Below, in pieces: positions 1 to 64,000 of a stretch of 64,000 nucleotides of DNA. The stretch covers positions 24,800,001 through 24,864,000 of the forward strand of contig NC_088854.1 of the NCBI RefSeq assembly GCF_963853765.1. The letters run 5' to 3'. The position numbers and the translations under genes are program-made. This stretch comes from Magallana gigas (taxonomy: Eukaryota). The notes below the pieces were generated by a model, which was not told where the DNA came from, ran no database searches, and saw only the letters and a list, made by a program, of their open reading frames with translations. How positions within the stretch are numbered: position 1 is the stretch's first letter; every line of letters begins with the position of its first letter.

Positions 1-505
1 TATGAGCTATTAAAAAAATCTTATTTATATAAGACAATTATCTTATTTGAATTATTCATATTTTTAAAAAGGCTAACTTAAAGTTTGATACTTACTGAAG
101 GAGTTTGAATCTATCATTTGAATTATTCTTTCTCTCCCTTTAAAAAATATTTAACCACATTCTGTATGGAGTTATAATTTGTGAACAAAATATGAAAAGA
201 AAATAGAATGCATAAGAAAAGAAAATAGAATGCATTTAGAACAAAGTTACATGTAGTTATATCTAGTATACCATGACGAATTGAGTTCTAGTCCATTTCT
301 AAAGTTCTTAATATTCCCGAGAGATTCATTTATTCTTTGAACTACAATCACCAAATACCTTGTTTATCATTAACGATTTTTTAATATATCTAGTTCCGAT
401 ATATTCTCTATCTACAGATTCTAAATTAAACTGACCACTTGTTTTTCGATTCGAGTCATTAGAATCTTTTGAATTGAGTTGAAGTTTAATTTTTTTCAGT
501 GAACC

Positions 506-563
506 ATGGATACCCTCTCCCTACTTGCGCTGCTCGTAGGCTTAGCCGTCTGTTCAGTTCATT
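506..563 (+). CDS. Coding exon 1: signal peptide MDTLSLLALLVGLAVCSVH(S)
   Basis: ATG at 506, hydrophobic core, phase-1 donor T|GTAAGT at 564. The polypyrimidine+AG at 491-499 suggests a non-coding exon further upstream. Confidence 0.85.
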
Positions 564-2439
564 GTAAGTTTTCTCTTTAAAAAAAACTCGACAATAAACA
601 CTTTAGTTTTGTATTATACTTGTGAGTAAAACAATGTCTTTTGTTGCTCGCTCAGTAAAATCATATCAGGACTTTGATTAGATTTTGGGTTATATGACAC
701 ATGCACTTGTTTCTGCATTGAAAGGCATGCGAATAGTATACTAAAGGGTAGACTTTACCGCAGAGACAAACTCCTGTGTTATAAATGTATAATGTTAAAT
801 TATTTAGGTATCATAGTTATGTAATATGAAACGACTTAACATCGGGAGTTACTCTAGAACCAAATAGATTCAGGGATAACTATACTATCATTATAATTTT
901 TACTGACCAAAATTTTATTTACGGGGTTTTGATTTAGAAAACACCATAGAAAACACCATTTAGTTTTATGAACACAAGTGAAAATAATGTATTGATTAAT
1001 CTTTAAGCGAATGCTTGTGTTGCACTGCAACATCATAAAGATATCATAATATAGTTTTCAAAAAATATTTTTGATGATAAATCCATGTAACTGGTTATTG
1101 CCCTTTGAATCTGTAGCTGTAGACCCACCGGACAATATTGGAAAGGAGTATGTACTGATGTTTATGGAAAACTTCAAATTAGAGAAAAATCGAAATTTTC
1201 CCCTGGAAGTTTACATCAGTACACCCGAAAAAACGCCAGCTCGTGTGACCATTAAATCACCCATTTCTGCCAATCCCCGGGTAGACCAAACAGTAACTGT
1301 TAATCCCGGCTCGGTGCAACGAGTGAACATAAGCGAGGCTTTCCGAATGGTAGGAAGCGTCCAATCCTCGAAAGGATTGCTGATACAGTCGGACCAGGAT
1401 ATAGCGGTGTATGGTGCTAACAAAGATACGTTGTCAAATGACGTGTATTGTGCGCTACCTGTAGACACGTTAGGCACCGAGTACTACGCTGCCTGCTATG
1501 GTCCAGCTCAGATTAAAACAGAACTTGGAGTCGCGTCCACTCAGGACAGCACCTCGGTAACAGTGACCCTTCCTAGCAAAGACAAATCCCTGACGGTCGA
1601 TTTTATGGGTAAAACGTATAAAGCTGGGGAAGTAATTCATACGAAATTGGACAAATACCAGACTTTACAACTTCAGAGTAGTCAGGATTTGACTGGGGCT
1701 CACATTGTAAGTGATAAACCAGTGGCTGCATTTAGTGGTAATATCAAAACAAATATCGGCACCGGAATATACGCTGACCATTTAGTAGAACAGTTGACCC
1801 CAGTTGATACGTGGGGTAAAAAATTTGTCACCGTTCCGATTCCAAAACGAACTACCGGGGATTTCTTCCGAATCATCGCCAGCGAGGACAATACTGAAGT
1901 TACAATTTCAGGCATGACCCCAATCAAGATTCCAAAAGCCGGAGAATGGGTACAAGTATCAATACCATCAGGCGAACATAAAATGGTTACATCTACTAAA
2001 CCGGTCATGCTAATGCAATACGTATTGAGTCAACAAAACGCCACGGAGCCTGCCGACCCTTCCATGATTACTATACCACCTTACGAGCTTTTTGGGGCCA
2101 AATATACCTTTTCAACACCTCAATACTCTCGGCCTGACTATGGTGCCGGATATTCCTACGAACACGAATTTATGGTCGTTGTCAAAGACGCAGACCGGAA
2201 TACGTTGCTTTTGGATGACAAACCGTTTCCATCGAACGCACATTGGACTACAATTCCAGGAACTGATCTTGTGGGTGGTTATGTTACCATTTCTGCAGGA
2301 TCCCATACTGTACGGAACACTGATCCCACGGCGCTCATTGGTGGATTTCTATACGGACATGCCTTTCACGAGTCTTATGGATTTCCAACCGGAATGCGAT
2401 TGGCTAAAATAAATGCCGTAAGTAGCTTTTGATTTCGAT

Positions 2440-2520
<81 letters not shown>

Positions 2521-5500
2521 CAAATAGGAAATGAACACATTGTTTGATTAAATGCAATGTTTAATTCCATGTCCTTAAAATTCAAGCATTTAGTCCCAAT
2601 ATAAAATATTACCAATAACAAGGCAATATAGAGTGACTATGACATCGTTCATGTAATGAAGCACATATTTTGCGAGGTTTAAAATTAGACGGATATTTTA
2701 TTAAGTAAATTTAGAAAATGTAAATCAATATCTTAGTAAATACTGTTGAATAACAATCAATTAAAGATTTTTTTATGAATAGTTTATGTTTCTAAGAATA
2801 AGTGGATGTCGATGTCTATATTTGATGTTACAAAGGTGTTACCAAAAGCAGCGCGACTGCTGGAGATCCACTCAGAATTGTTGATTTGCGAGGCATCATT
2901 TTTTTTTTAAGAGGGAGGGGGGAGGCAATTTTTTTTTCATTTTTGACTATTTTAAATAGTAACTTTATACTTAAACAGTTTCAAACCTCTAGTCGGGACT
3001 TTATTTTTAGCAGAAGAGCCGCGTTTGTTTTGCGTTAAGTGCAATATACTTAATATTTTAACAAATTAAAATTTCAGTTTTAAACAAAAATCTTTGAGAT
3101 TTATTTTACATATGAGTAAGGTAAATAAAAATTATGATTAAGTACTACGATTCAGATTACATTGAATGAATATAATTTTCCAAACAAACTACAAATTTTA
3201 CTAACTTTTGTAAACATCAATAAATAAACAGATTTAAATTCATTCATAATTTGAAATGTGATTTATTATTTTAAGAAAAAGATGTAGATGTCACATGATT
3301 AGTTATATTAAATGTTAATCCTTGAAAAACACCGACCTTGTCTTGACCTTCCTACGGTAGTGTAAAAGCCAACTTTAATTTAATTGATACTGCCAGTAAA
3401 TGATATCAGATTTTTGACTCCGTGAACTTTTAATAAATCTTTTAAAACATCAAACATAGGAAAAGGCAAACTGCAATGACAAGTTCGCCATACGATTTAA
3501 CAATAAAAAAAACCTCAACTGTATTCTAAAAGCAAGTAATGCCAAGTATACCATCACCAGTTTTTATGAACGTTGCTGATCTATAAGACCTTCACATGGA
3601 ATTGTTTACCGCCAGACAACATATTGGTGTCTTCAACATTTCCGCGATTTTGGGATAGTATTTAGAATAAAGGCCATTGTTAAGTAACGATAAATGAACT
3701 GAAAGCTGTTTTCTAAATTAGCATTTCCTCTAAATTGAAAAACAAATAAATAGAAAAATAAATAACATTTAACATAAGTTTGACTCTAAATTATAAGATT
3801 TTTTGTTACTAAATATAAATCAGAAGCGTGCAAAGTGGGAACTGTACTTATTTGACAATTGATTGCTTAAAAGGGCTGACTTGTAAAACAAAGCTTTTCT
3901 TTTTCGCATTAATTAAGTGTAACCTACTTTCTTCTAAGTTTACTCTCTCCTGAGTATTAATGATCGAAGGTGTGAAACGTTGTAAACTGTTTTTTCTCGA
4001 TAACTAATTGCCCAAAGGAGTTGACTTTAGATAAAAGCCTTGGTAAGAACCTCGTAATTTGATAAGAACCTCGTAAGTTGTTACATGTAGAACTATTTGT
4101 ATATGTTTATGTAATAAAAAATGTTCAAACGATAGAAACCTTTCTTTAACAGCCGTGTAAGAGAACGAGCCCAATCCCCGGGGACGGGATAGATAACGAT
4201 TGTGATGGAAAGATCGACGAGGAGTTATGTACACCAAGTAACAACAAGAGAGGTAGGTCCAATCAAGGATATACGATAAGCTCTGAATCCAAGTTTCTAG
4301 CGAAAAGGTAAAATCTCAGATCTGTATAACGGATATATATACGAAAGACGAAAAGGGCCACATTAAAAAATACTTTTATCTCGTAATTACGAGAAAAGAT
4401 CTCGTTATTACGAGTTAATTATCTCGTTATTACGAGAAAAGATCTCGTTATTACGAGTTAATTATCTCGTAATAACGAGAAAAGATCTCGTAATAACGAG
4501 TAAATTATCTCGTTATTACGAGAAAAGATCTCATAATAACAAGTAAATTATCTCGTTATTACGAGAAAAGATCTCATAATAACAAGTTAATTATCTCGTT
4601 ATTACGAGAAAAGATCTATTTAAAATGGCGCGTTTCATTGTTCTATTTTCTTGTGTATGAACTACTGCAATGTCTATTATTATACACTTCCGTAGCATAA
4701 TCATCGTTTAAAAGCTAACACATAATTTGATATAAAATTGGACCAAGCAGTTTTGAAGAAATTGCAGATGAAGTAGCAAAGCAGATTGATTAATAAATTG
4801 ATTGAACTGTTTATTAATAAAAAGGATACATGTAATTTGTTTCAGACTCCAAAATGTTATTATACAAAATCAATTATTTTCAATAAACATGTAGGTTGTG
4901 TATGAACATATAAAACACAATTCGGGTAAATGCTATATATCTATGATTGAAACTATATAATCATTAAAGTCCTCTGTAACTAACAGAATTGTGTTTTTAA
5001 ACGACTACCTGGTATTTACTTCGAAGTGGGATTATAATAATAATAATATAAGTTGAAAATTCGTTCCACTTATTCATATAAGATAAAATGTCAAATCCGA
5101 TCATTTTATGTAGAAGTTTATGAATAATGTGATTTAAAATTTAATCAAAATTAAATCGACGTTTCTGGAAAGAAAAAGTTAGACTGAAAGGGTGATCCAG
5201 TCGACTAGGAGGTCTTTTCACGCTCCATTTTATATAAATCTTTTCTCGTAATAACGAGATCTTTTCTCGTAATTACAAGATAATTAACTCGTAATAACGA
5301 GATCTTTTCTCGTATACTCGTAATAACGAGATCTTTTCTCGTAATAAGAGATCCTTTCTCGTAATTACGAGATAATTAACTCGTAATTACGAAATCTTTT
5401 CTCGTAATAACGAGATCTTTTCTCGTAATTACGATTTAAAAATATTTTTTATGTGGCCCTATTCGTCTTTCGTATATATAGTATACTGTTAAGTATATTT

Positions 5501-8500
5501 AAAATATATAAGTGATAAATATAGACTCAAATGTTTAACTTATTCAAATTTTCTCTGCTGGCTTATTAGGTTACACAATCCCGTTTGTGAACTTCTCGCG
5601 CTTACAAAATATTTCCATGGTTAAGAATGAAAACTAATTAATAAAAATAATATCTGTATAAAAAAAAAACACCGAGAAAAACAGAGAAAAAAAATAAAAT
5701 TGATTTTTTTTTCCAAGATGATGATCAAGATGGTGAGACGGATGAAGACTGTGCGTTACCCCTTCCAGGTGGGAATGTATAGAATAAGAATAAATGATTC
5801 AGATTAACAGTACATGCGATTTATTTACGGTTAAGTATATTCCCATACAAAAAGAAATATCAGCAGGATGTTTTGCAATTTAGATATTTTAAAATCACAA
5901 CTTATGCAATAATATAAGTATATTGTACTTTAGTTGATGGCGGGTGGTCAAACTGGCAAAGTTGGGGTCAGTGCACAGCCTCCTGTGAAAACGGAACCAT
6001 GGCGCGCCAAAGAACATGCGACAATCCTGCACCAGCGTACGGAGGCCAAAACTGTAGTGGGTCAGGCCAAGAGACGAAGCCCTGTGACACGGGGAAAGCT
6101 TGTCCAGGTTTGATTTTTTTAGCGATAAATTTTTGGTAAATTGATTACGTTGCAGTCGGTACTTATGTTGCATTGTGTAAAAGTTCTCTATCATAAAATC
6201 GCGGACAATTATTTGATAAGGGGTTTCTATACGTCGTCGCAATCAAACGCCATTTGAAGTGAATGTTTTGTATTGTAATGTTGTTTAAGGGTACATCAGT
6301 TTCACGATTACGTGTTTCCCTTTTTACAGTGGACATCGACGCAGTGTGTAAGAAGAATAAGACTGCTATTGTTGTCAACCCTTTCAACTGTGCTCAGTAT
6401 TACGATTGCTCCAAGCAAGTCTCGGCATTTGGAAAGCCGTACCTGCAGGAATGCAAATACCCTGACCTTTTTTCGTCTGGTACCAACTCATGTGAACCGT
6501 TTACATCGGTTACTGGAAGTTGTGGCAGAAGGAAAGAAGCCCAAGCGCCATGTAAAACACTTTATCTATTCTCGTACCTTCCATCTGGAATCATTTGAAA
6601 TGCAATAATTTATATATATAGAAACATATACTGTAAACGTGGTTATATTGACGAGTTCAAAATTTGACGATTTTTTAGTAAGAGACAATTGGCGAGTTTT
6701 AATTTTGACGAATATTTGAATAAGAGTAAGAGTTATTTATCTTTGATTTCTTATAATGCCAGGGTTAGGGTTATCTTTCTTTGATTAAATTGTATGATCC
6801 CTCAGTGTTCCTGGACAATGGAACAACTAGGCGCAAGACAAGTCAACTTCGCCGGCTTGGGGGATAAGCGACAAATCACCGCTTTGTTTTGTGTGACTCT
6901 AGATGGTCACTTATTACCCCCACAACTCATATATTAGGGAACTACATCTATGTGTCATCCAAATATAAACTTACGGATGATTGGGCAATTACCCACTCAC
7001 CTAATCACTGGTCTACCGAGGAAACGATGTTAGAGTACATTGAGGGGATTATCGTCCCGTATGTTGAGGCTGTTCGCGAATACCTACCCGTGGCACAAAT
7101 AAATCAACCGGCATTAGCTATTTTCGATGTGTTTGCAGCGCATATAAGCAAAAAAGTCTTATCAGCATTGAAAAAAGCTAACATTCGATATGTGTTCGTA
7201 CCGGCGGGTTGTACTGACGAATTACAGCCGCTAGATCAAACAGTTAATAAGAAATACAAAGACCTTCTCAAAACCGAATTTCAAAACTGGTACTCTGAGA
7301 AAGTTCGCCAGAAACTAGAAAATCAAAAGCCGGGGGAAAACATCGGCTATGTTGACATAGACATGAGAACGTCGACAATTAAACCGCTTCATGCAAAATG
7401 GATGCATAAAGTTCATGATGTTATCAGCAAGGATTGCGACTTTCTTGCGAACTCTTTTACAAGCGTTGGTATTAATAAAATTAAACTTTGATTGAAAAAA
7501 AAGTCTGTACAGATTTGATGGAATAAAATTGTTCTTTGTATTTTGTTTTTATTCACTATACGATATTGCCTGAGGTAACAAAGTAGGTCAAACACGGCAT
7601 GATAATTACGCACGCAAAGTTATTATAGAATGTTGTGACGATTGAGTGATAATTGCATTTAAAACATGCTTGTTTAGATTTTATGGGTTTTTTCAATGCT
7701 AATTACGTGTTTTGTATCATTAACTTTGATCTAGTCCTAACGGGATAATGCCGATAAAAAATTCTGGTATTAATACGCTCTATATATGATGTGAAGTTTG
7801 GCGAGTGGAAATTTTGACGAGAAAACAAAAATCGCCAACATAGTCAAAATTAACACATCGTCAAAATTTCCACGTTTACAGTATTATATCTATCAGTAAT
7901 TCAATATTGCTACTGGCCATAGTTGTTTACCACTTGATAATTACCAATTAATAATATCATATTGTCTTGACCGTGTCTTTGCAGGTGATTACGTTCAAAA
8001 TAAATGTAATTCTACTGACCCAACTTGTGAACCCTGCCCAAAACGATTACCATCGTGTGTTGGACTACCTGATGGCAAACAGATATTTCCAGGAAAGCAG
8101 CTTGCTCCAGATTATATTGAATGTCAACAAAACAGGACAATGGAGGTCAAGAAATGTCATTTGCAATATTTTAATCCCCAGATGAAAGATTGCAAAAATT
8201 ATTCCCGACGTAAGTATCATTGCATTAAAATGTCAACATTTTGTTTATTAACGTTTTGTCAGCATTTTGATTTTTAAAAGAGTCCCCGGCGTCGTTTAGA
8301 TTGTCGTTGTCAGCAGCGTTAGTTTTTCAATTTTTATATATATTCTTTCCTAGAACCACTCAGCCAGATTCAACCATAGTATTTACATGTAGGAGGTTGT
8401 TAAAAAGAGAAAAAACGATTATTTTTGAAAATCGCACTTATAAAAAAACTACAAATATATTGTAATTTTGAAGAATTTTTTTCTAAAGAACACACGAACC

Positions 8501-11500
8501 AAACTTTTAACGTTTCAAACAAATATTTTTTAAAATAAAGAATAATTTAAAGTCTACTTAAACTGAACCTCATTGACCATTAAAAAAGAGATTGGAGCAA
8601 ATGAAAAAATGCAAATTTCTACACAATAATGTAAAGAGGGAAATTCTACATAGGAAAATGTAGGGGAAATATACAAGCACCCCTCTCATGCAAGCAGCAT
8701 ATTGTTTTAAATCAGATACAAATATTTGATCCCGGTTGTGGTGGCATTAAAAGTTTAGAGATATACACTTACGTTTTTAGGTGATACAAAAAGGAAATTC
8801 TACCTCAGACTAGTAGTGTGACAGACTGGCCTCTGGATTTTTTTGCGTTGATTTTAGTTTGCTTAATCTATGTTTTCTTTGTTTGATAGCTGTTTTAAAC
8901 TTTCTGTGCTCAAAAAACCAGTCGGCTGCCATTCCGGATCCTGCAAATTGTGCCAAATATTATGACTGCTCTAAACTGTTCACGTCGACGACTCTTCAAG
9001 ATATGACAACGGAATGCAAATACCCGGATCTATTCTCTGTAAAAGATGGCAAGTGCCAGGACTTCAAAAGTGTTAATTGCACCACAAGAAAAGAACCAAT
9101 GGCACCATGTATGTTATTCTTTTCTGTATTCTCATTGAAAATCACGAAACAAATGGTTGAATCCTCCAATTCGTTATGAACTTATATCATTTTGTTTAAT
9201 TAATTAAGCGATACTGTAACATATGGTTATTTATTCATACAAACGAATATATTTGCTTGCCATTTCAAGACCAACATACGAAAAAGTTACGAAAACGTTT
9301 AAATAATGAACAACCTGAGCCTATTTATTTTTCTCTCGATTTTTCAGTTGTTATAGCCAGTTTTTATTTTCGTTCAACTTTAAAAGAAAAAAAAATGAAT
9401 TCCCTAAAGTTCAAACACCAAGTCGCAAGAGGAAAACATTTTAGTAAAAACCTTATCATTATGTCACATGCAATACTAGTACTAGTATGTACCATAATGC
9501 AATAAAGAATAAATCCGCTCTCCCCTGTCACAACATTTGCTGAAATTAAAAGAATGTGTTTTTTCGAGTCCTTTGTGCGATTTAAAAAGTTTCCAAAAGT
9601 AAATGATAACGATATTATTTGTATGTTTGCAACGTGAAAGTAAACGAAAATTGTATCATTGCAAAAATAATTGGATGGCTATGGTATGAATAATAATATA
9701 CACATTCTTCGAATTTTAAACAAAAAAACCCCAACCTTTTCTTTTATGTGCTTCTATCAGCAGTTGTCACCACACGTATTTTCTGTTACATGTATGATAG
9801 CAATATATACAATTTGCCCTTATAGATATAACACAATTAAGTTTAAAACATAATTTAAAAATAATTCATTTCAGGCGAATATGAGCAGAATCTGTGTCCA
9901 GCCAACAACCCGTCCTGCGCTCCCTGTCCTAAACGTCTGCCGTCTTGCATTACTTTGCCTGATAATCAGGAGGCGTTTCCAGGAAAATTATGGCAAGCAG
10001 ATTACATTGTGTGCGACACCAATAGAACCATGAATATAACTACGTGTCCTCAAGGAGAATATTTCAATCCCAGACTAAAGAAATGCATGAAATCTGTTCC
10101 CCCAGGTAAACCAGCTATCTGTTGATTTACGTGTCACTCTTTCTACTAAAGATTCGGCGGATTGAAATAAATTCATTTGAAAATGAGACTCAAATATGGA
10201 AACCGCAATAATCAAAGAATTTCCAATTTTACTTTTCAGTGGACGTTCCGGACTACTGCTCAGCTCATCCCAAAGCGCTGCTACCAAAAGAGGACAACTG
10301 CGGCCAATACATCAATTGTTCAGATCCAGGATTTGATGGGAATCACACCATGGAGTGTCAGTATCCTGATCTTTTCTCTGTGACCACCATGTCGTGCCAA
10401 TGGTTCGAGAATGTGACCTGTGATAGTCGTATGGAGCCACAAGCACCTTGTGAGTAGTTTGTTCGATCATTTTGCTTTGGAAGAAGTATCATTATAATTA
10501 AATGAGTCTATAAAAGTCCCATTTTCCTCGTTTGTCCCTGATAGGCGAGTACCATCAAAACCAATGTGCACCGACAAACAAGAGTTGCATCCCTTGCAAA
10601 AAGAGACTCCCAAGTTGTGTGACATTATCTGATGGAAAGAATGCCATTGATTGGTTGCTCTGGAAACCTGATTATGCCGAATGTTACAAGAACAGGACCA
10701 TGAAAATGGAGAAATGTCCCACTCGCTTCTTTGATCCAGTTCAGAGAAAATGTACCGACAAGGCCAACCCAGGTGAGTGTCGCATTTTGATCTGTGTGTG
10801 ACACACAGCTGTGTTGATTACACCACATGTTTGAAAAGTTGAAATCACTTTCTGTGTTTGTTTATTAATATCATTTTATTTATCTTTAGGCGATATTGAC
10901 GAAATCTGCAAACAGAACCCCAAAGCCATTTTGCGGAAGAAAGATAACTGTGCTCAGTATTACAACTGTTCCGTATCTAACTCCTCCTATGGAGGTCACT
11001 TGCAGGAATGTAAATATCCGGATCTGTTCTCCACCGTCAGTATGGAATGTGAAAATTTCAAGACTGTAACTTGTGACAACAGAACAGAACCCCAGGCTCC
11101 ATGTGAGTTTTGAAGGATATGAGGACAAGTATTTGAATGATTTTCTAACTAATTATGACGTTCCGTCAAAATGTGGTAATGTGTTTTGTATTTACAAATG
11201 ATTATGTATAATTCAGGTGAATATGTTCAGAATATGTGTCCAGCCAACAACCCGTCCTGCGCTCCCTGTCCTAAACGTCTGCCGTCTTGCATTACTTTGC
11301 CTGATAATCAGGAGGCGTTTCCAGGAAAATTATGGCAAGCAGATTACATTGTGTGCGACACCAATAGAACCATGAATATAACTACGTGTCCTCAAGGAGA
11401 ATATTTCAATCCCAGACTAAAGAAATGCATGAAATCTGTTCCCCCAGGTAAACCAGCTATCTGTTGATTTACGTGTCACTCTTTCTACTAAAGATTCGGC

Positions 11501-14500
11501 GGATTGAAATAAATTCATTTGAAAATGAGACTCAAATATGGAAACCGCAATAATCAAAGAATTTCCAATTTTACTTTTCAGTGGACGTTCCGGACTACTG
11601 CTCAGCTCATCCCAAAGCGCTGCTACCAAAAGAGGACAACTGCGGCCAATACATCAATTGTTCAGATCCAGGATTTGATGGGAATCACACCATGGAGTGT
11701 CAGTATCCTGATCTTTTCTCTGTGACCACCATGTCGTGCCAATGGTTCGAGAATGTGACCTGTGATAGTCGTATGGAGCCACAAGCACCTTGTGAGTAGT
11801 TTGTTCGATCATTTTGCTTTGGAAGAAGTATCATTATAATTAAATGAGTCTATAAAAGTCCTATTTTCCTCATTTGTCCCTGATAGGCGAGTACCATCAA
11901 AACCAATGTGCACCGACAAACAAGAGTTGCATCCCTTGCAAAAAGAGACTCCCAAGTTGTGTGACATTATCTGATGGAAAGAATGCCATTGATTGGTTGC
12001 TCTGGAAACCTGATTATGCCGAATGTTACAAGAATAGGACCATGAAAATGGAGAAATGTCCCACTCGCTTCTTTGATCCAGTTCAGAGAAAATGTACCGA
12101 CAAGGCCAACCCAGGTGAGTGTCGCATTTTGATCTGTGTGTGACACACAGCTGTGTTGATTACACCACATGTTTAAAAAGTTGAAATCACTTTCTGTGTT
12201 TGTTTATTAATATCATTTTATTTATCTTTAGGCGATATTGACGAAATCTGCAAACAGAACCCCAAAGCCATTTTGCGGAAGAAAGATAACTGTGCTCAGT
12301 ATTACAACTGTTCCGTATCTAACTCCTCCTATGGAGGTCACTTGCAGGAATGTAAATATCCGGATCTGTTCTCCACTGTCAGTATGGAATGTGAAAATTT
12401 CAAGACTGTAACTTGTGACAACAGAACAGAACCCCAGGCTCCATGTGAGTTTTGAAGGATATGAGGACAAGTATTTGAATGATTTTCTAACTAATTATTA
12501 CGTTCCGTCAAAATGTGGTAATGTGTTTTGTATTTACAAATGAGTATGTATAATTCAGGTGAATATGTTCAGAATCTGTGTCCAGCCAACAACCCGTCCT
12601 GCACTCCCTGTCCTAAACGTCTGCCTTCTTGCATTACTTTGCCTGATAATCAGGAGGCGTTTCCAGGAAAATTATGGCAAGCAGATTACATTGTGTGCGA
12701 CACCAATAGAACCATGAACATAACTACGTGTCCTCAAGGAGAATATTTCAATCCCAGACTAAAGAAATGCATGAAATCTGTTCCCCCAGGTAAACCAGCT
12801 ATCTGTTGATTTACGTGTCACTCTTTCTACTAAAGATTCGGCGGATTGAAATAAATTCATTTGAAAATGAGACTCAAATATGGAAACCGCAATAATCAAA
12901 GAATTTCCAATTTTACTTTTCAGTGGACGTTCCGGACTACTGCTCAGCTCATCCCAAAGCGCTGCTACCAAAAGAGGACAACTGCGGCCAATACATCAAT
13001 TGTTCAGATCCAGGATTTGATGGGAATCACACCATGGAGTGTCAGTATCCTGATCTTTTCTCTGTGACCACCATGTCGTGCCAATGGTTCGAGAATGTGA
13101 CCTGTGATAGTCGTATGGAGCCACAAGCACCTTGTGAGTAGTTTGTTCGATCATTTTGCTTTGGAAGAAGTATCATTATAATTAAATGAGTCTATAAAAG
13201 TCCTATTTTCCTCATTTGTCCCTGATAGGCGAGTACCATCAAAACCAATGTGCACCGACAAACAAGAGTTGCATCCCTTGCAAAAAGAGACTCCCAAGTT
13301 GTGTGACATTATCTGATGGAAAGAATGCCATTGATTGGTTGCTCTGGAAACCTGATTATGCCGAATGTTACAAGAATAGGACCATGAAAATGGAGAAATG
13401 TCCCACTCGCTTCTTTGATCCAGTTCAGAGAAAATGTACCGACAAGGCCAACCCAGGTGAGTGTCGCATTTTGATCTGTGTGTGACACACAGCTGTGTTG
13501 ATTACACCACATGTTTAAAAAGTTGAAATCACTTTCTGTGTTTGTTTATTAATATCATTTTATTTATCTTTAGGCGATATTGACGAAATCTGCAAACAGA
13601 ACCCCAAAGCCATTATGCGGAAGAAAGATAACTGTGCTCAGTATTACAACTGTTCCGTATCTAACTCCTCCTATGGAGGTCACTTGCAGGAATGTAAATA
13701 TCCGGATCTGTTCTCCACTGTCAGTATGGAATGTGAAAATTTCAAGACTGTAACTTGTGACAACAGAACAGAACCCCAGGCTCCATGTGAGTTTTGAAGG
13801 ATATGAGGACAAGTATTTGAATGATTTTCTAACTAATTATGACGTTCCGTCAAAATGTGGTAATGTGTTTTGTATTTACAAATGAGTATGTATAATTCAG
13901 GTGAATATGTTCAGAATCTGTGTCCAGCCAACAACCCGTCCTGCACTCCCTGTCCTAAGCGTCTGCCTTCTTGCATTACTTTGCCTGATAATCAGGAGGC
14001 GTTTCCAGGAAAATTATGGCAAGCAGATTACATTGTGTGCGACACCAATAGAACCATGAACATAACTACGTGTCCTCAAGGAGAATATTTCAATCCCAGA
14101 CTAAAGAAATGCATGAAATCTGTTCCCCCAGGTAAACCAGCTATCTGTTGATTTACGTGTCACTCTTTCTACTAAAGATTCGGCGGATTGAAATAAATTC
14201 ATTTGAAAATGAGACTCAAATATGGAAACCGCAATAATCAAAGAATTTCCAATTTTACTTTTCAGTGGACGTTCCGGACTACTGCTCAGCTCATCCCAAA
14301 GCGCTGCTACCAAAAGAGGACAACTGCGGCCAATACATCAATTGTTCAGATCCAGGATTTGATGGGAATCACACCATGGAGTGTCAGTATCCTGATCTTT
14401 TCTCTGTGACCACCATGTCGTGCCAATGGTTCGAGAATGTGACCTGTGATAGTCGTATGGAGCCACAAGCACCTTGTGAGTAGTTTGTTCGATCATTTTG

Positions 14501-17500
14501 CTTTGGAAGAAGTATCATTATAATTAAATGAGTCTATAAAAGTCCAATTTTTCCTCGTTTGTCCCTGAAAGGCGAGTACCATCAAAACCAATGTGCACCG
14601 ACAAACAAGAGTTGCATCCCTTGCAAAAAGAGACTCCCAAGTTGTGTGACATTATCTGATGGAAAGAATGCCATTGATTGGTTGCTCTGGAAACCTGATT
14701 ATGCCGAATGTTACAAGAACAGGACCATGAAAATGGAGAAATGTCCCACTCGCTTCTTTGATCCAGTTCAGAGAAAATGTACCGACAAGGCCAACCCAGG
14801 TGAGTGTCGCATTTTGATCTGTGTGTGACACAGCTGTGTTGATTACACCACATGTTTAAAAAGTTGAAATCACTTTCTGTGTTTGTTTATTAATATCATT
14901 TCATTCATCTTTAGGCGATATTGACGAAATCTGCAAACAGAACCCCAAAGCCATTTTGCGGAAGATAGATAACTGTGCTCAGTATTACAACTGTTCCGTA
15001 TCTAACTCCTCCTATGGAGGTCACTTGCAGGAATGTAAATATCCGGATCTGTTCTCCACTGTCAGTATGGAATGTGAAAATTTCAAGACTGTAACTTGTG
15101 ACAACAGAACAGAACCCCAGGCTCCATGTGAGTTTTGAAGGATATGAGGACAAGTATTTGAATGATTTTTTAACTAATTATGACGTTCCGTCAAAATGTG
15201 GTAATGTGTTTTGTATTTACAAATGATTATGTATAATTCAGGTGAATATGTTCAGAATCTGTGTCCAGCCAACAACCCGTCCTGCGCTCCCTGTCCTAAA
15301 CGTCTGCCGTCTTGCATTACTTTGCCTGATAATCAGGAGGCGTTTCCAGGAAAATTATGGCAAGCAGATTACATTGTGTGCGACACCAACAGAACCATGA
15401 ACATAACTACGTGTCCTCAAGGAGAATATTTCAATCCCAGACTAAAGAAATGCATGAAATCTGTTCCCCCAGGTAAACCAGCTAGCTGTTGATTTACGTG
15501 TCACTCTTTCTACTAAAGATTCGGCGGATTGAAATAAATTCACTTGAAAATGAGACTCAAATATGGAAACCGCAATAATCAAAGAATTTCCGATTTTACT
15601 TTTCAGTGGACGTTCCGGACTACTGCTCAGCTCATCCTAAAGCGCTGCTACCAAAAGAGGACAACTGCGGCCAATACATCAATTGTTCAGATCCAGGATT
15701 TGATGGGAATCACACCATGGAGTGTCAGTATCCTGATCTTTTCTCTGTGACCACCATGTCGTGCCAATGGTTCGAGAATGTGACCTGTGATAGTCGTATG
15801 GAGCCACAAGCACCTTGTGAGTAGTTTGTTCGATCATTTTGCTTTGGAAGAAGTATCATTATAATTAAATGAGTCTATAAAAGTCCAATTTTTCCTCGTT
15901 TGTCCCTGAAAGGCGAGTACCATCAAAACCAATGTGCACCGACAAACAAGAGTTGCATCCCTTGCAAAAAGAGACTCCCAAGTTGTGTGACATTATCTGA
16001 TGGAAAGAATGCCATTGATTGGTTGCTCTGGAAACCTGATTATGCCGAATGTTACAAGAACAGGACCATGAAAATGGAGAAATGTCCCACTCGCTTCTTT
16101 GATCCAGTTCAGAGAAAATGTACCGACAAGGCCAACCCAGGTGAGTGTCGCATTTTGATCTGTGTGTGACACAGCTGTGTTGATTACACCACATGTTTAA
16201 AAAGTTGAAATCACTTTCTGTGTTTGTTTATTAATATCATTTTATTCATCTTTAGGCGATATTGACGAAATCTGCAAACAGAACCCCAAAGCCATTTTGC
16301 GGAAGATAGATAACTGTGCTCAGTATTACAACTGTTCCGTATCTAACTCCTCCTATGGAGGTCACTTGCAGGAATGTAAATATCCGGATCTGTTCTCCAC
16401 TGTCAGTATGGAATGTGAAAATTTCAAGACTGTAACTTGTGACAACAGAACAGAACCCCAGGCTCCATGTGAGTTTTGAAGGATATGAGGACAAGTATTT
16501 GAATGATTTTTTAACTAATTATGACGTTCCGTCAAAATGTGGTAATGTGTTTTGTATTTACAAATGATTATGTATAATTCAGGTGAATATGTTCAGAATC
16601 TGTGTCCAGCCAACAACCCGTCCTGCGCTCCCTGTCCTAAACGTCTGCCGTCTTGCATTACTTTGCCTGATAATCAGGAGGCGTTTCCAGGAAAATTATG
16701 GCAAGCAGATTACATTGTGTGCGACACCAATAGAACCATGAACATAACTACGTGTCCTCAAGGAGAATATTTCAATCCCAGACTAAAGAAATGCATGAAA
16801 TCTGTTCCCCCAGGTAAACCAGCTAGCTGTTGATTTACGTGTCACTCTTTCTACTAAAGATTCGGCGGATTGAAATAAATTCACTTGAAAATGAGACTCA
16901 AATATGGAAACCGCGATAATCAAAGAATTTCCAATTTTACTTTTCAGTGGACGTTCCGGACTACTGCTCAGCTCATCCTAAAGCGCTGCTACCAAAAGAG
17001 GACAACTGCGGCCAATACATCAATTGTTCAGATCCAGGATTTGATGGGAATCACACCATGGAGTGTCAGTATCCTGATCTTTTCTCTGTGACCACCATGT
17101 CGTGCCAATGGTTCGAGAATGTGACCTGTGATAGTCGTATGGAGCCACAAGCACCTTGTGAGTAGTTTGTTCGATCATTTTGCTTTGGAAGAAGTATCAT
17201 TATAATTAAATGAGTCTATAAAAGTCCAATTTTTCCTCGTTTGTCCTTGATAGGCGAGTACCATCAAAACCAATGTGCACCGACAAACAAGAGTTGCATC
17301 CCTTGCAAAAAGAGACTCCCAAGTTGTGTGACATTATCTGATGGAAAGAATGCCATTGATTGGTTGCTCTGGAAACCTGATTATGCCGAATGTTACAAGA
17401 ACAGGACCATGAAAATGGAGAAATGTCCCACTCGCTTCTTTGATCCAGTTCAGAGAAAATGTACCGACAAGGCCAACCCAGGTGAGTGTCGCATTTTGAT

Positions 17501-20500
17501 CTGTGTGTGACACACAGCTGTGTTGATTACACCACATGTTTAAAAAGTTGAAATCACTTTCTGTGTTTGTTTATTAATATCATTTTATTTATCTTTAGGC
17601 GATATTGACGAAATCTGCAAACAGAACCCCAAAGCCATTTTGCGGAAGAAAGATAACTGTGCTCAGTATTACAACTGTTCCGTATCTAACTCCTCCTATG
17701 GAGGTCACTTGCAGGAATGTAAATATCCGGATCTGTTCTCCACTGTCAGTATGGAATGTGAAAATTTCAAGACTGTAACTTGTGACAACAGAACAGAACC
17801 CCAGGCTCCATGTGAGTTTTGAAGGATATGAGGACAAGTATTTGAATGATTTTCTAACTAATTATGACGTTCCGTCAAAATGTGGTAATGTGTTTTGTAT
17901 TTACAAATGAGTATGTATAATTCAGGTGAATATGTTCAGAATCTGTGTCCAGCCAACAACCCGTCCTGCGCTCCCTGTCCTAAACGTCTGCCGTCTTGCA
18001 TTACTTTGCCTGATAATCAGGAGGCGTTTCCAGGAAAATTATGGCAAGCAGATTACATTGTGTGCGACACCAATAGAACCATGAACATTACTACGTGTCC
18101 TCAAGGAGAATATTTCAATCCCAGACTAAAGAAATGCATGAAAGCTGTACCAAAAGGTTATTTGTTTTTGGGGGTTATTTTTGCTGTTTTTTATAATTTC
18201 ATTGGTATAAACATTATTCATTGCTTTCGGACATTATTATATGCTAAATTCATTTGTAGATAATAATTTTTCTACGTTTTCATCTACACAGTTGACGTCC
18301 CTGACTACTGTGCTGCCAATACCAAAAGAGTTCTTCCTGATCCAGATAATTGTGCACATTATTATAACTGCTCATCTGTTCCCAGACAAGGCGTCCCGAG
18401 AATATCTTCTGCCACTGCCTTAGGGAAATATGGCGCTGAATGCCAATATCCAGACTTGTTTGATGACCTAACACAGCAATGCAGAAATTTTACTGACGTG
18501 AATTGTTCCACTCGTACAGAACCACAAGCTCCATGTGAGTATACCATTCTGTGTGCTAGGTTTTTAATGGAAGCAATGCAATACAAGAGTGTTATGCTCA
18601 TACATCGAAACATTAATGTTTTATTTATATTTTTGTACTTTCAAAGGAGATAAGTGACATCTGTATTGTGAGAAACTTTCTTTAAAAAAACTATTTTTAT
18701 AAATTTTATAAACAGATATGCAAATTGTAAGCACAGAATCAATTTTTAAAGTTCTTTTTTAAAGTGAAATTTAAAATCATAATAAATATGGGTTACGATA
18801 TCTGATTTTTTTAGATTGAGTTCACCAAAATTGTATACATACCTTTAAACTCTTCATCTCAAATTTTTGTCCGCCCGAAAAATGGCTTTTCAAAAAGGTC
18901 AACTTATAATGACTTATCAATTTAAAGAATTTTGTTTATTCCAGGTCAGTATCAGCAAAACCTATGTCCTGTAGGCGATCCTTCGTGTGCACCATGTCCA
19001 AGCCGTTTACCATCATGTGTGGGAGAACAAAATGGATATAAGGAGTTTCCTACTCGGCTTTGGAAATCTGACTTTGTCAGGTGCTTTCTTAACAGAACAA
19101 CGGAAATTGACAAATGTTCATCGAATGAGTATTTCAATCCAAGGCTTAAACAATGTATGGAAAATGTTCTACCTGGTAAGTATTTGTTATATTCTAATAT
19201 GTCTCACCTGTTTTCAATCCTTGGTGGGTTTAGATTATTTTACCTAAATTGTATCTTTATCTATAAATAGGTAAGCACATTTGTAAGTTGCGTTATGACA
19301 CTAGACTCTCAGATACCCCATCAGTTGCATGTCATAATTGTAAATAAAAAATTTATCCACAGACAAGCAAAAACCGACGTTCATCTTGATGTGCAGAAAA
19401 CAATAAACTGTAAACAACTATAAGAGGGAAATTAAACTGAAATAGTCTCTACTATTTAATTTAAAACAAACTTTAAATGCAAGGAAGCATTGTGAGTTTC
19501 TATTAAAGTGGCTCTCTTGTATTGATTTAAAGATTGCATGGAAAACTTGCACGATTTCTGTTCGTCAGAGACAATGGTATTAGTCCATATCAATATAGCA
19601 AATATGCTATAAAGTTATTAAAATGAAAAAAAAACATTTAAGGACAAATCTTTATCAATGGCCTTTTCAATCGCTTTTGGAGTTGAACATTGCTGAATAT
19701 TTAGATATCAAGTATTTATATTGAAGTATGATATGATATGATTTTACTATCTAGTTGACGTGCCCGACTATTGCACGGCGAATCCAACTAAGCTTTTGCC
19801 AGATCCAGATAACTGTGCTCACTATTTCAACTGCTCAGACCCTACTGTGAACGTTATTACTAGACAACAGAATCAACAAACAGGAAGTTACAGAAAAGAA
19901 TGCCCTTACCCTGATCTGTTTAATCCAGTCTTGCAACAGTGTGGAATGTTCACAACAGTAGAATGTAAAACACGCCCTGAGCCACAGGCGCCATGTAAGA
20001 AGTGTTTTGAACAATTTATGTACATGAGAAATATACTTCTTTTTATGTGTGTATATCTTAGTATAGTGTATAATTATAAAAGACATAAAATTAGAGTACA
20101 TAAGAAATAACAATCCTTTCTTCAACAACTGAGAATAGCTTATTTTTTATGACTTATTTTACAAACCTAGTACCCAAACTTGTTAAAGATAGACACGTGT
20201 ATAATCCAAAGATTTTAAGTTCAACGTTGAATAATTTTATTTAATTTTCATTTTTTTTTTAATTTTTAAAAATGTAATGATATGATAAATATCAGTGATA
20301 CTAAAGTGTAACAAAATAATCCATACATGCTCAATATTACACAACACATTTTTTAAACGATGTTTGCATTTAAGGCATCAATAGGTGGAACTATTTCTGA
20401 GCTGATCAGTATTCTGTTCACAGGTGAATATCAACAAAATTTGTGTGACTCAAAAAATAGTTCGTGTAAGCCTTGTAAAGAGAGACTTCCAGATTGTTTA

Positions 20501-23500
20501 AACTATCAAGATGGACAGCAGGCCTTTCCTAATAAATTATGGCAGAATGATTACATTATCTGTGCTAAAAACAGAACCATTAGCGTGGACAAATGCAAAC
20601 CTCCGGAGTATTTTAATCCACGACTGCTGAAATGCACGGAACGTGTGGAGCCAGGTACATATGATACCCTCCGAGATTTATAGTTTTGTTGAAATAATGC
20701 TTAACTAACAAGTTCAAATTTATGTTTTTACTTTTCTCCATTTGTAGTTGATGTACCAGACTTTTGCTCCGTACACAAAAATGAAGTTCTCCCAGACTTG
20801 GACAACTGTGCCAAATATTATAACTGTTCCGATCAAAATGGACTTCATATGGAGTGTTCATATCCAAAATTGTTCTCAGATCAGACAAGGTCATGTGAAA
20901 ACTTCACCACAGTAGCATGTACAAGACGAAAAGAACCGCAAGCTCCGTGTAGGTACATCTTTGTGATAGTAATAAGGGTGCTCTGTCGGTCTCATATTTT
21001 AATGTTCACGTGTCATTGTTTAACATTGTTTTAAGAAAGATATGAATTGATTTTTCAAGGTTTTAATTTTTAAAAGTCATTCGATGATATGTAATCATGC
21101 ATTCCTTTCAAACTGTTATCATTATGTGCCAAATATAATTATATGTGTTGTCAGTTGACTTTTTATTATTAAATCACATTGAACAACACATATTAAAATC
21201 AAATAGTGTTAGCTGAGCCTCGTAACTGTATTCTCTGTGATACTCTTTCGATCTCAGGTGAGTATGACCAAAACAAATGTAACTTAACGGACACTAGCTG
21301 TCGGCCCTGCCCAGAGCGACTACCCAGCTGTAGAGGTTTGCCCGACGGAGATCAACCAGCCAATGGCTTCCTGTGGACGGATCGCTTTGTCACGTGTGTA
21401 CAGAACAGAACCCTGGCTGTCAGTAGATGTAACCCTGGAGCAATATTTGATCCTACTCAGCTGAACTGTGTAGAACAAATACCTAAATGTACGTTTCTTC
21501 ATCTTAAAACGTCTTTGCAATGAAAGCATTGTTATGAAAATGTTCATAAGAACTGATTTTACTCGTTAATAATTTTGATATCTTATAGCCAAAATTGATG
21601 AATTCTGTCGAGCAAATCCAAAGTCTGTGAAAGCGCATCCCTCCAACTGTGCATTGTTCTACGACTGTTCATCTGTACAGTCTCCTTTGGGTCATCATCT
21701 CGTGGAATGTCCATACCCTGATCTGTTCGATTCCACTAGATTACAATGTGCCAATTTCACAGAAGTCAAGTGCAATAAGACAAAGAAAGAACCACAGGCC
21801 CCATGTGAGGATTCTTAATCAAAGAATAGATTTGCCAACGAAAGTTTAAAGAAAATAGGGTTTAAAGATTTCTATTAAATTTAATTATCTTCTTAAATGT
21901 GATTCGTTAGATTTATGTAATGATACATGTAAGAAATGTTTTGCATAAAATGATTATTATTTTGGATGTATATATTATATTATCCCTTTGAAGTGTCAAA
22001 TGAATTTCAGGTATAGATATTTAAAACACATTACTCCTCACTATCAATATATATAATTGATGTATATAATGGATTTGTTGTATTTTGATACGAAAAATTG
22101 ACAAATCTTTCATTTTTCAAGATAAGCATTCATTAGGTGAAAATTTAAATACTGTTAATTTTCAATTGACAAGATATGTGTATAATATCATTGACCTCTC
22201 GATAAAATTTTAACTTTGATAAAATCAAAGCACAGTATGACTAAATTAGTGTTTCATAAAATAGTTATTTACATCATTTTTAGGTGAATACCAACAGAAT
22301 CTGTGCAATAACTCTGATCCTACCTGTGTCCCTTGCCCTTCTCGTTTGCCATCCTGTAAAGGAAAACCAGATGGATTGAATCCTTTTCCAAACCAGTTAT
22401 GGAATCCATCATATATCGAATGCTTTAAGAATAGGACAATTGATATCAAAAAGTGCAGCACTGGATACTTTAATCCCAGATTGAGAAAGTGTATGGAACC
22501 AGTTGAGAAAGGTAAATTTCATTTTTAAAGCATTTGCTGAATAAAAGCAAATTTAAATGCCAACTATAAAATGTTATTGGTGTCAACTAAGGCATTTTTC
22601 TCGTAATATAATTATTTTGCTTTATTTATTTAGCAAAATTTATTCTTGGACGAATTTTAAAAAAAACGAATTTTGAATTGTAAAGTTCTATCAATTAAAG
22701 TATAGACAATCATTTTCATTTGGTATCCATAACTATTGTGTACCATGAATGGTCTAACTGCGTCACCTTATGTTTTAGTTGATATACCTGATTACTGCAA
22801 GGCTCATCCGACCGAACTTTTGCCTGATCCAGACAACTGTGCTAAGTTTTTCAACTGTAGTGAATCTTTGATCAAGCCACGATCTAGTCGATCAAACGTA
22901 GCTATAGGCAAGTTCGGCTATGAGTGTCCTTACCCAGAGCTTTACGATACCATGCTACAGATGTGTAGCAATTTCACAAAAGTTAGATGTACTACTCGAT
23001 GGGAACCCATGGCTCCTTGTAAGTATTTCAAATTTATATTTTGTAAGTATGTATGTGTATTATGAAAATACTAGCATATCACAAAAATTTTACCAGTCAT
23101 TAAAAGGAACATGATGACGTCAAATTATTAAACATTTTTTGTGACTTATTTCAATTTTAGCCTTAAACCAATTACAAAACTTAACAAATTATTTTTATAT
23201 TTTTTCATATAGGTGAATATGATCAAAATCTATGTGACTTGACAGCCAACAACTGCACAAAGTGTCCGGAACGTCTTCCGTCGTGTGTTGGCAGCAGTGA
23301 TGGACTCAACCCATCTCCAAGACATTTGTGGAAAGATGATTACATTTCATGTTTTCTAAACAGAACTATGGTTATTTCCAAGTGTCCAAAATCTCAGTAT
23401 TTCAATCCACGTTTATCAATGTGTGTGGATTATGTTCCACCTGGTACGGATTACGTCAATAAAATGTCCACAATACTTTAATGTATATAAGCCACTAAAA

Positions 23501-26500
23501 TATGTCAATAAAATGAATTTTGGTATTCATGAACATGTATGAAGATGATATTTAATAAAGTATATATTTTGAATAGGGTATTGACTTAAACGTTTATATT
23601 TTGTTTTTTTCAGTGGATGTTCCGGAATATTGTCAGGCCAATCCATCGGATGTCCTTCCAGATCCCGATAACTGTGCACAATACTTCAACTGCTCAGATC
23701 CAGCAATACGCGGGTCCATAAATGGAGCTGTTAACCTCCCAGAGAATTACAGAAAAGAATGTCATTACCCTGATCTGTTTGATCCTGTCCATAAAGAATG
23801 CCAGACTTTTACTGCCGTAAATTGTAGCAAACGAAACGAACCTCAAGCACCTTGTAAGTAAAGTAAAAGTTAATGAATTCAAAAAAGATTTTAAACATTG
23901 GTTTCCCTGTTTAAAAAATTCATCATAGCAGAGAGTTATCAGTCAAAACATGCACATTGCATATTGAATAATATTGATGTCCTATGATATTACTTGTATG
24001 ATACATGTATTTGTACTTTTCTTATGCAACAGTACAACTTCGCGTAACATTTTGATTATATTGCATATACTTTGCTTATGGCATTCTAGCTTTTTAAGTA
24101 ATTTATTTATTTTAATTACTTACTGTTACATGCTCTGTATAACTGTTTCAGGTGAATATAAGCAGAATATCTGTACGTCTACAAATGTTTCGTGTCAAGT
24201 TTGTTCAGAAAGATTACCAGATTGCCGTGGCCGCCAGGATGGAGCACATGCATTTCCCAACAAACCTTGGCAGAGAGATTTCATCCAATGTTACTTAAAT
24301 AGGACAATCAGTATTGCACAATGCCCTATGGGAATGTACTTCAACCCAAGGACTCAGTCTTGTAAAAGAAATGTTGAGCCAGGTAAGAAGTAAATTATAA
24401 AGTAAAAAAAATCACCTTGTAAACAAGCTTCGATTTTAGTCTTGGAAAATGGTTAATGACAGATTTTTTTCTTAATTTAGATTTTACGCCGTGTGAACTC
24501 TTGGACAAATTAAAATCACTTTTAAAAATCTGCAAATCTGCATTTTTTGTGTCGGCAATAATCATGATGGATTTAGAATTTTGCACTTAATACAATGCTA
24601 AAAAATACCATGCACGTTTTGTAATAAAAAATGTATATTGTGAATTCAGTGGATGTACCCGGATATTGCACAGTCCATCCTAACGCAGTTCTTCCTGATC
24701 CTGATAACTGTGCCAAATTCTACAACTGCTCTGAAAAGAATGGTTTACACAATGAATGCACATATCCAGATCTCTTTAATCCTGATGGCCAAATTTGCCA
24801 AGAATTTCTCAATGTCACATGTTCAACTCGAAAGGAACCACAGGCACCATGTAAGTTTCTTCTTAAAATTCACTCAATTTAAAATACGTTATCCAAATTT
24901 TCGTAGCCAATGAAGAAATATTGTTAATTTTGAAAAATTGAATGAAATTAAAACAATGTTGATATAATTATTTTTTTATATTTGATTGTAATTTAGCAAA
25001 TCATTGAGAATATTTATTATTTTGAGCGAGTAAAAATTTGCGTCACCAGTTTGCTTGTTAAATTAACTTATGTCATTCTCAAAGAAATTTTAAGCGTTGA
25101 CCTTTTTATAAGCCATAGGATAGATAGCGTACAAATTTACCACCACAGATGAATAATTATCGTAATGCCAAACTATAATATCTCTTGTGAACAACTTTTG
25201 GAATGAAGCTTTCTTAATTTATATATACTTTTGTTGTTTTTGTCTGATTTACATAAATTGATAATATTTAATGAACGTAAAGAAAAGAAGAATAATCTAA
25301 CTTTAAGAATCACTCAATTTTCAAATCTTGAAAGGCATACATGCAAAACTCAGTGAAGGAATACAAAATAGATTTTTTTTTTAAATTAAGTACATATTTA
25401 TGTATGTTTAAGGTGAATATGATCAAAATTTGTGTCCAAATTCTGATCCAAGCTGCGCACCTTGTCCTGAGCGATTGCCAAGCTGTCGTGGTCTTCCAGA
25501 CGGCAACCAGGCCGTGTCAATGGAACTCTGGACATCGAGATATATCACTTGTTTTGTCAACAGAACTATGAAGGTTAACAAATGTCCATTAGGAGAGATT
25601 TTTGATCCAATACAGTTAAGATGTATCAACAAAATTCCCCAAGGTAAACAGTTTTGTTTATCTTGCACAGCACCCTAAGTCTTTTTTTATTAAAACAGAC
25701 TTACTGTTTCACTATTTTCACTGTTAAATTATAATTAGGTCTTTATTACATGACATGAAAGTAAACCCATATCTTTGTATTCGACTTTTTTTAAAGATTG
25801 CATAGCCTTTCTGTTTTATACTTAAAAATTGGTGACGACATAAAAAGTGAAATCGATATATCTCAATTCAACGTTTCAAATACATTGGATTTGTAAAGAG
25901 AATTTACACTGAATTCTGCCTCGTTTACTTACTTGTGAGCGTATTACAGCTATATTTTCAAATCCACCTTTTGAACACTTTCAACATTTTCTTGGTGCAA
26001 TATATTTGATGGTCATTTTCTAAACCCGGCATATATAGGTGATATGGGACATCTGTCGATATTAATGTGGATTAAAGTACATTATAATTAAAATACTTTC
26101 ACCAATACTTTCATCGGTTTAGAATTTTCAAATTTTACAATATTTAACCCAAGAAAATATGTTTTTAACATTTTTTCTACAGGAAAAAAAATTAGAATAT
26201 CCAGCGGGATTCGAACTCATGACTTACAGATCCGTAGTAAGCCCTCTAACCCACTGTGTTTCGCTGATGACAATATTAGGAAAGAAACTACTTATAAAAT
26301 TATACATGATTTTCTTGTTTATTTCGATAAATATTACGTCACAACATGGAGGTGTCCCATACCACCTTTAACTGGCATATATAGGCAGTTGTAGATACGT
26401 ATCTATACGTATATAGCATTTGAAATAAAATAGGATTTAATTTCGTAAACTGTATTGATCTATCATACTATGAATAAAATTGGCCTCCGATGCATTTATT

Positions 26501-29500
26501 TTATTTCTACAGCACATAACTTTAAAGAACCTATTGAAATGTCTAATACATGTAGTTGAAATGACTTTTGTGTAAAAAGAAACAAATAATAATGATGAAT
26601 TCACCATTATTGGATTTTTCCCTTTTCTTATCAGGCAATGTAGCAGAGTTTTGCAAATCCAATCCCGGGGCTGTAAAAGAGGTTGACAATAACTGTGGAC
26701 AGTATTACAACTGCTCGGCGCTCTCGATGTTTGGTACTTACGTTCATGAGTGTCCATACCCAGAGCTATTTGACTCGAACATGCTTACATGCAGACAATT
26801 TACAGAAGTGAACTGCGACAACAGGACAGAACCCCAGGCTCCGTGTAAATATTTTATTTTAAAATTTTCAATACTGAAACAAAAAACCTTGATATTTTAT
26901 TAAACGTCTCTTTAATTAAAGAAGGCCACCAAACTGTTAATATATTGAATATTCTGATAATTTTTAATAACTAACGAAATTCGTGTTATCATCCAAAAAA
27001 ATTAGGGGGGGGGGGGGCAAACGTGTCTTTCATAATAGTAATTTTTTTTTATACAAAGTCAACTGAGTTGTGAATTTTTACATTGAATAATTATTTTTTA
27101 TTTCATTTTGATAATTTTGTTTTCTATATAATTTAACGATTTTTAAGGTGAATATGAAGTCAATATTTGTGACCCGAAAAATTCCTCCTGCTCACCATGC
27201 CCTGTCCGATTGCCCTCTTGTAGAGGGTTACCAGATGGAACGAACTCTGTGGCAAACAAAGAATGGACAACGGCATTTATTGTTTGTGTTCAAAATAGAA
27301 CACTAGACATCAATAAATGCAAGACTGGATACTTCAATCCGAGAATAAGAAAGTGCATGGAAAACGTTGAAAAAGGTCTATATATTTGTACTGTAATACA
27401 ATTATTCTCTTATCATGTGCATATGTACTCACACAACCACTTTTTAAATGGATGTATCTTTCTTAGCAGTTTTAAAGTTTGATATAATTGTTTAAATACA
27501 TGTATCAGATAACTAGTTTAAAAACTTTATGATCTTTTATCATTTAGATATAAGTTTGGTAAAAAAAATTCTTAATGGCTATATTTCACAAATTCCTTAA
27601 TGAATCCTTTTATGTTTTAGGCTAACTTGTTACTGTGTATTTTTATTTAGTGGATGTACCAGATTACTGTGCTGTGCATCCTGCAGACATTTTGCCAGCC
27701 CCGGATAACTGTGCTCACTATTACAACTGCAGTGCTTTAAATACTGCCCTTCCACCACGAATGATAAGTAGAAAGCTGATGTCAGGTGTACTAGATGCTC
27801 ATGAAATGGAATGCACTTACCCTGACTTGTTTGATGTCTCATCCAGAAGTTGTAGAACCTTTACCACTGTGACATGCAATTCAAGACCAGAACCCCAAGC
27901 ACCATGTAAAAACTTCTTTATATCCAATGTGGATACTTTTAAAATGCTTAACCTTTGTTTCTTGAAATTTGTTAAATTCCAATAGCAGTATCTCTAACTA
28001 ATCTTGATATTTTTAATTAAGGTGAATATCTACAAAACATCTGTCGACCATCAGACCTGAACTGCAAACCATGTTCTGAAAGACTACCATCTTGTGTGGG
28101 GAAGGAAGATGGTTCCAATGTGTTCCCATCACGAGTTTGGAAGCCAGACTACGTAATATGTTACCATAATAGAACAATTTCTTTTGAGAAATGTTCGCAA
28201 GGTTATTTCCACCCTGTCGCAAAACTCTGTACAGAAGTAGTTGATCCAGGTATTTCAAACGATTGTAAAAAGAATACAAATGTATAACATAAAAAACAAG
28301 ATACTTTATCAATTTATTAATAATAATACATTATTTTATCATTATTCCAACAGTTGATGTTCCTGATTATTGTGTAGCCAATCCGAAAGACGTCCTTCCA
28401 GATCCTGACAATTGTGCCCATTTTTTCGACTGCAATAACAAAACAACTATGGTACACAGGGCTGCCCATGTTGTATCGATACAGTCATATACAAAAGAGT
28501 GCCAATATCCAGATCTCTTTGATTCCAACAATCGGCAATGTAGGCTTTTTACAGCTGTTAAATGTGAAACTAGACCGGAACCTATGACACCGTGTAAGTA
28601 CATACCACTTATATTGATTATATCTTGACATTAGAGATTAGATAAGAACATAAATACAAGTTTGTTTATAACCCATAAATATCTTCTAAAGCATTGTATA
28701 TATAATAATATATTATGCCACGTGTTGGATTATTTAATTAAAGCATGTTTTAGGGTAGCAATTAAAATAAGAAATTCACTTTGTTTCTAAAAATTACCAT
28801 AAATAAAAATATGAAATAAATTGAAGATTGATTTAAACAATTACTTAATTATCTTGGTTACATACAATTTTCATTTTAGGTGAATACCAACAGAATCTCT
28901 GTAAAACTTCAAATTCTTCTTGTGAGAAATGTCCCGCAAGATTGCCTTCATGCAAAGGGATGACTGATGGTCCACATTCTTTCCCGAACAAATTATGGCT
29001 GCAAGACTACATTTTCTGTCACAAGAACAGAACCATACAAACCACGAAATGTCCAACCACACAATATTTCAATCCAAGACTCAACATTTGCACGGATGTT
29101 GTGGAGCCTGGTAAGAGATATCAAACCCTCACTCATGACGTTCAAGGTTATTTATCTATCTATCTAAGATGTTAGCCTTTCAAAAATGTTAATTCTATGA
29201 TTGACAGTTGACGTTCCTCAATACTGCCCTGTACACAGAAACAAAGTTATCCAAGATCCTGACAACTGTGCCAAGTTTTACAATTGTTCCGACGTATCAC
29301 ATTCCGAATGCACCTATCCAGACCTCTTTTCGTTGGTGACATTTAGATGCGAACGGTTTTTGTCTACCTCTTGTGACCAGAGGCCGGAGCCCCAAGCTCC
29401 ATGTAACGCCATGATTTTCTTTTCTCTTCTGTTGCAACGTTGAAGTTTTATCAACACACTGAAAGATCATCAATTACAAGATATTTGTATTTTTATTGCG

Positions 29501-32500
29501 ATCACGTGTGAAAAAATCGAAAGACAAATCAAATATAGTTTACTTTTCTGTAAAATATAAATAAAATTATAAATACCAATTCAAAATATTTTAACCGTAA
29601 ACATATATGTTATTTTTGTTAAAGATTTCATATATTTTAGGTGAATATGATCAAAATCTGTGTCCACGTACCAGCTTAAACTGCATTGTCTGCCCAAAGA
29701 GGTTGCCAAGTTGCAGAGGTCTTTCCGATGGCATTCAACCTGTTCCTAGTGAGATGTGGGGAGATAGATATCTGACATGTCTGCAAAACAGGACACTAGC
29801 TGTTACCAACTGTCCCAGGTCCTCCGTCTTTGACCCAGTCCTTCTCCAATGCAGAGAAAATGTTCCTTTCAGTAAGTTATATCTTGTATACCAAAAGACA
29901 AGAAGGAACTGTCTTGTAGAATTGTGTAAGCTTGTTATCTATAGATGTTTGAAATTGAGACATGTCAGATTATTCCTTTGATGATGTATGATGTAAATAT
30001 TACAATGAGATAAATTTTGTTAACAAATAGTCAAATGCATACTTCTGTTGTAGATAACATAGATCAGTTCTGCAAGTCAAAACCAGGCACTGTCAGGCCT
30101 CATCCAACAAACTGCGCTCAGTATTACAACTGCTCACAAACATCAGTTCAAGGAGATCACCTGTTCGAATGCCCATATCCAGATCTGTTTGATTCATCAA
30201 CACTGCTGTGTCGAAACTTTACAACCGTTCCCTGTGGCAAGCGACAGGAACCAATGGCACCATGTAAGAAAAAGTCCATTGATTTTTAATTTTGCAGTAA
30301 ATTGTCATTTCGTTAATTAACGTATAATGTTAAGAATTGTGTTACCTCTATCATTCATATTGAGAAAGGAAGGGTATTTTTTGATTGATTTTTTTTAATA
30401 CTTTGTAGGTGATTATAGACAAAATCGTTGTTTGATGTCTGACAAATCTTGTGTTCCGTGTCCTAGTCGTCTCCCCTCTTGTGTACGATTACCTGATGGC
30501 AAAAATCCTGTCGTTGGTTCTATATGGCTGTCAAAATATGTAATCTGCTACCAAAATCGGACTATGGGAACGGGTGAATGTCCAAAGGGAGAATATTTCC
30601 ATCCTAGGCGTCGAGTTTGTCTGCAAGCAGTAGATCCAGGTGAAATAATGAAATAAACATTTTAATAATATTACCTACTATGCGCAATTGTTTTATATTT
30701 GTAGTTTTTCTTTATTTGCATGTTTTACCGGTCGTCATTAAAAAAAAGTCTGACGCAAATTGATTCCAATTCCATTTCCAAACTGTTTACAAGTGGTGTT
30801 TTTTCTTAATTTTGTAGTTGATGTACCGGATTATTGTAAGGCTCATCCTGATTATGTTTTACCAGACCCTTTCAACTGTGGTCAGTACTTCAATTGTTCC
30901 ATTGAAGACACCATCATGCTAAGGTCTAGAACACCAAATTCGATAGGAGTCTTTAGAATGGAATGTACCTACCCGGCTTTATTCGAAAGCAGTTCCAGGC
31001 AATGTAAACACTTTGAGAATGTGCAATGCGAAAACCGACCAGAGCCTCAAGCTCCTTGTAAGTACATTATTTGTCTTGTAAGTCTTAATTTTTTCAATTA
31101 TTTTAAGAATAATAATTCTAGTTTGTATTCCAAAGAAAATTGAACAAATAAAATATGAAGAACACAGTCATCCTTTAGTATTTTTATCAAACATATATAA
31201 TATAAAGAACACAGTCATCCTTTTGTATGTTTTGGCATTTTTTACTTAGTATGTATGATACCTGTTACACGAAGATGAATTTATTGCAATGGTTTCATAT
31301 CCTTCTGATTTAAGCAGTAGCATAGTCATCGTCATGAATTTAAAATGTGTGAATATATCAAAATCAATTTCTTATAAATGTAAATTGGAATGTAAATAAA
31401 CAAAATTCTATTTGTTTTGATTAAAAAAAAAATTTCATAAACATTAAAGTGATCACGTTGTTTATTGTTGGATTGCTGATGTTTGTGTTAAATAATTAAA
31501 TTAAATGAAATGCTATTTCAGCTAATCTTCAATTCAAATTTGGTTAAGTTTTACATTTAATAAATTGTTTTACAGGTCAATATGAACAAAACCTTTGTAA
31601 GTCATCTGACAATAATTGTCAACTGTGTCCCAATCGCTTACCGCCATGTATAGGCATCGATGATGGAGAGCACGAGTTTCCCAATAGGTTATGGCAGAGA
31701 GATTTCATTATTTGCTATAAAAATAGAACCATAAGCATCACTGAATGTGAAGATGGTTTTTACTTTAATCCACGAACAAAGAGATGCCAGAAAGCTGTGG
31801 AAATGAGTAAGTATTTCACTCTGTTGGGGCATCATTTTTGTGCATAGCCGCTTACAAAAAAACGGAAAAGAAAACGTTTATGCTCCTACATTATCAAATT
31901 TCAAAGCAATATGTTGAGGAAGATTTATAATTTGAGTTATAATTCGATGCGTATGTTATATAACTAAGAAATAACATTTTAGTCATTTGGCAACACTACC
32001 GACTGATTTTAAATCAATGATGAACGAACTGAACAATGTAATTTAAGTGCTTGCGTTGTTGTATAATATTACAAGTATATTTTTTATGAAAAATAAAACA
32101 ACCAATGCCCTAAGTCTAACAATAATTGTTTGACTCACAGTTGACGTTCCAAGCTACTGTATGGTGCACAAAACAGCAATATTGCCAGATCTTAAGACAT
32201 GCGCCAAATATTTCAACTGTTCTGATTATGGAGGCGCCCATGTTGAATGCCGATACCCGGATTTGTACTCCACTAAGGAAAAGAAATGTGTCAACTTTAC
32301 CTCTGTGAAATGTGACTCTCGACCGGAACCCCAGGCTCCCTGTAAGAATCTTGTTATTCTCAATATGCATTATCTAAAGAAATCGTTTATTCTTGCGCGC
32401 AAAACGTTGAAATATCATCGTGGTACTTCTAAATGCATGTAATTCTCTATAATAACACATTACTAGCGTTTCATTGTGTACAACGGATGCTTGTTTTAGT

Positions 32501-35500
32501 CATAATCTATTTATCATACAAATCTTTTAATCATCCATACCTGATGTTTATTTTGTAAATGCGTTCCCTTTTATAACAAAATAAACCATTTAAATATTCT
32601 TTACTGTCCGAAAGATTTCTTATCCGAAATGATAATTGCTCGGAATTCATATATTATGCAATCTGTTATTTGTATTATTCAGGTGATTATACTCAAAATT
32701 TGTGCCGTAAAGGAGACGGAACCTGTCCACCGTGTCCCGAGAGACTTCCAAGCTGTGTAGGCGTTCCAGACGGAGACCAACCATTTACTGGAAGATTATG
32801 GAAACCACAATTTATAACGTGCTTCCTTAATAGAACGATTTTGTTGCAACAGTGTACAAATGGATACTTTCATCCAATCAAAAAACAATGCCTAATTGAT
32901 GTTTCAAAAGGTAATGTGTACTTCAACTTTAAGTGAATTTTGATATTTAGAATGAATATTGCGAAATCGGCGGTTTAATAAAAAGAAAAATATTCAATTA
33001 AATACTCTGATATATCATATTTTTGAAATTAACTCATACAATTTGACAGTTGATGTTCCATCTTACTGCCAAGCAAATCCAGACAGTGTTATAGAGGACA
33101 TAAGCAGCTGTAATCGCTTTTACAACTGTAGTCAGTTGTCACCTGGGAGACATGTCGTGTCTTTGGAGTGTTCCTACCCCGATCTATTTTCTGCCGTTTC
33201 TAGATCATGTCAGGCTTTCACATCAGTCAAATGTCACATCAGACCAGAACCCATGGCCCCTTGTAAGCTACTAGATATATAGTTATATGTAAAAATTTGA
33301 CATAATTTTTGTTTATCTTCTGCTGTGGTTTTAAAAAATGATAAAGATAAATGGAAATCCTCTTTATATTACAATGTCTTGCAGTTTCTTTTTTCCTTTT
33401 TTTTTAAAAAGGTCAGTATGAACAGAATTTATGTCAACCAAAAGACACAAGTTGTGTTCCCTGTCCGGAGCGTTTGCCCAGCTGTGTTGGGTTATCTGAT
33501 GGTCCACATTATTTCCCTGGTAGACAGTGGTCAGCAGAGTATATTATTTGCTTTAAAAACAGAACCATAGATGAATCTACCTGCAAAGGAAATCATCAGT
33601 ATTTTCACCCTGTTCAAAAGAAATGCTTAACCGATGTAGGAAAAGGTATATGTTCAAAAGTCAATAAAAATAATTTATTTTTCTTAAAGCATTATGAGCT
33701 GAAATTTTGATGCTGAATTTTTTTTTTTACGAAAAATATTATTTTCTACTAAAATGACAAAAATATCATGGTTTTTAAAGTTCTTTTAGCCATATTTTTA
33801 TTGGAAAAGCCGTAAAGAAGCCTTAAATGACACAACACTGAATTACTGTCGTCCTGTACAAAAATTGATGTGCTATATATTCCTTAGAAGAGAAATCTTT
33901 CTTCTGACGAAAATTAATGATTTTTTTTCAAATCTTATTTATCATAAGAATTTAATTTACATGCAGATTTATCATACAAGCAGGGTTTTGCATAATATAT
34001 GAATTGAACAAAAATGTTTAATATATTTATTTCATCTGTTAAGGAGACGTAGACAAATTTTGCCAGGCTAATCCATTAGCTCTGGTACAGGATTTGGAAA
34101 ATTGTGCACATTACATCAACTGTTCCCACAAGAACTCAAAAATCGACGATTTCATTCATGAATGTGTATACCCAGATTTGTTTTCTGATGTGACATTAAA
34201 ATGTGAAAATTTCCAAGCTGTTGTGTGTAAACTCAGACCTGAACCGATGGCTCCCTGTAAGTGATAGTTTAATCAACATTTTTCCCAATAAAATAATGAT
34301 CATGTTATGTTGATATGCATGATTTGCTGAGTTCATCATTTGATGATGCTACGTGTTTTAATAGGTGAATATAAGCAAAATGTGTGCAAATCCGATGACA
34401 CGTCCTGCTCGCCGTGCCCTGAAAGACTACCGAGTTGTGTGGGACTTGGAGATGGACCACAGCCATTCACTGGACAGGAGTGGACCAGCTCTTATGTTGT
34501 GTGTCTTCAGAATAGAACCATTGATGTTCGCCAATGCCCACAGAATGCCATCTTTAATCCTGAAACGCATCAATGTATCAATAAAATTGACCAAAGTAAG
34601 GGTACCAATTGCTTTATCCTTGACAAAAATTAAAAATAGATTGATAATTAATTGTAAAGATTTAATTATATTTGTGAAATCGATCTCAATCCAAATTTAC
34701 TTTTTAACTTTAGGTAACATCAATGCCTATTGCAAAGCCAATCCAAAAGCAATAAAGCCACACCCTACCAACTGTGCTCAGTTTGTAAACTGCTCTGCCG
34801 CTCACTCGAGATACGGTCAATACATCCAGGAATGTGTTTACCCAGACTTGTTTTCTGCAGCTTCACTCAGCTGTCAGAAGTTTGAATCGGTACAATGTAT
34901 TCCTAAAAATGAACCTCAAGCTCCATGTAAGTGAAAAATCCGCAACCGTTTATAACATTGCATTTCTTTAGCAAAAAATGTCCTGGAAAAGCTATATGCA
35001 GAGACTTCATATAATCTTAAAGACAACGTTTCATATTTGTCAAACAACGTATGGCTTAATTAACAGGTGAATACCAACAGAATTTGTGTCTAAGGGGAGA
35101 ATCTGGTTGTCAACCTTGTCCGACTCGTTTGCCTAGCTGCATTGGTTTACCAGACGGACCTAATCCACACATATCGCAGTTGTGGGGCTCTCAATTTGTT
35201 ACGTGTTACAAGAATCGTACATTGCATGTCGGTCAATGCAAAAATGGTGAATACTTTCACCCTAGAGAAAGAGTATGCAAAATGGTTGTCAATAAAGGTA
35301 CATATATTTATTTATAACATTTATTTTTGAAACCTTCAATTTATATTACTTCAAGATATATGATTTGTTACAAGTATTAGGGTAAATGTTCTTCAAAATT
35401 TTTTTTCTACTTCCACTTATTCCTTGCTTGTATTAGGGTAAATGTTCTTCAAACTTTTTTCTCTACTTCCACTAATCCCTTGTTTTTGTTTACCATTTAT

Positions 35501-38500
35501 TTACGTCTTTCTGTTAGTTTCGTTTTGTTCTGATCATTGCTTAAAAGGCATTGCTAAGAAATAATAGGAAAATATCAAGTATAAGGGATATTGATATTGT
35601 ACGAATAACTATACATGTATATGAAATAAGAATCAATAAAAATTTAAAGTACAATTTGAATGTTTCCATCCTCTTATTTTTATTTTTACTAGTTGATGCC
35701 CCTGATTACTGTTCCGTCCACCCTCAAGCAGTGTTGCCCGATTTAGAAGATTGTGCTAAATTTTTCAACTGTTCAGAACCAGGAATATATAAGGAGTGTA
35801 AATACCCTAAACTTTTTTCACTTCAAAGCCTCTCATGTCAGAACTTCACCGAAGTAAATTGTGGAAGAAGAAAAGAGCCGCAGGCACCTTGTGAGTCATA
35901 ACATCTTATTAAAAACTTTGGGAATTTTTGTACAATTACCTATCACTTTCTGTGTATAATCAAAGTTTTTCAATGTAATTCTGATTATGTATTTTAAACA
36001 ATTTAAAAAATTACAGGCATTGGTGTGCCCTCTTATTCCGCACTCTTGAATATAGATAACAATCAGCGCATCAAGTTCATTTTTTTCGAGCCATTTCTTA
36101 AAATCAATTTATCAAGCCTTTCACAGCAAAACATTTTGTCAAAGAAATACACTTACAATATCTAAATCAAAGACTATCTAAGATAAACGATATTGTAATA
36201 ATAGTTATCAAGAGAACAAATGGCATTGTATTTATATGATTTTTGAGGACATATATAGAGGTTTTTTTTATTAAAATATGAAATATCGTTCAGAATTCAA
36301 ATTTTATGAATTGTGTATTTTTTATAGGTGAATACGATCAGAATCTATGTCCAATGTCCTCATCTAATTGTGAGCTTTGTCCACTGAGGCTACCATCGTG
36401 TGTTGGTAAATCGGATGGAAATCACAGCTTCATTGGGCATCTTTGGGAACCCCTGTTCATCACATGCTATAAGAATAGAACAATCATGATTTCGAAATGT
36501 TTACATGGGTATTTTCATCCTGTGAACAATGTTTGTCAGTCAAAAATAGGTCATGGTATGTATAAATATTGGAATTTCGATATCAAAGTTCTTAATAGAA
36601 AACATCGTTTTCACAGCTAATTGAGTGATTATCGAAGAAAAAGATAATACCGATGCATTAATTTGGCTACATTTTACAGATGTTGCTCCAGATTATTGTA
36701 AAACTCATCCTGGTGATGTGGTGGCCAAAGAAGAAAATTGTGCCCAGTACTACACTTGTTCACATCCACATAAACGCTTGTCTAGCAATCAAGTGCAAGA
36801 ATGTGAATACCCAAAATTATTTTCTAGGACAACTTTAAAATGCGAAACATTTACCTCAGTTGCATGTGATAACCGACCTGAACCACAGGCTCCATGTGAG
36901 TTTACGTAAAATATTGATGGATATTTGAATTGTAATGAATTTTGTTTTAAAACATAAACTTATCGTAAAAAAAAATATATTTTAAGGTGAATACGATCAA
37001 AATAAGTGCGATCCAAATGACCCTTCTTGCCGGCCATGTCCGGATCGATTACCCAGCTGTGTCGGACTTCCAAATGGATACCAGCCGATGTTAAATTACA
37101 GATGGACAGATAAATTCATGGAGTGCCAGATGAACCGAACAATTCAGATAACTAGTTGTTCTTTGGGATGGGTCTTTAACCCTTTTACTGGGGCCTGTGT
37201 GAAATATATTGAACAAAGTAAGCGTAAGTTAATACAAATTAAAGAGAAAATAAATGTGTTTTTTGTTCTTGTTAAAGAGTGTTTTGACATTGTTTTAGAT
37301 AATATACGCTGTTATATGATGATAATGTGTAACTACATGTGAATGTTTTAAGTACTAATTTCAAAAATTTTATAAAATTTCAGATTATGTTCTAGATTAT
37401 TGTCACTACCAGCCGACAGATATAGTAGCTGACCCATTGAACTGTGCTTTGTATGTTAACTGCTCCACTGGCACAACAAGGTTTGGTGAACACAAACTGG
37501 AGTGTCCCTATCCTAAACTCTATGACATATCTTCAAGAACTTGTAAAAACTTTGATGAAGTAGAATGTAATGGTAGAAAGATCCCGATGACACCCTGTGA
37601 ATATCAGCAAAACGTTTGTCTTAAGGGAGATGTTTCTTGTAAACCATGTCCCGAAAGATTGCCTAGTTGTGCTGGTTTGCCTAATGGTGTTCATGCCGAT
37701 CCTAGAGCACCTTGGTCAAATAGTTATATCAGATGCTTCAATAATAGAACACTTGTGGTGGAACAGTGTACCAGTGGTTACTTTAATACCAGAACCAGAC
37801 AGTGTGAAGTCTATGTAAATTCAGGTCAGACTTTTTACATATATTTGATTTCCTATATTGTGCTTACTTATTGTTTTCTTTAATATAGATATATGGTTTT
37901 AATAGCTGTAAGAATAGGATTTGCAGTTTACATTGACAAATATTTGACTATACAATGGAAGATCAGCCCATAGGTTAAAACTTCTCAATATTTTTGCCAA
38001 TAAAACAATCCAAAACGTATAACATGCAAGTGTTTATTTTACTTCAGGATATAGATGATTTGCAAATGATGAAATATTAGGTAATCATATTATCTTATGA
38101 TTGAAACATTGTCATTTGAACTTTATATGTTTTCTCTTGAAGTTGATGTCATTGAATATTGTAAATACCATTCGGACGCCATTTTGCCTAGCCCTGACAA
38201 CTGTGCTAAATATTACAACTGTAAAGGAAATGACAACCCTGTTGAGGAATGCCCTTATCCTTCTTTGTTTTCACAGACTACCAACAAATGTGAACAATTT
38301 TCTATGGTATTCTGTGGTTCACGTCCAGAGCAAGTAGCCCCTTGTAAGTCAACATAAGTTGTCTTTTTGATAATTTCATCGAGGTAAATACAATGCATAT
38401 ACGTGACAAAGGCTTTCATTCCAATACACACACACAGGGAAAACCATTTTCTTCTGTCAGCAATTTGATAAAAGAGAAACATAACAAGTTAGGAAACATT

Positions 38501-41500
38501 ATAGATCATAAATGTCGAGCAGTAATTATTTTGCTAAAAAGATCTTTTTTTATGATAAAAAGGCCCTTCTCATGCACTTTAAAATGACTGTGTTTCTATA
38601 AATGTTAACGTTTGTGTGCAGGCCAGTACGACCAGAACAAGTGTTCTTCCAATGATCCTAGCTGTGTTCCTTGTAAGGAGAGGCTACCGAGTTGTGAGGG
38701 CCTACCAGACGGCTACAACATCTTCCCAACTAGGGAATACACACGATGGTACATCAAATGCTCACAAAACAGAACAATTGAGGTTACTCAGTGCCCTCCA
38801 AACACAATATTTGATGTGAAGAAGAATATTTGTACTTCATCTGTCATAGGAAGTATGTCATTTCTCACTAAATGGATATTCTTAGTGAAAGTATTTGATA
38901 GCGAATTATCTATTATTTTTGAGTACCTTTATAGCTCACCCGAACCGAATGTTCAAGTGAGTTCTTCTGATCATTTGTTGGCCACACCAGGAGTTGAAAG
39001 TATACCATAAAAATGTTTAGTTTATTATACTTTGTTTCCTCAGGTAGTAAAGATTCTAGATTGTTAAAACCATGTCTCCCAAAACCTATTGCGACCCAAA
39101 GAGGAGTTCAAAGTTTAACAAAGAAATATTTTAGGAATATGGCTATAAATATATCTTTTCAAGAACTACACTGCTACAATTTGTGTTATAACTATGCAAG
39201 CATTCTGAATAGTGTAGATCCTAAATTGTTCAAACCATGACCCCCAGACCAATACTAAGGCCCCAAGAGCGGTTTAAAGTTCAACATTCAAATATTTAGG
39301 GAAAATATCTAAATATGTACTAAAGAACTACAATCCTAGCAAATGTTATATTACTATGCAAACATTCTAAGATAGTGTAGATTGTAACATGTAAAAAAAA
39401 AGATGATCCCCAGACTAATAATAGGGCCTCAGGAGGGTTCAACGCTCAGCATAGAAATATATTAGGAAAATGTTAACAAATCTTCTTTTAAAGAAATTCA
39501 ATGCTATGTTTAGTGATATCACTATACATGTATAAGCCTCCTTATATCTTCTTATTCTTATATTAAGGTTACAGTGAGCTTCATTTAATTTTAATAATTA
39601 TTTATATTTTCGAATTATGTATTATGAAATATTAGGAAGTCATATAATATTGTAATCGTTTAATTATCATTTACACTTTTTTCAAACAGTATGTATATTG
39701 GTGTATTAACAGAACAAATATTGCTTCACAAAATGTCTTTTGAGTTAATTCATTAACTGGGTTTTTTTTTTCCATTCCTTCCTTTCCTTCGAGTGAAATT
39801 GCATTATCCTGTAATTGTTTTCAGATGAGTGGGAACAGTTTTGCAAGGTTAACCCACAAAGTATACAGTCTCATCCAATAAATTGCGCTCAGTACTACAA
39901 CTGTACAGCTCTTACATCAGGAGAGGGAACGCTGCTACAAGAGTGTAAATATCCGGACCTTTTTTCGCCAAGGACACTCAGATGTGATGATTTTATGACG
40001 GTCACATGTGGAACAAGACATGAACCACAGACTCCCTGTAAGATACTTATTATGATTTAAATGCTAATGTTTGGAAACTCACTTTAAATCAGACACAATA
40101 CAAAGTTTTCTTGATGTTTGTTAAAACGTTAAGAATAATACCATTGTAAACTATTAATGAAGGTATAATACTCTGTCAACAGTGGTAGGTGTTCTATTTA
40201 ATTTCAATTCTTCTAGCTTCATTTTTTTCTAAATATAATTTTGGTATTTAGAATATTATTGTCAGTGGTTAAAAATAACAAGCTGATTTTAGGGGTTTTT
40301 TTCCTTGTGAAATCGTTTTACAGTTATCATTTTAAGTATGACAATTTAATAGAATCTAAATGGTCAACTGGTATCCATATTTCTTGGACTTAACAACCAA
40401 TCAACGAAATATGCTCAGTAGATAAGAAATTGATTTAATAATTTTGTAAGTCTCTCTTTTAATTAAATCAATGAAACTTCTATTTTCAGGCGAATACAAG
40501 CAAAACTTGTGTTTGCTCAGTGATCCAAATTGCCAACCTTGTCCAACTCGCTTCCCAAGCTGCCTAGGACTTAGTGATGGAAAGTTTCCCCATCCAAGTC
40601 ACTTGTGGGGTCGGGATTATATAATGTGCTTTCATAATAGAACTATTGAAGTTGTTGCCTGTGATAATGGATACTTCAATCCCAGAACTCGTCGATGCTC
40701 TAGCTATGTTGATCCAGGTTAGATTTTGCACACATCAACTATATTTTAACAAAACAAAGGTTTTCAATTTTTTCAATTTATTTTGCACAGTTTGGAAATT
40801 ATAACAGGATTACCAAATCATATGTTTGATAGTCTCACGATAAAGATGACTCTTTGTTATCATAATCGAAAAGCGAAATCAAAGTAACGAAAAAAACTTC
40901 GAACATATGAATGCAGAATTCAGTTTCCTTGAATACTTTATATTTCTTCGTTTTTAGTTGATGTGATATCTTATTGCCGTGCCTTCCCAACAGCTGTTGT
41001 TGCACATCCATGGAATTGTGCTCAGTTCTTTAACTGTTCGCATCGCCAGTCTAGACTTGGCGGGTACTTAGATGAATGTCCATATCCAATGCTTTACTCA
41101 ACGGAGAAACAAATATGTTCGAACTTTACGGCAGTAAATTGTAAATCAAGACCTGAACCAAAAGGACCATGTAAGATAAAAATTAATATGGATCCATTCT
41201 CGTACATTTGCAACGCTTTTGATATTTAGTGTGTATTGTATTTTTTTCTCGAACAGGTGAATACAGACAAAATTTGTGCAGCAACAAGGATAAGAACTGT
41301 GTTCCATGCCCAACACGGCTTCCGAGTTGTGTGGGGCTACCTGATGGTTTGAATTCTGTGACTGGCGCTCAATGGACAGATAAATACATCTTGTGTTACA
41401 GAAACAGAACCATTGAAGTCAACACATGTAAACAGGGTGTGTTCAATCCAATGAAAAGGCTATGTGATGATCACGTACGACCAGGTAAGATTTTTTCTTT

Positions 41501-44500
41501 CAAATGTTTTCATTTAACTATCAACATGTTTTTCTAGTATGTATATTTCAATTGATGTTTCTGTTGTAATAGGAGACAGATATTGCCAAGCTAACCCTGG
41601 CAGCATTGTAGCACACCCTGGTAATTGCGCTCAATACTACAACTGCTCACAAAAGAATACCAAGCTGGGAGGGTATTTGATGGAGTGTCCATACCCGAAT
41701 CTCTTCTCAAAGATCTCAAACTCTTGTCAGAATTTCAACTCAACGGTCTGTCAAAATCGATTTGAACCACAAGCTCCATGTAAGTTCACGTTAATTTTAA
41801 AACACTTTAACGCCTAAAAGCTTTTTCATAGTTTCATTTTGAAATGACTCATTTTGTGTCGCCTTTCTACCATACTTTTTATACAACAACTATTTTGGAT
41901 TTATGCTTTATAGTGTATGCATATTGCACAGTGATCAAATCCATAATAATATTGGTATACATGTGAATGTTGAATGTGAAGGTTGTTGAACTTGATCTGT
42001 AGGAATTTTGCCACATCCGAGGGATTGGTTTTTTTTAAATTCCTGATGAAATTTTGTATCAATTTGATTTTTTTTTCGCATGTACAGGTGAATACATTGT
42101 AAACAGGGAACCATCTTTATCTCTTCAAAGAAGCACAGTTCCTTGTCCAGATAGACTTCCATCATGTATTGGACTTTCCGATGGAAAGCACGAATTTCCT
42201 AGAAGACGTTGGTGGGCAGACTATATTGTTTGCTATCATAATAGAACAGTAGAAATCAACAAATGTGCAAATGGATATTTTAATCCATACCTACGTATTT
42301 GTGTCAGGTGGATTTCATTGAGTAAGATATTTTCTTTTCCTTCGTTTCTGCACTGATAAATCTATAGATTCCTTTCTAACTTTTGTGATTGCAGTTTTTA
42401 AAAAAACAGGGATTTCATATAACCGTTTTTTGTAACAGATTACATAATGGAGTTTTGTGGTGTCCATTCGCAAACTGTTGTGTCTCATCCGAGTAATTGT
42501 GCACAATTCTTTGACTGCAAACAGTTACTGTCATCCAAATCATTACTGGTACAGGAGTGCGTATACCCCCAACTTTTTTCTACTCAGTCAATGAAATGCC
42601 AGCCGTTCTACTCTGTAAACTGTCGTGGAAAGAAGGAACCAATGGCACCATGTAAGTAAATAAATTCAAAAGTATTATCAATTAAATTAGTTTATCATAA
42701 GATTGAAATAGGGTCAACTACACTTGGTACTTTAAAACTAGATTGTCATTTTGTCATATTTATTTGAGGAACAATTAAATGGAACAAGCGTACCTCGACA
42801 ACTGACATCGTAGATTTGGTGAATTTTGAAAGTAATGAACACAAAGCATTTTAAACTTTCAAAATGGAAAAAAATAATTGTTGAAACTTTTGGTCAGATC
42901 TTGGTCATCTTTCTGTACTGTTTAGTATGATACAGGCCGAAGTAAACTTGACCCTTTATTCTTTATTAGGCCAATACAATCAAAATATGTGCAAAGTCAA
43001 TTCGCCAAGTTGTATCCCCTGTCCCGAGAGACTACCAAGTTGCTTAGGAACTCCAGATGGTCCCCAAGTGTATCCACAGAGACTATGGACTGCATGGTAC
43101 ATAGTCTGTGACCGAAACAGGACTATTGAGATAACAAAATGTCAGCATGGACAAATATTTGATCCTCATCACAGGCAATGTGTGACTGCAGATAAAACAG
43201 GTACGTCAGTAGTTTGAGTCTTTTGTCTGTCCTTTAGGTAAATTGTCTTATAAAGATGTGTATGTCATTTTCTATGAAACGATATCTTTCCTTTTTACAT
43301 TTTACCTACATGTACACCGGTATTGAGAAGGTGAGTTGTAAAGGGTAAATCCTGTTAACAAAATGTTATTCATCAAATGTAAAGTCAAACAAATAAAGCA
43401 ATTCTATTGAATGATATTCAGTATTGAATTGTTATATTTTGATAAACAATAACTCCTTTTTATTATTGATATATTTATAATTATCCTTTTTCTGCTATAA
43501 TTTATTGTAGATCAAATCGCTGCCATTTGCAAAGCAAATCCTTCACTACTGATCCCATACCATAACAATTGTGCTAGATACTACAGGTGCTCAGACATGT
43601 TGGAAGGAACAGTACCGTTGTCTGAGTGTCAGTACCCAGACCTATTTTCTTCTAGCAATGGAACATGCATGGACTATAGATTGGTACATTGTGTTGACAG
43701 ACCAGAACCTAAAGCTCCATGTAAGTTAAATGTGAATCAGGATAAGGATAAAGACAAAATTTCAAATATGTCTTTTGTTCAAATATTGTCATAACAATCA
43801 CATTGACTTTCTCTAAGCTTGAAGGTGCGTTTTATGTTGTAGGTGAATATCAACAAAACCTGTGTGCGTCCTATAATAGTTCTTGTTTACCATGTTCTGA
43901 TCGCCTACCTAGCTGTGTAGGTCTTCCAAATGGCAAGAACTCATTCTCTGGAAGAGTGTGGTCCCCATATTATGTAGACTGCTTGAATAATAGGACATAT
44001 ACTGTACATAGATGTACAAATGGTTGGTTCCACCCTGTTCAGAGATTATGTGTTACTCAAATACATCCAGGTATGTTTTCAAAAATATTCAAATTAACCA
44101 AATATCAGGAGATTTTATGTTTTTGAATATTAATATATGTTATTTGCTTTCATTTTATAGGGGATGTGATATCATTTTGCTCTGCAAACAAAAATGCAAT
44201 ATCTGCTGACAGTCTAAATGCTGCCCATTTTATCAACTGTTCGGATCCCAATCCAAACATCTCTCACTACATTCAAGAATGTCCATATCCTCAGCTGTTC
44301 TCCACTGAGACCCACTCATGTCAGGACTTTAGAACTGTACCGGTTGATTCTAGAATAGTTCCTCAGGCACCCTGTAAGTTTTAAGCTTGTTTAAAAGCAA
44401 GCTGTTAAGTACGAGAACACATGTATTGGGGGATGAAAATTGATAATCAAGAAATAAGTGACAGGATTCAGTCTTTTTTCAAATTTTGGATCGTTATATT

Positions 44501-47500
44501 GTTTAAAACTTTAGAATTTAAGTATAAAATAATAATAATTTTGCAGGTGAATACAGCCAATACCATTGCTACAATATCGACAAATCCTGTAGACCGTGTC
44601 ATGAGGTGCATCACTCTTGTATCGGTTTGCCAGATGGGGATAATGCGGTGTCTGGACTTACCTGGACATCGTCCTATATCACCTGTTTGTTAAACAGAAC
44701 CATCGCAGAAAACACGTGCGAGAAAGGTGTATTTGATCCACATAAGAGAATATGCACTACCCCTGTAGTGGTCGGTAAGTAAACAAATTAAAAAATATGT
44801 ATCACGAATATGACGCATCTGTTTGTATGAGGACGTAAATGAATCATCAAACTGAATTATATCGTTACTTTTTGTCTCTTTTTTTATTGTGTTTGGTTTT
44901 GGGAGAGGTGTTTGGGGGGAGAAGTTATTTTAGAAAAAGAAATGTACCTCAAACAAAATTTTATATTGACAGATAAAATCGATCAATATTGCATCGATAA
45001 CCCTACTGCCATTGTGAAACATCCAGGAAACTGTGGTTGGTACTACAATTGCTCAAACAGAGACTCAACTATCGGAAAATACATTCAAGAGTGTAGATAT
45101 CCAGAGTTATTCTCCACAATTACTAAGAAATGCGAGGAATTTACAGACGTTAACTGTATATCAAGGCATGAGCCTCAAGCACCATGTAAGTAATGATACG
45201 CTTTTAAAACAAAACAAGAATATCAAGATATATATTTGTTTGTTAATAGAAATAGATTGAATATTAGATTTTCTTTAAATTTAATAGAAAAAAATACATT
45301 TTCATAATAGTATTTTAAACTACAGTTGAACTTCGATATCTCGAACACCGATATCTCGAATACAATGGACAAGTCGAAGTGATTTTTAAGTCCCAACCAC
45401 CTATTTTTAAAGAAATTTATCCTCGATATCTCGAATACTCGGATATCTCAAAGTTTTTCAGCAGCCCCATCTTGTTCGAGATAACGAAGTATATTGATTA
45501 TTTTGATAATGAGTGTGTTTTCTTGGATTTAAATGTACTGTGCTTTTAAAAAGGTGAGTATGTGAGAAACACCTGCCCGATGTCCGACCAAAGTTGCATC
45601 CCTTGTCCAATCAGATTACCAAGCTGTATTGGATTACCAGATGGGTTAAATCCTATTTCTGGGAACTTCTGGTCAAGGAAATACCTCAGATGTTTATTAA
45701 ATAGAACCATTGATATATTGGAGTGCCCTGATGGTTATTTCAATCCATATCTACGTACCTGTGTGGACAGAATATCCCCAAGTGAGTTCACAGATTCTTG
45801 ATTCCCTTCGTGTTTATATTATAGTTTTAAAAGTTAGATATGTTGAAGTATTGTAAAATATGATTCTTCTTGTTCAATTTTAGCATATGTGTCTGAATTC
45901 TGTAAAACTAATTCTATGGCTGTGGTTGGGAATAGCATCAATTGTGCTCAATACATTGATTGTACCAAAAATCCAGAGAGTTATGTGTTGGAGTGTAGGT
46001 ACCCAGACCTCTTCTCTGCTAGAAACAGAAAGTGTCAGACTTTTACGGATGTTGAGTGTGGAAGTGCTACTGAACCACAGGCTCCATGTAAGATTTATCC
46101 ACAAATATAATCAATATTAGTTTTGAACAGCTCACAATTTTTTAAGAAGAGTTATGAAAGGTGCAAAAGGACTATGTGCGGTATGATCAAATATATGCCC
46201 CCGATTTCAACCAATTTTTAAATAGTATCGTATAAAAATAAAATCTTTACAAATCATTGTATAGAGGATGCCTATAACTTTAATAATGATTTTAGTCATC
46301 ATTACTCATTCGCTGTGTATCTATGACGTCACCTAAATGGCCCAATTGTAATATGCAAACAAATGAAAATATTCTCATTTTTGCTATATATTTTGCATTC
46401 GGAAATATAGAGCGCAGGTCTGCTCAAGTGCGATTTTAACATATGTTTTTCTTCAGATAGTTATACACATTATACTAAAATATGGTACTTGAGCAAGCCT
46501 GCGCTCGATGTTTCCCAGTCGAAAAACCATCGGAAAACACCCATATTTCGCTACAAAACATCAATTTATCAAAATAATGCAATCTTCATGACATCATATC
46601 TACATTATGACGTCACTGTGGTGATAACCTTTTACACCTTTATTTCCAATATGATTTTAACTATCTTTTACCTTATTTTTAAAGCTCTTTCTAAAACTTT
46701 GATTTTGGGGGCAAAAAATGCATAAAACCGCACTTAGTCCTTTACTTAATTTAGTTTTCCAGTAAAATACTTTTTATTTCATTTGAATCATAATGTATTT
46801 ACTTCTCAGAGACCTATTTTAAATTTGCATCAACAATAGATTTATTTGTTTGATTGGTAATATCAATGATATCATTTTTATTGAATTGCATTATTTAAAC
46901 TGGCGAATATATTTGTAAGCATCATGAACGGTTTTGCAGGCTCGTACAAACAAAATGTGTGTAAGAGCAAGGGTCCTAGTTGTATACCATGTTCTGAGCG
47001 CCTCCCAAGCTGTGTGGGCCTGTCAAATGGTTACCATGGATTCCAAATGCAGTGGTCCTCTAAATATTTCCAGTGCTACAAAAACCGAACAATAAATGTT
47101 CTAAATTGTAAAGGATACTTTGACCCAAATGCAAAGAAATGTGTAGAAAAAATACATTCAGGTATCTTAATGTTTGAACAATTAAATCTATTTTGACTTA
47201 TCGGTTCTTTTGTGGAAAAATTTAAGTACACTTCTTTGTTAACACTTTTTTAGAAACATAATGAAAAATATTTTTTGTAAATGAATATAAATTTGTTTTA
47301 TCCAATTCAGAAAATATTGATGAGTTTTGCCAATATCACCCGACCCTGCGTATACCAAGCTGGATAAACTGTGCGCAGTACTATGATTGCTCCATGAAAG
47401 ACTCAATATATAAACCATACCTCCATGAATGCCCATATCCCCAGCTCTTTTCTCTGGCTACATTGCAATGTGAAGATTTTCATCAAACGTCTTGTGGGAC

Positions 47501-50500
47501 TCGAACAGAGCCTATGGCACCTTGTAAGAGCTGTTTATTGTACAAGAGTAATAGTTATAATACATCTGTTCAGTGTGAAACTTTATCCTTATAAGATGTC
47601 ATATACTGTATAAAATAAAATATCTATAGGTGAAACATAAAGAAATGATCCTCACATGCTAAGATCATAAGCTTGACAGTTTTGGGTTAAAACAAAATTT
47701 GAATAATTCCATTTTCTCTGCCAAAGGTCAATATCTCAAAAACCAGTGTTCCATTGGAGACAGCAGTTGCCTCCCTTGTCCATCGAGACTTCCAAGCTGC
47801 CTTACATTACCAGATGGGGCTAATGCCTACCCTGGCAGAAAACAATCTCCCAACTATATTGTTTGTGACAGAAATAGGACGCTAGCAGTAAAAACATGTC
47901 CAACTGGATACTTTGACAAAGCCTCTAGAACGTGTCTGCAGCCAGGGACAACACCATGTGAGTATTGAATAATCCTTGCAAAACAAGTGAGGCTAACCAG
48001 TAAATCTCAATCAAATTTGAAATATCTGTAGAAAAAAGGTGTATGACTAGGTTATGGAGGTATAATTAAAGTTAGCAAGAACTCTCAGATATTCTATGGT
48101 GGTTTTTGTATTACCAAAACAATTGAAGTTTTTTTTTAACTTTGAATTACTGTCTCCTTTTAGTCACACAAGGTGGTATTTGTGGAAATATCAGACATGG
48201 ATTAATCCCAGATCCGTCCAATTGTGCACGGTTTTATAACTGTTCCACGGGCTTGATGAACCCTCTATCCCAGGAATGTCAGTATCCTTCCCTGTTTTCA
48301 ATTATTAGGAGAGCTTGCGTCAACTTTGAGTCTGTCCAGTGTGGTGTAAGATATGAACCACAAAGTCCGTGTAAGTTCTATAAACGTTTTTTAAATTGAA
48401 ATAAAATTTTAACGCTATCGAAATTACACCACGTTTTATGAAACTTCATATTTATAATATTTTTATATTTGATGAATACAAGAAAATGCGTTTAATGAAT
48501 TTTGCAGGTGAGTATAAACAAAATCAATGCACAGACAATGATGGCACCTGTTTACCATGTCTGTCCAGGCTCCCAAGCTGTGTTGGCCTTCCAAACGGAG
48601 AACAGGAGTTCCCAGGTCGACTCTGGACACCCTGGTTTATAGAATGTTTTCTGAACCGAACTGTAAACATTGGCAACTGCGGAAGGGGAGTGTTCGATCC
48701 TAATATTAAGGACTGTGTGGCAGAGCTAGACAAAAGTAAATGAAGAGTTCAAATATTATTGGAAATTGTTATACTTCATTTAATATACACCATGAATAAA
48801 TGCAATAATAAATACTCAAAGGTTATAAGAATAAAATTTAAGTGTATATGTATTATTGCATGGTTTAACTTCTAAAGTCAGTCGATTACTCAAGATTATT
48901 GAGAAATGTTTATCACAAATCACCCAGATGTCTGTGTATTGGCCATTAATTTCGATATATGAAAGATAATCACTAAATGATTTTAAAACAATATTTGCGT
49001 TTTCAAGTATATTGAGATAGAAAATGGAATAAATCTTAAATGGTTATTTTACATGCATTGAATGTTTTGATGTTTCAGATAACATTGACCGCTACTGTAA
49101 ATTCCACCCTTCCGCACTAGCTCCATATTCTGATAACTGTGCACAGTATTTTGATTGTCGCATGAAAGATTCAACACTAAGGGGATTCCTTCATGAATGT
49201 ACATATCCGCAGCTCTTTGACAAAAATTCCATGCAGTGTGCCAGTTATCAATCTGTTTCTTGTGATGGTCGATACAAACCTCTCACCCCATGTAAGTAAA
49301 AGTGATGTAGGCTTCATTTCATTAACTTTAAGATTACTCTTCTCTTAATGTCGAGATCTAGTAAATGAAAGGTGCCTACAGGTTTATGAAATTCAAGATA
49401 AAAATTCTTTTAATGATGGTTCATAATATCTTTGTTTCATAGGGTGTACCGGGGCGTACATTTTTGATAAACACGTTTAAAAAATTGTTTTAAACAACCA
49501 TTTTCTATGAAATATGAAGGACAAAAGTAACAAATCTCAGAGATTTGTCCATTTTTGACTAATGAAATATATCTAGATTGCCTACAGTCTCTCCAAAAAC
49601 GGCATTAAACAAGCTCTTGACCTTCTCCTTAAAATGATGTCAAATTGAACATAGGTTCTGGGATTACTTTTCCCGTGATTAAAAAAAGAATGTCCAAAAT
49701 ATTGTTTTATTTTTCTACTCAATTCCTTTAAAACCGTAAAATACGGGAAAAGATTCATCAAATCAATTATGACGTAACAATGGTTCTAGCACCCCCCCCC
49801 CCCCCTGGAATCATTTACTAGATCCTGACATTAATATTAAAGGTTTGCAAAGCATTAGCTTTTTTATTTTTATTTCAAAAAGGTGACTATGCTCTAAATG
49901 AATGCAGGACTGCTGATTGTATTCCATGTAAAGAGCGCTTCTCTCTATGTAAAAATAAAATAGACGGTCCGAATGCTCTGCCAGGAGAGGTTGTTACAAC
50001 TAGATATGTTGAGTGTAGGCAAGGAGTCGCCACGGGAATCAAGTCATGTCCAGACAGGAAAATATTTAGTCCCCAGGACAGGAAGTGTAAAATCAGTGAC
50101 CAAGGTAGACTTGTTTTTAATCATTGCCTTATAAAACTTATCTTTACAATAAACACATTTTTATCAAATTGAATTTAGAAATGTGTCTCTGGTTTTGTGG
50201 TATTTTATGTCCTACACGTATGACACCCTTTTACATTTTATTGTTTGCAGATACTTTGTATGCAATCTGTAAAGCACATCCTAATATTGTCCGACCAAAT
50301 CCTTACGACTGTGCTCAGTTTATTGACTGCAGTAAGTCAAGACCTGGTCACGTGATTGGGGAGTACGTGAAGGAGTGTCCCTATCCTAAACTGTTTTCTA
50401 CAGACACAATGGAGTGTCAGGAATACAATAAGGTTTTGTGCAATACAAGAAGGGAACCAAGAGCCCCATGTATGTGTCTTTGATATTTCATTTGTTTTAT

Positions 50501-53500
50501 AAATATATTCATGCATATTCCTTGTGTATACCATACGGACTAACATTTAAGAACAAAAGGAAGAATTTAATCTCATCTTTACTTTGCATTGATATTGTAC
50601 ATATCTTTACTTATACTAGGTGAATATCTGCAAAATCTGTGTACTGGAAAGAACAAGAACTGTCAGCCATGCACTGAGAGACTTCCTAGCTGTATAGGAC
50701 TACCAAATGGCTTCAATCCAATTATGGAGTCTCTGTGGAAAAAAGACTATATTGAATGTAAAGACAATAGAACAGTCGCTGTAAAATCCTGTACGAACGG
50801 GGTATTTGATCCTTACAACAGGGAGTGTATGAAAGGTAAGCTATTGTATATCACTTAAACATTGCGTCCATGTTATGTATTAAAAGTCTAGTAACATCGT
50901 AATGTAACTATTATTTGTGTTTGTAGATACTGTATCCAGTTATTGTATGATACACCCAAGGGGGTCCCTACCTAACCCCCAAAACTGTGCCCAGTTTTAT
51001 GACTGCAGTGTAAGGGATTCAGAGTATGGATTATATCTGAAAGAATGCCAATATCCCCTGCTGTATGAAATAGAGACGGGCACCTGTCAACACTACAGTA
51101 AAGTGAACTGTGGGTCACGATATGAACCTGTAGAACCATGTAAGTAATTCTTAACATAACTGCAGAACCTTTTTGTAGTTTTCAAAAGCATGAACACATG
51201 AACAACATACATTTCTTAACACAATAGTCTTAACTATTTGACGGAAAATCAATAACAAAGCTGTTATAGTTTAATGACAATTGAGATTAATTTAAAAACA
51301 ATATAGCAAAAGCAATAAAATGTTCTATTCACTTTTACGCCTAAATGCCTGGTTTGACGAATGCATCAAATTTACATTCAATTTTGTTTCAATCAAAAGT
51401 AGATCAAACTGAGTATATGAAATAACTAGAATATGTATAACCCTACACTACAATCATCAACATCAAAGTGAAAAATCTTTATACGTTTGTCCCTTTTTCT
51501 GCGAAAAGAAATGAAAATAAAGATGAACAGATATATAGATAAGTACCAATTAAAAGTAACAGCCAGTTTTGTTGTGACATTACAGGTGAGTATATTCAGA
51601 GTCAGTGTATCGGTGCTGGTTGTCCGGCCTGCAGCCAGGTCAGTTGCCGCACTCACCCTGATGGAGCCAATGAATACCCTGGCAGGAAGCACACCCCGTG
51701 GTACGTGGTGTGTGAGAATGGAAGAACTGTGGCCGTGGAACAGTGTCACGTGGGAATTTTTGACCAGCAGTCTCGCATGTGTTTGACTAATACAGGTAAA
51801 TTTGCTGGTGAGATATACGAAGAACAGAAGACAATTTCAGAGTTGTTTTTTTGGATAATGTGAAAATAAATGAGAAATATATATTTAGTAGATTGTGTAA
51901 AAGGCAATAAAGAGGCTTTGTATTAATGAAAGCATGTGTTGCATCAATATTCTGTATGTGTAAAATAAGATAATTCATAATGCTTGTTAAACATTTATTG
52001 GATTTTTATTATCTGTAGTTGTGTAATAGATAATATGTTAACACTAACCAAATACTCATTTAGCCACAACATTAACAATCAATATCAACGCAATTCTTAT
52101 ACATAATTAACAAAACAGGTTTAGCTTATTATAACGAAGTGATTTTAATCTTTTGTATTAAAAAAAAGAACTTTAAACTCTGGTTGTAACACGTTTTTGA
52201 TTGGCTAAATAAATCCAACTATATATTTGGCGCGTTTGCTTTACGTATGAATTCTTTTGATGCTGCATTTAGGAGGTATGGAACACCATCATATTATGAC
52301 ATACTTATACATTGTAATTTCTTCCAAAATAGAAACAATTGAGAAAAATAGTTGACACATTTTTCTATCATTTGTGTCTCTCACTGCGTAGTGCAATAGA
52401 TTAAAGGAATCTCTATCATTTTGTAAGTCATCAGTTAGAATTCATCTGAGGCTGAGGCATTTTTTACTTTTGTAAAATATTTTCAAAAACATTTTATGGT
52501 CATTTACTGTACAATTTTAGAACGCCGGAAATTTTTTATAATTATAAACTTTCATCGATATTAACATCTACATCCCTTTTCTCTTTAAATTTCCTATAAA
52601 TTAACGCCATTTTACATAATGCGTCTTATTTTCTTAAGTTAATATATTAACTTGAATTAATTTGTACTTATATTCTATAATAAAAGCACAACTGGGACAG
52701 TTTCCGCTGACTCAAAAATATGTTATACAGATAAAATAAAAAATATTGAATAAAAGTTGTAAAAATTCGATGATTAAATTCATTCATTTTATTAAATTTT
52801 TAAACATTAATTTTTAGCAAATCAAAAGCTCCTTTTTAAAAAGAATAAGTAGATTCGTCTGAAATATTTAACTTCATATAATATGTTTTACAATGCAATT
52901 ACAACGTAGAAAACCATTTGTTTAGCCAATCAAATGAAATTTAAAACTAAAAAACTTCTTACTAGTACCTATCAGCTGCCATTGTATACAATTGCAGGCT
53001 CTATAAATGACTACTGTGAGCGGAATCCCGGACTGGTTTTCCCAAGCTTTGCAAGCTGTGCACAGTTTTACGAGTGTGGCCGATACAATGACATAACGGG
53101 GACCTATCTGCACGAATGTGCTTATCCATTGCTGTATGACACCGCCTCAAAAACGTGTCAACACTTCACCAAAGTAAAATGTGACAAAAGGAATGTCCCT
53201 TATGCACCATGTCAGTATACACAAAGTGCCTGATAAGAAATTTAAAATTTTCCATCAATGTTGACACTTAAAGATATTTAATTACACATTTTTCTTTTAA
53301 TTAGGTGACTATATGCAAAATAGATGTCATGAAAGAAATACAACGTGCAAACCTTGTGATGAAAGGTTCATTTCCTGTGTAAACAAACCCGATGGTAGAA
53401 ATGAAGTGCCAGGAGACATATACTCGTATGTTTATTGTCTCCAGAATAGGACAATCAACAGAGTCATGTGTTCACAGGGTGCATTCTTTCATCCGTTAGT

Positions 53501-63500: not shown

Positions 63501-63821
63501 CTGTCATAAGCACATTTAGTATTTGAGTAAAATATACATTCTTTGAAAATGCATAAATGTGTCAATTGTAGATTTCAAAAGTATATACCGGTATGTGAAG
63601 AGAGTACAATATAAATGCTTGATCTTTGATTCACAGATTGTGTGAAGGACTGTAAGGGTAAAGCCAGTGGCGAGTACCAGTCTTGCAAGACATGTGGGGG
63701 ATATGTGACGTGTGTCTGGGGCATACTGTACGAGCGCCAGTGTCCAGCTGGACTGGAATGGAATGACAATCTCAAAGTGTGTGACTGGCCAAACGCGGCA
63801 GGGTGTGCGTTAGCGGGTTAG
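506..63821 (+). CDS. Giant secreted multi-domain chitin-binding-type protein (~8,150 aa, 108 coding exons): SP - IgGFc-binding N domain - acidic motif - TSP1 - 49x(CBM14 'P' + Cys linker + 4-Cys CBM14-like 'Q') - F5/8C discoidin - N/S/T stalk - CBM14
   Basis: Every inferred intron is GT-AG and phases are compatible at each junction. Exon lengths sum to 24,453 nt (1,684 N-terminal + 21,747 array + 1,022 C-terminal) = 8,151 codons including TAG 63819-63821. AATAAA at 63951-63956. Single-gene continuity is inferred from phase compatibility and from finding no other start, signal peptide or terminal stop exon in between. Confidence 0.85.
1117..2417 (+). CDS. Coding exon 2: IgGFc-binding protein N-terminal (FCGBP-N) domain
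   Basis: ORF 1071-2432 has family-typical motifs (DNIGKEYVLMFMEN, LPVDTLGTEYY, DHLVEQLTPVDTWGKKFVTVP, DPSMITIPP, SYGFPTGMRL). Acceptor TAG|CT at 1116/1117, phase-0 donor GCC|GTAAGT at 2417/2418. Confidence 0.9.
2444..2517. repeat. (TC)n microsatellite, ~37 units
   Basis: Uninterrupted TC tract in the intron just after exon 2. Confidence 0.97.
4153..4252 (+). CDS. Coding exon 3: PCKRTSPIPGDGIDNDCDGKIDEELCTPSNNKR, acidic putative metal-binding motif (not in ORF track)
   Basis: ACAG|CCG phase-0 acceptor, AGAG|GTAGG phase-1 donor; GDGIDNDCDG..DE motif. Confidence 0.85.
4342..5472. mobile_element. Non-autonomous TIR (foldback-like) element with subterminal tandem arrays
   Basis: Left end CGAAAGACGAAAAGGGCCACAT and right end ATGTGGCCCTATTCGTCTTTCG are inverted, inside TATATA flanks. 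Arrays of ~21/43-bp units (TTATTACGAGAAAAGATCTCG / TTATTACGAGTTAATTATCTCG) at ~4375-4620 are mirrored at ~5240-5435. Confidence 0.8.
5718..5768 (+). CDS. Coding exon 4 (51 nt): DDDQDGETDEDCALPLP, second half of the acidic motif
   Basis: Poly-T CCAAG|AT acceptor, CCAG|GTGGG donor, phase 1-1. Confidence 0.8.
5934..6107 (+). CDS. Coding exon 5: thrombospondin type-1 (TSP1) repeat (not in ORF track frame)
   Basis: Translates VDGGWSNWQSWGQCTASCENGTMARQRTCDNPAPAYGGQNCSGSGQETKPCDTGKACP, with canonical WxxWxxW, CxxxC and RxRxC; phase 1-1. Confidence 0.93.
6330..9108 (+). CDS. First array exons: P 6330-6551, Q 7985-8209, P 8890-9108 (CBM14-type domains)
   Basis: P exons have six Cys with peritrophin-A spacing (C-x13-C-x5-C-xn-C-x12-C-x7..9-C). 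The Q exon reads CDYVQNKC...CEPCPKRLPSC...NRT...YFNP...C. All phase 1-1. Confidence 0.88.
6631..7881 (+). mobile_element. Internally deleted pogo-like (Tc1/mariner superfamily) DNA transposon
   Basis: TIRs CTGTAAACGTGG..TTGACGA (6631) and TCGTCAAAATTTCCACGTTTACAG (to 7881), flanked by TA on both sides; encloses a DDE_1 transposase remnant. Confidence 0.88.
6809..7491 (+). pseudogene. DDE_1 (pogo/Tigger-type) transposase remnant
   Basis: WTMEQLGARQV..GDKRQITALF..LPPQLIY*G (TAG 6935-6937), then a frameshift into THSPNHWS..IFDVFAAH..VPAGCTDELQPLD. No room for the N-terminal DNA-binding region. Confidence 0.85.
9875..18156 (+). repeat. Tandem array of a 1,341-1,343-bp four-exon unit (6 full copies + a 7th exon A)
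   Basis: Exon A starts at 9875, 11217, 12559, 13901, 15242, 16583, 17926. Exons and introns are near-identical, with scattered SNPs and small indels. Confidence 0.97.
9875..18156 (+). CDS. 25 array exons within the tandem expansion (Q,P,Q,P x6 + Q)
   Basis: U1 9875-10105, 10240-10449, 10545-10772, 10890-11102; U2 11217-11447, 11582-11791, 11887-12114, 12232-12444; U3 12559-12789, 12924-13133, 13229-13456, 13574-13786; U4 13901-14131, 14266-14475, 14572-14799, 14915-15127; U5 15242-15472, 15607-15816, 15913-16140, 16256-16468; U6 16583-16813, 16948-17157, 17254-17481, 17599-17811; last 17926-18156. All GT-AG, phase 1-1. Confidence 0.88.
18292..30639 (+). CDS. Array exons, post-expansion modules 1-12 (alternating P/Q)
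   Basis: 18292-18534, 18945-19175, 19755-19994, 20424-20654, 20748-20948, 21258-21488, 21589-21804, 22284-22511, 22779-23018, 23213-23443, 23614-23853, 24152-24382, 24650-24850, 25413-25643, 26635-26844, 27148-27375, 27651-27905, 28022-28249, 28354-28593, 28880-29110, 29208-29402, 29641-29871, 30054-30263, 30409-30639. Each length is a multiple of 3; Cys patterns conserved. Confidence 0.88.
26037..26367. mobile_element. ~330-bp MITE-like element containing a tRNA-derived segment
   Basis: Imperfect TIRs AGGTGATATGGGACATCT (26037) and AGGTGTCCCATACCACCT (26350-26367). GGCATATATAGG is repeated at both ends. On the minus strand ~26200-26267 has A-box-like ACAGTGGGTTAGAG and B-box GAGTTCGAATCCC. 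Confidence 0.55.
30818..43200 (+). CDS. Array exons, post-expansion modules 13-25 (module 20 is a fused P+Q exon)
   Basis: 30818-31057, 31576-31806, 32141-32341, 32683-32910, 33050-33262, 33412-33645, 34044-34256, 34365-34595, 34714-34926, 35067-35297, 35693-35890, 36328-36555, 36680-36895, 36987-37217, 37384-37824 (fused), 38143-38343, 38622-38852, 39825-40037, 40490-40717, 40958-41170, 41257-41484, 41573-41779, 42088-42321, 42439-42651, 42970-43200. Confidence 0.88.
38928..39580 (+). mobile_element. Decayed Helentron-like non-autonomous element with ~160-bp internal repeats
   Basis: Start TTTATAGCTCACCCGAACCGAATGTTCAAGTGAGTTCTTCTGATCA resembles the 57218 element. Diverged repeated blocks (AAACCATG..CCCCA..GTTCAAAGTTTAACA); 3' end uncertain. 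Confidence 0.6.
43511..53529 (+). CDS. Array exons, post-expansion modules 26-35
   Basis: 43511-43720, 43843-44070, 44161-44373, 44547-44774, 44973-45185, 45554-45781, 45884-46087, 46940-47161, 47311-47523, 47727-47957, 48164-48370, 48508-48735, 49079-49291, 49883-50104, 50251-50469, 50620-50835, 50927-51139, 51586-51795, 52998-53210, 53305-53529. Confidence 0.86.
45323..45490. mobile_element. Tc1/mariner-type MITE, right TIR truncated
   Basis: TA|CAGTTGAACTTCGATATCTCGAACA with internal CGATATCTCGAA repeats. The right end TGTTCGAGATAACGAAGT matches the inverted left end but lacks its last ~7 nt. Confidence 0.65.
46167..46742. mobile_element. ~575-bp non-autonomous TIR element
   Basis: AAGGACTATGTGCGG..GCCCCC at left, GGGGGC..CCGCACTTAGTCCTT at right (14/15 terminal match). 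No clean TSD seen. Confidence 0.65.
56975..57183 (+). CDS. F5/8 type C (discoidin) domain, exon 1 of 3
   Basis: DICNQQLVSG..VPDSAFSASSSY..ARIN..GAWSAQ..DQWIQ. Acceptor TTAG|AT (phase 1), donor CAG|GTGAG (phase 0). Confidence 0.9.
57218..57670 (+). mobile_element. 3'-truncated Helentron-associated (HINE/DINE-1-like) element
   Basis: TTTTTAGCTCACCTGAGCTGAAAGCTCAAGTGAGCTATTCTGATCAC head, (GTCC/GTCT)n microsatellite, then two diverged ~165-bp monomers. Confidence 0.8.
57688..57902. mobile_element. ~215-bp MITE-like element
   Basis: GGTAAAATGGGTA at left and TACCCATTTTACC at right (13-bp perfect inverted ends, extending imperfectly). Confidence 0.55.
58494..58590. repeat. Perfect palindrome, 48-bp arms with 1-nt spacer
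   Basis: AACAATTAAACACAAGAAACATGCACTACATGTATAACAAATAAAGAA - C - exact reverse complement. Confidence 0.95.
59127..60575 (+). mobile_element. Helentron-like element carrying ~6.5 monomers of a ~166-bp Cg170-like satellite
   Basis: 5' TTTTTAGCTCACCTGAG; monomer marker AGGAAAGC at ~59231, 59395, 59561, 59726 (variant), 59893, 60058. 3' subterminal CTCAGGTGAG (inverse of the 5' CTCACCTGAG), hairpin GGCCCATGGGCC, end CTCTTGTT. Cg170 assignment is from recall. Confidence 0.85.
60803..60964 (+). CDS. F5/8 type C domain, exon 2 of 3
   Basis: VNLSEPSLIRGIMTQGR..QWVKKYRVQYSMD..W; phase 0-0 (TTAG|GTG, ACA|GTCAGT). Confidence 0.88.
62495..62642 (+). CDS. F5/8 type C domain, exon 3 of 3 (not in ORF track)
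   Basis: IFVGNTDENSIVTNNFDCPVIAKCIRVNPLDWNNHISMRFDLLGC, the canonical discoidin C-terminus; phase 0-1. Confidence 0.92.
62975..63247 (+). CDS. Low-complexity Asn/Ser/Thr/Ala stalk exon (not in ORF track on +)
   Basis: TCAG|GA acceptor, AGTG|GTAAAA donor, 273 nt open; GNSTSAPPTTAASNSTAPANGTT...NMTSAAMTTQSATS. Confidence 0.85.
63376..63420 (+). CDS. 45-nt linker exon AGATTVSNNSKTGAG
   Basis: TTTAG|CT acceptor, GGAA|GTAAGT donor, phase 1-1. Confidence 0.75.
63637..63821 (+). CDS. Terminal exon: canonical CBM14 (chitin-binding type 2) domain + stop
   Basis: NCVKDCKGKASGEYQSCKTCGGYVTCVWGILYERQCPAGLEWNDNLKVCDWPNAAGCALAG*. Confidence 0.92.
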
Positions 63822-63950
63822 ATCCGTCGTCTGTGACAGAACCCAATGCTTAGAGAGCTTTTATTTCCAACGCACAGCATTACGTTCATCGACTTTTTTT
63901 TCGTCATTATTTCATATGTATTATTTTACGTTTTTAAATTATTGAACATT

Positions 63951-63956
63951 AATAAA
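63951..63956 (+). promoter_or_regulatory. Candidate polyadenylation signal AATAAA
   Basis: First AATAAA after the stop (130 nt downstream), followed by T/GT-rich sequence. Confidence 0.55.
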
Positions 63957-64000
63957 TTTCGTTGCAATTTGTGTCCGTCGTTCGAATTTATTGATTTTGA

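Follow-up and report, generated by a model that had tools for sequence, protein, structure and literature searches.

Peritrophic-matrix proteins cross-link chitin fibrils via many binding sites, and nematode proteins of the CBD-1 / chondroitin proteoglycan 2 type, which also contain very long tandem arrays of CBM14 domains, serve in the eggshell or cuticle. The window analyzed here, a 64,000-nt stretch of genomic DNA of the oyster Magallana gigas, contains a gene whose product has the tandem CBM14 domains and the mucin-like segment by which peritrophins and intestinal mucins are recognized (99 domains and a 91-aa Ser/Thr-rich exon). Similarly to this gene, insect peritrophins and invertebrate intestinal mucins combine secreted tandem CBM14 arrays with Ser/Thr-rich mucin segments. 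However, insect peritrophins lack the IgGFc_binding, TSP1, and discoidin ends, and a passage in PMC7663561 gives them 1 to 16 CBDs, whereas the oyster protein has 99; its array domains are of two divergent alternating subtypes, A and B. Among nematode proteins, the 4,993-aa Toxocara canis protein P0009 showed 45 matched stretches, all in the CBM14 core only (profile positions 19 to 72), with no match to the B-specific N-terminal Cys knot, and its end domains differ from those of the oyster protein.

The repeats of vertebrate FCGBP are VWD-C8-TIL units. This protein and the product of the window gene share the N-terminal PF17517 domain, which in the oyster is recognized with an E value of 3.6e-69, and FCGBP and the gel-forming mucins resemble the oyster protein in being huge secreted proteins of the mucosal type with Cys-rich repeats. 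Nevertheless, the repeats of the oyster protein are of the CBM14 type, Pfam searches of the window gene found no match to VWD, C8, or TIL, and all 108 exons were assigned to other modules.

Molluscan shell proteins Pif and BMSP use CBM14 for attachment to chitin, as the CBM14 modules of the oyster gene might, but are defined by VWA domains and a mineral-binding part (PMC6231486, PMC3374290). Pfam scans detected no VWA domain in either the window gene or its Crassostrea virginica counterpart P0307. Since every exon of the oyster gene is assigned to another module, it has neither VWA nor an acidic mineral-binding region.

Alternating CBM14-type domains of the A and B types are also found in the Lottia gigantea protein Lotgi1|231869 (P0007), which gave 7 full-length B matches (E value of 4.6e-69) in a B-domain search. 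This protein differs from the oyster one in its length of about 1,061 aa and a Pro-rich spacer, and its Pfam scan revealed no IgGFc_binding, TSP1, or discoidin domain. It and related gastropod entries are experimental finds from shell matrices (PMC3374290, PMC6003135, PMC4023409). The Haliotis shell protein idb_1745 is described as “Similar to IgGFc-binding protein, SSP; chitin-bd_II (23x)” (PMC6003135), although, given its low abundance, it could be occluded mucus; from the Cepaea shell, isotig 14003 matches an entry of C. gigas named “IgGFc-binding protein,” which has CBM_14 domains (PMC4023409). The Lottia protein matches the window gene and its smaller oyster paralogs (C8:4.85-4.97 Mb) equally well, and it may be to these paralogs, rather than to the window gene, that the relatives in gastropod shell proteomes are orthologous.

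Gene structure and bivalve orthologs

The window contains a single oyster gene for a very large secreted, disulfide-rich glycoprotein, an ortholog of C. virginica LOC111123822. An independent rebuild from the window yielded a plus-strand gene of 108 exons (positions 506 to 63821), in which all 107 introns are GT..AG and there are no internal stops. Its coding sequence of 24,435 nt specifies a protein of 8,144 aa (918 kDa, computed pI of 6.5) with 710 Cys residues and 170 N-x-S/T sequons. These values agree with the original prediction of 108 exons in an intact frame encoding ∼8,150 aa and 0.9 MDa, and the same count of 98 array domains (6330 to 53529) and one terminal CBM14 (63637 to 63818) was obtained. 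Of all exon ends, 104 of 108 are in phase 1. As a chance control, the search for exons with the cysteine pattern found 101 acceptor sites on the plus strand and none on the minus strand or in three shuffled sequences. From the N to the C terminus, the protein consists of a signal peptide, the IgGFc_binding N domain, two Asp-rich motifs, TSP1, 49 A/B pairs, the F5/8 type C domain, a Ser/Thr-rich stretch, and a canonical CBM14, encoded as follows.

506..563, +, exon 1: start codon and signal peptide MDTLSLLALLVGLAVCSVH, donor gtaagt, phase 1 (sequence read)
1117..2417, +, exon 2: IgGFc_binding N-terminal domain (PF17517; Pfam E 3.6e-69, profile positions 3-293 of 297)
4153..4252, +, exon 3: Cys/Asp-rich motif PCKRTSPIPGDGIDNDCDGKIDEELC (splice sites and frame; identical peptide in C. 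virginica P0307)
5718..5768, +, exon 4: Asp-rich motif DDDQDGETDEDCALPLP (splice sites and frame; kept in C. virginica P0307)
5934..6107, +, exon 5: thrombospondin type 1 repeat (Pfam TSP_1 E 1.2e-12)
6330..53529, +, array of 98 CBM14-type domains on 97 phase-1/phase-1 exons (exon/frame rebuild, alignment of copies)
10240..18291, +, six tandem 1,342-bp units of 4 exons each (A-B-A'-B'), 24 domains (pairwise identity)
37384..37824, +, fused A+B exon, intervening intron lost (continuous ORF, 15 Cys; Pfam CBM_14 on two stretches, E 3.5e-9)
42088..42321, +, degenerate B domain without the first two cysteines, frame intact (copy alignment)
44161..44373, +, degenerate A domain without two cysteines, frame intact (copy alignment)
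56315..56354, +, coding end of an alternative first exon, ATG at 56315, in-frame MEFFLYTFGLILL(W) (RNA piece 55120-56354; RNA joint 56354>56573)
56573..56599, +, 27-nt linker exon (GHIPLAIGD), common to the long and short forms (RNA joints 53529>56573 and 56599>56975; identical peptide in C. virginica P0307)
56975..57183, +, F5/8 type C (discoidin), exon 1 of 3 (RNA contig piece, whose unaligned end matches the start of the next exon, 60803)
60803..60964, +, F5/8 type C, exon 2 of 3 (PF00754 E 3.2e-9, profile positions 40-87)
62495..62642, +, F5/8 type C, exon 3 of 3 (PF00754 E 3.2e-6, profile positions 86-125; donor site)
62975..63247, +, Ser/Thr-rich mucin-like spacer, 91 aa, heavily N-x-S/T-sequoned (49 Ser/Thr and 11 sequons in a 100-aa window from the exon start)
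63637..63821, +, last exon: canonical CBM14 (63637-63818), then the stop codon (Pfam CBM_14 E 2.1e-12, 47.4 bits)
63951..63956, +, AATAAA polyadenylation signal, 130 nt past the stop codon (sequence read)

Both C. virginica P0307 and the RefSeq model P0166 of Saccostrea cucullata have an equivalent of the exon 1 junction (..VYS|VDPPDNIGKEY). The oyster genome contains at least 66 PF17517 exons, exon 2 among them, and the window gene is the only locus in that genome where this domain adjoins an A/B array. The exon 3 motif might be calcium-binding-like.

Transcript evidence comes from RNA contigs aligned over positions 51500 to 57400, in the 3' part of the gene. In runs from three studies, GT..AG joints fall exactly at predicted sites (51795>52998, 53210>53305, 53529>56573, and 56599>56975). 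One contig of 5,749 nt joins array exons from 51586 to 53529 with the 27-nt linker and the discoidin exon and continues for a further 4,017 nt upstream and 844 nt downstream, the latter fitting the remaining 768 nt of coding sequence plus a 3' untranslated region. The 3' third of the gene is transcribed and spliced as one RNA. These joints and this contig, the intact frame, and a C. virginica RefSeq model with the whole architecture in one protein all support the claim of a single gene.

That model, isoform X3 of LOC111123822 (P0307), is a RefSeq/UniRef prediction of 6,763 aa labeled “uncharacterized.” It is about 60% identical to the window protein, collinear with it over about 6,300 to 6,550 aa, and has the same domain order from the signal peptide to the terminal CBM14 (Pfam IgGFc_binding, TSP_1, CBM_14, and F5_F8_type_C, the last with an E value of 1.2e-25), as well as identical junction peptides KINA|PC, LPLP|VDG, FFG|H.PLA.GD|DICNQQ, and WIQ|VNLSE. 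The two proteins differ in the number of B domains, 40 in C. virginica and 49 here, and the former lacks the recently amplified six-unit block. In Sinanodonta, four abutting same-strand models of 1,140, 3,101, 1,337, and 3,975 aa extend from IgGFc_binding and TSP1 through F5_F8_type_C. The Tegillarca protein KUTeg_006031 has IgGFc, TSP1, and both A and B domains; models from Mactra (5,319 aa) and Dreissena (4,564 aa) include the N-terminal end and the array, and the Mytilus model (5,281 aa) contains the array, F5/8C, and the terminal CBM14. Judging from these predicted proteins, the architecture is conserved across bivalve orders, and its collinearity in C. virginica and Sinanodonta places the window gene in the LOC111123822-type orthologous group.

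The expectation that automated annotation would fragment such a gene came true in Sinanodonta, Tegillarca, and Saccostrea cucullata but not in the RefSeq models of C. virginica and Dreissena. The suggested novelty of the protein is diminished by the presence of an ortholog of the same architecture in public databases, a case that the original prediction had itself listed as bearing on novelty alone. That ortholog is unnamed and unstudied: a literature search found no paper on the gene and no name or function for the C. virginica protein, which exists as a computational model only.

Domains of the array

The array domains alternate strictly between types A and B, forming 49 pairs; with the fusion of one A+B pair at 37384-37824, the 98 domains occupy 97 exons. 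All 49 of the 49 B exons on contig C2 of the oyster genome lie inside the window. Type A domains are about 70 aa long, with 6 Cys residues and a split-codon Cys, and type B domains are about 76 aa long, with 7 Cys residues and an N-terminal Cys knot preceding the CBM14 core. Cys and aromatic positions are invariant among the diverged array copies, which are about 45% identical to each other. In type A, Cys residues 6, 20, 26, 50, 63, and 71 are invariant or at least 90% conserved, along with F/Y23, Y52(57), and F/Y; in type B, this applies to all 7 Cys residues and also to Y2, W41, F/Y45, and F63(66). The array domains therefore show the six cysteines and conserved aromatic residues that characterize CBM14.

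With membership in CBM14 taken as a Pfam PF01607 score above the gathering threshold of 22.1 bits, type A copies scored 29.4 and 22.8 bits, with others at 20.8 to 21.7 bits (best E value, 8.8e-7), and type B copies scored from 14.6 to 28.2 bits in partial matches to profile positions 17 to 53 only. Thus, the family as a whole belongs to PF01607, while single copies straddle the cutoff. In the predicted structure of the B domain (pLDDT of 83.8), the best Foldseek match in the PDB was the CBM14 domain of CHIT1 (5hbf/6so0; probability 1.00, root mean square deviation of 1.8 to 2.8 Å, 1.8 Å over 53 residues), other matches being Der p 23, tachycitin, Blo t 12, and Avr4, with modest E values of 5e-3 and weaker. 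According to this model, the type B domain has the CBM14 fold, a small beta fold of the tachycitin/hevein-like kind. Type A is covered solely by a single-sequence model of the fused A+B pair, with a pLDDT of 44. The divergence of the array domains, seen in Pfam scores on both sides of the cutoff and in modest Foldseek E values, counts against chitin binding.

Proposed role and alternatives

On balance, the gene probably encodes one giant secreted chain of 99 modules that cross-bridges chitin in an extracellular matrix, with its ends tying the network to the surroundings. The protein would be secreted into a chitin-containing matrix, where its tandem modules would bind fibrils at many points, such that one chain could bridge and bundle many of them, while the IgGFc_binding/TSP1 end and the discoidin/mucin stalk end could attach the network to the epithelium from which it is secreted or to other glycoproteins. 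Such a chain could act as the “ruler or cross-linker” for chitin scaffolds that was originally proposed. Of the candidate sites, the shell-forming secretome (mantle, shell matrix, or periostracum) is the most likely, with a chitinous lining of the gut, a gastric shield, or mucus in second place. Being conserved in bivalves and “uncharacterized” in databases, the protein is a good candidate for tying chitin fibers in molluscan matrices such as the shell. Because nearly all of the exons are phase-1 domain cassettes, tandem amplification is possible, and so, probably, is exon skipping; the length of the protein would therefore be likely to vary between individuals and isoforms.

In an alternative reading, the locus is one gene but the 8,144-aa chain is made rarely or never, with alternative promoters, exon skipping, and early termination generating a family of much shorter products and the array serving as a source of combinatorial isoforms. 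The alternative first exon, with its own ATG and hydrophobic leader, is spliced to 56573 through a GT..AG joint in two RNA runs (X1 and X11). This internal first exon would yield the C-terminal module alone, a predicted secreted protein of 347 aa consisting of a signal peptide, F5/8C, the Ser/Thr-rich stretch, and CBM14; a contig depth in run X1 of 195 for the discoidin exon versus 45 to 54 for array exons suggests that it may be the more abundant product. With phase 1 at 104 of 108 exon ends, array exons could be skipped without a break in the frame. Moreover, RefSeq isoforms of the Dreissena protein end or switch at domain-exon borders, X4 and X5 diverging exactly at an A|B border and ending inside the array, and the C. 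virginica cluster has 8 member sequences. However, the 5.7-kb contig contains consecutive array exons without skipping in its aligned part (51586>52998>53305>56573), and the RefSeq models of C. virginica include an isoform of 6,763 aa. In addition, all 98 domains have open frames, and nearly all have their cysteines, despite their mutual identity of about 45%; such conservation across the array is expected only if all domains are translated. That the full-length chain is rarely or never made is considered unlikely.

It also appears quite improbable that the modules, while having the CBM14 fold, bind a ligand other than chitin, such as other glycans or mucins, dietary polyphenols, or microbial surfaces, in which case the protein might be a mucus or gut-lumen agglutinin or a component of a gel-forming barrier. 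The C-D-W-P motif is kept in the terminal CBM14 (aa 8132) and is absent from the 98 array domains. The second-best structural match is the CBM14-like EHEP of Aplysia, a digestive-fluid protein crystallized with tannic acid that, according to PDB titles (8in3/8in6), binds phlorotannins rather than chitin, and the IgGFc_binding N domain, discoidin lectin domain, and mucin-like spacer are typical of mucosal proteins. On the other hand, the conserved aromatic positions persist in domains of both types, the CBM14 of chitotriosidase is the closest structural match, and family members have been recovered from decalcified shell matrices of three gastropods.

The six-unit block

The six tandem units at 10240-18291 are 98.5 to 99.8% identical to each other, introns included, and the block is, by this measure, a recent amplification. 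With 24 of the 98 domains in near-identical units, which short-read contigs are unable to resolve, the precise number of domains depends on the individual as well as on the assembly. The same near-identity of the units, together with the 40 B domains of the C. virginica ortholog against 49 here, would fit a repeat mis-expanded in assembly, with the true protein about 1,800 aa shorter, but this is very improbable: about 30 substitutions and indels distinguish the units in a nested pattern (units 1-3 versus 4-5 versus 6), which points to real diverging copies rather than duplicated reads, a comparable near-identical block exists in Sinanodonta (30 B domains, 8 of them distinct), and even without the block, 74 array domains would remain in an intact frame. 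The A/B alternation, this sixfold amplification, and the internal promoter leading to the short C-terminal isoform had not been part of the original prediction. Across the six units, 14 of 882 exon sites are variable, versus about 16 of 461 intron sites.

Gene model, array domains, and transcripts

The stop-to-stop ORFs on the + strand include a long series of Cys-rich segments of 70 to 80 residues. One repeat unit, read base by base, revealed that the segments are individual exons flanked by AG and GT, each with two bases of a split codon at its start and one at its end, so that all introns in the array are of phase 1. A script that listed open phase-1/phase-1 exons, filtered with two cysteine patterns, returned 94 array exons (and none on the − strand or in shuffled sequence); the four gaps in the alternation of the two CBM14-type domains, A and B, were then filled by inspection. 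With the gene ends added from splice-site reading, the model comprises 108 exons with GT..AG borders throughout and a CDS of 24,435 nt without an internal stop. It encodes a protein of 8,144 aa (918 kDa, pI 6.5) with 710 Cys residues and 170 N-x-S/T sequons.

Parts of the gene and exons added to the array by inspection
506-563, + strand, signal peptide
1117-2417, + strand, IgGFc_binding domain (PF17517; Pfam E 3.6e-69)
4153-4252 and 5718-5768, + strand, two short Asp/Cys-rich exons
5934-6107, + strand, TSP1 domain (Pfam E 1.2e-12)
6330-53529, + strand, 49 A-B pairs
37384-37824, + strand, fused A+B exon, gap filled
42088-42321, + strand, B exon with two cysteines lost, gap filled
44161-44373, + strand, A exon with two cysteines lost, gap filled
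50620-50835, + strand, B exon, gap filled
56573-56599, + strand, 27-nt linker exon revealed by RNA contigs
56975-57183, 60803-60964, and 62495-62642, + strand, F5/8 type C (discoidin) domain in three exons
62975-63247, + strand, Ser/Thr-rich exon
63637-63821, + strand, canonical CBM14 domain including the stop codon (Pfam E 2.1e-12)
130 nt 3′ of the stop codon, + strand, AATAAA

The observation of a giant array gene is confirmed; this independent model reproduced the 108 exons, ∼8,150 aa, and 98 + 1 domains of the original prediction. By its sequence, the product can be classed as a peritrophin-like multi-CBM14 protein of distinctive conserved architecture and extreme size. Membership in FCGBP is ruled out by the lack of VWD, C8, and TIL domains, and membership in Pif/BMSP by the lack of VWA.

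Type A domains (∼70 aa) cover the entire CBM_14 profile (best Pfam E 8.8e-7) and have six conserved cysteines plus one from the split codon at the 3′ end. Type B domains (∼76 aa) start with an N-terminal Cys knot, E-Y-x-Q-N-x-C-x6-C-x2-C-x-x-R-L-P-S-C, which is followed by the CBM14 core (profile positions 17-53). The AlphaFold model of type B, built on 39 distinct paralogs, had a pLDDT of 83.8, and its best PDB matches were all of CBM14 type: the chitotriosidase CBM14, Aplysia EHEP, Der p 23, tachycitin, Blo t 12, and Avr4, with a probability of 1.00 in the first six rows and modest E-values. This structural comparison uses only the B model with its paralog alignment; a single-sequence model of the fused A+B exon (pLDDT 44) was unusable. 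Aromatic positions are invariant in both types. The C-D-W-P motif is kept by the last domain only, which calls for caution about the ligand of the array domains, and the EHEP match is a reminder that a CBM14-type fold can also bind polyphenols.

RNA contigs were mapped to positions 51500-57400, since a gene boundary would be likeliest there, in the 3 kb without exons that separate the array from the discoidin exon. Contigs from three studies contained the GT..AG joints 51795>52998, 53210>53305, 53529>56573, and 56599>56975, exactly at the predicted sites. In a 5,749-nt contig from the RNA run X5, the last three array exons are joined by the linker to the discoidin exon, which places the array and the discoidin end on one mRNA. 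This contig extends 844 nt downstream of the mapped part, a length consistent with the 768 nt of CDS still to come and a 3′ UTR, and 4,017 nt upstream; provided that contig and model are collinear, the upstream part would extend to exon 81 near 42.57 kb. The reading of the whole region as a single gene is well supported by this contig, the intact frame, and the Crassostrea virginica protein described below, in which all parts share one model.

Another joint, 56354>56573, was found in two runs. The 1.2-kb piece upstream of it ends with 40 nt that read, in frame, ATG...MEFFLYTFGLILL(W); this piece is an alternative first exon, with a predicted 347-aa secreted product that would be limited to the discoidin, Ser/Thr-rich, and CBM14 parts. 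The discoidin contig of run X1 had a depth of 195 versus 45 to 54 for the array contigs, so the short form may be the more abundant product. The ∼1% of the raw-read run X21 that was read gave almost no coverage of the gene.

Relatives and growth of the array

A search of 1.84 billion representative proteins with the B-domain profile gave 767 matches. The full-length matches with names came solely from molluscs, both bivalves (Sinanodonta, Tegillarca, Potamilus, Pecten, Solemya, and a Magallana gigas paralog) and gastropods (Lottia, Nucella, Bulinus, Babylonia, and Physella), and every one of them is annotated as hypothetical or uncharacterized; no contig position was obtained for the Pecten protein P0159. 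In Sinanodonta, four abutting models on the same strand, spaced by ∼320 bp, contain IgGFc_binding+TSP1+CBM14 (1,140 aa), a CBM14 array (3,101 aa), another CBM14 array (1,337 aa), and CBM14+F5_F8_type_C (3,975 aa); judging from their sequences, these are a single gene of the same type, for ∼9,550 aa, cut in pieces. The Tegillarca gene is likewise fragmented, and its flanking genes showed nothing but further CBM14 fragments. Searches with long models retrieved proteins with the N-terminal end and the array from Mactra (5,319 aa) and Dreissena (LOC127859481; 4,237 to 4,564 aa), one with the array, F5/8C, and the terminal CBM14 from Mytilus edulis (5,281 aa), and one with all parts in a single model, isoform X3 of C. 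virginica LOC111123822 (6,763 aa). This last protein has 40 B domains, is ∼60% identical to and collinear with the M. gigas model across ∼6,300 to 6,550 aa, and its peptides match that model at each junction inferred from splice sites alone. Two Dreissena isoforms part exactly at an A|B exon border, in agreement with cassette-type splicing.

The expectation that automated annotation would fragment such a gene thus holds for Sinanodonta and Tegillarca but not for C. virginica. The architecture is not new to the databases, given the uncharacterized RefSeq ortholog. No description of the gene was found in the searchable literature, where LOC111123822, LOC127859481, and K1PRD3 led to nothing besides the shell-proteome papers cited below. 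The protein collection searched contained no annotated full-length version of this protein from M. gigas, which may reflect the collection or its masking rather than the true annotation; its entries with 95 to 100% identity were unnamed ORFs of one exon each, derived from Logan contigs. With identities of only ∼34%, the M. gigas entries that do have names, A0A8W8J0X8 (268 aa) and an “uncharacterized protein isoform X2” (1,815 aa), are paralogs. Split by annotations, without a name, and present only as fragments in proteomics databases, the protein is nearly invisible in current work, its peptides being listed as minor “IgGFc-binding protein-like” or “chitin-binding” entries.

In the M. gigas genome (564 Mb, 29 contigs), PF17517 is strongly expanded, with at least 66 single-exon copies, many of them in tandem clusters (C1:39.6-40.9 Mb, C8:27.35-27.44 Mb, and C2:17.7-17.8 Mb, where C1, C2, and C8 are contigs). 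It is combined with B domains only in the gene analyzed here, in the window at C2:24,800,001-24,864,000. Two smaller B-type arrays have no PF17517 exon nearby:

C8:4848613-4971562, − strand, at least 11 B exons
C4:13838300-13883659, at least 6 B exons

These arrays probably represent the “uncharacterized protein” models of 1.8 to 2.1 kaa in M. gigas and Saccostrea and perhaps correspond to the Lottia shell protein 231869.

The gene is a clear example of ongoing amplification of phase-1 cassette exons. Six consecutive 1,342-bp units at 10240-18291, each of the form A-B-A′-B′, are 98.5 to 99.8% identical, introns included. Their ∼30 differing sites form nested patterns, with exon variation about half as frequent as intron variation; the units have the look of genuine copies of very recent origin, and one individual may have more of them than another. 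A near-identical block is also found in the Sinanodonta woodiana ortholog (CM100983.1:20.94-20.99 Mb), where the 30 B domains in two models include only 8 distinct ones, so recent internal amplification recurs in distant bivalves. Outside the six-unit block, the array domains are only ∼45% identical to each other, and yet the frame, cysteines, and aromatics are kept, a pattern that speaks for selection over a long time on the array as a whole. Super-repeat periodicity in this older part is weak (47% identity at lag 4 versus ∼44 to 45% at other lags). A tree of 105 B domains (76 columns), with 64 of its 102 branches open, is too poorly resolved to tell an ancient array from independent expansions, and the interleaving of B domains from different species in it only hints at an old array.

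Possible function and site of action

Mollusc shells have an organic framework of chitin, which lines parts of the gut as well, and solved members of the CBM14 fold bind chitin. To our knowledge, the mollusc proteins known to attach to chitin (Pif/BMSP and small peritrophin-like proteins) have only one to a few binding modules. The 99 CBM14-fold modules, on a chain that is secreted, knotted by disulfides, and N-glycosylated and that also has a lectin domain and a mucin-like stalk, suggest the design of a multivalent chitin cross-linker, a role that is plausible from composition. The design is like that of insect peritrophins, although the oyster protein is six times longer. A conserved protein with ∼80 to 100 modules and distinct adaptor ends would be the obvious candidate for the main chitin cross-linker. 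The oyster protein is a candidate, open to testing, for the protein that chiefly links chitin in the matrices of molluscs. With a correct full-length model, the proteomes of shell, mucus, and gut can be searched anew, and knock-down has a defined target.

The best evidence on where the protein acts is indirect and comes from family members found in shells. In Lottia gigantea, Lotgi1|231869 is one of the major proteins of the acid-soluble shell matrix (PMC3374290). A protein of the abalone shell, described as “similar to IgGFc-binding protein”, has a signal peptide and 23 domains of chitin-binding type II (PMC6003135), and the best match of a Cepaea shell protein is an “IgGFc-binding protein” entry from C. 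gigas in which CBM_14 domains are present (PMC4023409). Since the Lottia protein matches the smaller C8 paralog just as well as the giant gene, the shell link is to the family and is not proven for this gene. The gastric shield or mucus are alternative sites of action; the oyster stomach has a chitinous gastric shield (PMC4457423), and the literature search for a crystalline-style proteome with chitin-binding proteins yielded nothing beyond the same shell-proteome papers.

A far more specific proposal is that a conserved single chain of about a quarter of a micrometre templates the molluscan chitin framework. The 49 A-B pairs, spaced at a fixed distance, would each hold on to a chitin fibril and in this way determine how far apart the fibres lie, or how thick the sheets are, in shell or periostracum. 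Changes in how many copies of the four-exon cassette are present would then tune matrix geometry between individuals and species, and the short discoidin-mucin-CBM14 isoform could cap the long form or compete with it. With all these parts taken jointly, the proposal is quite unlikely to be correct.

Repeats within the introns

A 207-aa ORF (6868-7488, + strand) in the 1.4-kb intron that separates the first A exon from the first B exon matches the DDE_1 transposase (PF03184, E 1.6e-10) and is probably a fragment of an inserted pogo/Tigger-type element. A perfect (TC)37 microsatellite (2444-2517) starts 27 nt past the donor of the IgGFc_binding exon. The introns around exon 3 carry 43-bp tandem arrays (4376-4617 and 5238-5434) with the inverted motif CTCGTTATTACGAG / CTCGTAATAACGAG, a MITE-like or hairpin-forming repeat. 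A 166-bp tandem repeat (59146-60227; 6.5 copies, 86% matches) lies between discoidin exons 1 and 2. The intronic segment 57213-57400 had enormous depth in all four of four RNA runs (contig word depth of 13,000 to 66,000, with hundreds of raw reads) and many different flanks, and looks like a very high-copy transcribed repeat, e.g., a SINE or TE end.

Follow-up and report, generated by a model that had tools for sequence, protein, structure and literature searches.

A homogenised tandem array of four-exon units within a giant CBM14-domain gene of the oyster Magallana gigas

Introduction

The human LPA gene contains the KIV-2 array, in which a two-exon unit of about 5.5 kb is tandemly repeated inside the coding gene and more than 40 protein size isoforms are distinguished (PMC6314250, PMC4378929). 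In spider silk genes, namely Flag and Argiope MaSp2, introns of a single gene resemble one another at 94–99.7%, while those of different genes and species quickly become dissimilar; these homogenised introns have been proposed to help the homogenisation of the coding repeats through unequal crossing-over (PMC9779670).

The array described here lies in a 64,000-nt stretch of the Magallana gigas genome, hereafter the window (assembly GCF_963853765.1, contig NC_088854.1, positions 24,800,001 to 24,864,000 of the forward strand), which contains no N runs and whose own numbering is used throughout, with all features located on the plus strand. It resembles LPA KIV-2 in having a multi-exon unit with near-identical introns and exons which adds whole disulfide-knotted domains in frame, but the oyster unit comprises four exons and four domains in 1.34 kb and belongs to a CBM14-domain host of roughly 8,000 aa, and size isoforms are known only for KIV-2. 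With the silk genes, some of which have a two-exon/two-intron core unit, it shares repeated exon-intron units with homogenised introns. Silk repeats, however, are of low complexity (Gly/Ala/Pro) and are homogenised over the whole gene, whereas the oyster units code for folded cysteine-rich domains, contain four alternating intron types and cover only 12 of 49 modules. This appears to be a known kind of gene evolution found in a new gene, and among invertebrates the oyster array is a clear parallel to both LPA KIV-2 and the silk genes.

Organization of the host gene

The host gene codes for a giant secreted oyster protein with about 100 chitin-binding-type (CBM14, or peritrophin-A) domains. The likely first exon (506–565) starts with ATG at position 506, encodes a hydrophobic, signal-peptide-like stretch of 20 residues and ends at a GTAAGT donor. 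It is followed by exons coding for an IgGFc_binding domain of the FCGBP N-terminal type (1050–2429; PF17517, E = 3.6e-69) and a thrombospondin type 1 (TSP1) domain (5918–6136; PF00090, E = 1.2e-12), both upstream of the module region. Downstream of the modules there are two exons of an F5/8 type C (discoidin) domain (60803–60982 and 62495–62692; PF00754, E = 3.2e-9 and 3.2e-6) and a terminal exon with a canonical CBM_14 domain (63630–63818; PF01607, E = 2.1e-12, 47.4 bits).

The module region itself (6330–53529) consists of 97 exons that make up 49 pairs of CBM14-like half-modules, one of P type and one of Q type in each pair, and its 21,747 nt are free of stop codons and encode 7,249 aa, so the host protein has at least this length and is estimated at roughly 8,000 aa as a whole scaffold. 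The gene contains about 99 CBM14 domains, the canonical P type and the derived eight-cysteine Q type alternating strictly. Each half-module has an exon of its own, the length of all 97 exons is divisible by three, and all introns interrupt a codon after its first base (phase 1), so that blocks of whole exons can be duplicated or lost with the reading frame intact. Outside the array, amino acid identity between modules of the gene is nowhere above 65%; 12 modules are homogenised and the other 37 have diverged to about 50%.

Serial six-cysteine CBM14 domains in a secreted protein are also characteristic of insect peritrophins and peritrophic-matrix mucins, a likeness supported by Pfam and by the fold (CHIT1 CBM14, tachycitin, Avr4). 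In the insect proteins CBM14 domains are much less numerous, about a dozen at most, and these proteins differ from the oyster protein with its P/Q alternation, FCGBP-type head, TSP1 and discoidin domains. Among the matches of the protein searches, no full-length oyster protein was detected.

Structure of the tandem array

The array (9866–18156), delimited by a repeat search and by direct reading of the sequence, includes six full head-to-tail units of 1,341–1,343 bp and a seventh exon A. The repeat search yielded six full copies with 95–100% identity and a seventh partial copy, with start-to-start spacing of 1342, 1342, 1342, 1341, 1341 and 1343 bp, and the pairwise identity of the six full units is 98.6–99.6%. 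A preliminary description made from the sequence alone had proposed a 1,342-bp four-exon unit in about six copies adding 294 aa, or two modules of about 33 kDa in total, in frame, which was borne out by both approaches: exons A (231 nt), B (210 nt), C (228 nt) and D (213 nt) add up to 882 nt in phase 1, coding for 294 aa or 33.4 kDa. One unit amounts to two double modules, i.e. four domains, with 28 cysteines and 10 N-glycosylation sequons.

Unit 1 (9866–11207) contains exons A at 9875–10105, B at 10240–10449, C at 10545–10772 and D at 10890–11102. In unit 2 (11208–12549) the respective exons are located at 11217–11447, 11582–11791, 11887–12114 and 12232–12444, with introns of 134, 95, 117 and 114 nt. 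The same order is found in unit 3 (12550–13891; exons 12559–12789, 12924–13133, 13229–13456 and 13574–13786), unit 4 (13892–15232; exons 13901–14131, 14266–14475, 14572–14799 and 14915–15127), unit 5 (15233–16573; exons 15242–15472, 15607–15816, 15913–16140 and 16256–16468) and unit 6 (16574–17916; exons 16583–16813, 16948–17157, 17254–17481 and 17599–17811). The terminal copy (17917–18156), recognized by its identity to the inner copies, has only exon A (17926–18156), which is followed by a unique intron. All 25 array exons are open, in phase 1 and bordered by AG and GT, i.e. the introns are of the GT-AG type.

Homology begins at about position 9866, in the acceptor of the exon A of unit 1, which follows module P2, the first 20 nt or so of this exon being unlike the inner copies. 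On the right, identity is lost some 12 nt upstream of the donor at which the seventh exon A ends. With both edges lying in copies of exon A, the array amounts to six units and one additional exon (6.17 units), and the limits initially assigned to it match exon borders exactly, 9875 being where the first exon A starts and 18156 where the seventh one ends.

Sequence variation among the units

The six full copies differ in 34 of 1,343 columns. The mean pairwise difference is 1.81% in the introns versus 0.53% in the exons, that is, 3.4 times fewer differences in the latter, and variable columns are found at 17 of 452 intron and 10 of 861 exon positions (Fisher p = 0.003). The initial statement that the introns are as conserved as the exons is therefore right as to their homogenisation but overstated, the introns being slightly less conserved. 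Only five distinct amino acid changes were found over the six 294-aa copies, making the copy proteins 99–100% identical. The four introns of the unit gave 24 matches within the array and a single 21-nt chance match elsewhere in the window, in agreement with the earlier remark that introns of neighbouring modules are unalignable.

Copy-specific SNPs, also noted earlier, are indeed present and are arranged in blocks. The groups of units sharing variants, namely {3,4}, {4,5}, {5,6} and {4,5,6}, are not compatible with a single tree, and variant sharing changes in the middle of the unit, near column 655, with two unit subtypes distinguishable: the second half of unit 4 has variants in common with unit 5, and the first half of unit 5 with unit 6. 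Such mosaic sharing is what duplication offset by units, together with conversion, would give. At the end of exon A, all six full copies code for Pro-Pro and the terminal copy for Pro-Lys, as do the oyster lineages represented by contigs L001 and L011, suggesting that one substitution spread across the array and did not reach the edge copy.

Related arrays in other bivalves

The same cassette was found in tandem in two further oyster lineages, with periods of about 1,358 and 1,410 bp. In contigs L003 and L005 the terminal overlaps of 141 nt equal the assembler k, which corresponds to cycle lengths of 1358 and 1360 bp; for L007 the terminal overlap is 30 nt and the implied cycle 1357 bp. Contigs L002 (1357 bp) and L008 (1356 bp) represent circular permutations, and L006 covers 1.22 periods. 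In L011, the first 236 nt, intron included, recur at 98.3% identity after 1410 bp. Scans of metagenome contigs revealed no flanks of these arrays.

The lineages do not differ in exon length or in splice sites, so the differences in period are due wholly to intron length. Between lineages, the exons are 78–81% identical and the introns about 48%, i.e. unalignable, with 85–89% amino acid identity, dN of 0.08–0.10, saturated dS (1.7–4.3) and dN/dS of 0.02–0.05. Copies are far more alike within a lineage (98–99%) than between lineages, introns included, and the cassette is better conserved between lineages than the unique modules (about 68–85% aa, mean 74%), which would fit homogenisation combined with selection on the array as a unit.

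An orthologous architecture was found in the unionid mussel Sinanodonta woodiana (KAL3884667.1 and KAL3884668.1, each named “Chitin-binding type-2 domain-containing protein”), with an IgGFc_binding and TSP_1 head, P/Q modules and a cassette array that begins soon after the head. The mussel cassette is 3,517 bp long, codes for three modules (441 aa) and is present in at least 11 copies with 98–100% identity, as opposed to the two-module 294-aa cassette in six copies in the oyster. No description of this array was found in the literature, and in the annotation it is split into several hypothetical proteins. Near-identical cassettes were not seen in annotated relatives from Tegillarca, Potamilus, Lottia and Bulinus.

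Origin and maintenance of the array

It is quite reasonable to suggest, with a probability of roughly 0.7, that we are dealing with an old intragenic array kept uniform by concerted evolution and purifying selection rather than with a one-off recent burst. Unequal homologous recombination and gene conversion among the 1.34-kb units would homogenise exons and introns together, while purifying selection would keep all copies coding. Most likely, the array is old, common to several oyster lineages and in continual turnover, in which case its copies would always look young. Of the two options named in the preliminary description, “very recent or being homogenised”, the latter is favoured, since recent origin is at odds with arrays in two diverged oyster lineages, saturated dS and unalignable introns; given these arrays and that of the mussel, “recent” fits the last homogenising events and not the origin of the array. 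On parsimony, and as judged from array-internal sequence, the arrays of the oyster lineages may well share ancestry. KIV-2 is a primate novelty, unlike which the oyster cassette arrays appear to persist over deeply diverged genera.

The main competing explanation, which we consider unlikely, is that a single-copy ancestral cassette underwent separate, recent amplification in each oyster lineage, as did another cassette in the mussel, with neither a long-term array nor concerted evolution. It would account for the low divergence within every array (1.8% in the window, 1.7–5% in L011 and L006, 2.2% in Sinanodonta) and for the unequal periods (1342, about 1358 and 1410 bp, and 3,517 bp with three modules instead of two in the mussel), and the phase-1 exon design eases such events. 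However, the oyster periods differ in the introns only, and in all three oyster lineages the unit is built from one identical set of four exons, arranged alike. Three separate events, each of them young and each affecting the same two of about 39 distinct modules, are less parsimonious than one old array undergoing steady turnover.

Evidence from independent samples

A real tandem repeat might also have been over-expanded or collapsed in the assembly, so that six is not the true number of units in the haplotype, and this we regard as improbable. The count of six comes from the assembly, oyster genomes are highly heterozygous and 1.3-kb arrays of 99% identity are hard for some assemblers. Moreover, short-read contigs of other samples break within the array. 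These are Logan contigs from independent samples of the same species, and contigs passing through repeats can be chimeric walks. One of them (L004; 1,207 nt, 98.9% identity) covers the D-to-A unit junction, overlaps unit 6 and has six private variants, and another from a different run (L010; 2,507 nt, 99.5%) extends over the final unit into the right flank with an identical array edge; owing to possible chimerism, the new variant combinations in both are weak evidence for reshuffling. Against the artefact, these other runs contain both the D-to-A junction and the right array edge, the window is gap-free, and the intron-enriched block structure of the variable columns, with its subtypes and mid-unit switches, is unlike polishing errors or the stacking of reads from a single copy. 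The argument of the preliminary description against a simple assembly artefact, based on copy-specific SNPs, is supported in this respect. Copy-number polymorphism among individuals, with protein length changing in steps of 294 aa, would be expected from this structure.

Even less probable is that the L003-type and L011-type arrays belong to other giant CBM14 genes of the same oyster genome and are uninformative about other species. Both types are known from array-internal sequence only, which leaves room for such paralogues, but the sample sets are disjoint, with window-type ORFs found only in Logan runs and L003-type ones in three ENA assemblies and four other runs. A unique, single-copy module separates into the same three lineages, equidistant at 71–73% aa and coming from different runs, with cluster sizes of 118 versus 19 and 1 that fit unequal sampling of species rather than paralogues within a single genome, and one of its runs is numbered adjacent to a run with an L003-type array. 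Over the eight exons of modules Q32–P36, contig L013 and the window are colinear at orthologue-like identity (68–85% aa), and RefSeq fragments from Saccostrea cucullata are at the same distance of roughly 70%. The disjoint samples, the adjacent pair of runs and the matching divergence indirectly suggest that the L003-type contigs come from a separate species.

Expression, domain fold and possible significance

Contigs from RNA runs contain 0.28–0.30 of the sampled 31-mers of the region 7900–11200, the ceiling for a fully spliced transcript being about 0.35 by our own count; a search for a spliced transcript or protein across the D-to-A junction found none. That the cassettes are alternative exons used singly (mutually exclusive or optional), without lengthening the protein, is hardly credible: skipping would always remain in frame with symmetric phase-1 exons and no full-length transcript was seen, but a choice among copies 99–100% identical in protein yields no diversity, no copy has weaker splice sites than the others, and the comparable multi-exon array of LPA KIV-2 is included in full (PMC6314250).

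In unit 2, exons A and B match Pfam CBM_14 (PF01607, cutoff 22.1 bits) with 28.9 and 29.9 bits, exon D is slightly under the cutoff (21.2 bits) and exon C gives no match; the fused P-Q exon reaches 38 bits. A single P-Q module modelled with AlphaFold (pLDDT 95, pTM 0.84) has the predicted fold of peritrophin-A/CBM14 domains. Its best Foldseek match is Aplysia EHEP (E = 2.6e-4), at a TM of just 0.29, since its domains are arranged differently, and the other matches, namely CHIT1 CBM14, Der p 23, Avr4 and tachycitin, are weak for single domains (E 0.2–0.8, probability 0.44–0.96). EHEP of Aplysia kurodai (PDB 8IN3/8IN6) is likewise a secreted mollusc protein, with three peritrophin-A domains, but it has only 207 residues and binds phlorotannin, and both EHEP and Der p 23 were reported not to bind chitin (PMC10619976). 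The oyster scaffold would probably bind chitin or another glycan matrix.

Each unit would add two rigid double-domain modules to a multivalent extracellular scaffold, so copy number would set both protein length and valency. A more tentative and rather doubtful extension of the concerted-evolution reading is that the array is ancient, at least oyster-wide and possibly bivalve-wide, and that copy number itself is a selected, tunable trait. If so, unequal recombination would keep making alleles of different length, in 33-kDa steps, for a giant protein that cross-links the matrix. Within populations the protein would then occur in a range of lengths, altering the mechanics or pathogen-binding capacity of a chitin-containing matrix such as that of the shell framework, the mucus or the lining of the gut. 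Should oyster populations vary in copy number, the length of the giant chitin-matrix protein would be a simple scorable trait in a farmed species, which could be set against shell, gut or disease phenotypes.

Domain exons and introns have been kept identical, apparently across the divergence of oyster genera, while 37 other modules of the same gene drift, a contrast that offers a natural experiment on which repeats get homogenised.

Annotation pipelines break up or shorten this gene, as seen in the three gene models in Sinanodonta and the partial models in Saccostrea, which is a practical warning.

Structure of the array

A repeat search of positions 8000-21000 yielded seven in-register copies with spacings of 1342, 1342, 1342, 1341, 1341 and 1343 bp, six of them full and sharing 95-100% identity and the seventh partial, which confirms the four-exon unit repeated about six times that was proposed in the preliminary description. 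Tandem Repeats Finder was run with a maximum period of 500 and is therefore blind to a 1,342-bp array. In the second copy, exons A, B, C and D are located at 11217-11447 (231 nt), 11582-11791 (210 nt), 11887-12114 (228 nt) and 12232-12444 (213 nt), respectively, all exon borders in the unit are AG/GT and all introns interrupt a codon between its first and second bases (phase 1). The four exons sum to 882 nt, so that 294 aa are added in frame per unit, as had been proposed together with a mass of about 33 kDa; the protein of one unit has a calculated mass of 33.4 kDa and contains 28 cysteines and 10 N-glycosylation sequons.

Homology between the copies begins at about 9866, within the exon A acceptor of the first copy, and ends about 12 nt short of the donor of the seventh exon A, the array thus consisting of six units and one additional exon A. 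The limits described earlier coincide with exon borders: exon A of the first copy starts at 9875, and the seventh exon A ends at 18156. There are no runs of N in the window. The four introns of the unit gave 24 matches within the array and one outside it, a chance match of 21 nt. An Rfam scan of one unit with the left flank detected no RNA family, so an intronic RNA gene does not explain the conservation of the introns. Exon C also contains antisense open frames of 116-120 aa; these were dismissed as mirror frames of the kind usual for coding exons.

Host gene

A tblastn search of the window with the four exon products gave 98 alternating matches on the forward strand between 6332 and 53513, from which a splice-aware model produced 97 exons, one of them being a fused pair (37384-37824), and hence 49 pairs of P-type and Q-type half-modules. 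The module region comprises 21,747 nt coding for 7,249 aa with no stop codon, all exon lengths being multiples of three and all introns in phase 1. Exons A and B were assigned to the Pfam family CBM_14 (peritrophin-A), and exon D scored slightly under the cutoff. Upstream of the modules there are a signal-peptide-like first exon with an ATG at 506, an IgGFc_binding domain at 1050-2429 and a TSP_1 exon at 5918-6136; downstream, there are F5/8 type C exons and a final canonical CBM_14 exon at 63630-63818. No module pair outside the array exceeds 65% amino acid identity, which makes the array, with 12 of the 49 module pairs and the extra exon A, the sole homogenised part of the gene. With one half-domain per exon and all introns in phase 1, any run of whole exons could legally be inserted or deleted, which would explain the capacity of the gene for such arrays.

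The AlphaFold model of the fused P-Q module has a pLDDT of 95.2 and a pTM of 0.84, and its best PDB match is Aplysia EHEP, a protein with three peritrophin-A domains, followed by the CBM14 domain of CHIT1, Der p 23, Avr4 and tachycitin. Chitin binding is reported to be absent in EHEP and Der p 23 (PMC10619976), so the ligand of the oyster protein can only be inferred.

Several further repeats were noticed: a 43-bp satellite with a short palindromic motif forms two blocks (4376-4617 and 5238-5434) in the long intronic stretch that separates the head exons from the TSP_1 exon, a 166-bp satellite with 6.5 copies of 86% identity lies at 59146-60227 in the intron region ahead of the discoidin exons, and a perfect (TC)37 microsatellite (2444-2517) immediately follows the IgGFc_binding exon on its 3′ side. 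An open frame at 62944-63270, rich in Ser, Thr and Asn and mucin-like, is a candidate exon, located downstream of the discoidin exons and ahead of the last CBM_14 exon.

Variation among the copies

Across the six full copies, 34 of the 1,343 columns are variable, and the copy-specific variants mentioned in the preliminary description are indeed present and arranged in blocks. With the left edge zone set aside, the copies differ pairwise by a mean of 0.53% in exons, compared with 1.81% in introns, and variable columns number 10 of 861 in exons versus 17 of 452 in introns (Fisher p = 0.003). The earlier statement that the introns are as conserved as the exons thus holds as near-identity but not as full equality. 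The 3.4-fold lower number of exon differences points to purifying selection acting on real copies; only five distinct amino acid changes were found over the six 294-aa copies.

Copies 1-3 represent one variant subtype, and a second one occupies copies 4 and 5 in their latter halves and copies 5 and 6 in their first halves. The groups {3,4}, {4,5}, {5,6} and {4,5,6} defined by shared variants are incompatible with a single tree, and block-wise sharing of this kind would be the expected outcome of unit-offset duplication and conversion. The edges of the array escape homogenisation: the initial 20 nt or so of the first exon A and the final 12 nt or so of the seventh are unlike the inner copies, and exon A ends with Pro-Lys in the seventh copy and in two other lineages and with Pro-Pro in all six full copies.

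The region 7900-11200 was found in 20 public runs from 11 studies, including material labelled "oyster metagenome". Six RNA runs contained 0.18-0.30 of its sampled 31-mers, and by our count about 0.35 of the 31-mers in this region are wholly exonic; the best RNA runs therefore contain most of the exonic words and none of the intronic ones, which is compatible with a spliced transcript. A word search queried with spliced mussel sequence and oyster exons recovered no oyster product spliced across the array.

A search of representative proteins with exon A returned only 279 relatives at E <= 0.001 among 1.84 billion proteins; several of these relatives are open frames on short contigs from other samples. 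Two of the contigs recovered closely match the window and represent independent samples from its own species, namely L004 (1,207 nt), which is 98.9% identical to 16150-17354, spans the D-to-A unit junction including the intron and has six private variants, and L010 (2,507 nt), which is 99.5% identical to 16827-19335 and extends from the last unit through the seventh exon A into the unique right flank. Both the tandem junction and the right edge thus occur outside this assembly as well. The two contigs carry the copy-specific variants of the window in new combinations, to which little weight is given as contigs assembled through repeats can be chimeric.

Arrays in other oyster lineages

Contigs L002, L003 and L005-L009, originating from three ENA assemblies and a further four runs, carry a unit which is 73-80% identical to that of the window and have no other match to the window. 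Exact terminal overlaps of 141 nt in L003 and L005 (equal to k of the k141 assemblies) and of 30 nt in L007 imply cycles of 1358, 1360 and 1357 bp, respectively; L002 (1357 bp) and L008 (1356 bp) are circular permutations of the L003-type cycle, and L006 is linear and covers 1.22 periods with ends that are 95% alike. It was ruled out that these cycles are loops formed by one unit plus an additional exon A, their closure being located in intron 3/exon D and not in exon A. A third array type is represented by the JGI contig L011, in which the initial 236 nt, intron included, recur after 1410 bp at 98.3% identity.

Once rotated and aligned, the three types agree in exon length, and all have GT-AG sites and open frames. 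Exons are 78-81% identical between the types with no indels, introns are about 48% identical and unalignable, and the encoded proteins share 85-89% of their amino acids, with dN of 0.08-0.10, saturated dS of 1.7-4.3 and dN/dS of 0.02-0.05. Contig L001 matches the window at 88% identity over C-D-A and at 81% over the right flank to 23158. It is orthologous and stems from a closer relative; its sequence begins within exon C and carries no information on copy number. No match was obtained in metagenome contigs by an exon A alignment search and a degenerate DNA pattern search.

Sequences of the fused module form one large cluster of 118 members close to the sequence of the window and two smaller clusters at 71-72% identity to it; the latter two share 73% identity and were obtained from different runs. 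Contig L013 is colinear with the window modules Q32-P36 at 68-85% amino acid identity, and RefSeq fragments from Saccostrea cucullata show about 70% identity to other unique modules. The sample sets of window-type and L003-type open frames are disjoint. Owing to the disjoint samples, the matching split of the unique module and the colinearity of L013, we read the three array types as orthologues in three oyster lineages. That they are paralogues instead retains a small residual chance. An exact-sequence look-up did not find an L003-type array and an orthologous unique module within one run, the closest case being the adjacent numbers of SRR10852514, which contributed to one of the two smaller fused-module clusters, and SRR10852517, which yielded an L003-type array. 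Between lineages, the four-exon cassette is better conserved (85-89% amino acid identity) than the unique modules (68-85%, mean about 74%).

In two other oyster lineages as well (L013:2551-3111; P0178, P0179), the fused module (37384-37824) forms one uninterrupted open frame, at 71-72% amino acid identity, so the loss of its intron is old and shared.

A parallel in a freshwater mussel

All the named relatives are bivalve or gastropod proteins described as "Chitin-binding type-2 domain-containing" or hypothetical. One of them, KAL3884667.1 from Sinanodonta woodiana (3,101 aa), consists of seven 441-aa three-module blocks with 97.7-100% identity, and the neighbouring KAL3884668.1 has three further 441-aa blocks. 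At the corresponding locus (CM100983.1:20936256-20980546), a 3,517-bp six-exon unit is repeated at least 11 times at 98-100% identity, the count being a lower bound as the array extends past the end of the locus. The pairwise difference is 0.54% in those exons that could be marked and 2.2% in the remainder. A gene model with IgGFc_binding and TSP_1 domains precedes the array, and the locus has the architecture of the window gene, divided by annotation; the three consecutive gene models (the IgGFc_binding and TSP_1 head, 3,101 aa and 1,337 aa) look like one giant split gene. The best matches of the mussel P-type exons are the oyster array exons B and D (55-59%), which is not the case for the Q-type exons, and homology of the two arrays is only hinted at by these similarities. 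No near-identical blocks were detected in the annotated relatives from Tegillarca, Potamilus, Lottia and Bulinus.

Probable concerted evolution of the array

Taken as a whole, the array shows the behaviour of a classical tandem repeat in concerted evolution. Within each lineage the copies are 98-99% alike, introns included, and between lineages the introns are saturated. The arrays look equally "young" in four lineages, with intron divergence of about 2-5%, which is expected as the steady state of continual unequal exchange but not from four coincident bursts of amplification. The preliminary interpretation is supported in part: of its two options, very recent expansion or homogenisation, the latter is favoured, and the array is read as not merely recent. 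It may have originated by exchange between two adjacent Q-type exons, a scenario consistent with the extra exon in addition to the six units and with the position of both homology limits at exon borders. Unequal exchange necessarily yields length variants, and copy-number polymorphism of the protein in 33-kDa steps is thus expected.

A literature search found no paper on the oyster gene or its array. The closest known systems are human LPA KIV-2, with a two-exon unit of about 5.5 kb and more than 40 protein isoforms (PMC6314250, PMC4378929), and spider-silk genes, in which the iterated introns of one gene are 94-99.7% alike and undergo turnover between species and which include a two-exon/two-intron core unit (PMC9779670). 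Their logic is shared; however, the oyster unit consists of four exons coding for folded cysteine-rich domains, only part of a long series of modules is homogenised, and the array apparently persists across genera.

Traces of an older four-module super-repeat were noticed in the region 18292-32341 (modules 15-28), where a series of P-exon lengths of about 240, 240, 201 and 210 nt is found three times over and the best matches are found at an offset of four modules with 55-62% amino acid identity (e.g. Q16/Q20/Q24 and P17/P21/P25); past growth of the host gene seems to have proceeded by cassette duplication as well.
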